This document shows positions 1-61,185 of a DNA stretch of 61,185 nt, piece by piece. The DNA is taken from positions 1 to 61,185 of the IMG/VR virus record IMGVR_UViG_3300010373_000049; one strand, written 5' to 3'. How positions within the stretch are numbered: the stretch's first letter is position 1; each line of letters begins with the position of its first letter. This DNA comes from a virus. Lineage: Duplodnaviria > Caudoviricetes. The notes beneath the pieces are model-generated. The model worked only from the letters and a program-made list of their open reading frames with translations. It was not told the origin of the DNA and ran no database searches. A program made the translations under genes and the position numbers.

Positions 1-26
1 CTTGGGCCAGACAAGAGCGGTTTGTC

Positions 27-239
27 GTGACCGACGTGGAGCAGGTGACGTTGAAATCCGGGCCGTCAAGAATCCACCTTCTGCACCACGTGCTCGACCT
101 TGACCCTGCCGGTGTCGCAACGTTCTGCGGGAAACTCGGGTTGCCGGCCGAAAGGTTGGGTTGGGCCACGTGCCACGCGTGCCGCAAAGCCGTCGAAGAA
201 CGGTCCATTCCGAACCAACCCACTTTGGGGCACGTGTGA
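27..239 (+). CDS. small hypothetical protein, possible Zn-binding (CGK...CHAC)
   Basis: GTG start overlapping an upstream TGA; coupled to next gene; Cys motif typical of small phage proteins. Confidence 0.5.
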   Translation: MTDVEQVTLKSGPSRIHLLHHVLDLDPAGVATFCGKLGLPAERLGWATCHACRKAVEERSIPNQPTLGHV

Positions 240-829
240 ACCCTCAGCACGGGACTTGCGCGTGTTACGTCGCGGGGTGCCGGTGTGACCGTTGTTCGCG
301 TGCCGCGGTCACGTACGAGGCGAAACGGCAGGTGCAACGCAACAGGGTCGGCCCTTTGCTGATCGACGCCACTCCCACCCGCGCGTTACTGGATTTGGCT
401 GTGGCCGCCGGGGTCACCTTGCGGGACGTGGCCGACCGGGGCGGCCTGTCCAGCCGCCACCTTTGGAACACTCGGCGCGGTGGCCACCCGTTGGTGCAAC
501 GACGCTGGGCGGCACGTGTCGAAACCGCGGTCCGGGAGTTGTGCGACGAGCGCCTCGCGGCGTTGGGGGCGCTGGGGGACCGTCTGGACTTTCTTGCCGG
601 TGACGTGGCACGCGGCCCTCACTGTTGGCCGACGAAGGACCTGTTGGATCACGTGGCTAGGAGAGGGATCGTGTTGCACACGGTTTTGGACGCGTCGGAC
701 CGCCGGTACTTGTACCGGAACAAACTTTTGGACACCGCCCGGGCGGACCGGATCTGTTTGGCGTTGGACGTGATGCCATCGGAGGTTTGGGACACGTGGT
801 TCGCGCTCGAGGAAGCGGAAGCGTCGTGA
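236..829 (+). CDS. HTH DNA-binding protein with N-terminal HGT..Y..GCRC..C motif
   Basis: HGTCACYVAGCRCDRC motif common in actinophage regulators, two HTH-like segments; start placed at GTGA overlap (ORF track starts at 161). Confidence 0.6.
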   Translation: MNPQHGTCACYVAGCRCDRCSRAAVTYEAKRQVQRNRVGPLLIDATPTRALLDLAVAAGVTLRDVADRGGLSSRHLWNTRRGGHPLVQRRWAARVETAVRELCDERLAALGALGDRLDFLAGDVARGPHCWPTKDLLDHVARRGIVLHTVLDASDRRYLYRNKLLDTARADRICLALDVMPSEVWDTWFALEEAEAS

Positions 830-2235
830 CGCAGGCCCGGTATCTCGTAGGCGACGTGTTCCACGCGCTCGGCACGTTGCCCGACGACAGCGTGGACCTG
901 GTGATGACTTCTCCGCCGTTCCTCGCGCTGCGGTCGTATCTGCCTGCCGAACACCCGGACAAGGGCAAGGAGATCGGCTCGGAGGCGACCCCCGCTGATT
1001 TCTTGGACACGCTGTTGGACGTGGTGGAAGCCCTTGACCGGGTGCTCGCCCCGCACGGCTCGATCTGCTTCGAGCTGGGTGACACGTACGCCGGAAGCGG
1101 TGGCGCTGGCGGCGACTACAACGCCGAGGGACTGCGGGCCGGACAGCAGAAGTTCAGCGGGTCAGCGGCCAAGCGGCGGCGAGAGGGGGTAGGCGACGAC
1201 TACAGGCCACCACGCGCCGGCCGTGGGCTCGGCTCCGCCGGCGGCAGAACGAGCCGTCCTGACGACGTGGCAGCGGGGCTGACGCACCCTCGATCACGAC
1301 CAGGGCCCGAGAGCCGGGATCATGTCGTCGGCTGGCCGATGGACAAGTCCCTCTGCGGGATCCCGACGTTGTTCGCCTGGTCCCTGGCCTACGGCCGCAA
1401 CCTGCTCCGGCCCGAGCGCCAGACAACCCCATGGCGCGTCAGGAACGTCGTGGCGTGGTGCCGGCCGAACCCGCCCGTCGGGGCGCTCAGCGACAAGTTC
1501 AGGCCCGCCACGTCCTACCTGACGATCGCCACTAGGGCACGTGACCGGTACTTCGATCTCGACGCGGTGCGGACCGACCCTTCCGACGTGAAAGACCGGC
1601 GGCACCGGACCACGAACGGGCCGAAGCAGGACGCGGACCCTTCGGTGGTGCTGACCGCGAACTACCACCAGCGCATCCCGTCCAACCCGGCCGGTGCTCC
1701 ACCGCTTGACTACTGGGTGATCCCGACCCAACCGTACGCGGGGTCGCATTACGCCACCTACCCGGAGGCTCTGTGTGAACGGCCGATCAAGGCCATGTGC
1801 CCGCTCAGAGTGTGCATCAGCTGCGGGGAGCCGTCACGGCGCATCGTGGACGTGGAGCACGTCCCGAACCGATCCACGAACGGGCCCCAGTCGATCGAGA
1901 GGAAATGGCTGGACGGCGGCTCGGCCGGTTACGACCAGAGGGCCGACCGCGTGACTACGACCGTGGGCTGGACGTGCTGCGGCTGCTGCTCCACCATCGA
2001 CCAGACCACACACAACACGGGCGACTCCTACTGCGGCGAAAACGAAGACCACTGGCGCCCGGGCCTAGTCCTCGACCCGTTCGCCGGCTCAGGCACAACC
2101 CTCGCGGTGGCAACCGGCCACGGCCGGGAGGCGATCGGCATCGACCTGGACGAGCGGAACGCCGCGCTGGCCCTTGACCGCGTGGGCCCGCTGTTGCTCA
2201 CCGTGGAGCACGTGGGCCAGAGGCAAGCGTCGTGA
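826..2235 (+). CDS. site-specific DNA methyltransferase, beta-class N4-C/N6-A, with Gly/Arg-rich and Cys-rich insertions
   Basis: motif IV TSPPF near N-terminus, H.ATYPEAL, motif I VLDPFAGSGTT near C-terminus, GIDLD. Confidence 0.9.
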   Translation: MTQARYLVGDVFHALGTLPDDSVDLVMTSPPFLALRSYLPAEHPDKGKEIGSEATPADFLDTLLDVVEALDRVLAPHGSICFELGDTYAGSGGAGGDYNAEGLRAGQQKFSGSAAKRRREGVGDDYRPPRAGRGLGSAGGRTSRPDDVAAGLTHPRSRPGPESRDHVVGWPMDKSLCGIPTLFAWSLAYGRNLLRPERQTTPWRVRNVVAWCRPNPPVGALSDKFRPATSYLTIATRARDRYFDLDAVRTDPSDVKDRRHRTTNGPKQDADPSVVLTANYHQRIPSNPAGAPPLDYWVIPTQPYAGSHYATYPEALCERPIKAMCPLRVCISCGEPSRRIVDVEHVPNRSTNGPQSIERKWLDGGSAGYDQRADRVTTTVGWTCCGCCSTIDQTTHNTGDSYCGENEDHWRPGLVLDPFAGSGTTLAVATGHGREAIGIDLDERNAALALDRVGPLLLTVEHVGQRQAS

Positions 2236-2405
2236 CCACGTGGACCACGTGTGACCGCTGTAAACGTGAATCCAAACACGTGATCCTGGCCTATTGGGGC
2301 GAAACGATTTGCTCTTCTTGTGTGCGTCTTCTTGTTGAGAGTTTCGACGCCAAAGGTTGTTGGCCTGAGTGCTGCTGGGATCAACAGAAAGGGGCGGCGG
2401 CTTGA
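2232..2405 (+). CDS. small Cys-rich hypothetical protein (57 aa, below ORF-track cutoff)
   Basis: GTGA-coupled to MTase; MTTWTTCDRCKR...ICSSC. Confidence 0.45.
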   Translation: MTTWTTCDRCKRESKHVILAYWGETICSSCVRLLVESFDAKGCWPECCWDQQKGAAA

Positions 2406-2514
2406 CCAGCCCAAACAAGCGTTCGACGTGGACTAGAATGCGGGGTGACAGAGTTGCACCCCGCGACGCTTGGAACGCCCGGGGTGCCGACCGGAACACA
2501 ACGGAGGTGTCCCG

Positions 2515-3036
2515 ATGGCGATAGATCCTAGCGACAATCCCTACTTTCGGACGGGTCGTCCGACGCTTTACCGCGCCATACAGATGCGGTCGCGTCTCGA
2601 GGCGTCCTGGGCCGCGTACCTAGACGACCTCAGGCTGGCGTGGGCGTACGAGCCGGTCTGCTTCGCGAGTGCCACCGGTCAGTACCTCCCCGACTTCCGT
2701 CTGGTCTACGAGAACACGACCTACTACGTGGAGATCAAGGGCGTCTTCGGCGACACTGAGGCTTTGCGCCGCCGGATGGAGATCGTTTGGGCTTCGGAGC
2801 CCACGGCCTACCTCGTTGCTCTTGAGGGCCCACCCCGGACACCTGGCACACCAGAGGACCAAGGCGAGTGGGATCAGTGGTGGTGGCAGTGCAAGGGCTT
2901 CATGCGCGGCTGGCAGACCACATGGACAGACGGACACGGGATGCGCTCGTGGGAGCTGTATCCCGGTGGAGATCCCTACGAGACCCTTGACTACGAAGTT
3001 CTCCTTGAGGGGTCGGACTACCCGCCGTGTGGGTGA
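2515..3036 (+). CDS. PD-(D/E)XK nuclease-fold protein
   Basis: RSRLEASWA..W.YEP..YLPDF..EIKG motif; GGAGG RBS before ATG 2515. Confidence 0.75.
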   Translation: MAIDPSDNPYFRTGRPTLYRAIQMRSRLEASWAAYLDDLRLAWAYEPVCFASATGQYLPDFRLVYENTTYYVEIKGVFGDTEALRRRMEIVWASEPTAYLVALEGPPRTPGTPEDQGEWDQWWWQCKGFMRGWQTTWTDGHGMRSWELYPGGDPYETLDYEVLLEGSDYPPCG

Positions 3037-3413
3037 AACTCGATCCCAAGAGAGCGGTTAACCACAAGTTACGCACAGCCGGAATGGCCGCAACTGGCCT
3101 CGATTCCGTCGCAATGTGCTGGACAATGTTGCACGAGAACGACGGCTTCATCTCCGACGATGATCTGACAATGCTCGCAGGAATGTACCGGTGTTCGGAC
3201 TGGGAATCACTTGCGGACACCCTCGTCAACGTGGGCCGCTGGACACGAGACAAGCGGAGAAACGGCTTTAAGATCAAGGACTTTCTGGAATACAACTTCT
3301 CGAAAGCCGACCTGGATTCCCGACGGAAGCGCGATAGGGACCGCAAGCGGAAGGCGCTCGGATTCCAGTCGGATTCCGAGCGGATTCCAGACGGACGCGG
3401 CGGGGAGTCCTAA
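3027..3413 (+). CDS. putative replication initiator (N-terminal winged-helix type)
   Basis: WVKLD..KL..AG..A.GL..ENDGFI..LV..GRW..F.IKDFLEYN followed by basic R/K helix, as in actinophage replication proteins; iteron-like repeats at 3' end. Confidence 0.55.
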   Translation: MWVKLDPKRAVNHKLRTAGMAATGLDSVAMCWTMLHENDGFISDDDLTMLAGMYRCSDWESLADTLVNVGRWTRDKRRNGFKIKDFLEYNFSKADLDSRRKRDRDRKRKALGFQSDSERIPDGRGGES

Positions 3414-3512
3414 TGGATTCCGTGTGCCGTATCGTTCGTATCGGATCGGGTCGTACGTATCGTCTCGCTCGGTTTTCCCTACTTACATCTGTTGTTCTTC
3501 TAAAGCTTGTTT
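3314..3512. repeat. five GGATTCC direct repeats plus CGTAT/CGTAC repeats and an AT-rich tract; candidate replication origin
   Basis: GGATTCC at 3314, 3360, 3371, 3382, 3415; AT-rich tract ~3474-3512. Confidence 0.5.
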
Positions 3513-3541
3513 TCGCGAGCGATGGCGAAGAGGGGAAATAG

Positions 3542-3976
3542 TTGACGACGCGGAAGTGGCCGCAGGCCGTGTGGGACGCGATCAACCGTCTCGCAGAGTT
3601 GGACCTGTCCCGCTACAGCGGTAAGCCGATCTTCGACAGGGAGGCGTTTCTCGGTTCGGCACGTGCGTGGCGCGTTGAGCAACATAAGGCGCTGATAGCG
3701 GATCTGCTATCAGCCGACCCGAATGTCACCTGCGAGCAGGTCGTCAAAGCCTGCAACCCCCAACCCGCAGGCAAGCCGAACCACGTGGTCCGAACGGCTG
3801 AGGCAGCGTCGAAGCTGTACGAGATCAACGACGCCAAACGGGAACCGCTACCACCAGCGCCACCGGATTGTGCGACCTGCCAGAACACGGGCCACGTGGG
3901 CCAGGGTCGTTGTTCGTGTCAGCGGGGCCGGTTCGGTGCGCTCGTTGACCGACTGCGACACAAGGAGGCGTCGTGA
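3542..3976 (+). CDS. hypothetical protein with C-terminal CxxC..CxC Zn finger
   Basis: CATCQNTG..RCSC; GAGGGG RBS before TTG. Confidence 0.55.
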   Translation: MTTRKWPQAVWDAINRLAELDLSRYSGKPIFDREAFLGSARAWRVEQHKALIADLLSADPNVTCEQVVKACNPQPAGKPNHVVRTAEAASKLYEINDAKREPLPPAPPDCATCQNTGHVGQGRCSCQRGRFGALVDRLRHKEAS

Positions 3977-4014
3977 ATCTTGGAACCGAGAGAGGCTTAG
4001 GAGGCGACTGAGGG

Positions 4015-4314
4015 ATGGCTGAAAACGATGACGGGCCACGTGCCCGGTTCGCGGTTTCGCTGCACGGCCCGCACGTGACTATCGAGGACGCGGTCAAGGC
4101 TGGGGATGCCACCAAGGATCTGCTCGAATCTGTCTCGGAGCACATGGGCCACACGGTCACGTGGCGGGTGGCGTCGATCCAGTTCCAATGCGACGGGTGC
4201 CACGTGACCCGTCCTGATCGTCCGCGACCCGATGAGGGGTGGACACACCGTGAGGGGGACGACTTCTGCCCCACATGCTCCAGCGAACCACGTGGCCCAG
4301 AGGAGACACCGTGA
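4015..4314 (+). CDS. hypothetical protein with Zn ribbon
   Basis: FQCDGC...GW...DFCPTC; RBS GAGGG. Confidence 0.55.
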   Translation: MAENDDGPRARFAVSLHGPHVTIEDAVKAGDATKDLLESVSEHMGHTVTWRVASIQFQCDGCHVTRPDRPRPDEGWTHREGDDFCPTCSSEPRGPEETP

Positions 4315-4467
4315 GTCAGACGTGGGAGATATGCGGAGCGGTCCGCGACTGGAAGGACGATGACGTGGTCCGACGCGAGCTGCTACCCGGCCATGACGGT
4401 GCTCACGTGGCCGCGTGCATGGGACCGCCGCCGCAGTGCGGAGCGATCCTAAGCGAATGGGGACCAC

Positions 4468-4845
4468 GTGGGAACGAAAACGAACGAAAGGCTGCCGAGT
4501 GTGAACCGTCTTGAGGAGACCGACCTGGACACCATCCGAAGAGAAGCCGGCGCGGACCACGTCGGACACGACGCATGGAAGCAACTGGACGACCTTTACG
4601 AGCGGTTCACACGTGCCATCGACGTGCGCCCAGACCTCAAAGTTGAGGCTTTCGGTTGCGAGCGTTCCGTCCGGTTCACGTGGTCCGAATACGACCACAC
4701 CAAAGACAAACTGGACCCACGTCACAAACGTTCCCATTCGACCGAACGGAACGTGTCCACCATGAGAGAACTCGCCGAAGCGTTGCTGCTCGCGTGCGAT
4801 TTCGTGGAGCACGTGAACCCTGTTTGGGCGAGGAGGGCGGCATGA
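4468..4845 (+). CDS. hypothetical protein
   Basis: protein-like composition, ATGA-coupled to next gene; start uncertain. Confidence 0.45.
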   Translation: MGTKTNERLPSVNRLEETDLDTIRREAGADHVGHDAWKQLDDLYERFTRAIDVRPDLKVEAFGCERSVRFTWSEYDHTKDKLDPRHKRSHSTERNVSTMRELAEALLLACDFVEHVNPVWARRAA

Positions 4846-5603
4846 GCACCACGAAACCCGACCGAAGGCGACCTGAGCTGCCACGCACGGCCCCTTCGTA
4901 CCGTCGCTTGTCGGACGCCCAGTACGCGGCGTTGGACGAGTTGGAGAAGGTCCGCCACGACCTGCACGTGGACGTGGACGCGATCATGGACGCCATCCCT
5001 TACGCCGAACTCGACGCTCGGTCGGTCGGGTTCCGTCGTGGCCGCGGGTACGACGCCCAACCGGGGCGCGCCTCATCGGTTCGTTGCGACGTGTGCAACG
5101 GAACCGGAGGGACGGGACTGGACTGCGCCGAGTGCCGCGGAACGGGTGCCGTGCCGACCACAAGCGAATACTCCGACCCGACATCCGCCCTGGCGTTCGG
5201 GAAGGAGAACCGCACCGCGTCCGAATGGTTGACGCAGGCGACCGACGTGTCCAACGGCGTGACACGCACCGCGAACAGGGCCCGATACCACTTCGGTTTC
5301 GACCCCGAGCACGGCAAACCGGAACGGTCACGTCCGAACCAGAAACCGGACCGCCGGCCAGAGGTCGAGGTGTGCGGGTTCTGCGGCGAACCGGCACCAT
5401 CGGGGCGCGACGGGGAAGGCAAGTCTCTGCTGCGACGGGTGGACGAGATCCCGGTGCACGCGTCCCCGTGCTACTGGACGTTGGCGAAACAAGCGTTGCG
5501 TGCCGGGGTGACACCAGGCGCCCAGCTAAAGGGGGTCGTCGCTGCGCGTTCCACGGCGAAGGGTGTCCAACGTGTCCAACCAGAGAAACCGCAGGTCGCT
5601 TGA
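4842..5603 (+). CDS. Zn-finger protein (DnaJ-like CxxCxGxG x2), possible late-gene regulator
   Basis: CDVCNGTG..CAECRGTG and CGFC..HASPC; last gene of a coupled run. Confidence 0.55.
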   Translation: MSTTKPDRRRPELPRTAPSYRRLSDAQYAALDELEKVRHDLHVDVDAIMDAIPYAELDARSVGFRRGRGYDAQPGRASSVRCDVCNGTGGTGLDCAECRGTGAVPTTSEYSDPTSALAFGKENRTASEWLTQATDVSNGVTRTANRARYHFGFDPEHGKPERSRPNQKPDRRPEVEVCGFCGEPAPSGRDGEGKSLLRRVDEIPVHASPCYWTLAKQALRAGVTPGAQLKGVVAARSTAKGVQRVQPEKPQVA

Positions 5604-5900
5604 CAGAATCCTCACGATGTAGTTTACTCAGTGTCATCGTCCACCAATGTGCCTTCGGGCCGTGGTGGACGTGGCGCGTTCGGGGTCATGGTGGAGGGCG
5701 AACCACGTGGGCAAGATGCCAGGTTGGGCGCGCAGTTCAAGGCGCATCCTCGTAGCTGAATGCCCGGATTGCTCGGACGTGGTGCACCTAGAGCTTCGTG
5801 TCCACGTGACCCACAAAGAGGGCCAGTTGATCGCTGAGGTACGACCGGAACCTTTGGTCCACGAGTGCGACAAACCGAGCTTGCAGGTGGTCGCCTGACT

Positions 5901-6203
5901 ATGGCCCACGTGGGACAAGGTGTCACTGTCGAGATCGTCGACGTGACCCCAGAACTTGCAGCCACGTGGCTGGAAAACAACCATCAGCACCGGCCTATCG
6001 ACCCGAAACGGGTTCGTAAGTACGCGAGGCAGATGAAGGCTGGCGCGTGGGCCCTGAACGGCAAAACGATCACCTTTGATGCACAGGGGAAACTGTTGGG
6101 CGGTCAGCACAGGTTGTCGGCTTGCGTGAAGTCTGGGTGCACGTTCCCCACGTTGGTGGTACGAGGCTTGGACCCGGTAGCAGTGCTGGGACGGGCGGCT
6201 TAA
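5901..6203 (+). CDS. stand-alone ParB/Srx-like N-terminal domain (GGQHR variant of DGQHR)
   Basis: VTPELAATWLE.N..RP....V.KYARQMKAGAW..NG..I.FD..G.LLGGQHRL.A...VVRGL. Confidence 0.7.
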   Translation: MAHVGQGVTVEIVDVTPELAATWLENNHQHRPIDPKRVRKYARQMKAGAWALNGKTITFDAQGKLLGGQHRLSACVKSGCTFPTLVVRGLDPVAVLGRAA

Positions 6204-6571
6204 GCCTTCGGCCGCTGGTTCGGCGGCAGAGGGTTAGGGTTGTTCGGCTGGCAGTAATCGGCGGGGCACGTGCCCGGCTTCGGCGCAGGACGTGAACCGG
6301 AAGGGCTTGTGACCGGCACGTCACCAGGCTCGGGCAGGTTCTGGCCCCACGTGCCAACGTTGTTCGGCGGGGGATTCCCACATAGGACGCGGTCACCGTT
6401 GGGGAGTTTCAACCAGACGAACGTGTACGAGCCTGTGGGGCACGTGGTCACCACACCGGCCGGCAAAGGTTTGCGGGCCACGTGGGTCGCATGATCGTGT
6501 GTCCACGCGTACACGCCGATGTAACCCCAGAAGACGAGCAGGACCAGCCAGAACAGGCGAGCCGGTTTCAC
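6200..6571 (-). CDS. membrane-anchored or secreted Pro/Cys-rich protein
   Basis: N-terminal hydrophobic helix, four Cys; GTG start inside CACGTG. Confidence 0.55.
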   Translation of the reverse strand: MKPARLFWLVLLVFWGYIGVYAWTHDHATHVARKPLPAGVVTTCPTGSYTFVWLKLPNGDRVLCGNPPPNNVGTWGQNLPEPGDVPVTSPSGSRPAPKPGTCPADYCQPNNPNPLPPNQRPKA

Positions 6572-7035
6572 GTGGACCGGTACGGCAGATCCGCCGTCCC
6601 TGTCTGCTCGGCACCGTACCGAATCTGGGCCAAGTTGTCGCCGTATGACTGATTGACGGCTTGGCGGTCGGTGCCGCGAATCTCCAGCCTGCCGCCCTTA
6701 TCCTGGTAGATGGGGGCCCGGACGAATCGGACGCTCGGTCGCGCCGTCTGGTGTCCATAGAGCTGGTCATAATCCCAGTCGGTTTGAACGGACTCGTTCT
6801 CGTGGGTCGCGCTCCCGTCGTCCAATATTACGGCGCTCCGTTCGTACCACGTGATCAGTTCGGGCTGTTCGCCCTCGTCGTAGAAGTCGAACTGTTCAAC
6901 GCTTTCCGCCCGGTTCCAGATCCCCGAAGCGGACGCCGTTGCCAAGTGTCGCTCAGCATCCGCGTTAGCGGCGAAGATCGCCAGCACCTTGTAGTCGCTG
7001 TAGCTCCCGCGTGTCACAGCCCAAACGGTTCTCAT
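6568..7035 (-). CDS. hypothetical phage protein
   Basis: VWAVTRGSYSDYKVLAIF N-terminus typical of small phage early proteins; coupled both sides. Confidence 0.6.
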   Translation of the reverse strand: MRTVWAVTRGSYSDYKVLAIFAANADAERHLATASASGIWNRAESVEQFDFYDEGEQPELITWYERSAVILDDGSATHENESVQTDWDYDQLYGHQTARPSVRFVRAPIYQDKGGRLEIRGTDRQAVNQSYGDNLAQIRYGAEQTGTADLPYRST

Positions 7036-7211
7036 GATGTCAGATCCTCGGCATCGCCATAAACCGTGGTCGAGTCGTAAGCCTGCACGGTGTAGGCGTT
7101 GAGGGTGCCGAACTCCTTGAGGAGAGCGTCGGTCACCACGTCTTCCACGTCGCGATCGCCCGCTAGGAGCGTGTCGAACGTGGCTCGGATGGTCACACTT
7201 CGCGTAGTCAT
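7032..7211 (-). CDS. small hypothetical protein
   Basis: ATG 7211 with GAAAGGTG RBS and TATGTT -10-like element upstream. Confidence 0.5.
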   Translation of the reverse strand: MTTRSVTIRATFDTLLAGDRDVEDVVTDALLKEFGTLNAYTVQAYDSTTVYGDAEDLTS

Positions 7212-7329
7212 AGTTTTGTCACCTTTCCAGCAACATACAGGGATGCGATAAAACCGGCTGTGCCGATGATTTCGGCCGCGAACAGTCTCAACCGGAGCTT
7301 GAGGGAATCGGGTCCGAACACTCGGCGGA

Positions 7330-7626
7330 TCATCGCTGGACCTCGCTAACGATCTGGGCGAGTTGTTTCCGGTAGCACGTGAACAGGATGATCCCGCACG
7401 TGCCAAGGATCAGCTCGTCGGCGCCGAAATCCAAAGGGAAGCATTTGACGACCAGGCCGACCCGGATAGCCCACCGGAGCGGTTTCGGCAGCCGTTTGTC
7501 GTTCACTACGGCACGTGCGACGCGTATGGCGTAGCGCACGTGGGTCCGGTAGCGGATCATCAGCACCAACGCGACGACGGCTAGGCCGGCGAGGATCGGC
7601 CACCACGTGGACAGAAGGCTGGTCAC
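7330..7626 (-). CDS. small membrane protein, YkvA/DUF1232-like
   Basis: TM helix then DKRLPKPLRW..PLDFGADELIL resembling DUF1232. Confidence 0.45.
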   Translation of the reverse strand: MTSLLSTWWPILAGLAVVALVLMIRYRTHVRYAIRVARAVVNDKRLPKPLRWAIRVGLVVKCFPLDFGADELILGTCGIILFTCYRKQLAQIVSEVQR

Positions 7627-8003
7627 GACCGGCCCCCCGAATGGTTCAGGAGGGCCGGGTAGTCGTACTCGCCGCCAAGGATCGCGTTGAGCGCCACGAC
7701 TTGCCCGCGGTGGTCCTCGTACCAGTCGGTGTAGTGCTTGTGACCGTTGTACGGCTCGGACGTGGATCGGATCTGCTCCAGCTCGATGCACTGCTCGCCG
7801 CGCGGCCCGGCCAGGTAGCGCCTCCACTCTTCGAGCGATGCACGCAGGCGGGCTAGTTCAAGTTCTGCCGACATTCCATCCTCGATATGCGGGCCAGGGC
7901 AATCGGGAGCGGGATGGTCCCGTGTCGGTTGCGTGTAGATCACGTACCCGATACCGGCGGGTGACTCGGCGCCACACGTCTTGCAGATGTAGCGGGCGGT
8001 CAC
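7623..8003 (-). CDS. hypothetical protein
   Basis: GTGA-coupled at both ends; YICKTCG N-terminus. Confidence 0.5.
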   Translation of the reverse strand: MTARYICKTCGAESPAGIGYVIYTQPTRDHPAPDCPGPHIEDGMSAELELARLRASLEEWRRYLAGPRGEQCIELEQIRSTSEPYNGHKHYTDWYEDHRGQVVALNAILGGEYDYPALLNHSGGRS

Positions 8004-8737
8004 GATGCCACGCTCTCGGGCAGCTGGTCGCGCTTGCCCCACCAGGACCCCTGCGACCACCGGAACCCAGCATCTTTGAGGGCTTGCCGGGTGTCGTAGT
8101 CGGGCTTCTCGGAGAACGTCACCGAGCAGTACCCGCTGCGATGATCCTCGATGGCGATCCCGCCGGCAGCCTCGCAGCGTTCGGAACGTGCGGCCTGGCG
8201 GCGCACAACTTCGAGCCGGTCCCGGTTGCGCTTGATGTTGCCGGAAAGGTTCTGGAGGTGGTAGGCGGGCAGCGGGTGGTTCTTGCACTTGCACGTCTGG
8301 TGCTGCCAAGGGTTGCGGCAGTTGCAATCCTCGGGGCACGTGCACTTCTTCGAGCCGCGGTGCTCCTTGTTGTGAGCCTTGATCGCCTCACGTTCGGCCT
8401 CGAGCTTCGCTATCCGAGTTTCGAGGGCTTCGATCGCGTCGGGATCGTCGGAGTAGATCGAACTTGCTAGCTGGTCGCGGATTCCTTCGGCACGTGATCC
8501 CATGTCCTCGGCTTTGCGCTGGTCTTCTAGCGCCTTATCGAACGTGCTGGCAATGCGGGCCCGGTAGCGACGGTCGCGCCCCTCGGAGTAGTGACCCACG
8601 AGGATCGGCTGCCCGAACGGGATTACCGATGCCATCTCGTCACCGCGTGCCCAGCCTGCTTCGGCTTTCGCTTGGCGCTTCTCGGCCCATTCGGTGAGCT
8701 TCTCGGCTTTGGCTTCTCTGCGGTCCCGGTAGGTCAT
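8000..8737 (-). CDS. DUF3560-domain protein
   Basis: IPFGQPILVGHYSEGRDRR, SSDDPDAI..L..RIA, FSEKP...LK.AGFRW. Confidence 0.85.
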   Translation of the reverse strand: MTYRDRREAKAEKLTEWAEKRQAKAEAGWARGDEMASVIPFGQPILVGHYSEGRDRRYRARIASTFDKALEDQRKAEDMGSRAEGIRDQLASSIYSDDPDAIEALETRIAKLEAEREAIKAHNKEHRGSKKCTCPEDCNCRNPWQHQTCKCKNHPLPAYHLQNLSGNIKRNRDRLEVVRRQAARSERCEAAGGIAIEDHRSGYCSVTFSEKPDYDTRQALKDAGFRWSQGSWWGKRDQLPESVAS

Positions 8738-8916
8738 GGCAGGACCCACCCGGAGCCGTCGTAACGGACGTGGCACGTGGGACATTCCTGGTTACCGTTG
8801 AGCGCAGGGAGTCTGTCGCCGCACGTGCAATACATCCAGCACGGGGCCGTCATACCTACGGGGTAACCGTCCTCCCGGACGATCGCTATTTTCGTGATCC
8901 TGCCGGCCGTGGTCAT
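8734..8916 (-). CDS. small Zn-ribbon protein
   Basis: CTCG...ECPTC..Y; ATGA-coupled. Confidence 0.55.
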   Translation of the reverse strand: MTTAGRITKIAIVREDGYPVGMTAPCWMYCTCGDRLPALNGNQECPTCHVRYDGSGWVLP

Positions 8917-9251
8917 GATGCCACCCCAGCGACGTGGCCCAAAGATCCACCTTCAGATTCCCAGCGTGCGAGTTCTGTGAGTGTTTCGGCTGCTACCCGG
9001 TTGAACTGATCGGACGTGGAAACAACGTCGGCAAGGATCCGCTCGAAATCGGGTAGTACCTCGTCGTCGAACAGGTAGACGGTGGCACCAGCGTCGGACG
9101 TGGCCCACGTGCCCCAAATGAGCCGGTAGGGTCGCTTACCGGTCCAGTCGGGTGAGTCCAGAGGCGGTAGCTCTATCTCGCCTTCTTCGATCCCGTAGCC
9201 GATGTCTCGGCATCGGAAAAACGCTGTCCGGGTAGTCTCTGTCTTGGTCAT
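8913..9251 (-). CDS. hypothetical protein
   Basis: ATG 9251 with GAGGA RBS; ends L.RWESEGG. Confidence 0.55.
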   Translation of the reverse strand: MTKTETTRTAFFRCRDIGYGIEEGEIELPPLDSPDWTGKRPYRLIWGTWATSDAGATVYLFDDEVLPDFERILADVVSTSDQFNRVAAETLTELARWESEGGSLGHVAGVAS

Positions 9252-9376
9252 CGAATCCTCTTTTTCGGTGATCCTGGCCCGGGGGGACGGCAATCCCGCC
9301 CGGGCCGCTTCATTGGTTTCCCGATAAACGGGGAAGGTCCCACCGGCAACACTGGCGGCGGGACCTCCTCTGTCGA

Positions 9377-9805
9377 TCAGGGCAGCACGCCCGGAATCTG
9401 CCCGGCGACCACGTCGCGAAGCTCCGAGTAGTAGAAGACCTCAGCGAACGCTCTGACTAGGTCGCGGTCCTGGTTGAGCGGCTCAGTCCACGGCGTGAAC
9501 CAGTTCTGGTATTCGTAGACGGCGTCCTCGACGGTGCCGTGGTAGTCGGTCGTGACCCGCACCCGATCGGCCGGACCACCGGTACCGAGCAGAATTGACC
9601 ACTGCATGGTTTCGCCCCGTAGGTCGATGGTTTCGCACTCGACGGAGAGCGGCATTTCCTCAATGCGCTCGCGGCACTCTTCGGCCCACGTGTCGTGGTC
9701 GAGCTGCTGGGCGTGGTCTTGGACCCGGAGTAGCTTGGCTATGTCCTCGAAGCGGGAAACGTAGTAGTCACAGGCTTCCTGGTAGGTCTCTTCCTTGGTG
9801 CTCAT
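9377..9805 (-). CDS. hypothetical acidic protein
   Basis: ATG 9805 with AAGGAG RBS directly downstream of a consensus promoter; ILLGTGGPA..Y.YQNWFTPW motif. Confidence 0.65.
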   Translation of the reverse strand: MSTKEETYQEACDYYVSRFEDIAKLLRVQDHAQQLDHDTWAEECRERIEEMPLSVECETIDLRGETMQWSILLGTGGPADRVRVTTDYHGTVEDAVYEYQNWFTPWTEPLNQDRDLVRAFAEVFYYSELRDVVAGQIPGVLP

Positions 9806-9836
9806 GGTGGCTCCTTCGGTCAACGTCATACCCCCT

Positions 9837-9865
9837 AGCATACAGCGATGGTGCTGTATCGTCAA
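9837..9865 (-). promoter_or_regulatory. sigma-A-type promoter with palindromic operator in the spacer
   Basis: minus strand TTGACG-17 nt-TATGCT; palindrome ATACAGC-N6-GCTGTAT at 9840-9859. Confidence 0.75.
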
Positions 9866-10080
9866 GAGGTTTCGGGAGATTCTTTCGACGTGGCCCGCCA
9901 GCCCTTACCAGGCCGGGCACGTGACCAAGCGTCGATGGTCGAAGGCTTCCACAGGTTCAACGGCCCGAGCTTCTTGTCTGGCGCCGGCGCCTGGCCACGT
10001 GCGACATACCCTCGCCAGGTGCTCGACGTGATCCCAAGCCGCTCGGCCACGTCCTCGGCGGTCAGATGACTATTAGCCAC
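9862..10080 (-). CDS. AlpA/MerR-like HTH regulator, probably leaderless
   Basis: LTAEDVAERLGITSSTWRGYVARGQAPAPD...W...ID.W; GTG 7 nt after -10. Confidence 0.75.
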   Translation of the reverse strand: MANSHLTAEDVAERLGITSSTWRGYVARGQAPAPDKKLGPLNLWKPSTIDAWSRARPGKGWRATSKESPETS

Positions 10081-10087
10081 GTGGACC

Positions 10088-10116
10088 AACATACAGCGAA
10101 GCCGCTGCAACGTCCA
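10088..10116 (-). promoter_or_regulatory. promoter with degenerate copy of the same operator
   Basis: minus strand TGGACG-17 nt-TATGTT; imperfect palindrome TACAGCG..CGCTGCA. Confidence 0.6.
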
Positions 10117-10591
10117 GAGTTTCCTTGGCACGTGGAGCAACACTCGAGGAACTAGCCAAACTCCTCGACCTCACCAGGCAACGCATCCAACAGATGCGCC
10201 AGTGAGACCGAACAACGCTCTACCGGCTCTACCGGCTATGCGGCAGACCAACCCAAACGAACCCCTCCTCGACGACTGAGCAGAAACGACACGAAAGACA
10301 GCCTGAGGGGTAGGCGTCTGCGGGGAGCTTGTGAAGGTGGGGTTAGGAGCGGAAATCCCGCGTGTAATCGTGTAACCATCCCAGTACGGATACTTTCCGT
10401 TATCTGTAACTAGTGTCTGACCTGCACTTATCTTGTGCTCACTCCAGCAAGCATCAAGTAAGCACGTCAGAGTGCTAGCCAGCGCCGGCCCAGAGGCACC
10501 AAAGGCCGATCTCGTTACCTTCGAGCTGGACCTGGGATCCCGCTAAGCCCCGAAAATCCCGTTGTCGCGTGTTTGAGCCTTTGGAGGGCTG

Positions 10592-11077
10592 ATGAGCAAC
10601 GTTCAGCCTTTCCGTCGTCGTGAGGCCCAGCCGTATGGGCCGGGGAATCGGGAGTCGGTGAAGCATGGGGCGTTTTCGGCGCGGGTGATTGATGAGAAGT
10701 CGCGTGAGGTTCATGCGGAGTTGATGGCTGCGTGTGTGTGGGTGGATGAGCCGGATGTGGTGGCGGTGGACACGTGGTGTAAGGCGAAGGCCCGTTACGA
10801 CTTGTTGAACGATTGGGTGATGTCGATTGCGTTGGGGGAGCGCGATGTGGTGACGAAGCGGGGGATTTTGTCTGGGGTTGATGCGGTGCCGGCGTATTTG
10901 TGGGGTGAGGTGTCGAAGGCGGAGTCGAATCTGATGAAGGCGACGGAGTCGTTGGGGTTGGACCCGACTGGTCGTGCGCGGTTGATGAAGGATTTGGGGA
11001 TGGCGAAGCATTTCGCTGCTGATGGGGTGCGCGAGTTGGTGTCGCGTGGGCGGGAGTTGCGTCGGGGTTCTGTTTGA
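10592..11077 (+). CDS. terS: terminase small subunit
   Basis: GN..S.KHGAFS N-terminus, LGLDPTGRARL C-terminus; upstream of TerL; GGAGG RBS. Confidence 0.8.
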   Translation: MSNVQPFRRREAQPYGPGNRESVKHGAFSARVIDEKSREVHAELMAACVWVDEPDVVAVDTWCKAKARYDLLNDWVMSIALGERDVVTKRGILSGVDAVPAYLWGEVSKAESNLMKATESLGLDPTGRARLMKDLGMAKHFAADGVRELVSRGRELRRGSV

Positions 11078-11289
11078 CCTGGTCGGAGATTCCGCAGGCC
11101 GTCCCGGCGCGTGCGGTGAGGCCGAACAGACACCAGATCATTGTGCGAGGCACGGAGCACACTGTTGTGCGCCGCTCGTACACGTCGGCGAAGCCGGACC
11201 GGATCACTTTCGGGTTGGAGCACGAGCAGGACGTTGAGGTGGCTCTGGACGATTACCTGCGATGCTTCGTCCTCGTTGTTGACCTGTGA
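11074..11289 (+). CDS. small hypothetical protein between terminase subunits
   Basis: TTGA and GTGA overlaps with both neighbours. Confidence 0.5.
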   Translation: MTWSEIPQAVPARAVRPNRHQIIVRGTEHTVVRRSYTSAKPDRITFGLEHEQDVEVALDDYLRCFVLVVDL

Positions 11290-12887
11290 GCGACGCGGCG
11301 TTGGACCTCATGTGGGCGTTGCGCCTCGAGGACGGCCGCTGTTGGGGTGAGCAGGCTGTCGACGAGCAGAAGGCGGACGCGGAGGCGATCATCGGTGGGG
11401 GGGTCGGCCCTCACCGCCATTTTTGTACCCGGCCTCGTGGCGGGTCGAAGACGACGGACCTTGCGGGGGTGGCGTTGTCGTGGTTGGCGGTTGACGCCCC
11501 GTTGCGTGCCCGCGGGTATGTGGTGGCGTCGAACGGTGAGCAGGCCGGGATTCTGATCGACGCCGCGGCGTCGCTGGTGGCCCGCACGCCGGAGATCGAC
11601 GGGCTGTTGACGGTCGAGAACGAGAAGATCGTCGCCCCGAACGGTGCGTGGATTCGCATCCTGAACCTGTCCGATTCGGGCGCGTGGGGGCTCAGGGACG
11701 CCCACCTGTTGATCTTGGACGAGTTCGCCCAGTGGCCCGAGACACGTGGCGCAAAAAGGGTTTACACGGCGGTCCGCACGACGGTCCAGAAGACGCCGGG
11801 GTGCCGCCTGGTGATCCTGACATCGGCGGGCGAGCCGTCGCACTGGTCGCACGAGATTTACCGTTCCGCCCAGGACGACGACACGTGGCGGGTGTCGGAG
11901 ATGCCGGGCCCGGTCCCATGGCAGGACCCGAAAGAGATCGACGCCCTGCGCCGGGAGCTGCGCCCGTCGGAGTTCGACCGGCTGGTGTTGAACGTGTGGT
12001 CGGAGGACGAGGACCGGGCGATCTCCCCCGAGGATTACGACATCGCGGCCCGCAAACCGGTTGCCACGTCTGTGGCGCCCGTCGGGTTGACCGGCGGCGG
12101 CTGGACCCTCCGATACCCGCGTGCGGGCGTCAAGTACGTGATCACGGTGGACATCGGCACGAAGAATGACGCCACGGTGATGGTCGTCGCCCACTCCGAA
12201 CCTGTCGACCCTGCTATCCCACGTGGCGCACAGAAAGCGGTCGTGGACCACCTGGAACGCTGGCGTGGGTCCCGCAAACGTCCGGTGCAACTGGCGGACG
12301 TGGAGGAATGGCTGGCCGCCCAAGCCCCGAGATGGAACCGGGCGGAGGTCCACGCCGACCCCGACCAGTTCGTCGGGTCGTTACAAAACCTGAACCGCCG
12401 ACGGGTCAAAGCGCACGAGTTCACTTTCTCGGCCACGTCGGTCGGCCAGGTCGCCACAGCCTTGGTGCAAGCGTTCCGTAACCGGCAGGTCGAGATCCCC
12501 GATAACGCGGCGCTGAAAGAGGAACTGTTGCGTGTCCGCCTGCGCGAGACCGCCCCGGGGGTCACAAGGTTGGATCACGACAAGAACGGCCACGACGACC
12601 AGGCGGTCACCATCGGCATGGCCTGCCACCTGCTTCTCGCCGGCACCGCCTCCCCTTCGGCGGCGTTCGTGGAGATGATGAAACGCAAGATCGCGGAACG
12701 CGAAACGAACCCGAGTGCCACCCAGGACCGCCAGACAGCCCGGTTCAACAAGCAGCTCGCCGCGGCACGTGGCAGACCGCAACGGGCGCGTGAGCGGGCC
12801 CAGAAGGTTTGCCAGCACCGTTGGAGGCCCTCGACGAACGAGTGCGCCTACGGGTGCGGGGCCGTCCGCGACGACGTAGCCAGCTAA
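11286..12887 (+). CDS. terL: terminase large subunit
   Basis: Walker A RPRGGSKTT, Walker B LLILDE, LTSAG coupling motif, nuclease VDIG and HDD. Confidence 0.9.
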   Translation: MSDAALDLMWALRLEDGRCWGEQAVDEQKADAEAIIGGGVGPHRHFCTRPRGGSKTTDLAGVALSWLAVDAPLRARGYVVASNGEQAGILIDAAASLVARTPEIDGLLTVENEKIVAPNGAWIRILNLSDSGAWGLRDAHLLILDEFAQWPETRGAKRVYTAVRTTVQKTPGCRLVILTSAGEPSHWSHEIYRSAQDDDTWRVSEMPGPVPWQDPKEIDALRRELRPSEFDRLVLNVWSEDEDRAISPEDYDIAARKPVATSVAPVGLTGGGWTLRYPRAGVKYVITVDIGTKNDATVMVVAHSEPVDPAIPRGAQKAVVDHLERWRGSRKRPVQLADVEEWLAAQAPRWNRAEVHADPDQFVGSLQNLNRRRVKAHEFTFSATSVGQVATALVQAFRNRQVEIPDNAALKEELLRVRLRETAPGVTRLDHDKNGHDDQAVTIGMACHLLLAGTASPSAAFVEMMKRKIAERETNPSATQDRQTARFNKQLAAARGRPQRARERAQKVCQHRWRPSTNECAYGCGAVRDDVAS

Positions 12888-12906
12888 GCCGAGGAGGCAC
12901 AACCGT

Positions 12907-15900
12907 ATGCGTTTGCCGATCCTCGGTCGCCCGCGCCCGTTAGACCCCGAACAGAAAACGCGCCTGGTCGAAACCGCGGTCAAGGTGGCACGCGACCCGC
13001 GTCTGCTCGGAACTTTGGAGCCGTCGGACCGCAACCGGGTCGACGAACTTTCCAAAGCTCTAGGGAACGCGCACGCGTCGTTCAACGGTCCACGTGCCTC
13101 ACGCCAACCGCGCCCAATCTCAGCCCAGGCTCTCGCTCAGCGTGCCGCCGCGTCGCTGCAACCGTCGTCGTCGATCACACCCGCCGATATCGAAGCGGCC
13201 ATGCTCGCCCAAGGGCTCGACATGGTCGCCCCGTTCGCCCCCGGCAGCCCCTTAACGCCGTACTACGGGTACGGGCGCCAGCCGCGCATCTTCGATTACG
13301 AGATCGCGCGGAACACGACCACCCAAACACGCCCGGACCGCATCCCCTTCGACACGCTCCTGCACCTGTGGAAAGCGTACGACGTGGCCCAGGCGTGCAC
13401 CCGCTACTCCATCAACGACCTGCGCTCCATGCGGATCAGGTTCACGGCGATGGAAGGCCACGAGGACAACCCGGTCAAAGAGATCGCCGAGGCCAAAAGG
13501 TTCCTTCGTAAGCCGGACGGCAAAAGGTTCTTCCGTAACTGGTTGGCGATCAACCAGCGCAACCTGTGGATCTTCGACTCCGCACCCATCTACCGGTACA
13601 AGGTCCGCGGGAAACTGGACCGGCTCATCAACGTCTCGGCGATGACGATCGCCCCGATGATCGACTACTACGGTGACATCCCCGAAGGCGCCGCCCCCGC
13701 CTACCAGCAGTTCATCGAGGGCGTCCCGTGGGACTGGTTGAACGCCGAAGACATCATCTACGAGCCGTTCTGGCCCGAAACCGACTCCCCCTATGGGACG
13801 CCTCCGTTGGAGACGGTGCTCGTCAACGCGAACACCGACCTGCGGCTGCAAATGTACTTCCTCGACTTCTTCACGAAGGGTGCGATCCCCGAGATGATCG
13901 CGATCGCCCCGGAGGGCATGACCGACCCGGACGCGATCGCCGAGCTTGAGGAAACGTACGACGCGTGGACCCAAGGGGACCAGGCGGAACGGTGGGGTTT
14001 GCGTTGGTTGCCGAACGGCACCGAACTCGAACCGTACAAGCCCGACCATTTCGACCCGGACCTCGCCGAGTACGTGATGCGGCGCACCGTCGCCGCGTAC
14101 GGGCTCACCCCCCAGAACTTGGGCATCCTCGACGATGTAAATAGGGCCACATCGGACACCCAAACCGACCAGCAGTTCCGTGTGTCCACCCTGCCGGTTG
14201 TTGGCTACTACGAGGACCTGCTCGACGCCGTGTTACAGGACGACCTGTCGCTGCCGGTCCAGGTGCGTTTCGACACCGGACGGGAGAAAGAGGACCGTCT
14301 GACCGAGGCGAAAGCCTGGTATGTGGCGTGGCAGATGGGTGCCGTGTCCTCCGACGAGTACCGCGACAAGGTGATGGGACTCCCGATAGACCTGGAGAAC
14401 CCCAACCCGCGCACCGTCGACTCGCAACGGTTGGGTCCCGTGCCCCTGTCGTACCCGCAGGAGATTTCCGGGCCGATCAACCCGCTCACGTTCTCACCCT
14501 CGGAGAAACCGGAGCATTACCGCGATTACGTGGTCCCCGGGTCGAACAACCCCGACCCGATAGAGGCCGCGAACGGTCAGGACGAGGCGGCGTTGCCGGT
14601 GGCCGGCAACCCAAAAGCCCAAGCCCCGCAGGGGGCGTCTCGGCAAGGCAGCAGCGCCGCCAGCAAAGAAGCCAGGCCCGGGCAGATGCCCGGCGCACCG
14701 GAACCCAACGCGGTAGCCAACCCCGAAGGACCACAAAACCCTGACGAGGTTGGTTACGGGTGGTTCGACTCGCAAGGGTCGGCCGCGCAAGGCACGGCGG
14801 CGATCCGCGAACGTGACGACCTGACCAAATGGAGGGCGAACGCACGCAAAGCGGTAGCCAAGGGCAAAGCCCCCCGGCGGTTCGCTGATTCGGCGATCCG
14901 CTCGGGTGTTGAGGCACGCGTCTGGGAGGCGCTGAAAGGTGCCAGGTCGCGCGAGGACGTGGACTGGGCGTTCAAGACGGCACAACCCCAAGCTGCCGGT
15001 GTTGTGGTCCAAGCGGCGGACACCGGTCGTGTGCTGATGGTGCAGCGCACCCCCGACAAGCACGACCCGCAAGAGGCGTACGCCCGATGGGAGTGGCCGG
15101 GCGGCAAGCTCGACCACGACGGCGACACCCCCTGGTCTGGTGGTCTGCGCGAATGGTCCGAAGAGACCGGGGCTCAACTGCCCGACTCTTTTGAGCACGT
15201 GGGGAACTGGACCTCACCTGACGGTGTGTACGTCGGATTCGTCGTCACCGCCCCCACCGAGACGGACATCAACCTGGACCCGGACGGGTCCGAGGTGTCG
15301 AACGCCCGCTGGTGGGACAAGGCCGACCTCGACGACCCGGAAGTGCGCGACAAGGTTACCGATACGTTGGACCGTGTGACCCCCCTCCTGAAAGGTTGGG
15401 CAGACCAACCCCGCGGCAAGGGCGCCAAGTGGCGCACCCAGGCGCATGTGGACTGGGAGCAGTTCCACCGTCACACCGACCGGATAGTCGAACATTACGC
15501 ACCGCTCGTCCAAGAGGCGATGGCGCACGTGGTCGACCCTGTTGCGATACGCCAAGCGTTGGACGACGCGTACACCCGGCCGGCGAAGATCACCAAGGCC
15601 GCCGCCCACTACCGGCCGGCGACCCTGCCGGGCGTGAACTGCCACGAGTGCACGTTCATGCACCCAGACGGGACGTGCACCAAAGTGAAAGGCAAAGTCG
15701 CCGCGGACCACGTGTGCGACCTGTTCCAAGCGGACACCGCCGAAAAGGCATTGGGCGACGCGTGGCGCACCCTCCTCGCCAGCGCACAGCGGGCCGTGCA
15801 GGCACTCAGGGACGTGCTGGCACGAATCTACGGCGACGGGTACATGCAAGGCTCCCATGAGGCCGCGCAAGCGTCCGGTGGGGAAATGCCGCCGTGGACG

Positions 15901-16395
15901 GCGACGGTCGCTGCGAACGTCGACTGGGGCACGTGGAACCCCGGACTCGGTGACGCAGCAGCCAAAGTCGCCAACGGTGGGCTCGCACAACTGCTCACGG
16001 AACGTGACATTTGGATCAAGGACATCACCGACACCCAGGTCGGCCGGATCGGCGACGCAATAGCCGAAGGCATCCGTGAGGGGTTCCCTGTCCGCAAAGT
16101 GCAGGCCGAGATCGACCAGATCGTGAACGACGCCGACCGTGCCTACCTAGTGGCCGAAACTGAGTACGCGAGGGCTGTGGGACAGGCGGCGATGGACACG
16201 TACAGGTTGAACAACGTTCCCGAGTTGACCTGGTTGGCCGAGCCGACAGCTTGCCCACGTTGCAAGGAAAACGAGGCGGCGTCGCCGCAGCCGACGGTGA
16301 ACCCGCAGTGGCCGAACGGCCCGATCCCCGTGCACCCCCACGAAAGGTGCGCCGTGGCCCCGCTGATCCGAGTCCCGACTAGGAGAACCACGTGA
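12907..16395 (+). CDS. portal protein fused to NUDIX hydrolase, HiPIP-like 4-Cys domain and MuF/gp7-like head morphogenesis domain
   Basis: portal motifs (YGTPPLE, FFTKGAIP, AAYGLTPQNLG, NRATS); NUDIX box GGKLDHDGDTPWSGGLREWSEETG; CxxC-x8-C-x12-C; MuF C-terminus ETEYARA..W..CPRC..PVHPHERC. Confidence 0.85.
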   Translation: MRLPILGRPRPLDPEQKTRLVETAVKVARDPRLLGTLEPSDRNRVDELSKALGNAHASFNGPRASRQPRPISAQALAQRAAASLQPSSSITPADIEAAMLAQGLDMVAPFAPGSPLTPYYGYGRQPRIFDYEIARNTTTQTRPDRIPFDTLLHLWKAYDVAQACTRYSINDLRSMRIRFTAMEGHEDNPVKEIAEAKRFLRKPDGKRFFRNWLAINQRNLWIFDSAPIYRYKVRGKLDRLINVSAMTIAPMIDYYGDIPEGAAPAYQQFIEGVPWDWLNAEDIIYEPFWPETDSPYGTPPLETVLVNANTDLRLQMYFLDFFTKGAIPEMIAIAPEGMTDPDAIAELEETYDAWTQGDQAERWGLRWLPNGTELEPYKPDHFDPDLAEYVMRRTVAAYGLTPQNLGILDDVNRATSDTQTDQQFRVSTLPVVGYYEDLLDAVLQDDLSLPVQVRFDTGREKEDRLTEAKAWYVAWQMGAVSSDEYRDKVMGLPIDLENPNPRTVDSQRLGPVPLSYPQEISGPINPLTFSPSEKPEHYRDYVVPGSNNPDPIEAANGQDEAALPVAGNPKAQAPQGASRQGSSAASKEARPGQMPGAPEPNAVANPEGPQNPDEVGYGWFDSQGSAAQGTAAIRERDDLTKWRANARKAVAKGKAPRRFADSAIRSGVEARVWEALKGARSREDVDWAFKTAQPQAAGVVVQAADTGRVLMVQRTPDKHDPQEAYARWEWPGGKLDHDGDTPWSGGLREWSEETGAQLPDSFEHVGNWTSPDGVYVGFVVTAPTETDINLDPDGSEVSNARWWDKADLDDPEVRDKVTDTLDRVTPLLKGWADQPRGKGAKWRTQAHVDWEQFHRHTDRIVEHYAPLVQEAMAHVVDPVAIRQALDDAYTRPAKITKAAAHYRPATLPGVNCHECTFMHPDGTCTKVKGKVAADHVCDLFQADTAEKALGDAWRTLLASAQRAVQALRDVLARIYGDGYMQGSHEAAQASGGEMPPWTATVAANVDWGTWNPGLGDAAAKVANGGLAQLLTERDIWIKDITDTQVGRIGDAIAEGIREGFPVRKVQAEIDQIVNDADRAYLVAETEYARAVGQAAMDTYRLNNVPELTWLAEPTACPRCKENEAASPQPTVNPQWPNGPIPVHPHERCAVAPLIRVPTRRTT

Positions 16396-16727
16396 TCGTC
16401 GCGATGGACATGGACGGGACGATCGGCGCGGACCCCGAGTATTACCGGTCCGAGATGCGCGGTCTCATGGACCGTGGACATCAGGTTCACGTGCTCACCG
16501 GCAACCCGCAAGCACAGCACGCGCTCGCCCAGTTGGGGATGGTCAAAGGCCGCGACTTCACTCACGTAGCCGTTGTCCCGGAGAAGCACATAAGCCGGTT
16601 CAAGGTGGCCTACATGCGCCACGTCGGCGCCACACACCTGGTCGACAATCGCCGCAAGAACGTGAAGGCAGCGCAGAAGGCCGGGTTCACCGCCCACCAC
16701 CACATGAGTCCGAAGAGGGAAGACTGA
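16392..16727 (+). CDS. HAD-superfamily hydrolase (capless)
   Basis: MIVAMDMDGT motif I, LTG motif II, conserved K, VDN motif IV. Confidence 0.75.
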   Translation: MIVAMDMDGTIGADPEYYRSEMRGLMDRGHQVHVLTGNPQAQHALAQLGMVKGRDFTHVAVVPEKHISRFKVAYMRHVGATHLVDNRRKNVKAAQKAGFTAHHHMSPKRED

Positions 16728-17083
16728 TGGCGACACGCGCAACGTTGGCAACAATCGTGGCGGGCACCGCCGTCACCGCCGAGAAGATTCTCTCCTTGAG
16801 CACGTTCGCGGTGGAGACGGTCGTGGTCGGCATCACCGTGACCGCCGTGTCCGGCACGTCCCCCACCCTCAACGCCTACCTCGAAGTGTTGGGGTCGGAC
16901 AACGTGTGGTACCAGGTGTGGAAAACCGGGTCGAACATCACCGCCGCAGGCCAAACGGTCGCCGTGGTCGGGCCGATCTCGTCCACGAACCCTGCCGCGT
17001 GGACCAACAGCGGCCGCCTGCGGCTCGAGGTTGGCGGCACCACCCCGTCGTTCACTCTGTCCGCCACGGTGTTCGGCAACTGA
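16727..17083 (+). CDS. small beta-rich putative virion (decoration-like) protein
   Basis: Thr/Val-rich; VTAVSGTSPTL..LRL..GGTTPSFT. Confidence 0.55.
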   Translation: MATRATLATIVAGTAVTAEKILSLSTFAVETVVVGITVTAVSGTSPTLNAYLEVLGSDNVWYQVWKTGSNITAAGQTVAVVGPISSTNPAAWTNSGRLRLEVGGTTPSFTLSATVFGN

Positions 17084-17256
17084 CATGGGGTTCAACCCTT
17101 CGCGCCGTCTGAAGCGCACCGCGATGCGCGCCTACGGGTGGACGGGCGACGACCCGAAATCCGGCCGGAAGCGCGGGTTGGCGAGAGCCAACGCTGAGCG
17201 CAACGTGGCACTCGCCAAGCGCGCTCTCGGCACTCGCGCAGGGAAGTGAGCCGGAG

Positions 17257-17838
17257 ATGTGCGCGAGTTGCGGGTGCCGGCAGCCAACCCAACGCCATCC
17301 TGGCGCCGCGTCGATCACCTGGCAGGACATTGAGGCAGCGGCAGACGACGCACATCTAACACCCGAGCAGGCGGCAGAGAACATGGTCGACGCAGTGCAC
17401 CAAATGATGTCCAAGGCGACTGTCGTACGGAAGTCCGACGAGTCCCGGTTCCTGCTAATGGTCGGCTACTCGCCGAACCGTATGCCGCTCAAAGGTGCGG
17501 ACGGGTACGTGGACATCGCCTCCCCGGACCTGATCGAGAAAGCCTGCTGGCGGTTCATGGCGAACGGTGCGGGCGCGGGGCTGATGCACAAGGCTGGCGG
17601 CGAGAACGCGTTCCGGGTGGTCGAAAACAGTGTGTATCGGGGGCCTGATTGGACGTTCATCGCAGCGGACGGGTCGGAGCAGACCATCCGTAAGGGCGAC
17701 TGGCTGATCGGGGTCATCGCATCTCCCGAAGTGTGGGAGGACTACAAGAAAGGCGTCTACGGCTCCGGGTCGTTGCAGGGTTCCGCGAAACGGATGGACC
17801 CCCGACCGGAGACCCTGGCAAGACAGAGGAGTAGCTGA
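17257..17838 (+). CDS. XkdF-like putative prohead protease
   Basis: D..S...IEKACWRFM...GLMH..VVE..IRKGDWLIG..VWE..KKG...S..G. Confidence 0.75.
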   Translation: MCASCGCRQPTQRHPGAASITWQDIEAAADDAHLTPEQAAENMVDAVHQMMSKATVVRKSDESRFLLMVGYSPNRMPLKGADGYVDIASPDLIEKACWRFMANGAGAGLMHKAGGENAFRVVENSVYRGPDWTFIAADGSEQTIRKGDWLIGVIASPEVWEDYKKGVYGSGSLQGSAKRMDPRPETLARQRSS

Positions 17839-19349
17839 TGACGATCACCGAGTTCGAGGATCTTGATCCCAACGAGTTCCATCTTGTCCCGAAGGGGGCG
17901 TCCGGGTTCCCGGTCCTGCTCGCCAAGGCCGTGGACGAGGCGGTCGAAGACGAACTGTTCAAGTCTGAGACCGACGTTTACAAGAAGGATTACTCGACTG
18001 CGGAACGACGCAAGCTTGCCAGCGAAGGCAACGCCTTGTCGAACGGTTCGTATCCGATCGCAGACACCGAGGATCTGCACAACGCGGCCGTCCTAGCGCG
18101 TTCCGGGCACGGTGACGTGGCTGGCGCGAAACGACTGATCGCACGACGCGCAAAGGAGCTAGGGGTGTCCAACCCACTCGATAAAGACGATGACGCCGAG
18201 AAGCAGACGGCACCTGACAAGTCGGTCCCCGAGACGGAAGCCCTCTCGCAGACACGCGAGTGCGAACCCGAACCCGAGGGTCCGTCACCGGACAACGAGG
18301 ACCACGGCGAACCCAAAGCCGTGTCATTCCCTCACGGTCCACGTGGCGACGGACAAGGTGACACAGCCCCCGACAAGGCCGACGATGAGTCGGGAGCCGA
18401 GGCGCAGACCCGCGACGACATCGAGGGGAACGCCGCGAAGGCCGACGTGGACATGACCGGCGACACCGCCCCCGACAAGGACTTGCACGAGGACGAGGCC
18501 GAGTCGCAAACCGATGATGCCGACGACGACGACTCGGACGCCCCCGACTCGGGTGGAGACGGGAACCCGCCGTGGGCACGCAAAGAGGCAGGGGACGCCG
18601 AGTGGGAAGACCACGACGCCGCCCTCGCCGCACAGATCGAACGTCTCGCCGCCGAACTTGAGGCGCGGGAGAAAGCCGAAGGTGGGGCCGAAAAGTCCCG
18701 TCTAGGAGAGACGGAGGGAGCCATCCGTCAGGCAATCGAGGCCCTACGAGGTCTCGCGAACACCAACCAACCCTCTGTCTCTAAGGAGATTGAAACAATG
18801 AACACCGACGAGCTGATGAAGTTGCTCGACGAGCGCGACGAAGCTCGTCGGGAGGCCAAGAAGGCCGCCAAGAAGGAAGCCCGCAAAGCGGAGCGGAAGG
18901 CCGCGGAGGCAGCCGAAGAGGCTGCGAAGGCGGCAGGCGACAACGAGGGCGACGCCGCGAAGGCCGCCGACTCCCAGATCGCCTCGCTCCAGAAGCAGAT
19001 CGACGAACTGTCCGCGAAGCGGCCGTTCGTGAACGGCGTGGGCGTCGCGGCGGTCCTGCGTGGCCCCGAGGCCGAAACGGCCCTCAAGTCGTTCGACGAT
19101 CGTGTCGCGACGGCCGAGTCGAAGATGGAGAAGGCGGTCAACGACTACCAGCGCCAGCAGGCCAAGACCGAACTTGAGGCGGCGCAGCGTGCGCGTTTCA
19201 TGGCGAAGATGGTCGCCCAGGCTACCGCCCATGAGCGGGGAACTCTCCCTTCGGGGCGTTTCGGGCGCAACCAGATCGCTCTGTTCGGTGATCGCGAAAA
19301 CTGCACCACGTTCTCGCTGCCTGAGGACACCGCCGTCAAGGCGCTCTAA
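17838..19349 (+). CDS. capsid scaffolding-like protein (DUF6582-like domain, acidic linker, coiled coils)
   Basis: ERRKLA..G.AL..GSYPI..DL.NA domain; long D/E-rich and coiled-coil segments; between protease and capsid. Confidence 0.65.
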   Translation: MTITEFEDLDPNEFHLVPKGASGFPVLLAKAVDEAVEDELFKSETDVYKKDYSTAERRKLASEGNALSNGSYPIADTEDLHNAAVLARSGHGDVAGAKRLIARRAKELGVSNPLDKDDDAEKQTAPDKSVPETEALSQTRECEPEPEGPSPDNEDHGEPKAVSFPHGPRGDGQGDTAPDKADDESGAEAQTRDDIEGNAAKADVDMTGDTAPDKDLHEDEAESQTDDADDDDSDAPDSGGDGNPPWARKEAGDAEWEDHDAALAAQIERLAAELEAREKAEGGAEKSRLGETEGAIRQAIEALRGLANTNQPSVSKEIETMNTDELMKLLDERDEARREAKKAAKKEARKAERKAAEAAEEAAKAAGDNEGDAAKAADSQIASLQKQIDELSAKRPFVNGVGVAAVLRGPEAETALKSFDDRVATAESKMEKAVNDYQRQQAKTELEAAQRARFMAKMVAQATAHERGTLPSGRFGRNQIALFGDRENCTTFSLPEDTAVKAL

Positions 19350-19439
19350 GCCCTCACAACCAAATCGCTTCCTCACCGGGGGAGCCCGCGTCGCAAGGCG
19401 CGTCCGGTGGCAACCAACTCTCAACAGGAGGAAACCACC

Positions 19440-20966
19440 GTGTCTTACGGCGCGGACATGCTTCAGGTCACTGAAGACACGTTCAAAATGATAAAGGCCG
19501 CCACGAGCGGCATCGACACATCCACCGACATTGCCGGTGTCGACTTCATCAACGACCTCATGTCGTGGGTGCCGGTCGACACACCGTTCTTCAACTCTGT
19601 CCCACGTGGCCAGGGTAAGGGTGCCACCGCCGTGTTCTGGCAGACGTTGCTGAACGTCAACAGCCAGCAGAACTGGCAGGGCATCCAGCGGGACTACGCG
19701 GCGAACATCGCCCAGATCCAGGACCAGTACACCTATTCGCCTTACGCCGTTGTCGGCCAGGGCGGCAAGGTCACGTGGGACGCGATCGCACAGGGCGAAC
19801 AGTACGTTGACGTGCTCGCGGTCGACACCGTGCAGACGATCAACCAGCAGTTGATCGCCCTGGAGGTCAACCAGCTCAACTCGGCACCGTTCGCGCTGCC
19901 AGCAGTCGGCACCCCTTCGGGTACCCCGTCGTCCACTGGCGGTTCGATCGCTACTGGCACCACGTACCACGTGAAAGTGGCAGCACTGTCGGGCATGAAC
20001 TGGTACACGGGCGGTTCCGGCGCGGCGTCCACCGCGTCGTCGGCGATCAGCGTGACCGGCCCGAACGGGTCGATCACAGCGACCGTCTCGCAGGTAAAGA
20101 GTGCGGCAGGGTACGAGTGGTTCTTCAGTTCCGACGGGACCACCTACTACTACTACACCACCACCTACGTGCCGACCGTGACGTTCACGTCCGCCCCGAC
20201 CGCGACCCAGACCGTCCCGACCAACCTCGCCGGGCTTTACAACGCCGGTCTGGCCGGACCTTCGACGGTCCCCTCCGCGGACACGTCCTACCAGACGTAC
20301 TGGCAGCAGGGTCTCGTCGCTTCCATCCTCGGTGACTGGAACGCCCAACCGGGCGGCCCCGTCCCCAACGTGGGCACGAACCCCCCGGCGCTGGTCACCC
20401 CCGGTACCGGCACCACCCAGGGCGCGTACTACGCGTCCCTGAACGGGGCCACGCTCACCGTCGAGGGCGCAGCGTTCGCCGAGGTCGACACGATGAACAA
20501 GGCGATCTACGACAAGTACCAGGTCACCCCGTCTCGGATGCTCATGGGCTCGCAGGTCATCACCGACTTCGCGAACGCCTTCCTGGACAACCCGCAGGCT
20601 GTCACCTGGCTGTCCCCCGATGCCCGCGACGGCAAGCTCTCCGCGGTCATGGGCGGTCACGTCGCGACGTACGCGAACAAGACCGTCAACGGGAAGCCGA
20701 TCCCCTTGTGGCTCATGCCGTACCTGCCGCCCGGGAAGATCGTCGCGGTGATCGACAGCCTGCCGTTCCCCGGCAGCAACGTCACTTCCGCGTTGCAGGC
20801 ACGATGCCTGTACGACTTCTTCCGGTTCGACTACGGCGCGAACCGCAACGCCGGGTCCGCCGACGGTGGCCCCCGTTACGACTTCGAGATCCGCTCCGAG
20901 CAGGCGTTCGTCAACAAGGCGAGCGGTGTTTGCGGTGTCATTGAGGCGATAGGCGCTGGCGCCTGA
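19440..20966 (+). CDS. major capsid protein with Thr/Ser-rich Ig-like insertion
   Basis: position; CAGGAGG RBS before GTG 19440; PVDTPFFNSVPR and PYLPPGKI motifs; strong codon bias. Confidence 0.75.
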   Translation: MSYGADMLQVTEDTFKMIKAATSGIDTSTDIAGVDFINDLMSWVPVDTPFFNSVPRGQGKGATAVFWQTLLNVNSQQNWQGIQRDYAANIAQIQDQYTYSPYAVVGQGGKVTWDAIAQGEQYVDVLAVDTVQTINQQLIALEVNQLNSAPFALPAVGTPSGTPSSTGGSIATGTTYHVKVAALSGMNWYTGGSGAASTASSAISVTGPNGSITATVSQVKSAAGYEWFFSSDGTTYYYYTTTYVPTVTFTSAPTATQTVPTNLAGLYNAGLAGPSTVPSADTSYQTYWQQGLVASILGDWNAQPGGPVPNVGTNPPALVTPGTGTTQGAYYASLNGATLTVEGAAFAEVDTMNKAIYDKYQVTPSRMLMGSQVITDFANAFLDNPQAVTWLSPDARDGKLSAVMGGHVATYANKTVNGKPIPLWLMPYLPPGKIVAVIDSLPFPGSNVTSALQARCLYDFFRFDYGANRNAGSADGGPRYDFEIRSEQAFVNKASGVCGVIEAIGAGA

Positions 20967-21087
20967 TTAACGAATCCCATCGGCGCTGGAGCCCTAACCA
21001 CGCGGCGCTGAGCAACGTTCTTGGGTGGGTGGCGCGGCTGGCTCCGTCGCGCCGCCCCCCGAGAACCCCTCCAAAAAGGAGTCACCG

Positions 21088-21429
21088 ATGCATTTGAAGT
21101 TTTTTACGGCTGTCCCACAGCCGGTGCCAGACCCGATGCGGCCGAACCGGACCGTGAACGTGACACGCCTGAGAGACGCGTGCGCCTCGTCGCACGTGGA
21201 CGAGAACGGGGTCACGTACAAGCCGGACGAGAACGGGTGGTTCGACTTCCCCCAGGACGTGGCCGAACGGTTGCGCCGCTTCCGCAACAAGGGGTCCGGC
21301 TGGTTCGCCGAGGGCGAGATCGCCGACGCGGTGCGCCTGGGGCGCGCCGAGCGTGACACCGACGACCGCCCCCGCCACCAAGAAACCCCGAAGCGGGCCC
21401 CGGGGCGACCCCGCAAAGAGGACGGCTAG
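21088..21429 (+). CDS. small head-associated protein
   Basis: AAGGAG RBS; C-terminal KRAPGRPRK. Confidence 0.55.
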   Translation: MHLKFFTAVPQPVPDPMRPNRTVNVTRLRDACASSHVDENGVTYKPDENGWFDFPQDVAERLRRFRNKGSGWFAEGEIADAVRLGRAERDTDDRPRHQETPKRAPGRPRKEDG

Positions 21430-21910
21430 TCCTCTGCGCGTTGTCGTCCCGTACACGAACATTCACCCGCTCACACAGGGGGCGCTGGCCGAACTGGCTC
21501 CCGACGCCGAGCGCGTGTTCGTCGGGCGTACAGAGTACGACTACGCCCACCTGTTGGAACGTCTGTGGCGGGAACGGGAGACGTTCCTGATAGTCGAACA
21601 CGATGTCCAGTTGACCGCCGACGCGTTACGCGAGGCAGTCGAGTGCGAATGCCTGTGGTCGGCGAGCCCCTACGAGGGGCAAGGCGACCGGATCAGAGAG
21701 TTGAACGCGACTATCCAGTCGTTGGGGTGCGTCCGGTTCCGGGCCGAACTGATGGAAAAGGTTCCCAACGCGGCGGTGCGGGCGAACACGGGCGCCGGCA
21801 CGTGGGCCTCGCAAGCGCACTGGCGCAACCTGGACGGCCGGATCTTGTGGGCGCTCGGCACCGAAGGGTTCCGGCCGCACCAGCACGTCGAAGTCCCGCA
21901 CCATCACTGA
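21353..21910 (+). CDS. glycosyltransferase-like (GT-A/GT2) protein
   Basis: VVVPYT..Y..LL..LW....FLIVEHD (DxD-like)..LGCVRF..D..H.H; start uncertain. Confidence 0.5.
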   Translation: MTPTTAPATKKPRSGPRGDPAKRTASPLRVVVPYTNIHPLTQGALAELAPDAERVFVGRTEYDYAHLLERLWRERETFLIVEHDVQLTADALREAVECECLWSASPYEGQGDRIRELNATIQSLGCVRFRAELMEKVPNAAVRANTGAGTWASQAHWRNLDGRILWALGTEGFRPHQHVEVPHHH

Positions 21911-21920
21911 GGAGGACCGG

Positions 21921-22967
21921 ATGGCAACGCCCTACACGCCAACGGTCCTGACAACCCCCGCCGTGAACCCGGCGACAGGGTCGTCTGGTGCGCCGCCGAT
22001 CCCGTACATCTCCCTGTCCGAATACCAGTACGCCCCGACCGCGATGTCCACGAGGGGTCTCAAACCTGGGGGCACGTCGCAGGACCAGAACCAGGTGTTG
22101 GCGGACACGATCCGCCGGGCAACCCAGTGGGCCGACGCAATGTGTTTCGGTGCCGACCCGGCCGCGGCTGGGGTGTCGTTGGCCGCTTCGTTGGCTGTGC
22201 AGTCGACGTTCACGACTGTCAAACAGGGTGATCTGCGACTGATCTGCGACTACAAACCGATCCTCGAACTGATCGGCTGCGACGTGGGCGGCGACCCTTC
22301 CACTGTCACGTCGATAGGGACCATCGCTGCGTCGGCCCGGTTCGGTCGGCGCACCATTTACATCCCGTTCTACGGGGTGCCGTTCCGCAACGGGACCACG
22401 TCCCCCACCCTGGTCCCTGGCACGCCCGCGTACGGGAAACTGTACGCGGTGTGGTCTTACGTGAACGGCTACCCGCACACCCAACTCGTCGCCAATGTGA
22501 CCGAGGGGGCCACGTCGTGTGTTGTCGACGCAACCGACGGCAACGGTGGCATGTGGGGCGTCTATCCCGCCTCCGGGGCGTTCCCTGGCACGCTTTTGAC
22601 GGTCACCGACGGGGTGAACACCGAAAGCGTGTTCGTCCAGGCGGTCGCCGTGAACACACCGTCATCGGGGAAGGCGACGTTGACGACCACGGCGTTCGCG
22701 AACGCCCACACGCTGCCGACCGCCCCCGACTTCATCCCCGTGTCCGCCCTCCCCCCAGACGTACACCAGGCGGTCATTTCTCTGACGACGATGCTTATCA
22801 AGACACGTGGGGCGCGTGCGATGGAAATGCCGCGCATCCCCGGACAGATGCCCCGCGAGAAATGGCAGAACGATCAGGTGATCGCACAGGCGGGAGCGAT
22901 GGAGGACTTCCAGATCGCCCGCCAGCTCCTTACGCCTTACATGGTCCGTTTGAAGTCGGGCAGTTGA
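21921..22967 (+). CDS. head-to-tail adaptor with insertion
   Basis: YIS..EY, I.RATQWADAMC, Y.NGY, LPPDVHQA, QLLTPY; GAGGAGG RBS. Confidence 0.7.
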   Translation: MATPYTPTVLTTPAVNPATGSSGAPPIPYISLSEYQYAPTAMSTRGLKPGGTSQDQNQVLADTIRRATQWADAMCFGADPAAAGVSLAASLAVQSTFTTVKQGDLRLICDYKPILELIGCDVGGDPSTVTSIGTIAASARFGRRTIYIPFYGVPFRNGTTSPTLVPGTPAYGKLYAVWSYVNGYPHTQLVANVTEGATSCVVDATDGNGGMWGVYPASGAFPGTLLTVTDGVNTESVFVQAVAVNTPSSGKATLTTTAFANAHTLPTAPDFIPVSALPPDVHQAVISLTTMLIKTRGARAMEMPRIPGQMPREKWQNDQVIAQAGAMEDFQIARQLLTPYMVRLKSGS

Positions 22968-22968
22968 C

Positions 22969-23496
22969 GTGGGTCGTGTCGACGCCCGGGCGGCGATCCA
23001 GGCGGCCATCCAGGCGGCGAACATCCCCTACGTGGGCACCGTCTACCAGGCGCGCCCGACGATCATCCAAGAGGACGACTACGAACAAACGCTGACCGGG
23101 CAGGCGATCGAACTGTCCGCGAACGGGTCGTCGTCGGTTGTCGTGGTGAACATGCCCGGCAAGGACAAGCGGATGGTGCGGGCGTTCGCCGGACGCGGGA
23201 ACGTCAACGACACCCTGATAATCCCGGTCGTGCTCGAACTGTTCTTCGCCTCCACGTCGGGTGACGCCACGGCAGCACAGATCGACTACGACTCGATCAT
23301 CGACCAGTTGTTCATCCTGATCCGCAACAACCCCACCCTTTCCGCCCCCGCCACGGTGTGGTCCGCTGGCGAGTTCACGGCTGGAGTTACCCACACCCAG
23401 GCCGAACCGTTCTCGACCGACGACGGGCTCACAACCCTGATCGTCGGAAACGTCGAGTTCGAGTGTTGGCAGTGGATAAGCGGCTCGGGGATTTAG
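22969..23496 (+). CDS. tail terminator/completion-like protein
   Basis: R.AI.AAI N-terminus; size and position before tail tube. Confidence 0.55.
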   Translation: MGRVDARAAIQAAIQAANIPYVGTVYQARPTIIQEDDYEQTLTGQAIELSANGSSSVVVVNMPGKDKRMVRAFAGRGNVNDTLIIPVVLELFFASTSGDATAAQIDYDSIIDQLFILIRNNPTLSAPATVWSAGEFTAGVTHTQAEPFSTDDGLTTLIVGNVEFECWQWISGSGI

Positions 23497-23531
23497 GCAA
23501 CCTCTCGCCTTCCTGAAAGGACTTCTCCCCA

Positions 23532-23750
23532 ATGCTGATGGAGAACACCGACTTTTACGCGCGCACCTGGACGCACCTGGTGGACACCGAAACGGGCCGC
23601 ACCCTGCACCTCGGGCCACGTGAACGCGCCGACGTGGACGTACCAGACGACTTCCGCGACCCGTTCCTCAAGCCTGTCGCACCCAAAGCGAAAAAGACCA
23701 AGCCCGACCTGGAGCCGGCCGGCGACAACTCTGACGAAGTGAAGGAGTAA
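23532..23750 (+). CDS. small hypothetical protein
   Basis: GAAAGGA RBS; typical small gene upstream of tail tube. Confidence 0.5.
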   Translation: MLMENTDFYARTWTHLVDTETGRTLHLGPRERADVDVPDDFRDPFLKPVAPKAKKTKPDLEPAGDNSDEVKE

Positions 23751-23755
23751 TCACA

Positions 23756-24955
23756 ATGGCCGGCACGGGCGTTGCTTATCCTGTCTCGAGTACCGAGCTG
23801 CTGCTCGGTTTGGAGGCCACACGTGGGACGGCCGCGACGACCACGTCTGCGGTCCCGATCCGTTCCCCGAAACTGAAGTTCGATCAGGCTGTGATCGAGG
23901 ACGAAACGTTGCAGGGTTCGATGGTCGAGATTTACGACCAGGAACTCGGGTTGCGTTACGACGCGCACGGGTGGGACTCGTACCCGTACCTGGACACGTT
24001 CCCGATCCTTCTCGCCGCCGAGTTGGGGTCGCCGGACACGAAAACGGCCGCCCCGGCGTCCACCACTTTGGCGTCTTCGGCGACGAAGGGTTCGACGACG
24101 ATCTCCGCGACGGCGACGATAGCGGCCGGGTCGTACATTGTGATCGGGTCGGGTGCCACCCTGGAAACGCACCTGACCTCGGCTGTTTCGGGTACCGGAC
24201 CGTTCACGGTCACCCTGACGACCCCGCTGGTGAACGCGCAGGCGAACGCTGCGACGGTCACGGGTCTGACGAAGCACCAGTGGTCGCTGCTGAACAACAG
24301 TCCGGCAACGGGGAACATGCCGTTGTCGTGCACGATCAACGATTTCGACGGGCAACAGTGGCGGCAGTTCAGCGCAGCCCAGTTGGACAAACTGACGATC
24401 AAGGGTAACGCCACGGGGTTCGTGGATTACACGTGCAACTGGTTCGCCAACCCCTTTGTTGTCCCGTCCACGCCTTCCTATTCGCCTTCTACGACGACCG
24501 CCCCTCCGGGTTGGACGGCGACGATCTCGATCGGCGGTACGGCCATCAACTACGCGGAGGACTGGGAGATCGACTTGGGGCGCCAGATAAAGGCGATACC
24601 GGCCGTCACCGGTTCTCCCACCTACTTCGAGTACCAGGCGAACGGGATCACGTCGGTCGGCAAGCTCACCCTGATCGAGCAGTCCGGTGCCCCGCAGGTC
24701 GCCCAATACCTGGCCGGGTCGACCGAAGCGTTGGACATCACCCTGTACGACGTGCAGACCGGGTACGCCCTGAACTTGCACTCCACGAACACCAAGTTCA
24801 AGACAGGTGAGGTCGTGCGCGGCGCGAAGGGCGAGGTCAAAACACAGTTCGACCTTCAGCTTCTCCCGTCCGCGACGGACGCCCTCGCGGGCGGCAAGTC
24901 GCCGATCGTCTGCACCATAGCGAACGCGACCACCACCGCCTACGTAGGTAGCTGA
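23756..24955 (+). CDS. major tail (tube) protein
   Basis: LGLEATRGTA N-terminus; Thr-rich; AAGGAG RBS; precedes chaperone. Confidence 0.8.
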   Translation: MAGTGVAYPVSSTELLLGLEATRGTAATTTSAVPIRSPKLKFDQAVIEDETLQGSMVEIYDQELGLRYDAHGWDSYPYLDTFPILLAAELGSPDTKTAAPASTTLASSATKGSTTISATATIAAGSYIVIGSGATLETHLTSAVSGTGPFTVTLTTPLVNAQANAATVTGLTKHQWSLLNNSPATGNMPLSCTINDFDGQQWRQFSAAQLDKLTIKGNATGFVDYTCNWFANPFVVPSTPSYSPSTTTAPPGWTATISIGGTAINYAEDWEIDLGRQIKAIPAVTGSPTYFEYQANGITSVGKLTLIEQSGAPQVAQYLAGSTEALDITLYDVQTGYALNLHSTNTKFKTGEVVRGAKGEVKTQFDLQLLPSATDALAGGKSPIVCTIANATTTAYVGS

Positions 24956-24974
24956 CCCCCAACAAAGGAGCCAA

Positions 24975-25556
24975 GTGTCCAGAACGGAAAAGTTTGACGG
25001 GTGGGAGGCCACCTTCAAGGACGAAGACCAGATCACCGGTTTCGGCCGCAAGATCGTCCGGGCGTCCGCGCAGGCGGCCGAATCGGCGCTCCGCAAGTAC
25101 CCCGAGCTGGCTTTCCGCCCGGCGCCCGCCGAGGAAACCGCGGAGGAACGCGACGCCCGACTCGTGGAGGTGGGCGAAGCGTTAGCGAAGGTCAGGTTCA
25201 CTCTTCACGAGTCGCTCGCGTTGCAGACCATGTATGAGGCGTCCGCCGTCGCCCTCCTGGAGTCGTGGACGCGCCCCGAGCCGCTCCCGACGATCGACAC
25301 CATCGGCGAACTACCGGGCGACGTGTACGACGCGCTCATCGCAGCGACGCGCGGTGTGCCACCCTCCGCCAGCGAAACCGACTTCACCACGTCGTCGGAC
25401 GCCGATAGCCCTACCATCGACTCTGGGTCCTCGAACTTGTCCTCGACGAAGGACGATCCAGGGTCGCCCCCGACGACGAAGTCCTCCTCCGCTGGCAAAG
25501 CTTCCAGTGGCGAACCCTCTTCCCCGGAGCCGTCAGGGACCACCAGCAGTTCCTGA
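24975..25556 (+). CDS. tail assembly chaperone (G)
   Basis: LESW..P.PT..GELPG.VYDAL; Ser/Thr-rich tail after SPT. Confidence 0.7.
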   Translation: MSRTEKFDGWEATFKDEDQITGFGRKIVRASAQAAESALRKYPELAFRPAPAEETAEERDARLVEVGEALAKVRFTLHESLALQTMYEASAVALLESWTRPEPLPTIDTIGELPGDVYDALIAATRGVPPSASETDFTTSSDADSPTIDSGSSNLSSTKDDPGSPPTTKSSSAGKASSGEPSSPEPSGTTSSS

Positions 25557-25678
25557 ACGAAGTGTCCGCCGTGGACGCCGACTGGGACATCGCTCTCGCC
25601 GGGATGCGGAACAGGTTGGAGGCGTCAGCCAACAAGAAGGCCATCAAAGCGGCCGAGGAGAAGGCCCGTGGGCGCTGA
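25409..25678 (+). CDS. tail assembly chaperone T extension via probable -1 frameshift at AGC-CCT-AC (~25407-25414)
   Basis: -1 frame opens right after TAG 25406-25408 with CCC TAC and reads PYHRLWVLELVLDEG...KARGR* with no start near its 5' end. Confidence 0.6.
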   Translation, partial: PYHRLWVLELVLDEGRSRVAPDDEVLLRWQSFQWRTLFPGAVRDHQQFLNEVSAVDADWDIALAGMRNRLEASANKKAIKAAEEKARGR

Positions 25679-26120
25679 TGTTGACGCGACCATCGCCGGG
25701 CTCGACGCCCTCGTTGAAAGGGTCCGCGACCAGACACGCCAGATAACCGCCGACGCCCTGCACCTCATCCAGGCGGCGGCGATGGGACTGGCGCCTGTCG
25801 GGACGCCGGGGAACACGACGAACATGCCCGGCGACCTGCGCCGGTCGATCGACGTGGAAGGCCCGGTCGAGGTATCGGACGACACGTGGGCCGGGCGCGT
25901 GGGGCCGACAAAGGACTACGGCAGGCAACGCGAGTTGGGCGGGGAGATTTTCCCGCAGGCGGCGAGCTTGTTGCGCTTCGAGAAGTTCGGTCACGTCTAC
26001 TACCGCACACGTGTATTCCAGAAACCGGAACCGTACCTGAAACCTGGTGCCGAGTCCGCGATGCCGGCGATCGAGGCGATGGCGAACGAGCGCATCGCGA
26101 TAGCTATCGAAGGAGGCTAG
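25668..26120 (+). CDS. HK97 gp10-like tail component
   Basis: GLDAL..APV..GDLRRSI..YGRQRELGG..PYLKP. Confidence 0.75.
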   Translation: MGADVDATIAGLDALVERVRDQTRQITADALHLIQAAAMGLAPVGTPGNTTNMPGDLRRSIDVEGPVEVSDDTWAGRVGPTKDYGRQRELGGEIFPQAASLLRFEKFGHVYYRTRVFQKPEPYLKPGAESAMPAIEAMANERIAIAIEGG

Positions 26121-29100
26121 GTGCCCGACAGCTTCTTGCCTCCCGTCGTGGTGGACGTGATCGGCCGCGACAGCGACCTTGTGTCAACGATCGCCCGCGA
26201 CAAAGCCCTCCTCCGAGACTTCGCGGACACCGAAGCGAACGCGAAAGTCGGCATCGACACGAGGCCCCTGCTGGACGGGCTGGCACGAGCGAGGGTCGAA
26301 CTTGCGACGGGGGTCACGTCCCTCAACGCGCTCGCGTCCGCTGCGACGATGAGTCTGTCGCAACGCCCCGGGGTGTCGGTCGGCTCCGACATTGGGACCC
26401 TGTTCAATAGAACCGGCGGCACGGACGCGGCCGCCGTGACAGCGTTAGGGGGCGGTTCGGGTCGCGGTGGCGGCGGAAGCGGCCTTCTCGCGCTGATGCT
26501 CGGTGCCGCCGGTTTCCACGGTGGTGGGAGCATCCTGTCCACCCTCGGGTGGGGCGGCGGGTTTCTCGGCATGGCGGGCATCGGCACCCCGTTGGGGCTC
26601 GCCGGGTTGGGGGCCGAGCACGCGATTATGACCGGCGTCGGTCTCACGGTCTCCGCCGCGGGCGGTCTGCTCGGCGGCGGTCTTCTCGGGTTGGGTTCGC
26701 TCGGGGTGATGGGTGTCGGGATGGGCACCGACCTTGCCGGTATCGGCCAGGCCGCGGGTGACATCAAGAAGGTGTCGCAAGCCCAGGACCAGTTGAACCA
26801 GGCGATAGCTGTCTACGGCCCGAAGTCGCGGCAGGCCGCGGCCGCGCAGACGCAGTACAACTTGACGCTCGCAGGTTTCTCCCCCGTGGCGCGCGCCGCG
26901 GTGGTGCAGGCGTCGCAGGCCGCGGCCACGTTCAAGGACCTGTTCGACAAGTACACCGGTCCAGCGGAGAAAACCGGGGCGCAGATCATCACCTCGGGTA
27001 TCGGTGTTGGCGAAACGTTCCTCCCCACGATCGGCAAGTTCGCCGCCCAGAACATGGGGATCATCCAGGGGTCGCTAACCGGCAAGGGCGGCCTGTTCTC
27101 CTGGTTGCAGAACTCGTCGGGGACCGGTGGCCTGGGGATCTTCACCGACCTCGAGAACGAGTTCACCAAGAACCTTCCCACCGCCATGCACATGGCCACC
27201 CAGGCGTTCGAGTTGTTCGCCAAAACGGTCGACACCGCGTCGCACTACTCGGGTGGTTTCGTTCACACCCTCGACGCGTTTTTCACCAAGTACAACAACG
27301 GTGCTGGCCTGGCGTCGTGGGACGCGGAGATAGGGCGCCTGATCGGCGACTTCCGGGCGTGGGAGGGCCTGGTCAAACTGATCGCCCAGGACATCTACCA
27401 GTTGTTCCACGCCGACTCCAGCCACAACAACCTGTTCCCCGGTTATGTGAGCACCAGCCAGGCGATAGTCCAGAACCTCACGCAGATGCTCCAGAAGCTC
27501 CACGACTGGGAGACCTCGGTCAGTGGCCAAACGTCGATGCACAACCTGTTCGCGGCGCACAAGCAGGAAGTGATCCAACTGTTGCAGTTGCTACCGCCCC
27601 TGGTCGAGGTGTTCGGGCGGATGGAGATGGCGATAGCACCTAGCCTCGTCCAAGCACTTTCGTTCCTGGTGGGACTGTTCAACGATCTGATCCGCGTGCC
27701 ATTCCTGGGCACGATCATCGCGTGGGGCGCCGGGATCGCCATATTGGCGGGCAAGTTCAACCTTCTCAAACCAGCCGTTGAGATAATGAACAACCTGTGG
27801 GGTCGCATCCTTGCGGCGCCCGTGCAGAACCTCCAGCTCGCCACGACCGCAGTGGACGACATGGGGCAGGCGGCAGGGAACGCCACCGGGCTTGTCGACC
27901 GGTTCGGCCGCCCGCTCGCCACCGCAGGCGAAGACGCAGCGTCCGCCGCGGAGGGTGTCGGCGGGATGGCGTCAGGTCTGAGCGGCATGTTGGGACCGAT
28001 CGGTCTCGTGGCCGGGGCGATCGGCGTGAGCCTGATCCCAGCGTTCGTTGGCCTGTTTAACCATGGGCCGTCCGCCGCGGAGCAGACGGCGCAGGCGATC
28101 AAGGACATGAACCAGCAGATCGCCCAAATGCCGACCGACAACGTGCTGCAAATCGGCAACGACCTGGACCAGATCGCCCGCAACCTCGGAAAACTGAACT
28201 CCCAGATGGACGGCATGAAGACCGGGTCCACGGCCATCCAGGTGACCGGCGGCAAAATGCAGGCCCTTTACGGCGCGTCGATCGACCTTAACCGGGAGAT
28301 GACCACCATGAACGGCAACGTCGGTACCTTGGCGAAAACGTTCGGGTTGTCACAGGGCGACGTTCAATCGTTCGCATCCCAGGTCGGGATCAACCTGAAA
28401 CAGTCGTTGGACCCAACCCAGATCCAGTTGTTCGGCCAGGCCGTCGCCGACTCGGGCGCCCTGTTTGTGACGGCGGGTGGTCAGTCGTCCCAGTGGTATC
28501 AGGCGGTCGCCCAGAACGCCGCAAATGCCGTCAAGGCCCAGCAGAACGCCAACGCCGCGTTGGCGGCCGACACGAAGGAGTCGATGGGACTCCAGGCGAC
28601 GATCATGGGGTCCGGGGGGCTGAACGCCATCATCGACTTTGTAAACGCGCAGAAAGGTGGCTTGCCTCAGGTGGAGGAGATCGCCCAGAAGTACGGGGTG
28701 ACGATCCCGCAGAAGTACCTATCCGAGATGGAACAGTCCATGACGGCGGGCGGGAAAATATCCATGCAAAACCTCGCGTCTGGTGTGTTCACGAACACGC
28801 CGGGGGTCACCGCCGCGCTGAACAAGCTGAAGGATAAATCCCTGGGGGTTCTCCAAACCTTCCAGGCGGGATTCAACGCGGCTGGGGCGGCCGCCGCGGA
28901 CGGGTTCGCGTCTGGTATTACCGAGAACCAGGCGATGGCGATCGCTGCTGCCAATAATCTTGGTGGTAACGCGCTGAAGTCGATGCGCGCTGCGATCAAC
29001 GCCCATTCCCCGTCGCGCAAGGCGATGGAGACTGGCGCCGACTTCGTCGAAGGGTTCAAGATTGGGATTCTCGGCGGTTTGGGTGGCGCGACGGGCGCGG

Positions 29101-29330
29101 CGCGCCAACTGGGCGTCGGTGTGGTCGGCTCTCTCAACTCGTCGGGTCTGGTCGTGCCGAACGTGCTTCTCGGGAACGCGGCCGGCGTTGCCGGCGCCAC
29201 GGGAGGGTCCGGGGCCGGTGGCAACCATGTTGAGATCAACGTGTCGCCACGAACCGACGCCGACAGCAACGAGATCGCGAACGACATCAAGTGGGCGTTC
29301 GGCACCCACATGGCCGGACTCGGCAACTAA
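26121..29330 (+). CDS. tape measure protein
   Basis: 1069 aa, Ala/Gly-rich helical, hydrophobic segments, HSPSR..G..F.EG C-terminal motif. Confidence 0.9.
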   Translation: MPDSFLPPVVVDVIGRDSDLVSTIARDKALLRDFADTEANAKVGIDTRPLLDGLARARVELATGVTSLNALASAATMSLSQRPGVSVGSDIGTLFNRTGGTDAAAVTALGGGSGRGGGGSGLLALMLGAAGFHGGGSILSTLGWGGGFLGMAGIGTPLGLAGLGAEHAIMTGVGLTVSAAGGLLGGGLLGLGSLGVMGVGMGTDLAGIGQAAGDIKKVSQAQDQLNQAIAVYGPKSRQAAAAQTQYNLTLAGFSPVARAAVVQASQAAATFKDLFDKYTGPAEKTGAQIITSGIGVGETFLPTIGKFAAQNMGIIQGSLTGKGGLFSWLQNSSGTGGLGIFTDLENEFTKNLPTAMHMATQAFELFAKTVDTASHYSGGFVHTLDAFFTKYNNGAGLASWDAEIGRLIGDFRAWEGLVKLIAQDIYQLFHADSSHNNLFPGYVSTSQAIVQNLTQMLQKLHDWETSVSGQTSMHNLFAAHKQEVIQLLQLLPPLVEVFGRMEMAIAPSLVQALSFLVGLFNDLIRVPFLGTIIAWGAGIAILAGKFNLLKPAVEIMNNLWGRILAAPVQNLQLATTAVDDMGQAAGNATGLVDRFGRPLATAGEDAASAAEGVGGMASGLSGMLGPIGLVAGAIGVSLIPAFVGLFNHGPSAAEQTAQAIKDMNQQIAQMPTDNVLQIGNDLDQIARNLGKLNSQMDGMKTGSTAIQVTGGKMQALYGASIDLNREMTTMNGNVGTLAKTFGLSQGDVQSFASQVGINLKQSLDPTQIQLFGQAVADSGALFVTAGGQSSQWYQAVAQNAANAVKAQQNANAALAADTKESMGLQATIMGSGGLNAIIDFVNAQKGGLPQVEEIAQKYGVTIPQKYLSEMEQSMTAGGKISMQNLASGVFTNTPGVTAALNKLKDKSLGVLQTFQAGFNAAGAAAADGFASGITENQAMAIAAANNLGGNALKSMRAAINAHSPSRKAMETGADFVEGFKIGILGGLGGATGAARQLGVGVVGSLNSSGLVVPNVLLGNAAGVAGATGGSGAGGNHVEINVSPRTDADSNEIANDIKWAFGTHMAGLGN

Positions 29331-29341
29331 AGGGGACGACG

Positions 29342-29824
29342 TTGGCCTTCCCTCCCACCAACCTTGTTCCGCCGTCCCTGTCCGACTACCAGTGGTCGTA
29401 CAACAATGTCACGTTGGGTGCGTCCACCCCTTTGGGTGTGTTGCAGGTGACCGGGCTGACCGACCTGCCGCAGATCCGTTCGGGCGACCCGAACCAGCCG
29501 CGCGCCAACGGCCAGTTCATCGGCCTGGACCTGTACGGGGGGCGTGACATCACGTTCAACGTGTTCGCGAAAACTGATGGTGTCAGCTTGCAGGACACCC
29601 TCAACCTTTTCGCCGCGGCCACCGTCGTCGGGTTGACCACCGAACAGCCACTGTGGTTCCAGTTGCCGAACTACCCGATCCTGTGTGTCATGTGCCGACC
29701 GCGGAAACGGTCGACGCCGATCGACAAGAACTACGAGGTGAACATCGCGTACCCGGTCGCCCAGTTCCACGCGACCGACCCGAACATTTACGCGGCGCCC
29801 CAAACGGTCAGCGTGGGCCTGTAA
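29342..29824 (+). CDS. distal tail protein (Dit), N-terminal part
   Basis: GLTDLPQIRSGD..G..YGGRDIT..QFHATDP.IY; AAGGGG RBS before TTG. Confidence 0.75.
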   Translation: MAFPPTNLVPPSLSDYQWSYNNVTLGASTPLGVLQVTGLTDLPQIRSGDPNQPRANGQFIGLDLYGGRDITFNVFAKTDGVSLQDTLNLFAAATVVGLTTEQPLWFQLPNYPILCVMCRPRKRSTPIDKNYEVNIAYPVAQFHATDPNIYAAPQTVSVGL

Positions 29825-30268
29825 GTGGCGGGGGCGTCGTTTCCTCTCACGTTCCCGATCGCGTTCGGTGCTGTCTCCCCTTCGGGGGTGAACGTGACGA
29901 ACAACGGGAACTCGACGGTGTGGCCGATCTTCACGATCACCGGGCCGGTCACGAACCCGGCGGTCATCAACGGGTCGCTGACCTCGACACCCGAGTTGCT
30001 TTTCGTGAACCCGACCCAATCGTCGTACACGGTGCTGGCCGGGGACCAGTTGGTGGTCAACACCGACCCGAAAGCCCGCACGATCCTCTACTACGTGGGT
30101 GGTGTCGCGTCGGGGTCCGCCGGGGCGTCAAGAACTAACTGGCTTGTGCAGCCCGCCGGCTGGTTCGGGTTGCCGCCAGGTGTCACTTTGGTGCAGTACC
30201 GGTCGTCCGATGGTGCGCCGACCGCGTCGACGCTGGCCATCGCGTTCTCTTCCGCCTACGTCCTGTAA
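29825..30268 (+). CDS. distal tail protein (Dit), C-terminal part, in frame after a single TAA
   Basis: FPLTFPIAF..TNNGN..WP..TITGPVTNP..WFGLPPG. Confidence 0.75.
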   Translation: MAGASFPLTFPIAFGAVSPSGVNVTNNGNSTVWPIFTITGPVTNPAVINGSLTSTPELLFVNPTQSSYTVLAGDQLVVNTDPKARTILYYVGGVASGSAGASRTNWLVQPAGWFGLPPGVTLVQYRSSDGAPTASTLAIAFSSAYVL

Positions 30269-30283
30269 CCCCGAGGGGGCTTT

Positions 30284-31654
30284 GTGGGCGACTTCGTTTT
30301 CGATCAGACCGGCGCGTCCGGGCGTTCGTCCACCGGGTGGAAACAGTCCACGTGGTGGAAACGCCTGGTGCAGCTCACGACGACACGTGACCCGGAGATC
30401 ATCGCATCCATCTTGGCGGCCGGGTTCGGGCCGCCGCCAACCCCGGTCCCGGTTCCTTCGCCGTCTATCCCTGTCGCGGATGTCACCCAGTACACCTACC
30501 AGTTCACCGACATTCACGGGAACCTCCTGGCGATCCTGCCGTTGAACGGGTTCAAGTTCGAGTACGTGCTCAACCAGGCCGGCCAGTGGTCGGGGACGTT
30601 GCCGGTGGAGGACCCGCAGATCGCTGCGACGAACTGGATTGAGGCGACCGCCCCGAACAAGACGTGCGTGTGGGTGTACTCCGGTTCGACCCTCCTTTAC
30701 GGGGGGTTGGTCCGTACCCGCCAGTACACGATGTCGAGACAGCAGGTGGCGTTGGGCGGCGCGGACTTCGTGTGCTACCTCGACCAACGCTTGCAGGCGA
30801 AGGATTACACCACCACCTGGGCGAACGGTGGGGGGTCCGCGTCGATGGCGGCAACCCTGATCGACGACGCGCTCGACGTGGCGAACTCTCTGCCGATCCT
30901 TGTCGCCTTGGACGGCACCGAACCGTCCCAGTATTACATCACGGCGTCTTTCCCTCTCTCCCAGCAGCAGTCTTTGTCTTCGATCTTCCAGCAGTTGCAG
31001 GAGATGGGTTACCTGGTCGGGTTCGACTACGCGTGCGACGCGGGCCTGGTCGCGGGTGTCCCGACCGGGGTTATCACGATCTCGTACCCGCGCCGCGGGC
31101 GTGTCGCCGGGACTACGGGGTTGACGTTGGACACGTCGTTGGCCACCGAGTTCGTGTGGGCGGAGGACGGCACCCAGCAGGCCGACCAGGTGCAGGAGAT
31201 GGCAACCGCGTTCGGTGGTGTCGGTGCGGTCCTCACGTGGTCCCCGGCGATGTCAGCGGACGGTTACCCGCTGTACCAGTCGGTGCAACAGCACGCAGTG
31301 TTTTCGGCTCAGACGTTCTACACGAACAACGAGGTGTCGGCTTCCGCGGCGGTGTTGGACGCGTGGGGCGCTGACGACCTGGCCTTGTACGCGTACCCGG
31401 CTGTGGCACCGAAGATCACCGTCCCGTTGGACAGCGCCGGTTGCGCCTTAGGGGATTTCATTGTCGGTGACGACGTGAACCTGATTATGAACCCACCGGC
31501 CGGTTTGCCAGTGAACCCGCGTTTCCCGCTCGGGCTGAACGTCTACATGCGGATCATCAAGTGCGCTGTGACCGTCGCCGACGAGGGGATGCCGACAATG
31601 GAGATCACGTTGAACATGCCGCCAGCTTCGAGTCCTCAAAGGCCCCCGTCGTAA
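30284..31654 (+). CDS. minor tail protein (Gp37/Tal-like baseplate hub)
   Basis: F...LNQAG..SGTL..YGG.V..RQY; DF.VGDDV..RI; follows Dit. Confidence 0.75.
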   Translation: MGDFVFDQTGASGRSSTGWKQSTWWKRLVQLTTTRDPEIIASILAAGFGPPPTPVPVPSPSIPVADVTQYTYQFTDIHGNLLAILPLNGFKFEYVLNQAGQWSGTLPVEDPQIAATNWIEATAPNKTCVWVYSGSTLLYGGLVRTRQYTMSRQQVALGGADFVCYLDQRLQAKDYTTTWANGGGSASMAATLIDDALDVANSLPILVALDGTEPSQYYITASFPLSQQQSLSSIFQQLQEMGYLVGFDYACDAGLVAGVPTGVITISYPRRGRVAGTTGLTLDTSLATEFVWAEDGTQQADQVQEMATAFGGVGAVLTWSPAMSADGYPLYQSVQQHAVFSAQTFYTNNEVSASAAVLDAWGADDLALYAYPAVAPKITVPLDSAGCALGDFIVGDDVNLIMNPPAGLPVNPRFPLGLNVYMRIIKCAVTVADEGMPTMEITLNMPPASSPQRPPS

Positions 31655-32529
31655 TGCCCGGTGTCAACTACGGGCAGGACGGCGTAAACGGCCTTGGGCG
31701 CATGATCGGCAAGTGGGCTCATGGGACGCACGCCCTGGGCGCCCAGCAGCAGGGTGTCATCTCGGACAACTTGGGGCGACCCGTTATCCGATCGGGGATA
31801 ACCCTGTACGGGCCTACCGACACCGACCCGAAGTACGGGTTCGTGGTCATGGACCCGATCACGAACAAGCAACTCATGTTCATGGGGTACGACTCGGGCG
31901 CGGGTGCTGCGTATATTGCGTTCTACGACGCCAACGGGAACGTGGTCAACAAGTTCGACCTGAGCGGGCAGCACGTGTATGACAGCTCAGATCATGAGGT
32001 CGTCCGTCTAGACCAGACGGGGCTCCACGTCTACGACGACGCTGGGCACGAGAACGCCCGTCTAGGGCTCCTACCCAACTCGCAATATGGAGTCGGCGTA
32101 TGGAACACCGAGCACGACGGCAGTTGGGGGTGGCTGGACTATCAGAACTACGCCTTCGGCAACTGGTCGCAAGTCGGGACATCGCAGAGTACGACCTCGA
32201 CCACCTGGGCAGACCTTGCCACCGCTGGCCCTTCCGTCTCGCTGGACGTTGGCAGCGACGGCTTCGGGTTGGTGCGCGCGTCCGTGATGACAGAGGCACC
32301 AGCCAATCAGACGGTCAGCGTCGGTGTCTCCATAGACGGTGCCGCGCCGACGTTTGCACAGATGCAGTTCGCCAATGGCGTAGCCAGCCCGATCAACGCG
32401 CCGCTATTCGCTGAGATCAGCTACTCAGGGCTGACGCCCGGGAATCACACGTTCAAGCTTCAGTACGAAACCTCGGGCGGCACGGCGACCTTCTGGAACC
32501 GCTACCTGTTCGTCTCGAATGGCGGCTAG
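31654..32529 (+). CDS. minor tail protein
   Basis: YD..G.E..RLG repeats; C-terminal GLTPGNHTFKLQY beta-sandwich. Confidence 0.7.
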   Translation: MPGVNYGQDGVNGLGRMIGKWAHGTHALGAQQQGVISDNLGRPVIRSGITLYGPTDTDPKYGFVVMDPITNKQLMFMGYDSGAGAAYIAFYDANGNVVNKFDLSGQHVYDSSDHEVVRLDQTGLHVYDDAGHENARLGLLPNSQYGVGVWNTEHDGSWGWLDYQNYAFGNWSQVGTSQSTTSTTWADLATAGPSVSLDVGSDGFGLVRASVMTEAPANQTVSVGVSIDGAAPTFAQMQFANGVASPINAPLFAEISYSGLTPGNHTFKLQYETSGGTATFWNRYLFVSNGG

Positions 32530-32849
32530 TGGGTTCCTTGGCCGCTTCCGTTGTTGGCCGTGGGGCCCGGCAGGGAGACGGGGGGATACGGGGCCGTGTT
32601 CGGTGGCGGCGCTATCGTCTTTGTTGCTGGCTCAGTCGTGGTCGTTGGAGCCACCGTGGTGGCAACTGGCACGGTCGTTGTAGTCGTTGGCGCCACGGTC
32701 GTTGTCGACCCGGACGCACCCGATGGGGTGAGTATCTGAACCGAGCGAACCGGAGTCGAGCCGGACGTGACAGCGACCGCTATTCCTGCACCCCCGCCGA
32801 CTAGGGCGAGTGCGGCGATGCCTCCTGCGATCTTTGGTGACAGTTTCAC
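32526..32849 (-). CDS. antisense moron-like gene: secreted or membrane Thr/Pro-rich protein
   Basis: signal-peptide-like MKLSPKIAGGIAALALVGGG; GAGGA RBS; GTG start in CACGTG. Confidence 0.55.
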   Translation of the reverse strand: MKLSPKIAGGIAALALVGGGAGIAVAVTSGSTPVRSVQILTPSGASGSTTTVAPTTTTTVPVATTVAPTTTTEPATKTIAPPPNTAPYPPVSLPGPTANNGSGQGTH

Positions 32850-33163
32850 GTGGTCCTCTTCCTCTTGAACACGTCCACGGTGGCGGCGATTCCCAACACG
32901 GCAGAAACGACCAGGGCGTAGGCCACAAGTACCGTTTCGGCGGCCACCACGAACATCAGCGGCAGGAAGAACCACACGAACCCGAATAGCAGGAACCCGA
33001 GGCATCCGGTCCCGGCACGGTTCGGGAGTGATCTTTGGGCACGTGCCTGGCGTCGGGTGGTCGAGTAGCGGGCGGGGAACGAGAACACCAGTTTCCACGC
33101 TTGGGCCACGTGGCCCGCGCAGACCCCGCTGAACCCGGTCCTGGTTGTCGGGGTGGTCACCAT
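32846..33163 (-). CDS. antisense moron-like gene: two-TM membrane protein
   Basis: two hydrophobic helices; GTGA-coupled to 32526-32849. Confidence 0.55.
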   Translation of the reverse strand: MVTTPTTRTGFSGVCAGHVAQAWKLVFSFPARYSTTRRQARAQRSLPNRAGTGCLGFLLFGFVWFFLPLMFVVAAETVLVAYALVVSAVLGIAATVDVFKRKRTT

Positions 33164-33215
33164 CGCCTGCCCCCACCTGCCTTTCCGCGCGCACGATACC
33201 ACGAAAGGTGGCGTT

Positions 33216-33644
33216 TTGTCCACAGAACCTTCCGATTACACGTGCGTCCTGTCGGGACCGTTGGCACGCAAAACCCCCCTCCTCGCCTCACTGGACCGTG
33301 CTGGGGCGGACCTGTCCGAACCGCAACATTTGGATTCGCATTGGGCGGTCAAGTACGGCCACGAGGTGGACCCGACGGTCGGCTGGGTTCACTGTCGCAC
33401 GTCGCATCCTGACCAGATTTCGGGCCATGTGTCACGTGCCGGGTGGCGGCTGGTTGCCCACTGGCCCACCGGACCCTGCGGGGAGTGCAACGGCACGGGG
33501 CACGTGAACCACGGCACCCAAGGGTTGGGCACCTGCCTCCACTGTGGCGGCAAGAAGGTCACGAACGTCCCGGCGAAGACAGCGGAGCAGAAACTGTTGG
33601 AGCGCCTAGAGCGCCTGGAGGCGCAACTGGCCGGGAGGGGCTGA
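33216..33644 (+). CDS. small protein with DnaJ-type Zn finger and coiled C-terminus
   Basis: CGECNGTG..CLHCGG; GAAAGGTGG RBS before TTG. Confidence 0.5.
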   Translation: MSTEPSDYTCVLSGPLARKTPLLASLDRAGADLSEPQHLDSHWAVKYGHEVDPTVGWVHCRTSHPDQISGHVSRAGWRLVAHWPTGPCGECNGTGHVNHGTQGLGTCLHCGGKKVTNVPAKTAEQKLLERLERLEAQLAGRG

Positions 33645-33645
33645 C

Positions 33646-34632
33646 ATGGCTATCGCCCCTTACGCCATCACAGCCCTGTCGCTCACGGCGGAAACGTTCC
33701 GTCAGGCCCCCAGCTCGTTCATCGCCGGCACGGGCGTTGTCGGCACGGGCGACTATCAGGTCACGGCGAACGGGTCGCCGAACATGTCGATCAACGTCGC
33801 CGCGGGACAAGCTTGGGTTCCGGGGACCCTGGCATCCACGACCGGATTCCCGGCGAACCTGAACGCCCAGACAGCCTACGGGCTCCCGTCGGTTTTCAAC
33901 GAGCAGGGGTCGATATACGGGTGGCTGAACGGCACCGTGAACCTGGCGATCTCCGCTGCCGACCCGACGAACCCGCGCATCGACATCGTTTGTGTGAGCG
34001 TCCAGGACGCCCAGTATTCGGGGTCGAACAATCAGATGGTCACGCAGGTGATCACCGGCACCCCGGCACCGTCCCCGTCGCCACCGAACGCCCCCGCAGC
34101 GTCGCTGGTATTAGCGCAGGTTGCTGTTGCGGCTAATGCCACGTCGATCGTGTCGGGGAACATCACCGACGAACGCAAGTTCCTGGCGTTGACCGCGCCC
34201 GAGCGGGATAACCCTAAGGGCCGGTTGTACCAGGGTGCCGCACAGACGTTGCCGACCGGTGGGTTCACGCAAGTGAACCTCGGGGTTGTCGACGGTTTGC
34301 GGGGTGGGATGGCGGCGGTGTCGTCGAACTCGACGTTGCAGGTGCCGATAGCCGGCGACTACCTGGTTTGCGGGGAACTCCAGTTCTCGACCCCGGCGTC
34401 GTCGTCGTCGCTGGGGGTCGCGATCTTCAAGAACGGCACGCAGGCCCGGTACGGCACCCAGCAAAACGGTGTCACCGTCGCCGGTACCGCCTACGTGGTG
34501 GCCGATGTGGTCACGTGCTCCGCCGGGGACCTGCTCACCCTTTACGGGTTCGTGCAGGGCGGGAACACGGCGTTGAACGCTACGGGCGCGACGACACAGA
34601 ACTACCTGTCGGCGTCCCTGGTGTCCCAATGA
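33646..34632 (+). CDS. minor tail/fibre protein with C-terminal C1q-like domain
   Basis: MSINVAAGQAWV, ADPTNPRID..V, LAQVAVAANATSI..ITDER; P.AGDYLV..I.KNG..C.AGD. Confidence 0.75.
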   Translation: MAIAPYAITALSLTAETFRQAPSSFIAGTGVVGTGDYQVTANGSPNMSINVAAGQAWVPGTLASTTGFPANLNAQTAYGLPSVFNEQGSIYGWLNGTVNLAISAADPTNPRIDIVCVSVQDAQYSGSNNQMVTQVITGTPAPSPSPPNAPAASLVLAQVAVAANATSIVSGNITDERKFLALTAPERDNPKGRLYQGAAQTLPTGGFTQVNLGVVDGLRGGMAAVSSNSTLQVPIAGDYLVCGELQFSTPASSSSLGVAIFKNGTQARYGTQQNGVTVAGTAYVVADVVTCSAGDLLTLYGFVQGGNTALNATGATTQNYLSASLVSQ

Positions 34633-35423
34633 CCGGGTTGGCGTTCGACGCCCTGTCCACGTCGATCGACCCTGCCGCGGCGAAACAGGCCGGGTACGAG
34701 GCGTTCCTCGGGTACACGCGGGTGCTCACCGCGGACGTGTGCCAGCGGTACATCAACGCCGGTTTGGGTGTCGCCACGATCTTCGAGTACCAGGCGGACG
34801 AGTCCCTGCAAGGATCAGCGAAAGGCACCGCTGACGGGCAGTTGGCGGCGCAACAGTTGACGGCTCTCGGTCAGGAGCACGGGACGCTCCACGTGGTCAA
34901 CCTCGCCGACTTCGCTCCCACCCCGTCGCAGTTGCCCACGATCGTCGCGTACTGGCAGGCGTATGTCGCCCAAACCTCAGCGTGGCACGTGATCCCGTAC
35001 GGCCCCCGCTGGTTGCTGGACGCGATGGGCGTCAAGGGTTGGCAGAACGCGATGGACGACAACGGCGAGGCCGGTGACGTGGTGTCCGCTAACGCCGTCG
35101 TGTACCAGCGTGTCACCCCCACCCGGACCATTGCCGGCACGACCGCTCACACTTACGACGAGGACGTTGTCCTCGCGGACCTTCCTTGGTGGGGTTTGAC
35201 GATCCCGGTCCCACCGGCACCTTTCATTGCTAAGGAGACTCATATGTTCGTCGCCGCAGGTTTGCCTATCGGCCAGTCCGCCGCCTACCTGGTGATGGAG
35301 TGCGGGAAGATCGTGCTACCTGACCCGGACGACCTGGGGGCGTTGTGTAAGGCGTGCGGGCAGGCCGGGGTCGTCCCGTTGCACGCGGACACCCTCGCCG
35401 CGATCCCGGACGCACCGAAGTAG
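34629..35423 (+). CDS. endolysin, DUF1906/Rv2525c-like glycoside hydrolase
   Basis: AAKQAGY....Y...LTA....Y..AGLGVA.IFE..G.ADG..A..LG; C-terminal YDED; first gene after tail. Confidence 0.75.
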   Translation: MTGLAFDALSTSIDPAAAKQAGYEAFLGYTRVLTADVCQRYINAGLGVATIFEYQADESLQGSAKGTADGQLAAQQLTALGQEHGTLHVVNLADFAPTPSQLPTIVAYWQAYVAQTSAWHVIPYGPRWLLDAMGVKGWQNAMDDNGEAGDVVSANAVVYQRVTPTRTIAGTTAHTYDEDVVLADLPWWGLTIPVPPAPFIAKETHMFVAAGLPIGQSAAYLVMECGKIVLPDPDDLGALCKACGQAGVVPLHADTLAAIPDAPK

Positions 35424-35433
35424 GTCCACGTCG

Positions 35434-35832
35434 ATGGCGGACGAACACCAACACCAACCGGACCCGCAGATCACGTCGGCTATCGCGGCGGCGATGGCGG
35501 CGGTGTCCCCGAAGGTGACCTACGACGTGGCCGACCTGCTCGACCGCATGGGCACACGCATCGATCAGGGCTTCTCCGAGATGAAAGCCTTGATGACGAA
35601 CAAGGCCGACAAGTCCGACGTGGCCCGCATGGAGGCCCGCCTGGACGAGCACGGCAAGAAAATCGGCTCCCTCGAGGATTGGCGCAAGGAGGCGACCGCC
35701 GAGGAGCGTGCCACCGAGAAAGAGCAGTCTCGGCGTTCCGCGTTCGCGCAGTGGAGGGTGTCCACGTGGATCGGGTTGTGCGGTGGTGCTTCGGGTTGGG
35801 CCGTTCTCATCTACTACCTCGTCGCCCACTGA
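35434..35832 (+). CDS. coiled-coil protein with C-terminal TM (lysis-associated)
   Basis: coiled coil plus single C-terminal TM directly after lysin. Confidence 0.6.
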   Translation: MADEHQHQPDPQITSAIAAAMAAVSPKVTYDVADLLDRMGTRIDQGFSEMKALMTNKADKSDVARMEARLDEHGKKIGSLEDWRKEATAEERATEKEQSRRSAFAQWRVSTWIGLCGGASGWAVLIYYLVAH

Positions 35833-35954
35833 TGGGCTGGTTGTGCCGTTTGGGGTTGCACCGTTGGCGGTACCACGGGTACCCGGTGCAGGAACGGCGC
35901 ACGTGCCTCGGATTTCAAGCACCAGTGGTTTGTTGGCGGGAGGTGGGGTGACAG

Positions 35955-36245
35955 GTGACCGTCCAGGCTGACATTCTCGCCGCCCTGGCACGCCTGGAGG
36001 CCGATGTGCGTTCCGTCGCCCACGTGGTCAGTGTCATCCACGAGAACCAGCTGTTCGGCACGAGCGTGCCCCCCGACCCTCCCGAACCCCCCAGTAGCAA
36101 CCAAACCGGCCCACAGTCCGCAACGTCCGGCACGACCGTGCCCTCGACCCTGATCGGCACCGATGTCACACCTGTTGAGCCTTCTTCGCCGCCTGTTGGG
36201 GTTGGACCCTATGGGGAGCCGTACGGTTTCCACGTGGGCACGTGA
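35955..36245 (+). CDS. hypothetical Pro-rich protein
   Basis: short helix then low-complexity tail. Confidence 0.4.
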   Translation: MTVQADILAALARLEADVRSVAHVVSVIHENQLFGTSVPPDPPEPPSSNQTGPQSATSGTTVPSTLIGTDVTPVEPSSPPVGVGPYGEPYGFHVGT

Positions 36246-36398
36246 CCCGATGAGCGAAACACTCCCGGTGTGCGACCGCTGCGGGAAGTCGGTCACCAAG
36301 CATTGCACGAGCCCTGTCTGCGACTGGGAGCTGTGTATCGCGTGTCGCCGGATTCGTATCAAGGGGCGCGAGTGGCAGGACCGCAAGGAGAGGCAGCC

Positions 36399-36854
36399 GT
36401 GAGCGACGACAAGACGGTTCCGGCGCACGTGCAGCACGTGTCCCACTCCTATTCGATCCGCTACCCCGCGCACCTCGACCGGGCGGACGACCCGTGGCAC
36501 CAGGATTTCCTGGAATGGAAGAAGCGCCGCAAGGAGTCGAACACCTACTACTGCGATTTCGCCCACGAGTTCCGCGGCGGCGACCAGTCGGAGTGCGACC
36601 TGTCCGAACCGCTCGAAGCGCACCACAAGGTGATCGAGATGGCGTTGGCTAACGGTCTGCTGGTCCCCGAGAACTTCGCCCGGTTCGAGAAGCACTTCCC
36701 CGGTCTCACGAAGGACGAGATCGGGGAGTGGATAGACGGTGACGCCAACCTGGAGCTTTTGGACGTGTTCCATCATCGCGGTCACGGTGGGAAGCACATT
36801 GTGTCGGTGTCTGACTGGCAGGCGTACGAGATACTGCGGGACCTGTTCGCGTGA
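36399..36854 (+). CDS. HNH-like His-rich protein
   Basis: YP.H..R..D..F..C..LEAHH..IE..NL.LL..HHRG.GG.H. Confidence 0.5.
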   Translation: MSDDKTVPAHVQHVSHSYSIRYPAHLDRADDPWHQDFLEWKKRRKESNTYYCDFAHEFRGGDQSECDLSEPLEAHHKVIEMALANGLLVPENFARFEKHFPGLTKDEIGEWIDGDANLELLDVFHHRGHGGKHIVSVSDWQAYEILRDLFA

Positions 36855-37207
36855 TCGCCAAGCTGCGCACGTGGTCGGCTGAGGACGGCCGAAGCGGCAC
36901 GCTCCTTTATCTATGGTGCCCTGCTTGCGATGACGCCCACGCGGTCCAAATCGACGGTGAGCCGCGCTGGACGTGGGACGGGAACCTTGACGCCCCGACG
37001 ATCAGCCCCTCGGTCCTCGTCGGTGGTGTCCAGTGGAATCCGGGCGACCACTTCTATAAGCCGCACCACCACGTGGAACCGGGCGGTCGGATCACGTGCC
37101 ACTCATACGTGAAACAAGGGCGCTGGGAGTTCCTAGGCGACTGCACGCACGACCTGGCGGGACAGACTGTGCCGGTTCCTCCGTTGCCGGATTGGTTGAC
37201 CACGTGA
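36851..37207 (+). CDS. DUF6527-family protein
   Basis: WCPAC..H..WTWDGN..PT.SPSVL..CHSYV..G..FLGDCTH.LAGQTV. Confidence 0.8.
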   Translation: MIAKLRTWSAEDGRSGTLLYLWCPACDDAHAVQIDGEPRWTWDGNLDAPTISPSVLVGGVQWNPGDHFYKPHHHVEPGGRITCHSYVKQGRWEFLGDCTHDLAGQTVPVPPLPDWLTT

Positions 37208-37479
37208 CCAGAAGGCTGGCGTTGCACGGCGGCAACCCTGAGATAGCCGCCGCGTACACGTACCCGTTCCCCGGGTTGTGGGGATGGGCGGCGTTGGCCG
37301 CGGAGGTTGTCGCCTATGACACGTGGGCCGAATGGAACAAAGAACCCACCATGAGTTCGACGTTCGCCAATCTCCTGACGCGTCCGATTGTCGGTCCGAT
37401 CACTTTCGGGGCCACGTGCGCGGTGGCTTTCCATTTGTGGCAAGAGGCGCGGCGGGCGTTACGCCAACCGTCCTCGTAG
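37204..37479 (+). CDS. small membrane protein
   Basis: W.ALA..VVAYD.WA..T.S..; C-terminal hydrophobic helix ending FHL. Confidence 0.5.
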   Translation: MTRRLALHGGNPEIAAAYTYPFPGLWGWAALAAEVVAYDTWAEWNKEPTMSSTFANLLTRPIVGPITFGATCAVAFHLWQEARRALRQPSS

Positions 37480-37621
37480 CAGGACAGTTTTCTACGGGTT
37501 TCTGCGCGAAGTCGTAGAAACCGCTGGGGGTTAAGACCGCAAACAGCGGCGAACCGGGATCACGTGGACCGTTTCGCGGTCACCACCTGGACCGTTTCGT
37601 AAAACATAAAGGAGGAGCGGA

Positions 37622-37912
37622 GTGAATCTGCTCGCCAAACTGGTCGCACGCGCGACCACCCCGAACGCGTCCGGCGTAACCGCGACGAAGGTTGTCAGCG
37701 ACGTGTACCCGATCGTCGGGGTTGTTCTGGCTGTCCTGGCAGTCTTGTCGAACGTCCAGGGTGTGAACATTCCCGTCGAGTACCAGGCGATCATTGACGC
37801 GGTTGTTGCCGGTCTGACCGCGTGGAAGTCGGCAGAGTCGCAGCAGGCGGTCGCTACCGCTAAGGCTGTCGCCAAGGTTTCTTCGTCACGTGCGAAGAAG
37901 GCGGCCAAGTGA
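37622..37912 (+). CDS. putative holin
   Basis: two TM helices, basic C-terminus, AAGGAGG RBS. Confidence 0.55.
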   Translation: MNLLAKLVARATTPNASGVTATKVVSDVYPIVGVVLAVLAVLSNVQGVNIPVEYQAIIDAVVAGLTAWKSAESQQAVATAKAVAKVSSSRAKKAAK

Positions 37913-38184
37913 CCCATCAGACGGCCACCACGACGGTCAAGGAGTACGACGAGGAAGGGCGGCTGGTCAAGGAGACCACGACGACATCTGAGTACGACTG
38001 GCCCGACGCGCCTGCGATCCAGACCCCGTACGTGAGTCCCTATATCCAGCCCACATATCGGTCCAATCCGTGGATCTACCCGACGATCGCGTATCGGCCG
38101 AACACGTGCACCAGCATCGGTCAGTCGGGCACGTGGACCGTAGTCAACGGTGACGGTGAGGGCGGCGAGGCGGTGTCGGCGTGA
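37909..38184 (+). CDS. hypothetical protein
   Basis: T.KEYDEEGRLVKETTT motif; GTGA-coupled. Confidence 0.55.
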   Translation: MTHQTATTTVKEYDEEGRLVKETTTTSEYDWPDAPAIQTPYVSPYIQPTYRSNPWIYPTIAYRPNTCTSIGQSGTWTVVNGDGEGGEAVSA

Positions 38185-38399
38185 TGCCAGTGCTGCTCAC
38201 GCGCGACGTGACCCAACAGGAGTGCGACTGGCTGCCCACCGACCTGCCCGCAGGTACCGAAGTGTTCGTCTACTACGGGTACACGTACGGGTGTTGCACC
38301 CCGAACGGCAAAGCCGTCACCCTCGGAGGACAGGACCAGCTCCCGTTCTTCGAGGTTCCACGTGACGCGCTCGGCTACGTGGACGAGGAGGCGGCATGA
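38181..38399 (+). CDS. small hypothetical protein
   Basis: LTRDVT..ECDWL..Y.GYTYGC..PFFEVP.DAL; coupled both sides. Confidence 0.55.
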   Translation: MMPVLLTRDVTQQECDWLPTDLPAGTEVFVYYGYTYGCCTPNGKAVTLGGQDQLPFFEVPRDALGYVDEEAA

Positions 38400-39106
38400 A
38401 GTACGGAAGGTTGGCAGCCCGCCGCCCTGTCGGGCTTGCCGACCTCGCCTACTACATGGGCCACGTGTTCGACCCGCCGCCTCCGTCAATGGAAGCCCCC
38501 GACGTGCCCGACTGGCGCATGTGCGCCAACGATGAGGTTGGGGACTGCACGCTGGCAGCGGTCGTCCACCAACGAATGGCGTGCGCCGCCGACCTCGATA
38601 TACCGACCGAGGCGTGGCCTTCGGACGCCAAGATCTTGTCCACGTATTTCGCCATGACAGGCGGCAAGGACTCCGGGCTCGTCGAAGCGGACGTGCTGCA
38701 CACGTGGCATACGACTGGCCTGTTCGGTGACCGTATCGCTGGGTACGCCCCGGGCGACCACCGCGACGAGGAAGAACTCCAGGCGATCTGCGCCACGTTC
38801 AACGCCGTCTACTGCGGCATCGTCGTTCCCGCACCCGCCGAGCAGCAGTTCCAGGCGGGTGAACCGTGGGACCTGACCGGCACGTCCGCCGACCGGCAGG
38901 TGTTGGGCGGTCACGCCGTCCCCCTGGTCGGGTACAACGCGGACGGTCCCGTGTTTGTCACGTGGGGTAAAACGCAGCAGGCCACGTGGCGCTGGTGGGC
39001 CGTGAACGGCGAGGAAGCTTGGGCTGTTGTCACGTCCGAGGACTCCCGCAAACTGGACCTTGCCACGTTGCAGGCCGACCTGGCCCGACTGGAACGCGCG
39101 GCATGA
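38396..39106 (+). CDS. papain-like (C1/C39-type) cysteine peptidase
   Basis: ND.VGDCT (catalytic Cys), GGHAV..VGY (His), VTWG. Confidence 0.7.
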   Translation: MKYGRLAARRPVGLADLAYYMGHVFDPPPPSMEAPDVPDWRMCANDEVGDCTLAAVVHQRMACAADLDIPTEAWPSDAKILSTYFAMTGGKDSGLVEADVLHTWHTTGLFGDRIAGYAPGDHRDEEELQAICATFNAVYCGIVVPAPAEQQFQAGEPWDLTGTSADRQVLGGHAVPLVGYNADGPVFVTWGKTQQATWRWWAVNGEEAWAVVTSEDSRKLDLATLQADLARLERAA

Positions 39107-39369
39107 CCGCCAAGAAAACCACACAATCCTCCAATCGGGTGTCGCTTGTCGCATTCGCGGAAGCCGAAGGCGCACGTTCCGGGGTCGCCTGTTTCCTTTG
39201 CGGGATACCCGAACGCGAAGAGGTCGAGCGGGCGATCCTGTCCGGTCAGGTGTCAAAGGCTGCTGCCGCACGCTGGTTGCGTGACGCGTGCCGTTACGAG
39301 AAGGCGTCGAACAGCCGGGTCGGTAACCACATGGACAAGCATGTCAAGCGACCGGCCGAGTCTCGCTGA
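39103..39369 (+). CDS. small Zn/HTH-like protein
   Basis: CFLC...AARWL...V.NH..H; coupled. Confidence 0.5.
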   Translation: MTAKKTTQSSNRVSLVAFAEAEGARSGVACFLCGIPEREEVERAILSGQVSKAAAARWLRDACRYEKASNSRVGNHMDKHVKRPAESR

Positions 39370-40519
39370 GCACGCCGCCGCCAGTCCCGACCCCCACGAT
39401 GGCGCACGTGGTCGGAGAACCCTCGGGAAACTCGCGGAACTGTTGGACCGTCAAGGGATACCGGTCGAGGAGATAGGCCGGGTCCAGCGGATCAACGCCT
39501 GGCAGGGGTTCTACAAGGACGATGACGGCGAAGCCCAAACGGTGGACATGGTGGGCATCAAGCTCACCCCGAACTGGGTGGACGGCCCGGAATGGCCGGT
39601 CGTCCGGCCGGGCCCACGTGTCACGGTCCGAACACCCAAATGGGTGCGCCCCGACCGTGACCACCTGATCGCGGTAGAGCTGCCGGACATTCAGGCCGGA
39701 TTCTGGCGTGACGTGGACGGTGTGCTCCACCCCACCCACGACGACCGCGCCGTGGACCTCGCCCTGATCCACGTGGCGATGCTCAAACCGGACGTGGTGA
39801 TCGTCGGTGGTGACGGGGCGGACTTCCCTGAGTTCGGGAAGTACCGCCTGACCCCGGTGTTCCGGGAGACAACGCAGGCCACCGTCGACTGGCTGACCGT
39901 GTTTGCCGCACGCCTGCGTGTTGCTGCCGGACCGGAGGCGACCATTGTGTGGCTGCCCGGCAACCACGAGGAACGGTTGCCGAACTACATCCTGGACAAC
40001 GCTTCGGCGGCGTTCCGTTTGCGCCGCGGGAACGCACCCAAGTCGTGGCCGGTCCTCACGGTCCCGCACCTGTGCGACTTCGATAACCAGGGTATCCAGT
40101 GGATACCGGGCTACCCGGCCAACGAGTTCTGGGTGAACGACCGGTTGCGGATCGTGCACGGAAGCAAGGTGCGCTCGAACGGGTCCACCGCGCACGTGTA
40201 CCTGAACGAGGAGAGGGTTTCCACGATCTTCAACCACGTGCACCGCAGAGAATGGGCTGAGAAGACCCGGCACACCCGGTATGGACCACGCACCATCCTC
40301 GCCGCGTCGGCCGGTTGCCTGTGCCGTATCGACGGGTCCGTTCCGTCCACCAAGGGCGGCAAGGACGAGGACGGCCAGCCGATCCCGGTGACAGAGGACT
40401 GGCAGCAGGGGATAGCCGTCATCGGCTACCAGCCCGGCGATAGCCCCTTCGGTCTCGAGCTGGTCCCGTTCCACGACGGGGCGGCGTGGTTCCGCGGTCA
40501 ACGGCTGGAGGCACCATGA
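39341..40519 (+). CDS. calcineurin-like metallophosphoesterase
   Basis: PDIQ, GDGAD, GNHE, HG, HVHR, GCLC, WQQG motifs. Confidence 0.85.
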   Translation: MSSDRPSLAEHAAASPDPHDGARGRRTLGKLAELLDRQGIPVEEIGRVQRINAWQGFYKDDDGEAQTVDMVGIKLTPNWVDGPEWPVVRPGPRVTVRTPKWVRPDRDHLIAVELPDIQAGFWRDVDGVLHPTHDDRAVDLALIHVAMLKPDVVIVGGDGADFPEFGKYRLTPVFRETTQATVDWLTVFAARLRVAAGPEATIVWLPGNHEERLPNYILDNASAAFRLRRGNAPKSWPVLTVPHLCDFDNQGIQWIPGYPANEFWVNDRLRIVHGSKVRSNGSTAHVYLNEERVSTIFNHVHRREWAEKTRHTRYGPRTILAASAGCLCRIDGSVPSTKGGKDEDGQPIPVTEDWQQGIAVIGYQPGDSPFGLELVPFHDGAAWFRGQRLEAP

Positions 40520-40680
40520 CGGACGGCACGTGGTTCACGGTGTACCGGAAACGGAACGGCCGCTACGGGTGGATCTGTCACCGTTGCACGTCGGTCGGCA
40601 CCGAGAAGTACGAACCGGAAGCTTGGGCACGGCAATGGGAGCACATGTGCACGTCCCCTCCTGATGGTGAGGCGGCGTGA
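40516..40680 (+). CDS. small Zn-binding hypothetical protein
   Basis: ATGA/GTGA-coupled; W.CHRC..H.C. Confidence 0.45.
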   Translation: MTDGTWFTVYRKRNGRYGWICHRCTSVGTEKYEPEAWARQWEHMCTSPPDGEAA

Positions 40681-40979
40681 GCGTCCTCTACGTGTCGGGG
40701 CCGATGTCAGGTATCGACCATCTCAACTTTCCAGCGTTCGCGTTTGCCTCCCGAAAGCTGCGAGAAGTGGGCCACGTGGTCATTAACCCCGCCGAGAACT
40801 GGGGCGGCAAGAAGGACGTGCCACGTGCCACGTGCATGAGACAGGACATCCAGCAGGTGCTCCTGGCCGACGGACTGGCAATGCTCCACGGGTGGGAGAA
40901 CTCGGCCGGTGCCCGCCTGGAACGCCAGATAGCCGCCGAACTGCAACTGGACATCCGGCCCTGGAAGGAGTGGCTGTGA
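40677..40979 (+). CDS. DUF4406 (nucleoside 2-deoxyribosyltransferase-like) protein
   Basis: YVSGPMSG..NFPAF..L..G..NPAE..M..D..D..ML.GWE.S.GA.LE. Confidence 0.85.
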   Translation: MSVLYVSGPMSGIDHLNFPAFAFASRKLREVGHVVINPAENWGGKKDVPRATCMRQDIQQVLLADGLAMLHGWENSAGARLERQIAAELQLDIRPWKEWL

Positions 40980-41566
40980 TAATCGGGTTGGCAGGGTACG
41001 CCCGCAGCGGCAAAGACACCGTCGCGGAGATCCTGGTCAAAGAGCGAGGATTCCGCCGCATCGCGTTCGCTGACGCCCTCAAGGCTGTGCTGGCCGACGT
41101 GAACCCCCTCATGGGTACCAACTCTCGCCTATCCGACCGGTTGGAATGGGGTTGGGAGCAGGCCAAAACCGAGCCCGAAGTGCGGATGCTCCTGCAACGC
41201 CTAGGGGTAGCGTGCCGCCGCCACATCCACCCCGACGTGTGGGTCGACGCCGTGTTCCACATGATCGAAACCGTCTTCGACGAAACAGGACATCACCGCT
41301 GGGTGATTCCCGACGTTCGGTTCCCGAACGAACTGGTAGCCGTCCGCAACCACGGCGGCCAGGTCTGGCGCGTGGAACGCGCCGGTACGGGCCCAGTGAA
41401 CGGGCACGAATCGGAGACCGCCATCGACGGAGAACGGTTCGATCAGCGGATACCGAACGACAGCACTCTCGACCAGTTGCACGATGTTGTGCTCGAACTG
41501 CACGACTGCCTGGACCCCTCCACGGCCGTCGACTTGGCGGCGGTGTTCGCAGACGATGTCCACTGA
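40976..41566 (+). CDS. deoxynucleoside monophosphate kinase
   Basis: IIGLAGYARSGKDT, FAD.LK, R.LLQ.LG, DVRFPNE, H.SE. Confidence 0.9.
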   Translation: MIIGLAGYARSGKDTVAEILVKERGFRRIAFADALKAVLADVNPLMGTNSRLSDRLEWGWEQAKTEPEVRMLLQRLGVACRRHIHPDVWVDAVFHMIETVFDETGHHRWVIPDVRFPNELVAVRNHGGQVWRVERAGTGPVNGHESETAIDGERFDQRIPNDSTLDQLHDVVLELHDCLDPSTAVDLAAVFADDVH

Positions 41567-41759
41567 CCCGCTCCCCGACGACCTCGCAGAACTGGACTGC
41601 ATGGAGTTCATCACAGTCCTGGTCCAAACGGACGGGGAGCTGATGATCGACTCGAACATTGACGACGACGACCGCGAGGCCGGACTGTTGATGCGCGCCG
41701 CGATGCTGTTGGCTTCGGGCGCGTACTGCTTCGAGGGCGACGAAGACGACGACGACTGA
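41556..41759 (+). CDS. small acidic hypothetical protein
   Basis: overlaps kinase stop; acidic tail. Confidence 0.45.
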   Translation: MSTDPLPDDLAELDCMEFITVLVQTDGELMIDSNIDDDDREAGLLMRAAMLLASGAYCFEGDEDDDD

Positions 41760-41854
41760 CCACGTGCCCCGGGCGCAGCGCGAACTGCCCCGGGGCCGGC
41801 CGACACCAACAAGGAGTGCCGACATGATTGCAATACCCGAGTCGGTGGTCTGAG

Positions 41855-42214
41855 ATGCCTGACATTTCGACCACGTACGCGGACAACGCCCTCGCCGGGG
41901 GTTTGGCCGCAGGAACCACCTACTGGATGAGCGTCCACTCTGCCGATCCGGGCACGACCGGGGCGAACGAGATCGCCGGGACAACCCGCCAGGCGGTCAC
42001 GTTCACCGCCCCCTCGGGTGGGTCGCAGACGATGGCTACCGCGCAGGCTTCGTTCACGTCTATGCCTTCGGTCGCCGGGAACGTGTGGTGCGGCCTTTGG
42101 ACCGCTGTGACCGCCGGGACGTTCCTGATCGGCGACCCGACAGCATCGGTCACCGGCCCGGTGGCTTCGGGGGCGACGGTGGACATCACCGGGTTCACCG
42201 TTTCCGCTTCCTGA
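41855..42214 (+). CDS. virion structural (decoration/fibre-associated) protein
   Basis: H.ADPG.TGANE..RQAVTF..GLW.A.TAGTFL motif. Confidence 0.65.
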   Translation: MPDISTTYADNALAGGLAAGTTYWMSVHSADPGTTGANEIAGTTRQAVTFTAPSGGSQTMATAQASFTSMPSVAGNVWCGLWTAVTAGTFLIGDPTASVTGPVASGATVDITGFTVSAS

Positions 42215-42215
42215 G

Positions 42216-43193
42216 TTGCCTCAGCGTGTTGGTGGTCACACCACCACCCTGAAAGGGTCCGGGGCCGCGTCTTGGTCCACGTCTGCGGTGTCGACCGGCA
42301 GGATCGTCGCCCCACCACAATCGGGGGCCGCTACAGCCACCCTCACCCTGTCGGCGGTCTCCGCGGGCCACGTGGTCCTCAAAGGGGCGGCGGTGGCCGC
42401 CACGGGCCTGTCCGTGGCCACGACCGGCCGCGTGGTCCTACATGGGGTGGCGACAGCCTCGTACGCGTCCCACGTGACCACCAGCGGCCTACCGGTCCTC
42501 AGGGGGTCCGCTGCTGCCAGGCTTGGGGTGACGGTCGGGGGTTCCGGGACGTGGACACCAGCGGGACTGTCCGGTACGGCCAGCGCCACCGTTCACCCGT
42601 CGGCCACAGTCTCAGGGCTGGTCCACGTCGGCGGGGTCGGTACGGGCGCCCTGTCGTTTGCTGCCGCCGCGGCCGGGACGGTCAAACAGTCCGGTAGCGC
42701 ACAGGCTGGACCGTCGTTCGGGGTTGCTGCCGCGGGACACGTGTGGCTGACCGGGCAAGCGGACACCACGACCCGACTGTCGGCCACCGCGTCAGGCTCG
42801 GTTTCCGGTGGACCCCGCTCGGGTGCAAGCTCGGCCCGGTACGCGGTCACCGTCACATCTGCTGGGCACGTGTGGTTGACCGGCACCGCGTCGGTGTCCC
42901 CCCGGCAGACGGTTGTGTCCTCTGGTGGGATCACGTTGACCGGTGCGGCGTCGTCCCACGTGCACCAGACCGCCACGTCGTCCGGTCGGTTGACGTTGAC
43001 GGGTTCCGCGTCGCCGGTTCACACGGTCGTCGCCGTCGCGTCCGCAGGACACGACCCGAGCCCGGTCACAGCAGGCCAGGTGACATTCGCTGACACCCCG
43101 CTCACCGTCGTGGGCCTGTCCGACACCACGTGGACCGCGGATCTTGCCGACAGGCAGTTGGCGACCGTGACCGTCGCGGACAGTCAAGCGTAG
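42216..43193 (+). CDS. Ala/Gly/Ser/Thr-rich beta-repeat structural protein
   Basis: ~22-aa degenerate repeats (G.V.L.G.A...); start uncertain. Confidence 0.5.
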   Translation: MPQRVGGHTTTLKGSGAASWSTSAVSTGRIVAPPQSGAATATLTLSAVSAGHVVLKGAAVAATGLSVATTGRVVLHGVATASYASHVTTSGLPVLRGSAAARLGVTVGGSGTWTPAGLSGTASATVHPSATVSGLVHVGGVGTGALSFAAAAAGTVKQSGSAQAGPSFGVAAAGHVWLTGQADTTTRLSATASGSVSGGPRSGASSARYAVTVTSAGHVWLTGTASVSPRQTVVSSGGITLTGAASSHVHQTATSSGRLTLTGSASPVHTVVAVASAGHDPSPVTAGQVTFADTPLTVVGLSDTTWTADLADRQLATVTVADSQA

Positions 43194-43202
43194 GAGAACC
43201 AT

Positions 43203-43529
43203 GTGAACACCTACACGGCCGGCCAGGTTCTTGTCTGCACAGCCACGTTCACCGTCTCGGGGGTGAACACCGACCCGACCACCGTCGAGTTCAAATACGC
43301 CCTATCCACGTCGGGGTCGACGGTGAACGGGACGACCACCACCCTCACCTACTCGGGTGCCACCCAACCGGCTTTGGGTGTCGTGGCGAAGACCGCGACG
43401 GGCGTCTACGAGGCGCAGGTGGACACGACCGGGATGGGAGCGGGGGACCTGACCTACGAGTGGGTGTCTACCGGGGCGGCGCAGACGGTCGGGTCGTCAG
43501 TCGTGCAAATCGCAGCCCAAGCCTTGTGA
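43203..43529 (+). CDS. small Ig/BppU-like structural protein
   Basis: DPTTV..TGVY..DTTG..Y.W..TG; GGAG RBS. Confidence 0.6.
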   Translation: MNTYTAGQVLVCTATFTVSGVNTDPTTVEFKYALSTSGSTVNGTTTTLTYSGATQPALGVVAKTATGVYEAQVDTTGMGAGDLTYEWVSTGAAQTVGSSVVQIAAQAL

Positions 43530-43551
43530 GCCACGTGACCCGGAGGTTTCC

Positions 43552-43920
43552 TTGTCAGCCAACCTGATCAACTCCCAGAGCCTCAACCCGCAGGTGTTGG
43601 CGTCCCTGCAGATCGCCTCGGCGAGCACCGAAACGACCGTCTACCAGTGCCCAACGAACAGTTCGGCGAAGATCGAGACCGCCTGGTTGTGTAACACCAC
43701 GAACGCTGCTGTCACGGTGAACGTGTCGGTGGTGAAGGCTGGGGGCACGTCGGGGGTCACGAACCGGGTGATCGAAGCGTACCCACTCGCCGCGTACGAC
43801 GTGCTCAGTCTGACCCCCTATTTGGGTGGGGCGATGATCGGCCCGCTCGATTTCATTGCGGTGAACGTGGGGACGGCCGCGGCTGTCAACTTTGGTGCGA
43901 CGGGGGCGGTGGGTTCGTGA
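43552..43920 (+). CDS. small beta-sandwich structural protein
   Basis: T.Y.CP....I....CNTT.AAVTV.V; GGAGG RBS before TTG. Confidence 0.6.
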   Translation: MSANLINSQSLNPQVLASLQIASASTETTVYQCPTNSSAKIETAWLCNTTNAAVTVNVSVVKAGGTSGVTNRVIEAYPLAAYDVLSLTPYLGGAMIGPLDFIAVNVGTAAAVNFGATGAVGS

Positions 43921-45965
43921 CCACTTTGTTGCAGTCCCCGACCCTGTTGAACCCTGGGGTTGTGGATAGTCAGTTGGCCGCGTATGTACCCCGTTACAAG
44001 ACGGCTCTGATCGACATTTGCACCGACTTCGGGGTGACCCCTGGCAGCGATCTGACCACCGAGATGCAGTCGGCCATCAACCAACTCAACACAGCGGGCG
44101 TTTCGGGCGAAATCTTCTTCTCTCGGCCTGGCACCTACGGTGTGGATGGAGCAATCCAGTCTGGGTCGGGGGGTGGCTCGTCATGGGCAGGGCAAATCCT
44201 CTTTCCCGCTCTTGACAGTTCGACGCCTGGCGTGGGCATCGCAATCCGAGGGATAGGGCGCCCCTCGGCGTTCGACGGCTCGGGGATCGTCGGCAAGGGC
44301 GTCATCCTGCAAAGCACCGCCACGTCAGGGGCCGTTTTTGCGGTCAAGGCTCCTGGAACGGGCCTTCATCCGAGTGCGTCCGAGTTTTATCCGTCTTTCG
44401 ACAGCCTGGTCATTGAGTGCGCTACGGGAGGGAGCGCCATCGACCTGCTCAACGCCAACGCCGCGGGCCTGAACGAAATCGTCCTCAAAAACTCCTACCA
44501 CCCAGGCGACAGTTCCTTCGGCCTGCAACTACCCCAAGCCAACGTGGGCGACTGGTACACCGTAAACAACCTCATGGTCTACGGATTCGGCAGCAGCGCA
44601 GTCATAACGGAGTGCGCCAAGTTCAGGGGGGTGTTCCTCACCGAGGGTGGCGACGTGTCGGTTCTGTGCAACGGTGGCGGGGACAACATTATCGAGTATC
44701 TGAACGCACAGACGACGACCGTGTTCAGCGCGGCGCACCTCACATCGCTGGTCGCCAATGTGCTGTGGCAACCAGGTTGCGGTCAGCTGATCGACGACCC
44801 GGCCACGCAACTGATGGGCACTATCCGCCTGTGGTATGGCGATTATGCCTTCCCTGGGCAACACCAAGGACCACCATCTGTCGTCGGTGGCGCGGGGGCA
44901 CTGGGATCTTCTGCGGTCAACGCCGGCTGGTTGGGCGAGCCAAGCTCTCGGGACCGCCATCCGAGTGACACCTTCTCCCGCATCGTTGCCGCCCCCACTT
45001 CTAGCGGATATCCAGGGCTTTGCTCGGAGACACTGCACTCCTGGCGGACGACCCAGGGCGGCTTCAATGTCATCCAGCCGAATGGGTACGGCACTGACGG
45101 CGTTGGCGGCTACAAGGGGCCAGGGAACCTGTTCTCCACGACTTCGGGCGGTCAGGCCCAGGCGATGGTGCGGACCCTCGATGGCGACAGGGGCGGGCGG
45201 TCCAGGGTTGTCAGCGGCACCTTCACCTTGGCAGGAGGCGCTCCCCGTCCTGGACTGATATGCCACTCCGTTTACGGCGGCTCCAATAGTCTGCAAGCCA
45301 TCCAGACGCAGTTGATCGGAGGCACCCTTTACCTACAGGTCGGGGTGGGCGGCGGAACCGTGACCAGCGTGGGGACAAGCCTGGTGGCGGGCGACACCTT
45401 CACCCTTTCACTGGCCGTCACCATCGGAGCCGACAAACTGCCGACCAGGGCGCAACTCATCCTCAACGGCGAACGAGTGCTCGACCACTGGCTGACCGCA
45501 GCACAGCGCAACGCCTTCACTGGTGGCAGCTACCCATTCTTCGAGGACGGTCTGTTCTTCTACGCCGACACGTCGAGCTACTGCTCGGGTTTCATAGTGA
45601 CCGACCTGGCCGACGAGGAAGCTGCAACGTCCCGCACGGCAACTGCTGCCATAGCCCAATCTGGCGGGGGGACGATCACCCCCGACGCGAACGCTGGCAC
45701 GTGGCAGACGATCACCGTGGCCGACGCCACCGCCTTCACCATCGCGGCGGCCACCAATCCTCCGTTCACGTCCGTCACTCAGCGGCTCACGATTGAGGTT
45801 TTCAACAACTCGGGCGGAGCGATGGGGGCTGTCACGTGGAACGCTGCCTACGTGTTCGCTGGCCTCGCTTGGACGAACCCAGCCACGGGCAAACGGCGGT
45901 ACGCCGAGTTCGAGTGGAATGGCACCGAATGGGTCTGTAAAGCGATAGCGGGAGCCGACTACTGA
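43917..45965 (+). CDS. tailspike-like protein (beta-helix/pectin-lyase-like N-terminus, lectin-like middle)
   Basis: DFG..D.T..Q.AI..G.IFF..G.Y..I.G.G..L start typical of beta-helix depolymerases. Confidence 0.6.
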   Translation: MTTLLQSPTLLNPGVVDSQLAAYVPRYKTALIDICTDFGVTPGSDLTTEMQSAINQLNTAGVSGEIFFSRPGTYGVDGAIQSGSGGGSSWAGQILFPALDSSTPGVGIAIRGIGRPSAFDGSGIVGKGVILQSTATSGAVFAVKAPGTGLHPSASEFYPSFDSLVIECATGGSAIDLLNANAAGLNEIVLKNSYHPGDSSFGLQLPQANVGDWYTVNNLMVYGFGSSAVITECAKFRGVFLTEGGDVSVLCNGGGDNIIEYLNAQTTTVFSAAHLTSLVANVLWQPGCGQLIDDPATQLMGTIRLWYGDYAFPGQHQGPPSVVGGAGALGSSAVNAGWLGEPSSRDRHPSDTFSRIVAAPTSSGYPGLCSETLHSWRTTQGGFNVIQPNGYGTDGVGGYKGPGNLFSTTSGGQAQAMVRTLDGDRGGRSRVVSGTFTLAGGAPRPGLICHSVYGGSNSLQAIQTQLIGGTLYLQVGVGGGTVTSVGTSLVAGDTFTLSLAVTIGADKLPTRAQLILNGERVLDHWLTAAQRNAFTGGSYPFFEDGLFFYADTSSYCSGFIVTDLADEEAATSRTATAAIAQSGGGTITPDANAGTWQTITVADATAFTIAAATNPPFTSVTQRLTIEVFNNSGGAMGAVTWNAAYVFAGLAWTNPATGKRRYAEFEWNGTEWVCKAIAGADY

Positions 45966-46042
45966 TGGGCCACATAATGTCGGTTACGTCCACGGGCTAG
46001 CACCGTTTCTGCTGGGGGGCAAGAAAGTCGACCTGATGTCCG

Positions 46043-46507
46043 GTGCCCCGCTGGTTCGCCGCGCTCCTGATTCCGATCCTCGGGTGTACCCCGGCGACGT
46101 TGTTCCACGTGCGGTGGGTTCGACCTGTGCCCCACGTGGTCCCCGAAGTCCAAGTTCCGACGACGACGACGACGGTTCCTGCGACCACCACCACGGTCCA
46201 CGTGCCCCACGTCAACCACGTGGCACCGAGAAGACCGCGACCTCAACCTCAGCGTTACACGTGCACCAACGCGTTCGCCTACCTGGCCACCCATTCGGCG
46301 CCCGGTTTCGGTTACGTCTGCCCCGGCTGGGCTGAGGGCCACCAGGCGATGACGTGCATCGACCTTCCCGGTGTCTGCCCGGACGAGAAACTGATAATCA
46401 TCGCTGTCGTCTGCCCGGCGTCGGTCGCGAACGAGGCGAACAACTCTTGGGTACTCACCGGCCTGCGCGCTGGCAGTATCGACCCTTACGGTGACTGCCC
46501 CGGTTGA
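46043..46507 (+). CDS. secreted/lipoprotein-like protein with Thr linker and 6-Cys domain
   Basis: signal-like N-terminus ending ILGC; PTTTTTVP linker; C-terminal NEA.N..IDPYG.C. Confidence 0.55.
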   Translation: MPRWFAALLIPILGCTPATLFHVRWVRPVPHVVPEVQVPTTTTTVPATTTTVHVPHVNHVAPRRPRPQPQRYTCTNAFAYLATHSAPGFGYVCPGWAEGHQAMTCIDLPGVCPDEKLIIIAVVCPASVANEANNSWVLTGLRAGSIDPYGDCPG

Positions 46508-46522
46508 CCCACAGTTTCATTC

Positions 46523-46568
46523 CCCCCACCCGTCTTGTCCCACGTGGCACGCGGGTGGGGGCCTTTTT
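46523..46568 (+). terminator. intrinsic terminator
   Basis: stem CCCCCACCCG/CGGGTGGGGG followed by CCTTTTT. Confidence 0.65.
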
Positions 46569-46579
46569 CGTTCCGGCTT

Positions 46580-46960
46580 CCCGTATCGCTACCCGTATTT
46601 CCCGTGAAAACAGGCGGACTCCCTGAAACCGCACCCCCTTTTACCTGCGGTTATGCGGACCACGTGTGCCGGGCGTAAGCGTGGAAGCCCACTCATAATC
46701 CTTTGGTCGTGGGTTCGATCCCCACCGGGCCCACCAGGTAGACGGCGGTTTTTGGGGTTCACCGGCTAGGCTTTCCCCAAACGATACCCGTATTTCGGAT
46801 CGAGGCGTGCGGCACGTGGGACGAAAACGCAAGGTGGACACCGACCTCCCGGAAGGGATCAGGCGTGGCAAAACGCCCGGCACCCTGGAGGTCCGGGTGT
46901 CCCTACCGCCGGCCACGGGGGCGGACGGGAAGCGCCGGGCGCGCGAAGTTACCCGTATCG
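46580..46960. repeat. integrase arm-type-like direct repeats (TA)CCCGTAT
   Basis: CCCGTATC 46580, TACCCGTATTTC 46590 and 46785, TACCCGTATCG 46950, on both sides of the att core. Confidence 0.6.
46691..46736 (+). other. attP core: 3' half of a tRNA with CAT anticodon (probably tRNA-Ile2, possibly Met)
   Basis: ACTCATAATCCTTTGGTCGTGGGTTCGATCCCCACCGGGCCCACCA: anticodon loop, perfect T arm, CCA; 5' half absent; 70 bp upstream of integrase. Confidence 0.85.
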
Positions 46961-47994
46961 TCCACGGCGGGATACGGGAAGCGAAGGCCGTCCGGGCTGC
47001 GATGCTCACCAAACGGGACCTCCAGTCGGGGTCGGACGGGTCGCTCACCCGCCAGGTCAGCCGGTGGATCGACTCGATCGAGGCCGACCATTCCCCGAAC
47101 ACGATCAAGAACTACCGGGGGTACCTGCGCCGCTACATCGCCCCGGAGGTCGGCACGTGGAAACTGCACCGTGTCACCACCAGGGGTTTGGACGACTTCT
47201 ACGCCGGCCTGCACCGCAAAGGGTTGTCCCCGGCGACGGTCCGCCAGTGCCATTCGATTATCCGCAAAGCGTTGAGCGAGGCTGTCAGGCAGGGGGAACT
47301 GGGCGCCAACCCGGCGACCAACGCCCGCATCCCACGTTTGGACCCCCGCGAGATCGAACCGCCCGACCCGGCCCTGTACCAGCGGATCTACGACCAGGCT
47401 TGCGCCCGGCGCGACGGGGACATGACCTTGGCGACGTTCATCCGCACCGCGGCGGGGACCGGGGCCCGGCGCGCGGAGGTGTGCGGGCTGAGACTGTCCG
47501 ACATTGACGCCACCGGCCAGTCGCTACTGATAGCCCGGGCGATCGTTGACCACGACGGCAAGCTCGAGGCTAGGACCACGAAGTCGAAGAAACCGCGGCG
47601 GATAGCGGTCGACCCGATCGTCGCCGACTCGCTGACCGCCCAGATCCGTTACATGCACAACCGGGCCCGTTCGGTCGGTGTCGACCTGGCCCCCGACGCC
47701 TACGTTTTCTCCGACGAGCTGGACGGGTCGGTGCCGTGGCGCCCGGACCGGGTGTCGTTGGCGTTCTACCGGTTGTGCCGGACCCTGGGGGTGAAGGTCA
47801 GGTTGCACGACCTGCGCCACATGCACGCCACCCAGCTTCTTTCCCTCGGCTACGACGTGCGAACCGTGTCCGGTCGCCTGGGTCACGCCCAGCCCGCGGT
47901 CACGTTGAACGTGTACGCCCATTTCGTCCCGGCGGCGGACCGGGCCGCGGCGGACGCTCTGGCGGGGGTGTTGCACACCCCGGCGCTGCCCTAG
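46807..47994 (+). CDS. int: tyrosine integrase
   Basis: TGARRAEVCGL, LHDLRH, LGH...TLNVYAH catalytic R-H-R-H-Y; SAM-like core-binding domain. Confidence 0.95.
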   Translation: MRHVGRKRKVDTDLPEGIRRGKTPGTLEVRVSLPPATGADGKRRAREVTRIVHGGIREAKAVRAAMLTKRDLQSGSDGSLTRQVSRWIDSIEADHSPNTIKNYRGYLRRYIAPEVGTWKLHRVTTRGLDDFYAGLHRKGLSPATVRQCHSIIRKALSEAVRQGELGANPATNARIPRLDPREIEPPDPALYQRIYDQACARRDGDMTLATFIRTAAGTGARRAEVCGLRLSDIDATGQSLLIARAIVDHDGKLEARTTKSKKPRRIAVDPIVADSLTAQIRYMHNRARSVGVDLAPDAYVFSDELDGSVPWRPDRVSLAFYRLCRTLGVKVRLHDLRHMHATQLLSLGYDVRTVSGRLGHAQPAVTLNVYAHFVPAADRAAADALAGVLHTPALP

Positions 47995-48200
47995 TCGGGT
48001 TGGCGGGAGCGGCGTTCGTCGTCTATCTCACGGGCCGAGTCGATGATCTCTTTCGCCCAGCGGGGATTGCGCAGCATGGCACGTGCGAACGCCTCGACCA
48101 ACCCGGACCCGGTGATCCCGTGGCGGCGCAGGAACCGTCTGAGCGCCCTGTTGGTGTCCTCGTCCAAACTAGCCGCCAGTACCGGCCTTCCGGTCCCCAT
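47991..48200 (-). CDS. ribbon-helix-helix-like small regulator
   Basis: strand then two helices (VLAASLDEDT..L..F..HGIT.S.LVEA); GGAGG RBS. Confidence 0.5.
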   Translation of the reverse strand: MGTGRPVLAASLDEDTNRALRRFLRRHGITGSGLVEAFARAMLRNPRWAKEIIDSAREIDDERRSRQPD

Positions 48201-48494
48201 CGCCCCTCCACCTTGCCCCCTCCGACTGGTTGCCCCTGGTCTTACCTGCTCTGTAGAGCAGTTGAGCGGAAGTTGACGAAAACTGTCTTCACGCGTGCCA
48301 CCAGTTGTGGCACGATGGGGTCACCGACCGTTGCCTGTCCCACGTGACCTGTACCGTTCGGGGGCGGGATTTGAGGTACGAGCACCGGGAGGCAAAACCA
48401 GTGGACAGAACCGACTGGCAGCAGGCAACGGACACCGTGGAGGGCCTGCTGGCCGAGATCGCGCGGCTCCGGCAGGAAGTGGCGTACCACATGG

Positions 48495-48869
48495 CTACGT
48501 GTTGCCGCCACCGTGACGGGATTTCTTTAATCCCGCTACCTCTTCCTTCAGAGCCTCTAGTTCTGTCGTAGCACGCTCCATCAGGTCCACAAGGCGGTCC
48601 ATCTCCTCCCGGGAAGGGGGGCGCCTCGCCTCTTCTTGGAGGTATTTCTGGCGTGCGATGGCGTTGAGGACCTTCGAGGGGGTCATGCCGAGCAGCTCGG
48701 CGAGTTCGTCGGCCCGGAACTCCTCGGGGGTGGACTCGCCGGTTCGCCACCGGCTGACGGTCGCGTCGGACACCTTCAGGGCGCGTGCCATGGCGGCCTG
48801 GGAGCGGCCGGGTTTGGACAGCCACCGGTCGATCAGTTCGTATATCAGCACGTCGCCTGTCTTACCCAT
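48495..48869 (-). CDS. immunity repressor (XRE HTH)
   Basis: SQAAMARALKVSDATVSRWRTGESTP; divergent from Cro-like gene. Confidence 0.75.
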   Translation of the reverse strand: MGKTGDVLIYELIDRWLSKPGRSQAAMARALKVSDATVSRWRTGESTPEEFRADELAELLGMTPSKVLNAIARQKYLQEEARRPPSREEMDRLVDLMERATTELEALKEEVAGLKKSRHGGGNT

Positions 48870-48871
48870 TC

Positions 48872-48999
48872 CGTAAGTAACTATGGCACAGGTCGTCCAC
48901 ACCCTGCTTACTTTTCACGAAAGGTTGTACTTTCGGCCATGTGGTTTTACAAAAACCCTGGTCAAACCCCTTGACTCTTGCGTAAGTAACGTGCAAGAT
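48872..48999. promoter_or_regulatory. divergent promoter/operator region of the genetic switch
   Basis: CGTAAGTAAC at 48872 and 48981; TTGACT(48971)-17 nt-CAAGAT; locally AT-rich. Confidence 0.6.
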
Positions 49000-49006
49000 G
49001 GGGGGC

Positions 49007-49228
49007 GTGGACGAAACGCTCCGCACGTGGGGGACGAATATCCGGCAAGTTCGGAAGGCCCTGGGGTTCACCCAGGAGCGCCTCGCCGATCTCGTCGGGG
49101 TCAAACACCCGACCGTCTGCCGGTGGGAGAAAGGCCAGATTGAGCCTCGCCGCCAGCACAAGGCGGCGATAGCCAAAGCCCTCCACGTGGACATGAACCT
49201 CCTGTTCCCTCAGATGAGGGCGGAGTGA
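49007..49228 (+). CDS. Cro-like XRE HTH protein, probably leaderless
   Basis: IRQVRKALGFTQERLADLVGVKHPTVCRWEKG; GTG 7 nt after -10 (ORF track start 48998). Confidence 0.8.
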   Translation: MDETLRTWGTNIRQVRKALGFTQERLADLVGVKHPTVCRWEKGQIEPRRQHKAAIAKALHVDMNLLFPQMRAE

Positions 49229-49419
49229 TGACCGTCGCGACGTACTCCGTGGCCGAACTGGCCGACCTGACCGCCGCGGGCAAGACGACGATCTACCTGG
49301 AGCTGGAGACGACCGGGGAAGTGTTCGGGGTGAAGGCCCTGAAGATCCGTTCCCGGTGGCTGATCCCGCGCGCCCCGATAGATCGCATGTTGGGGATCGA
49401 AGCCCGGGAGGCGTCGTGA
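49225..49419 (+). CDS. excisionase-like HTH_17 protein
   Basis: YSVAELADL...TTIY..KI..RWLIPR..IDRML. Confidence 0.7.
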   Translation: MMTVATYSVAELADLTAAGKTTIYLELETTGEVFGVKALKIRSRWLIPRAPIDRMLGIEAREAS

Positions 49420-49730
49420 CCCTCCGTCGCAGCAAACGAACTTACGGCGGGCAACGGACCGAGGGGTACCAGCGGCCGATAGACGGCAATCCGCTGAGGG
49501 TTCGTCTTCGTGGCAGCGGCGAACCGTGGGACGTACGCACGTGGGCTGCACGCGGCCGTCGACCTCTCGTCCAGTGCCAGAAGTGTGGCGCCAAGGGGAC
49601 CGCTTATGTCAGCGATGGCGGGGGCCAGGTCGATATCACATTGCCGTCGGTTCACGGTGTCGGCTGGGATCGCCTGCACGCTGGTTGCGGTGGACGGTTC
49701 GCGTTGTACGACACAGGTGGGACTTCGTGA
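49416..49730 (+). CDS. hypothetical Zn-ribbon protein
   Basis: QCQKCG...HAGCGG; GTGA-coupled. Confidence 0.45.
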   Translation: MTLRRSKRTYGGQRTEGYQRPIDGNPLRVRLRGSGEPWDVRTWAARGRRPLVQCQKCGAKGTAYVSDGGGQVDITLPSVHGVGWDRLHAGCGGRFALYDTGGTS

Positions 49731-49966
49731 GTCCGTCTCACAACCTGCTTGCGAGTGCCGCCGGTCGGCGACAGGTGAAGAACGCCCGCAGGCTGGTGCT
49801 CGCCCAGTGTTCCACGTGCGGCGCGAAAGCGTCGGTGATGGTCAACGGGTTCGGACGGTTGGTGTCGTCCAATCTGCCCGTTGTCGAAAAGTCGCAAGGA
49901 CTGTTCCACGCATCTTGCAAACACGGTCGGCTGGAGTTCTTCGACCTTGGTGGCCCACGTGCCTAG
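49727..49966 (+). CDS. hypothetical Zn-ribbon protein
   Basis: QCSTCG...HASC; similar layout to preceding gene. Confidence 0.45.
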   Translation: MSPSHNLLASAAGRRQVKNARRLVLAQCSTCGAKASVMVNGFGRLVSSNLPVVEKSQGLFHASCKHGRLEFFDLGGPRA

Positions 49967-50603
49967 ACCGGCGCCTGTGATGGCCGACGAGTTGTACCGG
50001 GTCCTCACCGACCTGGGGGTTGAAGTTCGTGGCACGCGCGGCGGGGGAAGGCTCGTGGCGGTCATAGACGGGACGGAGGTTCCGATCCCACGCCCGCAGC
50101 GCAAACGGGACGTGCCACCACACGTGCTTACCGCCGTGGCGCGCGCCGGGGGGTTCACGTCGTACTCCGAGTTCCGCGGGTCACTGTTGAACCGTCCGGG
50201 GGTGAAAGCCGGGAAGCTCGCAGGCAAAGTCGAGGGCCACGTGTCCGGGGTGTCCAAGGCGGACTGTTTGGCGGCGTGCGCCGCGTTGTCGGATCGTGCG
50301 GGTGCGGTGCGGTCGTGGGTTCGCAACGGGTCGCACGACCCCGACACCTACCGCAAAGTCGTGCAAGCAGTAACGGTGGCTTTGGGTGAGCTGTCCGCGT
50401 GGCCCCCGGAGGGTGGCACGTGGGAGTCACCCGACGACACCAAGTTCCGTCCGGTCCAAACGGATTCGGTGCTCAACGGTGTGGCACGTGCAACAGGGTT
50501 GGCGGCGCGTGCGGTGAGGCGGCGGGAAACGATGACCCGCTGGCAGCACGACGAGGCGTCCCAACAAAACAAGGAGGGGGTCAATGGCTCTACTACAGGT
50601 TGA
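49959..50603 (+). CDS. hypothetical protein, HicA-like N-terminus possible
   Basis: L..LG.EV..RGG..VPIP..DVP...L.AV; GTG in CACGTG. Confidence 0.4.
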   Translation: MPRPAPVMADELYRVLTDLGVEVRGTRGGGRLVAVIDGTEVPIPRPQRKRDVPPHVLTAVARAGGFTSYSEFRGSLLNRPGVKAGKLAGKVEGHVSGVSKADCLAACAALSDRAGAVRSWVRNGSHDPDTYRKVVQAVTVALGELSAWPPEGGTWESPDDTKFRPVQTDSVLNGVARATGLAARAVRRRETMTRWQHDEASQQNKEGVNGSTTG

Positions 50604-50805
50604 GGACTGTCGGCAGGTGCAATCCGATGCACGACTGCTGATGTTGAAAGAGACCGCGGAACAACTGTTGGAAGCCGCGGAGCACGTGACCCGTCTGGTC
50701 CACGTGGACCATGAGTGCGACATTTCGTTGCGCCTGATCCACGACCAGGCCGGGTGGTTGGCAGCAAGGCTGGGGCACAACGCAGAAGTCGGGGCCACGT
50801 CGTGA
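50584..50805 (+). CDS. small hypothetical protein
   Basis: AAGGAGG RBS; GTGA-coupled to next gene. Confidence 0.5.
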   Translation: MALLQVEDCRQVQSDARLLMLKETAEQLLEAAEHVTRLVHVDHECDISLRLIHDQAGWLAARLGHNAEVGATS

Positions 50806-51722
50806 GCGCCCAGTGCAGGACACAGAAGGAACTGGACATCGCGATCAAGAAGGGTGTCGCGTACATAGACCTGGTGGGCGGGGGCGACTTCACGGTCACG
50901 GCGTGCGACTCGTCCACGGTCAGGGCGTGCGGCTCGTCCACGGTCAGGGCGTACGGCTCGTCCACGGTCAGGGCGTACGACTCGTCCACGGTCAGGGCGT
51001 ACGACTCGTCCACGGTCACGGCGTACGACTCGTCCACGGTCAGGGCGTGCGGCTCGTCCACGGTCACGGCGTGCGGCTCGTCCACGGTCACGGCGTGCGA
51101 CTCGTCCACGGTCACGGCGTACGACTCGTCCACGGTCACGGCGTACGACTCGTCCACGGTCACGGCGTACGACTCGTCCACGGTCACGGCGTACGGCTCG
51201 TCCACGGTCAGGGCGTACGACTCGTCCACGGTCAGGGCGTACGGCTCGTCCACGGTCAGGGCGTACGACTCGTCCACGGTCACGGCCACCAAGTTTGTAC
51301 CCGTACAGGATCACGGCCCGAACACCAAGATCACGGGCGGGATACTCATCTCGATTCGGCGTGCCGAAACCCCGGCGGATTGGTGCGAGTTCTACGGGGT
51401 TCACGTGGCCCGCGGTATCGCCACCCTGTTCAAGGCGGTCGAGGACGACTGGAAGGGCACCAACAAGCACCCCGGCATCACTTATGAACCCGGTTCCAAG
51501 CCTGAAGCACCCGACTGGAACCCGACCGCGACCTGCGGGAAGGGGCTGCATTTGTCGCCCCGCCCGTTCATGGCATTGTGGTACTGCCCGAACGCCACCC
51601 GGTATGTGGCGTGCCCTGTGCGCATGTCCGAGATGGTGCTTCTTGACGACAAAGTGAAAGTTCGCCGGTTGGCGAAGCCGACGTTCGAGGTTGACATCGA
51701 CGGGGAGCCGGTGGCGTCGTGA
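50802..51722 (+). CDS. octapeptide-repeat protein with C-terminal DUF7666-like domain
   Basis: 16 TV(T/R)A(C/Y)(D/G)SS repeats; LFKAV..Y.PG..CG.GLH.SP.P..A..Y..K.K. Confidence 0.75.
   Translation: MSAQCRTQKELDIAIKKGVAYIDLVGGGDFTVTACDSSTVRACGSSTVRAYGSSTVRAYDSSTVRAYDSSTVTAYDSSTVRACGSSTVTACGSSTVTACDSSTVTAYDSSTVTAYDSSTVTAYDSSTVTAYGSSTVRAYDSSTVRAYGSSTVRAYDSSTVTATKFVPVQDHGPNTKITGGILISIRRAETPADWCEFYGVHVARGIATLFKAVEDDWKGTNKHPGITYEPGSKPEAPDWNPTATCGKGLHLSPRPFMALWYCPNATRYVACPVRMSEMVLLDDKVKVRRLAKPTFEVDIDGEPVAS
50892..51286 (+). repeat. 24-bp coding tandem repeat, 16 full units plus a partial
   Basis: unit ACGGTCA(C/G)GGCGT(A/G)CG(A/G)CTCGTCC. Confidence 0.95.
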
Positions 51723-54700
51723 GAGTCGTCTGCTCTGTCTGCGGTGCGATCCTCTCCACGTTCCTCGGGGTTCTCCATGCGGGTGTGGCGTTGGTTTGCC
51801 ACCCGCTGTTCCGCCTGTTCGGTCGACGTGGGACCGTCCGGTACACGTCGAAAACGGACGGGTCTTTGTTGCACGTCGGTTTCGACCGTGAAGCGTTCAA
51901 GAGGGCCACGTGTTCGGGCTGACTGACGGCGCGGTCGCCGCGGGGAAGTATTGGCGGGACCAGGCGCTACGCCTGGAAGCCGACGTGGCGGCGCTGGTCG
52001 ACGCGTGGCACAAGTTCGATCAACACGTCGTCGGCAGTCCTGAGCAGCACGACGCGTGGGATGAAATGCACGATCTGGTCAGCAGGATTGAGAGGGCCGC
52101 GTCGTGACCACGTGTGACATGCACGAGTTCCTCTACTCAGAGCTGGACAACTGGGTTGCACGTGCCGTACGAGCCGAGGCCGACGCACGACGCTTGTACC
52201 AGTACGTGATCTCCGGTGGGGACAAGGCGGACGTGGTTCGTTTGCACCTTGAGGCTGTAGCCCAGTCAGGGAGGCGGGTGGCGTGAGCGAACTTCTCCCG
52301 AAGACGTTGGCCGACCACTACGACCACATCTGGCGCTGTGACTGCTCCGACATCCATTACCTGACTCTCACGTGGGACGACGAGGACCCGACGTGGCGCT
52401 ACCTGGCTGTCGCTGACGGCTGGGGTGGGCGCTCGGTCAAGGAACGCATCAAGGGAGCGTGGAAGCTCCTCCGTGGTCACTACCACACGGGCTGCGAGAT
52501 TCTGCTGAACGACGAGACGGTCGCTGACGTGCTGGCCGTTCTGAGCGCACATGCGGGCGAACGGTCGTGACACCCCCCGAACTGCTCCGCTTCTGGCGGT
52601 GGTACCTGTCGTTCTACGTCCCGTTGATGGTCGCCTACGTGGGACTGATGTCCGTCCACGACTGGCTGGCGGCGGTCGGGTGTGCCGCGGCAGCCGCGGC
52701 CGTGTCATTGGTCGCCTTCATCCACGTGGTCCGAAAGTTGAGGTCGTGAACCACGTGGACCGGATTGTTGACCTCATCATCAGATGGTTTTTCGCGCCGA
52801 ACAGGCGCGCAAGCCTGACAGGGACCACGGCAAGCGGACCTGTCAGCCTGCCGGGGACGGAGCGCGCGACGGCCTCCCCTTCCGTCCCCACGTCCCCGGC
52901 ACCCTCTTACCAGCTCCCCGCCGTGGACACACGCGGCGGACCGGTCCGCATATCCCACACGGGGGTGTCAACCGGGTTCGCCGAGTACCTGCGTGAGTGC
53001 GCCCAGGTCGGTTGGGACCACGTGGAACGCGTCGGGGCAGCGGAGCGCGGGGCGTGACCGACGTGTTCCAGAGTTTGCGGGACAGCCTCGCATGGGACAA
53101 CGCCCACCCGGTCCGCTACAGGTGTCGCAGGGTTTGGCACCACGTGCGTCACCCGGTGAGGGCGTACCGGCAGTGGGTGTACTGGCCGGTACGCACGTTC
53201 TGGGAGCGGGGTCGTCGCGGCTGGTCGGTGTCGGACACGTGGGGTTTGGACACGTACCTGTCGCGTGTCATCGCCGGATCGGTCGAACGGTTACGTGACG
53301 ACCTGCACGGCCACCCGTGCGATCTGACCCCCGAGAAATGGGAAGCGATCCTGACCGAGATCGCACAGGGGTTCCGTAGCTGGGAGCAGCATTGGGACGC
53401 CGACGACGAGGCGTACCGGCAGGTGCAGAGGTCGATTCGGCTGATGGGCAAGTGGTTCGGCCACTTGTGGGACTGATGCCTAGCTGCCCGTGCGGGATCT
53501 GTGACGCCATTAGGGCGGCAGACAGAGAGCGGCGTCCTTGGTGGCGTCGGGCCTTCTCCTTCCTGCCTCCGATGGAAGTCTTCGATCGGGCGATCGAAAT
53601 CATGGAGGGGCGCGCTGTCGTGTACGAAGCGGAGCGCCACCTGGGAAGGCGCACGTGAGCCTGATCGACGTGGACCTGGAGAAAGCGACGAACAAGCCGG
53701 CGGTGTGGTGCCACAAGTGCGGACGCGAAGGCGGTCTCACCCTCAACGCGGACGGACGATTCGAGTGCAGGGGCTGGTGTGGGCGTATGGACATCGAAAT
53801 CTCGGAAGACAAACGGAGGCGGCGGTGACGAACCCTTGTTGTGACCATGAGGTTCCGGGCCACGTGCCCGACTGTTGGCTGGTCAAGATCGTGTCGGACC
53901 GTGACGGTTACCGGTACAAGACCCGGTTGGGTGATTCCCGGAACCGGAGTGTCACGTGCCGACTGTGTGGTGCCACCGGGGTCTGGTCGCTACCAGGGAC
54001 GTGTGACACGTGCGCCACGAGAGAAGCCGTCTACTCGCTCGTCCACCCCGAATCTGTCGCCTGAAAGAAAGAGAGTCAAGGTGCGTTTAGGAATCGTAAA
54101 AGTAGCCGGCATGGGAGCAGCGGGCCTCGTCCTGCTCGCGTTCATCTACGGCCTGTCAGTGCTGTTCTGGTCGTGGATTCTGATGCTCGTCCTGGGCGCG
54201 GCCCACGTGGACTACAGCTACCAAGCCTGCGTCATCCCGTGGGGACTCATCGCACCCCTCGCGCTCGGTTAGGAAGGACCCACGTGCCAAGCGTTTACGA
54301 CCGTGTAGAAACAGAAGCCCGAATGTTCGACCCCGACCCCTACTGGGACGGGCCGACAGCAGCAGACCTGTTCGACCTGCCACCCGACGGGTTAGACGCC
54401 AGGGATTGGCTGACATGGTTGGACCACGTGCCAACCGACCGGTTTCACGACGCTATCGAGATGCTGGTCGAGGACTACTCGCATGTGGTCGGCGGGATCA
54501 TCGCGTTCGCGGTCGGCATGTTCCACGTGGACGAAGTGTGCCAACCGTTGCAACCCGCAGAAGGGTGGCCCACGTTCGACGACGACGAGGACCCCTTCTA
54601 AGTGGCCGTGGTCCAGATCGGGACACCGTGCGATGAGAACAGGTGCGAAGCGTGGGCCAGGTACCGGGTCCGGTATCTCACGTCCACCGTTCTGCGCCCG

Positions 54701-55028
54701 AGCTTCGTGTTCTGCCCGAAGCACGCCGCCGACCGGGTGGAACTCAGCGAGGTTGACGTGAGCGTCGTCCCGCTCGGCCACAGCGAGCGACGTGCAACAG
54801 GGGACGACTGACGTGCCCCGCCTTCTTTCCCAGTGCACGAACGACGTGGAACGCCAACAGCTCCGCCACCTCCGCGTCGTAGCGTCCCGTAACCGTCAAA
54901 CACAACGCGGGGGACGTGCAAAGAAGGAGCAGGAGATCCGCCGCTGGTGGGCCAAATGTGAGGCGACCCGCGAATGGTCCACGTGGGAGAACAACGGTTA
55001 CAACCTCGACGGGCCGGCCGCAGGGTGA
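51719..55028 (+). other. run of ~14 small coupled early genes of unknown function (e.g. 52104-52286, 52283-52570, 52567-52749, 52746-53057, 53054-53476, 53476-53658, 53655-53828, 53825-54064, 54284-54601, 54602-54811)
   Basis: successive GTGA/TGATG overlaps; several CxxC or TM-containing products; no family recognised. Confidence 0.6.
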
Positions 55029-55891
55029 CGGGCATCCACCGGCCGTACAGTTACCTGCGCGGCGCGGAACCGAGCGTGACCACCATCTTGGACCTGCTGC
55101 CCAAACCGGGTTTGTCGTGGGCTGCCGCGAAGGAGACAGCGGTGTTCGCGGTCAGACACCCAGAGAAGTGGAAGCACCTTCCCGAGGCGGACGCCGTGGA
55201 CGTGCTCCGCAAACACCACCGGGGGATCTGGGATGGCAGGGCGGCGAACGGCACGTTGGCGCACGCGGTCAACGAAGCGTACTGCGCCGGGGAGGACGTG
55301 GACCTCGAGAAACTAATCGCCCACACGATCGAAACGGACCGCAACGCCCGCACGTGGCGCGACCGCGACCTTGACGACCTGATCGAATCTGTTCTCGGCT
55401 ACGTCCTCGGCCTGGAAGCCTGGTGGTCGGATTGGCAGCCGTCGAATGTGTGCTCGGAGGTCGTGGTCCGCTGGCCGAGGCTTTACATCGGCCAAACCGA
55501 TCTTCGTTGCACGTGCGGCGGGGACGATTGGTTATGGGACGTGAAGACCACATCGAAACTGGACGAGGACCAGGGTTTATACACGGACGCCTGGACTTGC
55601 CAGCTCGCCATGTACGGCGCCGCGTTGGAAACAGTGACGTACGAGACGGACGATGCCCCCGAGTTGAAACGGGGGTTCCGGGTGCGCGAGGTCGGGACGG
55701 GCGCATGGTCGAGACCGCAGCGTTACGGGGTGATCCACCTGCGCGGCGACGAGAGCTACACGGCGTTCGAGGTTGATGTGACGCCCGACGTGGTCCGAAC
55801 GGTGTTCCGTCTGGCCCGCGCCTACCACGGTCTGAAACGGATACCGGAGCGGCCGAGGGTCGCGAACGCACACAAGGAGCAGGCAGCTTGA
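55025..55891 (+). CDS. PD-(D/E)XK exonuclease (RecE/Cas4-like partner of Bet)
   Basis: PSVTTIL..LPKPGL..WAA, GT.AH, E..YIGQTD..DVKT, QLAMY. Confidence 0.8.
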
Positions 55892-56820
55892 CAACGGAAC
55901 TCGCGGCAATAGGACCGACCCTCGACCTGGATTTGTTGAAACGGACGGTCGCTAAGGGGACCTCCGATGACGAGTTCGCCCTGTTCGCGCAAGTGTGCCA
56001 GCGGACCGGCCTGGACCCGTTCGCCCGCCAGATTTACGCGGTGAAACGGTACGACTCGCGCGAGAAGCGCGACGTGATGCAGGTGCAGGTGTCGATAGAC
56101 GGTGCACGTCTCACCGCGCAGCGTTCGGGGGAGTACGCCGGGCAGACACCGACTTACTGGTGCGGTAAGGACGGTCAGTGGACTGACGTGTGGTTGTCGG
56201 CTGAGTACCCGGCCGCGGCGAAGCTCGGCGTGTACCGGCGCGGGTTCGCCGAACCGTTGTGGGCTGTCGCCACGTGGAAACAGTACGTGCAGACCACCAG
56301 GGACGGTGGGGTCACGCGGATGTGGTCGCAGATGGCTCCGCTGATGTTGGGGAAGTGCGCCGAGATGCTGGCGTTGCGTAAGGCGTTCCCGATGGAACTG
56401 TCCGGGCTGTACTCCGCAGAGGAAATGTCCCAGGCTGATGTCCCAACGCCCGCTGCGGCTCCCGTGTCGGCCGAGGTTCCACGTGCTACGTCGCGTCGTG
56501 AGACGCACGGGACGGTGAGACGGTCCCCCGTCGCGCGTGAACCTGAACCGGCCGTGGACGCTGACACGGGGGAGATCGTTGACGCCGAGGTGGTCGAACC
56601 CGAACCAGCGGCAGGGGAAGCCCGGCCAGCCGGGGACGCAACCGAGAAGCAGTTGAAAATGATCCACTCGTTGTTCTCCGAGCGTGGTTACGAAACCCAG
56701 GTCCGCAAGGAGTATGTGGGCCACGTGGTCGGCAGGGACGTGGACACAACAAAGGACTTATCGAAACGGGAGGCGTCTGCCGTGATCGAAGCGTTGATGG
56801 CCGAACCGGTGGCGTCGTGA
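55888..56820 (+). CDS. bet: Bet/RecT-family ssDNA annealing protein
   Basis: SDDEF.LF...[52 protein letters not shown]. Confidence 0.9.
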
Positions 56821-57110
56821 TCATCCGTACACGTCTCAGCCAACAGTCGGATAAGAGGCGCGCCCAGCAAGGCGAGTACGACCGGGCACGCCAGGCTGCG
56901 TTTGATCGCGACAAAGGCCAATGCCAGGCGGCGAACAAGATTCCCGAACTCGATGGCTGTTACGGCCGACGCGATCCGCACCATGTTCGCCCACGCGGGA
57001 GGGGTGGCGCTTACGCGGACCCGAACAATCTGCTCACGTGCTGCCGGTCCTGCCACGACTGGATTCACGCTCACCCGATCGAGGCGCAAGAAAGAGGACT
57101 GCTCAAGTGA
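56817..57110 (+). CDS. HNH endonuclease
   Basis: [31 protein letters not shown]. Confidence 0.85.
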
Positions 57111-57478
57111 CGACTATGGGGTGGGAGAAGTTCGGGGACGAGACACGTGCGGACGTGGACGATTACACGCTGGTGTCTGTTCGCAAAGAGTCGCGGCACA
57201 CGTGGACCGAGTGGGGGGAATCCGAACTCGACTACGTGCTCGGACTGTTGGAACGAGAGGAGTGGCAGCACCGGGGGGCCTGCAATGGGATGGACCCGAA
57301 CTTGTTCTTCCCTAGCCCTGGTGAACCGATGAGCGAGATTCGGGCCGTCTGTTCCACGTGCCCAGTAAGACGCGAGTGCGCCGAGGCGGGGCTGATGGAG
57401 AAGTGGGGGATGTGGGGCGGCACGTCAGAGCGCGAGCGTCGAGGGATTCGACGCGAACGACGTGGGGAGGCGGCGTGA
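57107..57478 (+). CDS. whiB: WhiB-family transcription factor
   Basis: WQHRGAC..DP.LFFP..VCSTCPVRREC..GMWGGTSERER. Confidence 0.9.
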   Translation: MTTMGWEKFGDETRADVDDYTLVSVRKESRHTWTEWGESELDYVLGLLEREEWQHRGACNGMDPNLFFPSPGEPMSEIRAVCSTCPVRRECAEAGLMEKWGMWGGTSERERRGIRRERRGEAA

Positions 57479-57593
57479 TGTTCCTTTGGTTGGCGGCTGT
57501 TGTCATGTCGGCGTTCGTCGGGGTCACGTGCACCGCGGTGGTGTTGTCGTGGCGGCACTCGCGCCGGCAGGCAAAGAACGGCCCGGTCAGGTT

Positions 57594-58109
57594 GTGAGCG
57601 CCGTCGAACGCGCGGACGCGGCGAAGGTAGGCCGGTTCGAGTTCTTCGTCGCCGGCCTCCCGGTCACCCAGGGTTCCAAATCGGCCATCGTGGTCAAAGG
57701 CGCGACACCCCGAGCCGTCGTGGTGGAGGGTAAAACAAAGAAGGGTCGGGACTCGTTCCACGCGTGGCGTGTCGCTGTCGCACAGGAAGCCCGGCATGTC
57801 GCGGACCACGTGACCACCGACCCGGTGATCGTTGCTTTGGAGTTCACGATGCTGCGCCCGAAGTCGCACCCGAAGTCGCGGCGCACGTGGCCCACCGGTG
57901 CCCGTTCGGGAGACGTGGACAAACTCGCCAGGGCGGTCCTTGACGCGATCACGGGTGTCATCGTCGCCGACGACTCCCAAGTGGTCGGGCTGTCGGTCAC
58001 CAAAAGGTATGGAACGCGGCCGGGGTTGCACGTTTCCACGTGGTCCGAGGTCGACTTCATGGTGTGGGAACCGACGTGGCTCCCAGGATTGGCAGGAGCG
58101 GCATCGTGA
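57594..58109 (+). CDS. rusA: RusA-family Holliday junction resolvase
   Basis: G.PVTQGSK, F...RPK, DVDKLARAVLDAIT...DDSQVV..K.Y. Confidence 0.9.
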   Translation: MSAVERADAAKVGRFEFFVAGLPVTQGSKSAIVVKGATPRAVVVEGKTKKGRDSFHAWRVAVAQEARHVADHVTTDPVIVALEFTMLRPKSHPKSRRTWPTGARSGDVDKLARAVLDAITGVIVADDSQVVGLSVTKRYGTRPGLHVSTWSEVDFMVWEPTWLPGLAGAAS

Positions 58110-58315
58110 TCGTCTTCCACGTGGACCACAAACCAACCCTGGTGACGATCGCAGGCAGGCACCACCTTGTCAGATACCACCACCCGGCCGGTTCGGCTTC
58201 CACGTGGTGCGGAAAATGGACCTCCCAACCCGAACATTCCCCGCGCGCCGAAACGGTCTGCTGGGAGTGCAGGACAGCACACTCGGACCACCAAGAAACG
58301 ACCCTGCTGTCGTGA
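58106..58315 (+). CDS. small Zn-binding hypothetical protein
   Basis: H..TWCG..CWEC; GTGA-coupled. Confidence 0.5.
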   Translation: MIVFHVDHKPTLVTIAGRHHLVRYHHPAGSASTWCGKWTSQPEHSPRAETVCWECRTAHSDHQETTLLS

Positions 58316-58445
58316 GATGGTTTGTGGCTGGCACGTGGGCCGCACCGTTCCTGTTGACGGCTGTTTGGTGTCGTGCCACGTCGTCCGCGTACCGGCATGT
58401 GCGAGTGATCCCCGCACCGTACGACTCCACAGACGAGGGGCAAAA

Positions 58446-58646
58446 GTGATGCAGAGCGTGACTGATCTAGTCAAAGTGCTCAGGGAATGGGCTGCCAGCG
58501 AAAGGAAGACGGCGGACACAACCCCAGGTGAGTCGCACGCGGTCAGCGTCTTCAGGTCAGCCCGCCACGCCGCCGCCTCCGCCTATGAGAAGGCCGCCCG
58601 CCTGATCGAAGAAGCCGAGGGGCAAAAGTCAGGTGAGTCCGATTAG
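58446..58646 (+). CDS. small hypothetical protein
   Basis: GTGA-coupled; ends GQKSGESD in junction repeat. Confidence 0.5.
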   Translation: MMQSVTDLVKVLREWAASERKTADTTPGESHAVSVFRSARHAAASAYEKAARLIEEAEGQKSGESD

Positions 58647-58650
58647 CGCG
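58620..58650 (+). repeat. 31-bp gene-junction direct repeat, copy 1
   Basis: GGGCAAAAGTCAGGTGAGTCCGATTAGCGCG; 30/31 identical to 60142-60172. Confidence 0.9.
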
Positions 58651-59235
58651 AACGCTGCCCATAGGTTCAACAACGACCTGCGCTACAGCGACGGGACGGA
58701 TGACCGTCACCGCCAACTGACGCCCGAGTACGTGCTGGAACCCGTGCGAGCGGTCCTGGGTGGCATCGACCTAGACCCATGCACGGAACCCGACAACCCG
58801 ACAGGGGCCGACACGTTCTACACCGTCGAGGACGACGGGCTATTTGAGCCGTGGTTCGGTCCCGACTGGCTGCCGACTGTCTATGTAAACCCGCCGTACA
58901 CGAAGGCTCGCGAGCCGTGGGTCAGGGCGTGCATGGAGGCCGCCGCACGCGGCCAGAAGGTCGTTCTGCTGGTCCCGTCGCACACGGACACCCGCATCTT
59001 CCAGAAGGCCATGCAGAGCGCCACCAGCGTCCTGTTCATCAAGGGCAGGGTGAAGTTCGGGGTACTGCGGAAGAACCGCCGTCAGGAGGCAGCTAGCCAT
59101 CCGTCCGCGCTGATCGCTTGGAACGTCGACCTGGGTCCGTGCTCCAAGCTCGGGCATGTCGTCAGGCAGAACGCAATCACGTGGTTCGAGTGGGCCGAGA
59201 AGGCCCAAGGGCAAGAGGGGAATGATGCGGAGTAG
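58633..59235 (+). CDS. phage N6-adenine DNA methyltransferase (Dam-like)
   Basis: TP..V..IDLDPC..DDGL...W..YVNPPY..LLVP..TDT..F..F.KGRVKF. Confidence 0.85.
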   Translation: MSPISANAAHRFNNDLRYSDGTDDRHRQLTPEYVLEPVRAVLGGIDLDPCTEPDNPTGADTFYTVEDDGLFEPWFGPDWLPTVYVNPPYTKAREPWVRACMEAAARGQKVVLLVPSHTDTRIFQKAMQSATSVLFIKGRVKFGVLRKNRRQEAASHPSALIAWNVDLGPCSKLGHVVRQNAITWFEWAEKAQGQEGNDAE

Positions 59236-60004
59236 CGCGTATTACGAGGACGAACTGGTCACGCTGTATTGCGGAGACAACGCAGTCGTGCTGCCCGAGC
59301 TAGAGCCTGCTGACCTGATCTTCACGTCCCCGCCGTACAACCTCGGCTCGTCCCCCTGGCCTCATCTCGGGCACTGGAAGCCGGGCGACTCGCCGGGCGG
59401 CAAGAGCAAGTGGAAGAACGGCTCAGACGGCTCAGGAGGTGTCACCTATGCCGAGCATGAGGACACCCTGCCGTGGGACGAGTACGTCGCTTGGCAGCAC
59501 AAGGTTCTGCGGCTCTGCTGGGACAGGCTGACCGCCGGCGGTGCCATCTTCTACAACCACAAGCCAAGGGTCATCGGCGGCCGGTGCTGGCTTCCACTCG
59601 AACTGAACCCCGGTTTGCCGCTCCGACAGATCGTGACGTGGGCGCGAGCCGGTGGCATGAACTTCAACCCGACCGCCTACGTGCCCACCTACGAGTGGAT
59701 CATGGTCCTCGCCAAAGACGACTTCCGGTTGTCCAGCAAGGCGGCATCGGGGCTAGGGGACGTGTGGCGGGAACCGCAGGAGCCGAGCGACCACCCGGCA
59801 CCGTTCCCGGTGGGGTTGCCCGCCAGAGCGATCGAAACCACGGGCCCGGGGCTGGTCATAGATCCGTTCGTGGGGTCGGGTTCGACGCTGGTGGCAGCCA
59901 AGGCGGCCGGGGTGCGGGCCATCGGTATCGAGAAGTCGGAGCGGTATTGCGAGATGGCCGTCAAGAGGCTGGCGCAGGAGTCACTGTTCGGGGTGGGCGC
60001 ATGA
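59222..60004 (+). CDS. beta-class N4-C/N6-A DNA methyltransferase
   Basis: TLYCGD, TSPPYN, HPAPFP, DPFVGSGST, GIE. Confidence 0.9.
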   Translation: MMRSSAYYEDELVTLYCGDNAVVLPELEPADLIFTSPPYNLGSSPWPHLGHWKPGDSPGGKSKWKNGSDGSGGVTYAEHEDTLPWDEYVAWQHKVLRLCWDRLTAGGAIFYNHKPRVIGGRCWLPLELNPGLPLRQIVTWARAGGMNFNPTAYVPTYEWIMVLAKDDFRLSSKAASGLGDVWREPQEPSDHPAPFPVGLPARAIETTGPGLVIDPFVGSGSTLVAAKAAGVRAIGIEKSERYCEMAVKRLAQESLFGVGA

Positions 60005-60168
60005 TGCCGGGACGAATCTTGTGCCCGTCACCGCCTGACCGTGGGCCGTGCGGGACGTGCCATCACGACGCCCTGCCGCATTGGGTTGGCGAACCGGGAG
60101 GCTGCGAGATGAGGGGCTGTACCTGCACCGTCTATCGAGCCGGGCAAAAGTCAGGTGATTCCGATTAG
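60001..60168 (+). CDS. small Cys/His-rich protein
   Basis: CGTCHH..H..C..GCTC..Y; ends GQKSGDSD in junction repeat. Confidence 0.5.
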   Translation: MMPGRILCPSPPDRGPCGTCHHDALPHWVGEPGGCEMRGCTCTVYRAGQKSGDSD

Positions 60169-60172
60169 CGCG
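60142..60172 (+). repeat. 31-bp gene-junction direct repeat, copy 2
   Basis: GGGCAAAAGTCAGGTGATTCCGATTAGCGCG. Confidence 0.9.
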
Positions 60173-60715
60173 GATTCTGTCTGGCAGGGTCTACACCCGC
60201 CGTACAAGACCATTGTCGCTGACCCGCCATGGAAATACGAGCAGGGCGGCCCGACGACCGGCTTCGCACCTTTGCGGCCACCGCCGTACTCAATGATGCC
60301 GGCCAGCGAGATCGCTTGTCTACCCGTCGAAGACCTCGCCGACGACGACGCGCACCTTTACCTGTGGACGACAAACCGCTATCTCCGGCAGGCGTTCTCT
60401 ATCGTCGAAATGTGGGGATTCAAGCACTCGCAGACGCTTACATGGTGCAAGCCGGCGCAGGGAATCGGGCCCGGCGGCGCGTTTTCGAATACGACCGAGT
60501 TCGTCCTATATTGCCGGCGCGGGAAGCTCGCCTATCAGGGGCGCGTCGATACGACATGGTGGCAATGGCCGCGCGGCGCTCATTCGGTTAAGCCGGCGGC
60601 GTTCCTTGACATTGTCGAGCACGTGTCGCCGGGCCCATATGTGGAACTGTTCGCCCGCGCCCCTCGTCTCGGTTGGGATTCGTGGGGCAAAGGATTCGAG
60701 ACGGAGGTCGCATGA
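60155..60715 (+). CDS. MT-A70-family methyltransferase
   Basis: IVADPPW, AHLYLWTT, WGF, TW.K, TE, HS.KP, ELFAR..GWD.WG. Confidence 0.9.
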   Translation: MIPISADSVWQGLHPPYKTIVADPPWKYEQGGPTTGFAPLRPPPYSMMPASEIACLPVEDLADDDAHLYLWTTNRYLRQAFSIVEMWGFKHSQTLTWCKPAQGIGPGGAFSNTTEFVLYCRRGKLAYQGRVDTTWWQWPRGAHSVKPAAFLDIVEHVSPGPYVELFARAPRLGWDSWGKGFETEVA

Positions 60716-60897
60716 ACAAACACGCTCTACACCATGAACGGTTGCCCGAGCCGTCAACCGGCCATCGGTTCACCTGCGCCTGCGGGCATGACTTCGGTCC
60801 TCTCAGTGTCCATAAAGCCCGCAAGGCGTATCGGGAACACCGAGAGGGGCAACGCGAAGAGGGGCAAGCCTCGACCGAAGGAGAATCGAGTGACTAG
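60712..60897 (+). CDS. small Zn-binding protein
   Basis: H.L..CACG..YREH; GGAGG RBS, ATGA-coupled. Confidence 0.5.
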   Translation: MNKHALHHERLPEPSTGHRFTCACGHDFGPLSVHKARKAYREHREGQREEGQASTEGESSD

Positions 60898-61185
60898 GAC
60901 CGTTACGGAGTACCGCCTGTCGTGGGAGTCAGTCGATTCCTTCTTCTGCGTCACCGCCGAGCAGCGGTTCGGCAGGGACGTGTGGCAACGCACAAGCTGG
61001 GATGAGTTCATCCCCGAGCACCAGTGGCACACCACCAGCGTGGTGTTCACCGAAGGCCGATGGGACCAGTACAACCTCGTGCGGAAGTGGGCCGATACGC
61101 ACGAGCAGCCCATCCGCAACGTGCGTCTAGAAAAGCGCCAGTCGCCCAACCCCGACGAGGGCTGGGAGCCATACGAGGGGCAAGA
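60890..61185 (+). CDS. hypothetical protein, truncated by window end
   Basis: GTG 60890 with AAGGAG RBS; open to end (TEYRLSWE...PIRNVRLEKR...WEPYEGQ). Confidence 0.5.
   Translation, partial: MTRTVTEYRLSWESVDSFFCVTAEQRFGRDVWQRTSWDEFIPEHQWHTTSVVFTEGRWDQYNLVRKWADTHEQPIRNVRLEKRQSPNPDEGWEPYEGQ

Follow-up and report, generated by a model that had tools for sequence, protein, structure and literature searches.

The closest described counterparts of the array reported here are the hyper-iterated palindromes (HIPs) of cyanobacterial chromosomes, which comprise HIP1 (GCGATCGC) and alternate words such as GGCGCC in Calothrix PCC 7103. In Elhai 2015 (PMC4390886), HIPs occur at about 0.5-2.5 sites per kb, a cognate methyltransferase accompanies every alternate hyper-iterated palindrome in cyanobacteria, and the cause is debated between selection and methylation-linked repair.

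We find a comparable phenomenon in a virus. The stretch of DNA analysed here (61,185 nt, hereafter the window) derives from the virus record of a soil phage, which our analysis bears out to be an actinophage, as the initial annotation had proposed, and it carries a dispersed, unstranded array of 187 CACGTG sites between positions 87 and 60625, or 3.06 per kb. Like the HIPs of that account, CACGTG is a short GC-rich palindrome and a gross outlier among all words; it is spread over coding and non-coding DNA, and the genome encodes DNA methyltransferases. Unlike them, it lies in a virus, is unenriched in the sampled genomes of the candidate host order and is a 6-mer in a genome otherwise purged of palindromes. 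No cytosine-5 methyltransferase was found in the window, and the four enzymes of the phage are only candidate cognates. The HIP1 word itself occurs five times in the window against 2.1 expected. A search of the published literature returned no description of such CACGTG enrichment, in keeping with the initial annotation, which knew of none for actinophages.

CACGTG excess at the DNA level

The hyper-abundance is confirmed. A hand scan in the initial annotation had counted about 185 sites, roughly ninefold more than expected; at the GC content of the window (64.3%), the zero-order expectation is 20.8, giving an observed/expected ratio (O/E) of 9.0, with the next palindrome at 2.1. The scan's counts per 10 kb were correct within one (computed 50, 16, 8, 38, 32 and 43), and its near-tandem pairs at 2237/2246, 36231/36239 and 40822/40829 are real, as is a fourth at 36426/36435. 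CACGTG is the most frequent hexamer of all, and neither dinucleotide shuffles (n=100; mean 42.7, maximum 59) nor an order-3 Markov model (72.8) approaches the observed count. Of the Markov and codon-shuffle comparisons that the initial annotation had proposed, only a maximal-order Markov model erases the excess (187 versus 187.4, O/E 1.00), since the motif itself accounts for 63% of all CACGT and 55% of all ACGTG occurrences; the excess reappears one word-length lower (O/E 1.65 for CACGT, 1.56 for ACGTG and 1.30 for ACGT).

Codon-aware controls leave the excess intact. Among 90 heuristic gene calls made for this analysis, genes hold 145 sites against 52.3 +/- 5.6 (maximum 70) in 300 synonymous shuffles and 23.3 +/- 4.6 in 300 codon-order shuffles, and the z-score against synonymous shuffles (15.5) is the highest of all hexamers. 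All three reading frames are enriched (54/29/62 versus 27/2.7/22.6 expected), and 40 sites lie in the 8,338 bases of unassigned DNA, where first-order Markov simulations predict 5.1 +/- 2.3, an eightfold excess and a density of 4.8 per kb compared with 2.7 within genes; the earlier remark that sites occur in all frames and between genes thus stands. Outside the head-tail module, His-Val is written CACGTG in 48 of 61 cases (22.7 expected), x-Thr-[Cys/Trp] contains the motif in 48 of 60 (13 expected) and [SPTA]-Arg-[VADEG] uses the rare NCA-CGT pair in 18 of 67 (1.1 expected), with odds ratios for these three synonymous choices of about 6 to 22. At seven sites the encoded residues are conserved in a relative, which at six of them has common codons, for example ACC-CGC where the window has ACA-CGT. 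With sites in all frames, between genes and built from rare synonymous codons, the enrichment operates on the level of DNA.

These results make it very improbable that the array merely follows from composition, codon usage or a general avoidance of palindromes, or that it arose as an artefact of assembly. The maximal-order ratio would fit such an origin, as would the distortion of word usage by extreme palindrome avoidance, but no codon-aware shuffle reaches the in-gene count, rare codon pairs build the word and unassigned DNA is enriched as well. Further, the flanks carry too little information for a dispersed repeat, and near-identical DNA in the runs of several independent soil studies argues against an artefact.

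Density varies along the genome, from 4.7 per kb in 1-10684 and 3.8 in 32530-61185 to 1.3 in the head-tail module (10685..32529, plus strand), which by Pfam and PHROGs matches encodes TerL, a portal-NUDIX-MuF fusion, a protease, a tube protein, the tape measure and minor tail proteins. This module has the lowest motif density, yet it is under equal synonymous pressure: 11 of its 41 [SPTA]R[VADEG] tripeptides are written NCA-CGT-G, against 0.7 expected. Sites are missing altogether from the tape measure gene (26121-29330), and a triple cluster (2237..2282, unstranded) places three sites within 46 bp between the methyltransferase 1 and nuclease genes. Spacing between sites is near exponential (CV 1.2, KS p 0.14), with no periodicity found across the window, whereas HIP1 has been described as quasi-periodic.

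The initial annotation had also thought the one-off variants GACGTG and CACGTC abundant, and their total is indeed high (164); however, their coding excess (142 versus 100 expected in synonymous shuffles) equals the missing GACGTC (0 versus 39.7), which makes it a by-product of total GACGTC avoidance. The remaining one-off variants are near expectation in the same shuffles (AACGTG, z 2.2; TACGTG, z 0.5). Palindrome depletion, which the initial annotation had given as the norm for phages, is evident here: AATT is almost missing, and GACGTC and eleven other 6-bp palindromes have no copies.

The word also has a preferred context. Over 374 half-sites, the flanks show a symmetric preference (G at -4, 0.56; G at -3, 0.49; C at -1, 0.48; A at -5, 0.09) compared with control hexamers of the same composition (0.33, 0.31, 0.32 and 0.17), a preference that the 43 intergenic sites share. 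There is no correlation between left and right flanks, and hairpin potential around the sites is not in excess. A context of 14-16 bp with independent half-sites is what might be seen if CACGTG and its flanks served, unmethylated, as the operator for an abundant DNA-binding protein of either phage or host, which might shape or coat the DNA or, like the protein acting at Cluster A stoperators, silence it genome-wide. Those mycobacteriophage sites are asymmetric, about 13 bp long and present in a few dozen oriented copies; like CACGTG, they are short actinophage motifs that run across genes and intergenic DNA, and they are read by a phage protein. CACGTG differs in being a 6-bp palindrome with 187 copies, far more of a 6-bp core than in known operator arrays, and in being absent from the Xre/Cro intergenic region of the immunity locus at 48867-48997. 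The greater density in unassigned DNA and the many small phage proteins with no known function in Pfam or PHROGs are favourable to such a binder, but no candidate was found among the annotated proteins and the flank information is at most 0.2 bit per position, so that we consider this explanation unlikely.

Relatives, integration site and candidate hosts

The phage carries the tRNA att core that the initial annotation had claimed: the attP core (46691..46735, plus strand) coincides base for base with the 3' portion of a tRNA-Met(CAT) gene. A 35-nt exact match to it occurs in one of 185,579 species genomes, the Acidimicrobiales MAG G006, where it lies within an ARAGORN-called tRNA-Met. Contigs from three soil runs extend left of 46691 with an apparent 5' half of the tRNA gene, as judged by eye against the tRNA-Met of L141. 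A tyrosine integrase (46834..47994, plus strand; PF00589, 6.8e-19; phrog_1, 2e-60) marks the phage as temperate.

Enrichment of the magnitude seen in the phage is absent from every relative and sampled host that we compared. The 16 TerL relatives (2 viral and 14 metagenomic), which cover the comparison with related phages that had been suggested, have CACGTG at or near expectation, and the prophage-like contigs G013:C168 (8 sites versus 16 expected) and G678:C17 (5 versus 7.3) are unenriched. In G006, 247 sites occur over 2.2 Mb, fewer than the 285 copies of the reversed word. The family to which the tRNA-Met match and the nearest prophage terminase both point has 0.08-0.18 sites per kb (4 genomes), the density is 0.17-0.37 in five genomes that carry related prophage terminases, and the 201 Acidimicrobiales genomes sampled peak at about 0.57, compared with 3.06 in the phage. 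In most sampled genomes of this order CACGTG is at or below the reversed-word control, and it is dense in none. Across 401 Actinomycetota genomes, CCACGTGG reaches a maximum of about 0.13 per kb, versus 0.69 in the phage. A host-wide motif, the alternative raised by the initial annotation and pursued here through the tRNA att match, was not found in the sampled genomes, among which the true host is not included. On these sequence comparisons, the enrichment is lineage-specific and derived rather than inherited, for one lineage and with the true host outside the sample.

The phage could still mirror a bias of its true host or of that host's repair system, which we regard as improbable. The phage is temperate, and the modules exchanged among near-identical soil variants are all enriched, including a variant-specific accessory gene (36851-37207, four sites) and a cassette (46561-49916, nine sites), which implies a pressure common to a gene pool. 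The real host is also missing from the sample, since G006 is indicated only by the 35-nt tRNA match and its GC content is 7 points lower. Set against this, no genome in any of the host sets above comes near the phage density, and the two related prophage contigs have no excess.

Methyltransferases, nuclease and biased repair

The window encodes four amino-methyltransferases, all on the plus strand. Methyltransferase 1 (826..2235; PF01555, 3e-26) is a beta-class N6_N4 enzyme with a Cys-rich insert, weak PDB matches and an N4-cytosine-like motif IV, SPPF. The others are a Dam-family N6-adenine methyltransferase (58633..59235; PF05869, 1.6e-19; motif IV NPPY), the beta-class methyltransferase 3 (59222..60004; PF01555, 9.5e-30; motif IV SPPY), whose nearest solved relative is a DNA cytosine-N4 methyltransferase (PDB 8s9m, 9.9e-21), and an MT-A70-family enzyme (60155..60715; PF05063, 2.1e-21; motif IV DPPW). 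By these features, two of the four look N4-cytosine-specific. The initial annotation had proposed all four as candidate writers; they are present as it said, but nothing links them to CACGTG, and viral loci with their homologues (n=94, 28-76% identity) have a median CACGTG O/E of 0.16 and none of the 94 is enriched. A tblastn search with the four against the unenriched head-tail relatives gave no match.

Dcm/Vsr very-short-patch repair raises CCWGG in E. coli, so that a methyltransferase-linked repair inflates its own palindromic target, although the effect is far smaller than the excess here. Such a system depends on Vsr together with an m5C methyltransferase, and T-containing neighbours of the target should be depleted under it. 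A six-frame search of the window, from a record estimated to be 68% complete, gave no match to either PF00145 (m5C methyltransferase) or PF03852 (Vsr), and the transition neighbours are at expectation (CATGTG/CACATG, 19 versus 20.4; TACGTG/CACGTA, 35 versus 32.5). A drive of this type, which the initial annotation had offered as methylation-directed biased repair, is unsupported for these two reasons.

More generally, methylation-coupled biased repair or gene conversion may act as a neutral ratchet that turns near-cognates into CACGTG, leaving the word functionless. We think this unlikely too. Such a model is in print for HIP1 and for the alternate words (PMC4390886), and the random-like spacing and the pressure on every module, accessory genes included, would be in line with it. 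The phage supplies methyltransferases and, beside methyltransferase 1, a predicted small PD-(D/E)XK-type nuclease (2515..3036, plus strand; AF2 model pLDDT 90). This nuclease, however, belongs to a family common among metagenomic contigs (157 homologues); its fold matches are weak (Bax1, Hjc and RecU nucleases, best E 2.8e-3), and no MutH- or Vsr-like fold match was found. No neighbour class is depleted, and the model does not predict the flank preference. Finally, deviations of 1 nt look end-biased in raw counts but lose the bias once GACGTC avoidance is removed, unlike those of HIP1 as that source describes them.

CACGTG as a candidate phage mark

We tentatively favour a reading in which CACGTG is a positively selected, cis-acting and phage-specific recognition or self mark, probably methylated; we see it as a plausible proposal that falls somewhat short of being probable, and its mechanism is offered in the same spirit. 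After correction for the avoidance of GACGTC, the one-off neighbours show neither excess nor deficit, which fits selection for the exact word better than a drive that converts neighbours. The mark would be recognized by a sequence-specific factor with two-fold symmetry, linked to the phage, that reads the CACGTG core together with its weak symmetric flanks (G at positions -4 and -3, C at -1 of each half-site). In its most likely form, the mark would be dense methylation added by an amino-methyltransferase of the phage itself, and would set phage DNA, with 3 sites per kb, apart from host DNA, with about 0.1-0.5. If so, its role could lie in protection, in choosing the strand for repair, in packaging or in selectively attacking the DNA of the host.

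Several observations do not sit easily with a selected mark. None of the four methyltransferases has been linked to CACGTG, the 94 loci with their homologues are unenriched, and the annotated proteins yielded no candidate reader. The spacing is random-like, and the maximal-order Markov ratio is 1.00. The case is a single lineage with heuristic gene calls, and the nearest host candidate, G006, has a GC content of 57%, compared with 64% in the phage, and a palindrome profile uncorrelated with the phage's.

DNA uptake sequences and Chi sites are hyper-abundant short words that recognition machinery keeps with a small effect per copy. These words lack palindromic symmetry, have an orientation and are enriched in the chromosome of the host, whereas CACGTG is palindromic and not dense in any sampled genome of the host order. 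Under the proposed selection for a phage mark, each added CACGTG site would likewise bring a small advantage, and sites would accumulate wherever protein constraint permits, through synonymous changes first and then through amino-acid changes (His-Val, Thr-Trp and Thr-Cys) in less constrained proteins. Outside the head-tail module, His-Val occurs at 5.8 per 1,000 residues, compared with 2.15 expected.

Excess of CACGTG and loss of other palindromes

The window contains 187 copies of CACGTG, more than of any other hexamer, against expectations of 20.8 from base composition and 72.8 from a third-order Markov model; dinucleotide shuffles (n = 100) put the expectation at 42.7 and the maximum at 59. 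The genome-wide enrichment claimed in the initial annotation is thus borne out, and it survives controls that respect coding. Genes hold 145 copies, compared with 52.3 ± 5.6 in 300 synonymous shuffles that preserve the protein sequences and 23.3 ± 4.6 in 300 codon-order shuffles, with 54, 29 and 62 copies in the three reading frames where 27, 2.7 and 22.6 are expected. The 8.3 kb of DNA outside gene calls carries another 40 (5.1 ± 2.3 expected). Ranked against synonymous shuffles, CACGTG is the top hexamer (z 15.5) and ACGTG the top pentamer (z 20.7), and CCACGTGG is present in 42 copies where 2.15 are expected.

The initial annotation had held that an observed/expected ratio near 1 after control for k-1-mers would speak against the enrichment. 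A maximal-order Markov model does return 1.00, but the excess persists under the codon-aware controls. We do not take the Markov value as a refutation because the model is saturated: the motif itself contains 63% of all CACGT copies and 55% of all ACGTG copies. One level lower, the ratios are 1.65 for CACGT, 1.56 for ACGTG and 1.30 for ACGT.

Spacing between sites is approximately exponential, and no periodicity or regular spacing of CACGTG was found in the window. A dispersed repeat was rejected as the source, as the flanks carry little information. A second frequent word, TCGTCCACGGTCA, proved to be a 24-bp coding tandem repeat unrelated to CACGTG, and the HIP1 word of the cyanobacterial hyper-iterated palindrome showed no enrichment in the window. 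Separately, in the coding part of the window, the tetramer most enriched against synonymous shuffles is GAAC/GTTC (778 versus 558, z 13.6), and GATC is raised too (337 versus 268, z 6.6).

Phages as a general rule purge short palindromes; this one follows the rule to an extreme, with AATT, GACGTC and many others, and reverses it for CACGTG alone. AATT occurs once where 61.6 copies are expected. GACGTC, for which the expectation is 21–51, is absent together with 11 further 6-bp palindromes: AGCGCT, AGGCCT, GAGCTC, GCATGC and TCCGGA, each expected about 21 times as is GACGTC by the same estimate, and six AT-richer words expected about 6 times each. GACGTC occurs freely in TerL relatives (18–22 copies in 10–21 kb). 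AATT is missing from the related prophage-like contigs G013:C168 and G678:C17 (0 versus 26 and 0 versus 12.7 expected), and a sample of G006, an Acidimicrobiales metagenome-assembled genome (MAG) discussed below, has 365 copies against 306 expected, which suggests that an AATT-cutting restriction pressure acts on this phage group. The one-off variants GACGTG/CACGTC, also described earlier as abundant, do reach 164 copies; they are not an independent feature, being accounted for by the total absence of GACGTC (in genes, 142 versus 100 for the variants and 0 versus 39.7 for GACGTC under synonymous shuffling). The remaining one-off neighbours lie close to expectation.

Codon choice and the context of sites

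Outside the head-tail module (10685–32529), CACGTG overrides codon preference. His-Val is encoded by the motif in 48 of 61 cases, where codon usage predicts 22.7; x-Thr-[Cys/Trp] contains it in 48 of 60 (13 expected); and [SPTA]-Arg-[VADEG] uses the rare NCA-CGT pair in 18 of 67 (1.1 expected). Density is 1.3 sites per kb within the head-tail module and 3.8–4.7 per kb elsewhere. As the NCA-CGT bias within the module is equally strong (11 of 41 versus 0.7 expected), the low density there reflects tighter protein constraint rather than weaker pressure. Protein sequences outside the module themselves appear to have been shaped by the motif: His-Val is over-used 2.7-fold, and the frequencies of His, Trp and Cys are raised.

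Codons were also compared with those of two relatives, G013:C168 and the locus L006, whose homologues are confined to the head-tail module. Seven CACGTG sites fall on residues conserved with a relative, and at six of these the relative lacks the motif through synonymous differences alone, as where the window has ACA-CGT-GGG and both relatives have ACC-CGC-GGC. The excess is therefore a DNA-level, derived feature.

Sites also share a symmetric context. G is favoured at positions -4 (0.56) and -3 (0.49) and C at -1 (0.48), and A is avoided at -5 (0.09), compared with 0.33, 0.31, 0.32 and 0.17 around control hexamers of the same composition; the preference holds at intergenic sites as well. Left and right flanks are statistically independent, and the palindrome extends no further than chance would have it. 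In sequence terms the context looks like two independent half-site contacts, not a hairpin, and hairpin or cruciform extension was rejected for want of any excess.

A neutral repair ratchet could also produce CACGTG, and we consider it unlikely. In genes there is no depletion of transition neighbours (CATGTG/CACATG, 19 versus 20.4 under synonymous shuffling), and it is this, together with the exactness of the word, the symmetric half-site context and the use of costly codon pairs, that argues for positive selection. Each site would have only a small effect; the codon counts give odds ratios of 6–22, equivalent to a scaled advantage of roughly 2–3.

Genome, relatives and host

The window is a complete, linear IMG/VR record of 61,185 bp (GC 64.3%; CheckV completeness estimate 68%). 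Judged by 90 heuristic gene calls scanned with Pfam, PHROGs and NCBIfam, it is a temperate siphovirus-like actinophage. TerL (11286–12887) is followed by a portal-NUDIX-MuF fusion (12913–16395), a single 1160-aa reading frame uniting portal, NUDIX hydrolase and Mu F-like domains, and then, as far as about 32.5 kb, by protease, tube, tape measure and minor tail proteins. Profile scans also identified a lysin-like glycoside hydrolase, a tyrosine integrase (46834–47994), an Xre/Cro pair, an exonuclease with RecT, WhiB and RusA, a dNMP kinase, a DUF4406 deoxyribosyltransferase-like protein, a metallophosphoesterase and four DNA methyltransferases. ARAGORN found no tRNA genes in the window. Gene 50802–51722 matches phrog_15773 and DUF7666, with a weak match to the Gp5 C-terminal beta-helix, and includes a 24-bp tandem repeat (50910–51282; 16 identical copies) that encodes an 8-residue repeat.

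Cultured phages gave no match by megablast with 20 kb or by tblastn with TerL and the lysin-like protein, and neither the portal fusion nor the 682-aa protein retrieved any related locus from viral contigs. Actinophage matches at 30–55% identity exist for RecT, the metallophosphoesterase and the phrog_15773 protein. For the RecT-like protein (55888–56820), the closest cultured-phage matches, scoring above those from actinophages, are cyanophages: Microcystis phage Mae-JY09 (55% identity) and Synechococcus phage S-H1 (45%).

Comparison with related phages, which the initial annotation had proposed, shows that the enrichment is missing from TerL relatives. Two IMG/VR contigs at 57% TerL identity have 5 and 3 CACGTG sites in about 10 kb each, and 14 metagenomic TerL relatives (31–68% identity) have between 0 and 4. 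The excess is likewise absent from G013:C168 and G678:C17, though AATT avoidance is common to both.

The host is very probably an Acidimicrobiales bacterium whose strain is not among the genomes sampled, as two independent lines of sequence evidence lead to the same family. First, the stretch 46691–46735, directly preceding the integrase, corresponds to the 3' portion of a tRNA-Met(CAT) gene, and a 35-nt piece of it has an exact match in one of 185,579 species genomes, the MAG G006, within a tRNA-Met gene. Contigs from three soil runs extend left from 46691 into the apparent 5' half of a tRNA gene, one of them differing from the G006 gene by a single base across 30 letters compared, and look like empty attB sites. 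Second, although alignment of TerL to genome contigs gave no match, HMMER later matched 8 of 401 Acidimicrobiales genomes, with the best matches, in G013 and G024, reaching 65% identity; the four-genome family of G006 includes G024. G006 itself, with 57% GC, is probably not the host strain, because its palindrome profile is uncorrelated with that of the phage (rho 0.05).

Host-wide enrichment, raised earlier as a possible cause, was not seen in the G006, family, order or phylum samples. In the 2.2 Mb of G006, CACGTG occurs 247 times and the reversed control word 285 times; the family of G006 has 0.08–0.18 sites per kb, five genomes with related prophage terminases 0.17–0.37, and the maximum among 201 genomes of its order (four of them unpublished, with no claim depending on any single one) is about 0.57. 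For CCACGTGG, the maximum among 401 phylum genomes, 15 of them unpublished, is about 0.13 per kb versus 0.69 in the phage. That the bias was inherited from an unsampled host is accordingly quite improbable. Some genomes of the order are nearly devoid of the motif (CACGTG versus reversed word: G076, 8 versus 353; G045, 13 versus 53; G136, 30 versus 363; G049, 41 versus 65), which suggests that CACGTG-specific restriction exists among Acidimicrobiales.

The phage is real and widespread. Parts of a 10-kb stretch occur in 20 runs from 11 studies, none of them RNA runs, and every organism-labelled run is a soil metagenome; six contain half or more of the sampled words, among them perhaps the source sample. 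Contigs from three other studies map to the region at 36–56 kb, where long pieces are at least 99% identical and the differences are mosaic; 40 of 162 differing places were covered. The DUF6527 gene at 36851–37207 is missing from two variants (36849–37203), with the joint at a CGTGA start/stop overlap, and in one variant the integrase-immunity cassette (46561–49916) is swapped for a different 3-kb cassette. As the window has 4 and 9 sites, respectively, in these two motif-rich variable pieces, the pressure is common to the gene pool with which the phage exchanges. The idea that mosaic joints are located at CACGTG was not convincing, since one of 3–4 joints touches a site, through the CGTGA overlap.

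Methyltransferases and the meaning of CACGTG

SPP[YF] in motif IV marks N4-cytosine methyltransferases, and two of the four enzymes carry it: methyltransferase 1 (826–2235; SPPF) and methyltransferase 3 (59222–60004; SPPY), whose closest solved relative is the DNA cytosine-N4 methyltransferase 8s9m (1e-20). The Dam-family enzyme (58633–59235) has NPPY and the MT-A70 enzyme (60155–60715) DPPW; a six-frame search of the window found no cytosine-5 methyltransferase or Vsr. Between methyltransferase 1 and a small PD-(D/E)XK nuclease (2515–3036) lies a 46-bp stretch with three CACGTG sites. The nuclease belongs to a common family, its predicted model matches generic nuclease folds weakly, and an NCBIfam scan added nothing. 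None of the four methyltransferases, nor the nuclease, could be linked to CACGTG.

We tentatively read CACGTG as a positively selected recognition site, and its likeliest form, by analogy, would be a methylation mark written by a methyltransferase of the phage itself. In cyanobacteria, hyper-iterated palindromes have stood as an unsolved problem for three decades, and dissecting them is difficult because the entire chromosome and several methyltransferases take part, whereas here the signal is confined to a 61-kb phage with four. These palindromes are the nearest analogy, a signal of the same kind at lower density, and, according to PMC4390886, each comes with a cognate methyltransferase. A binding array independent of methylation, with which half-site contacts would also be compatible, is a less likely alternative.

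The density of CACGTG exceeds that of sampled Acidimicrobiales chromosomes 6- to 40-fold, and that of the candidate family 17- to 38-fold; a 6- to 40-fold contrast is the level that a self/non-self mark would need. It is possible, if somewhat unlikely, that CACGTG is a virus-encoded self-mark, a dense methylated array (m4C or m6A) by which a phage factor discriminates phage from host DNA. Such a mark might help to protect or package phage DNA, to choose the repair strand or to destroy the host genome selectively. If so, it would extend hyper-iterated palindrome systems for the first time beyond cyanobacteria and to a virus, and it would have arisen in a genome that otherwise eliminates palindromes. 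Whether selection or a repair ratchet is at work, and which factor reads CACGTG, can be tested directly in the phage, and relatives without the signal and without the methyltransferases exist for comparison.

A full-text literature search found no account of CACGTG, or of any palindrome, hyper-iterated in a phage; a table in PMC7911831 includes CACGTG in the set of palindromes that a halovirus lacks. Across 94 viral loci with homologues of any of the four methyltransferases, the median CACGTG observed/expected ratio is 0.16, and the ratio peaks at 1.9 in loci longer than 5 kb that have several sites. A scan of viral contigs for a triple-CACGTG pattern returned at least 119 stretches; the matches listed were chance matches and local tandem arrays, with none genome-wide among the dense ones examined. 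One unrelated 40.7-kb IMG/VR contig (L040) has CACGTG arrays at both ends, spaced in multiples of 12 bp, with 26 sites in its first 0.9 kb.
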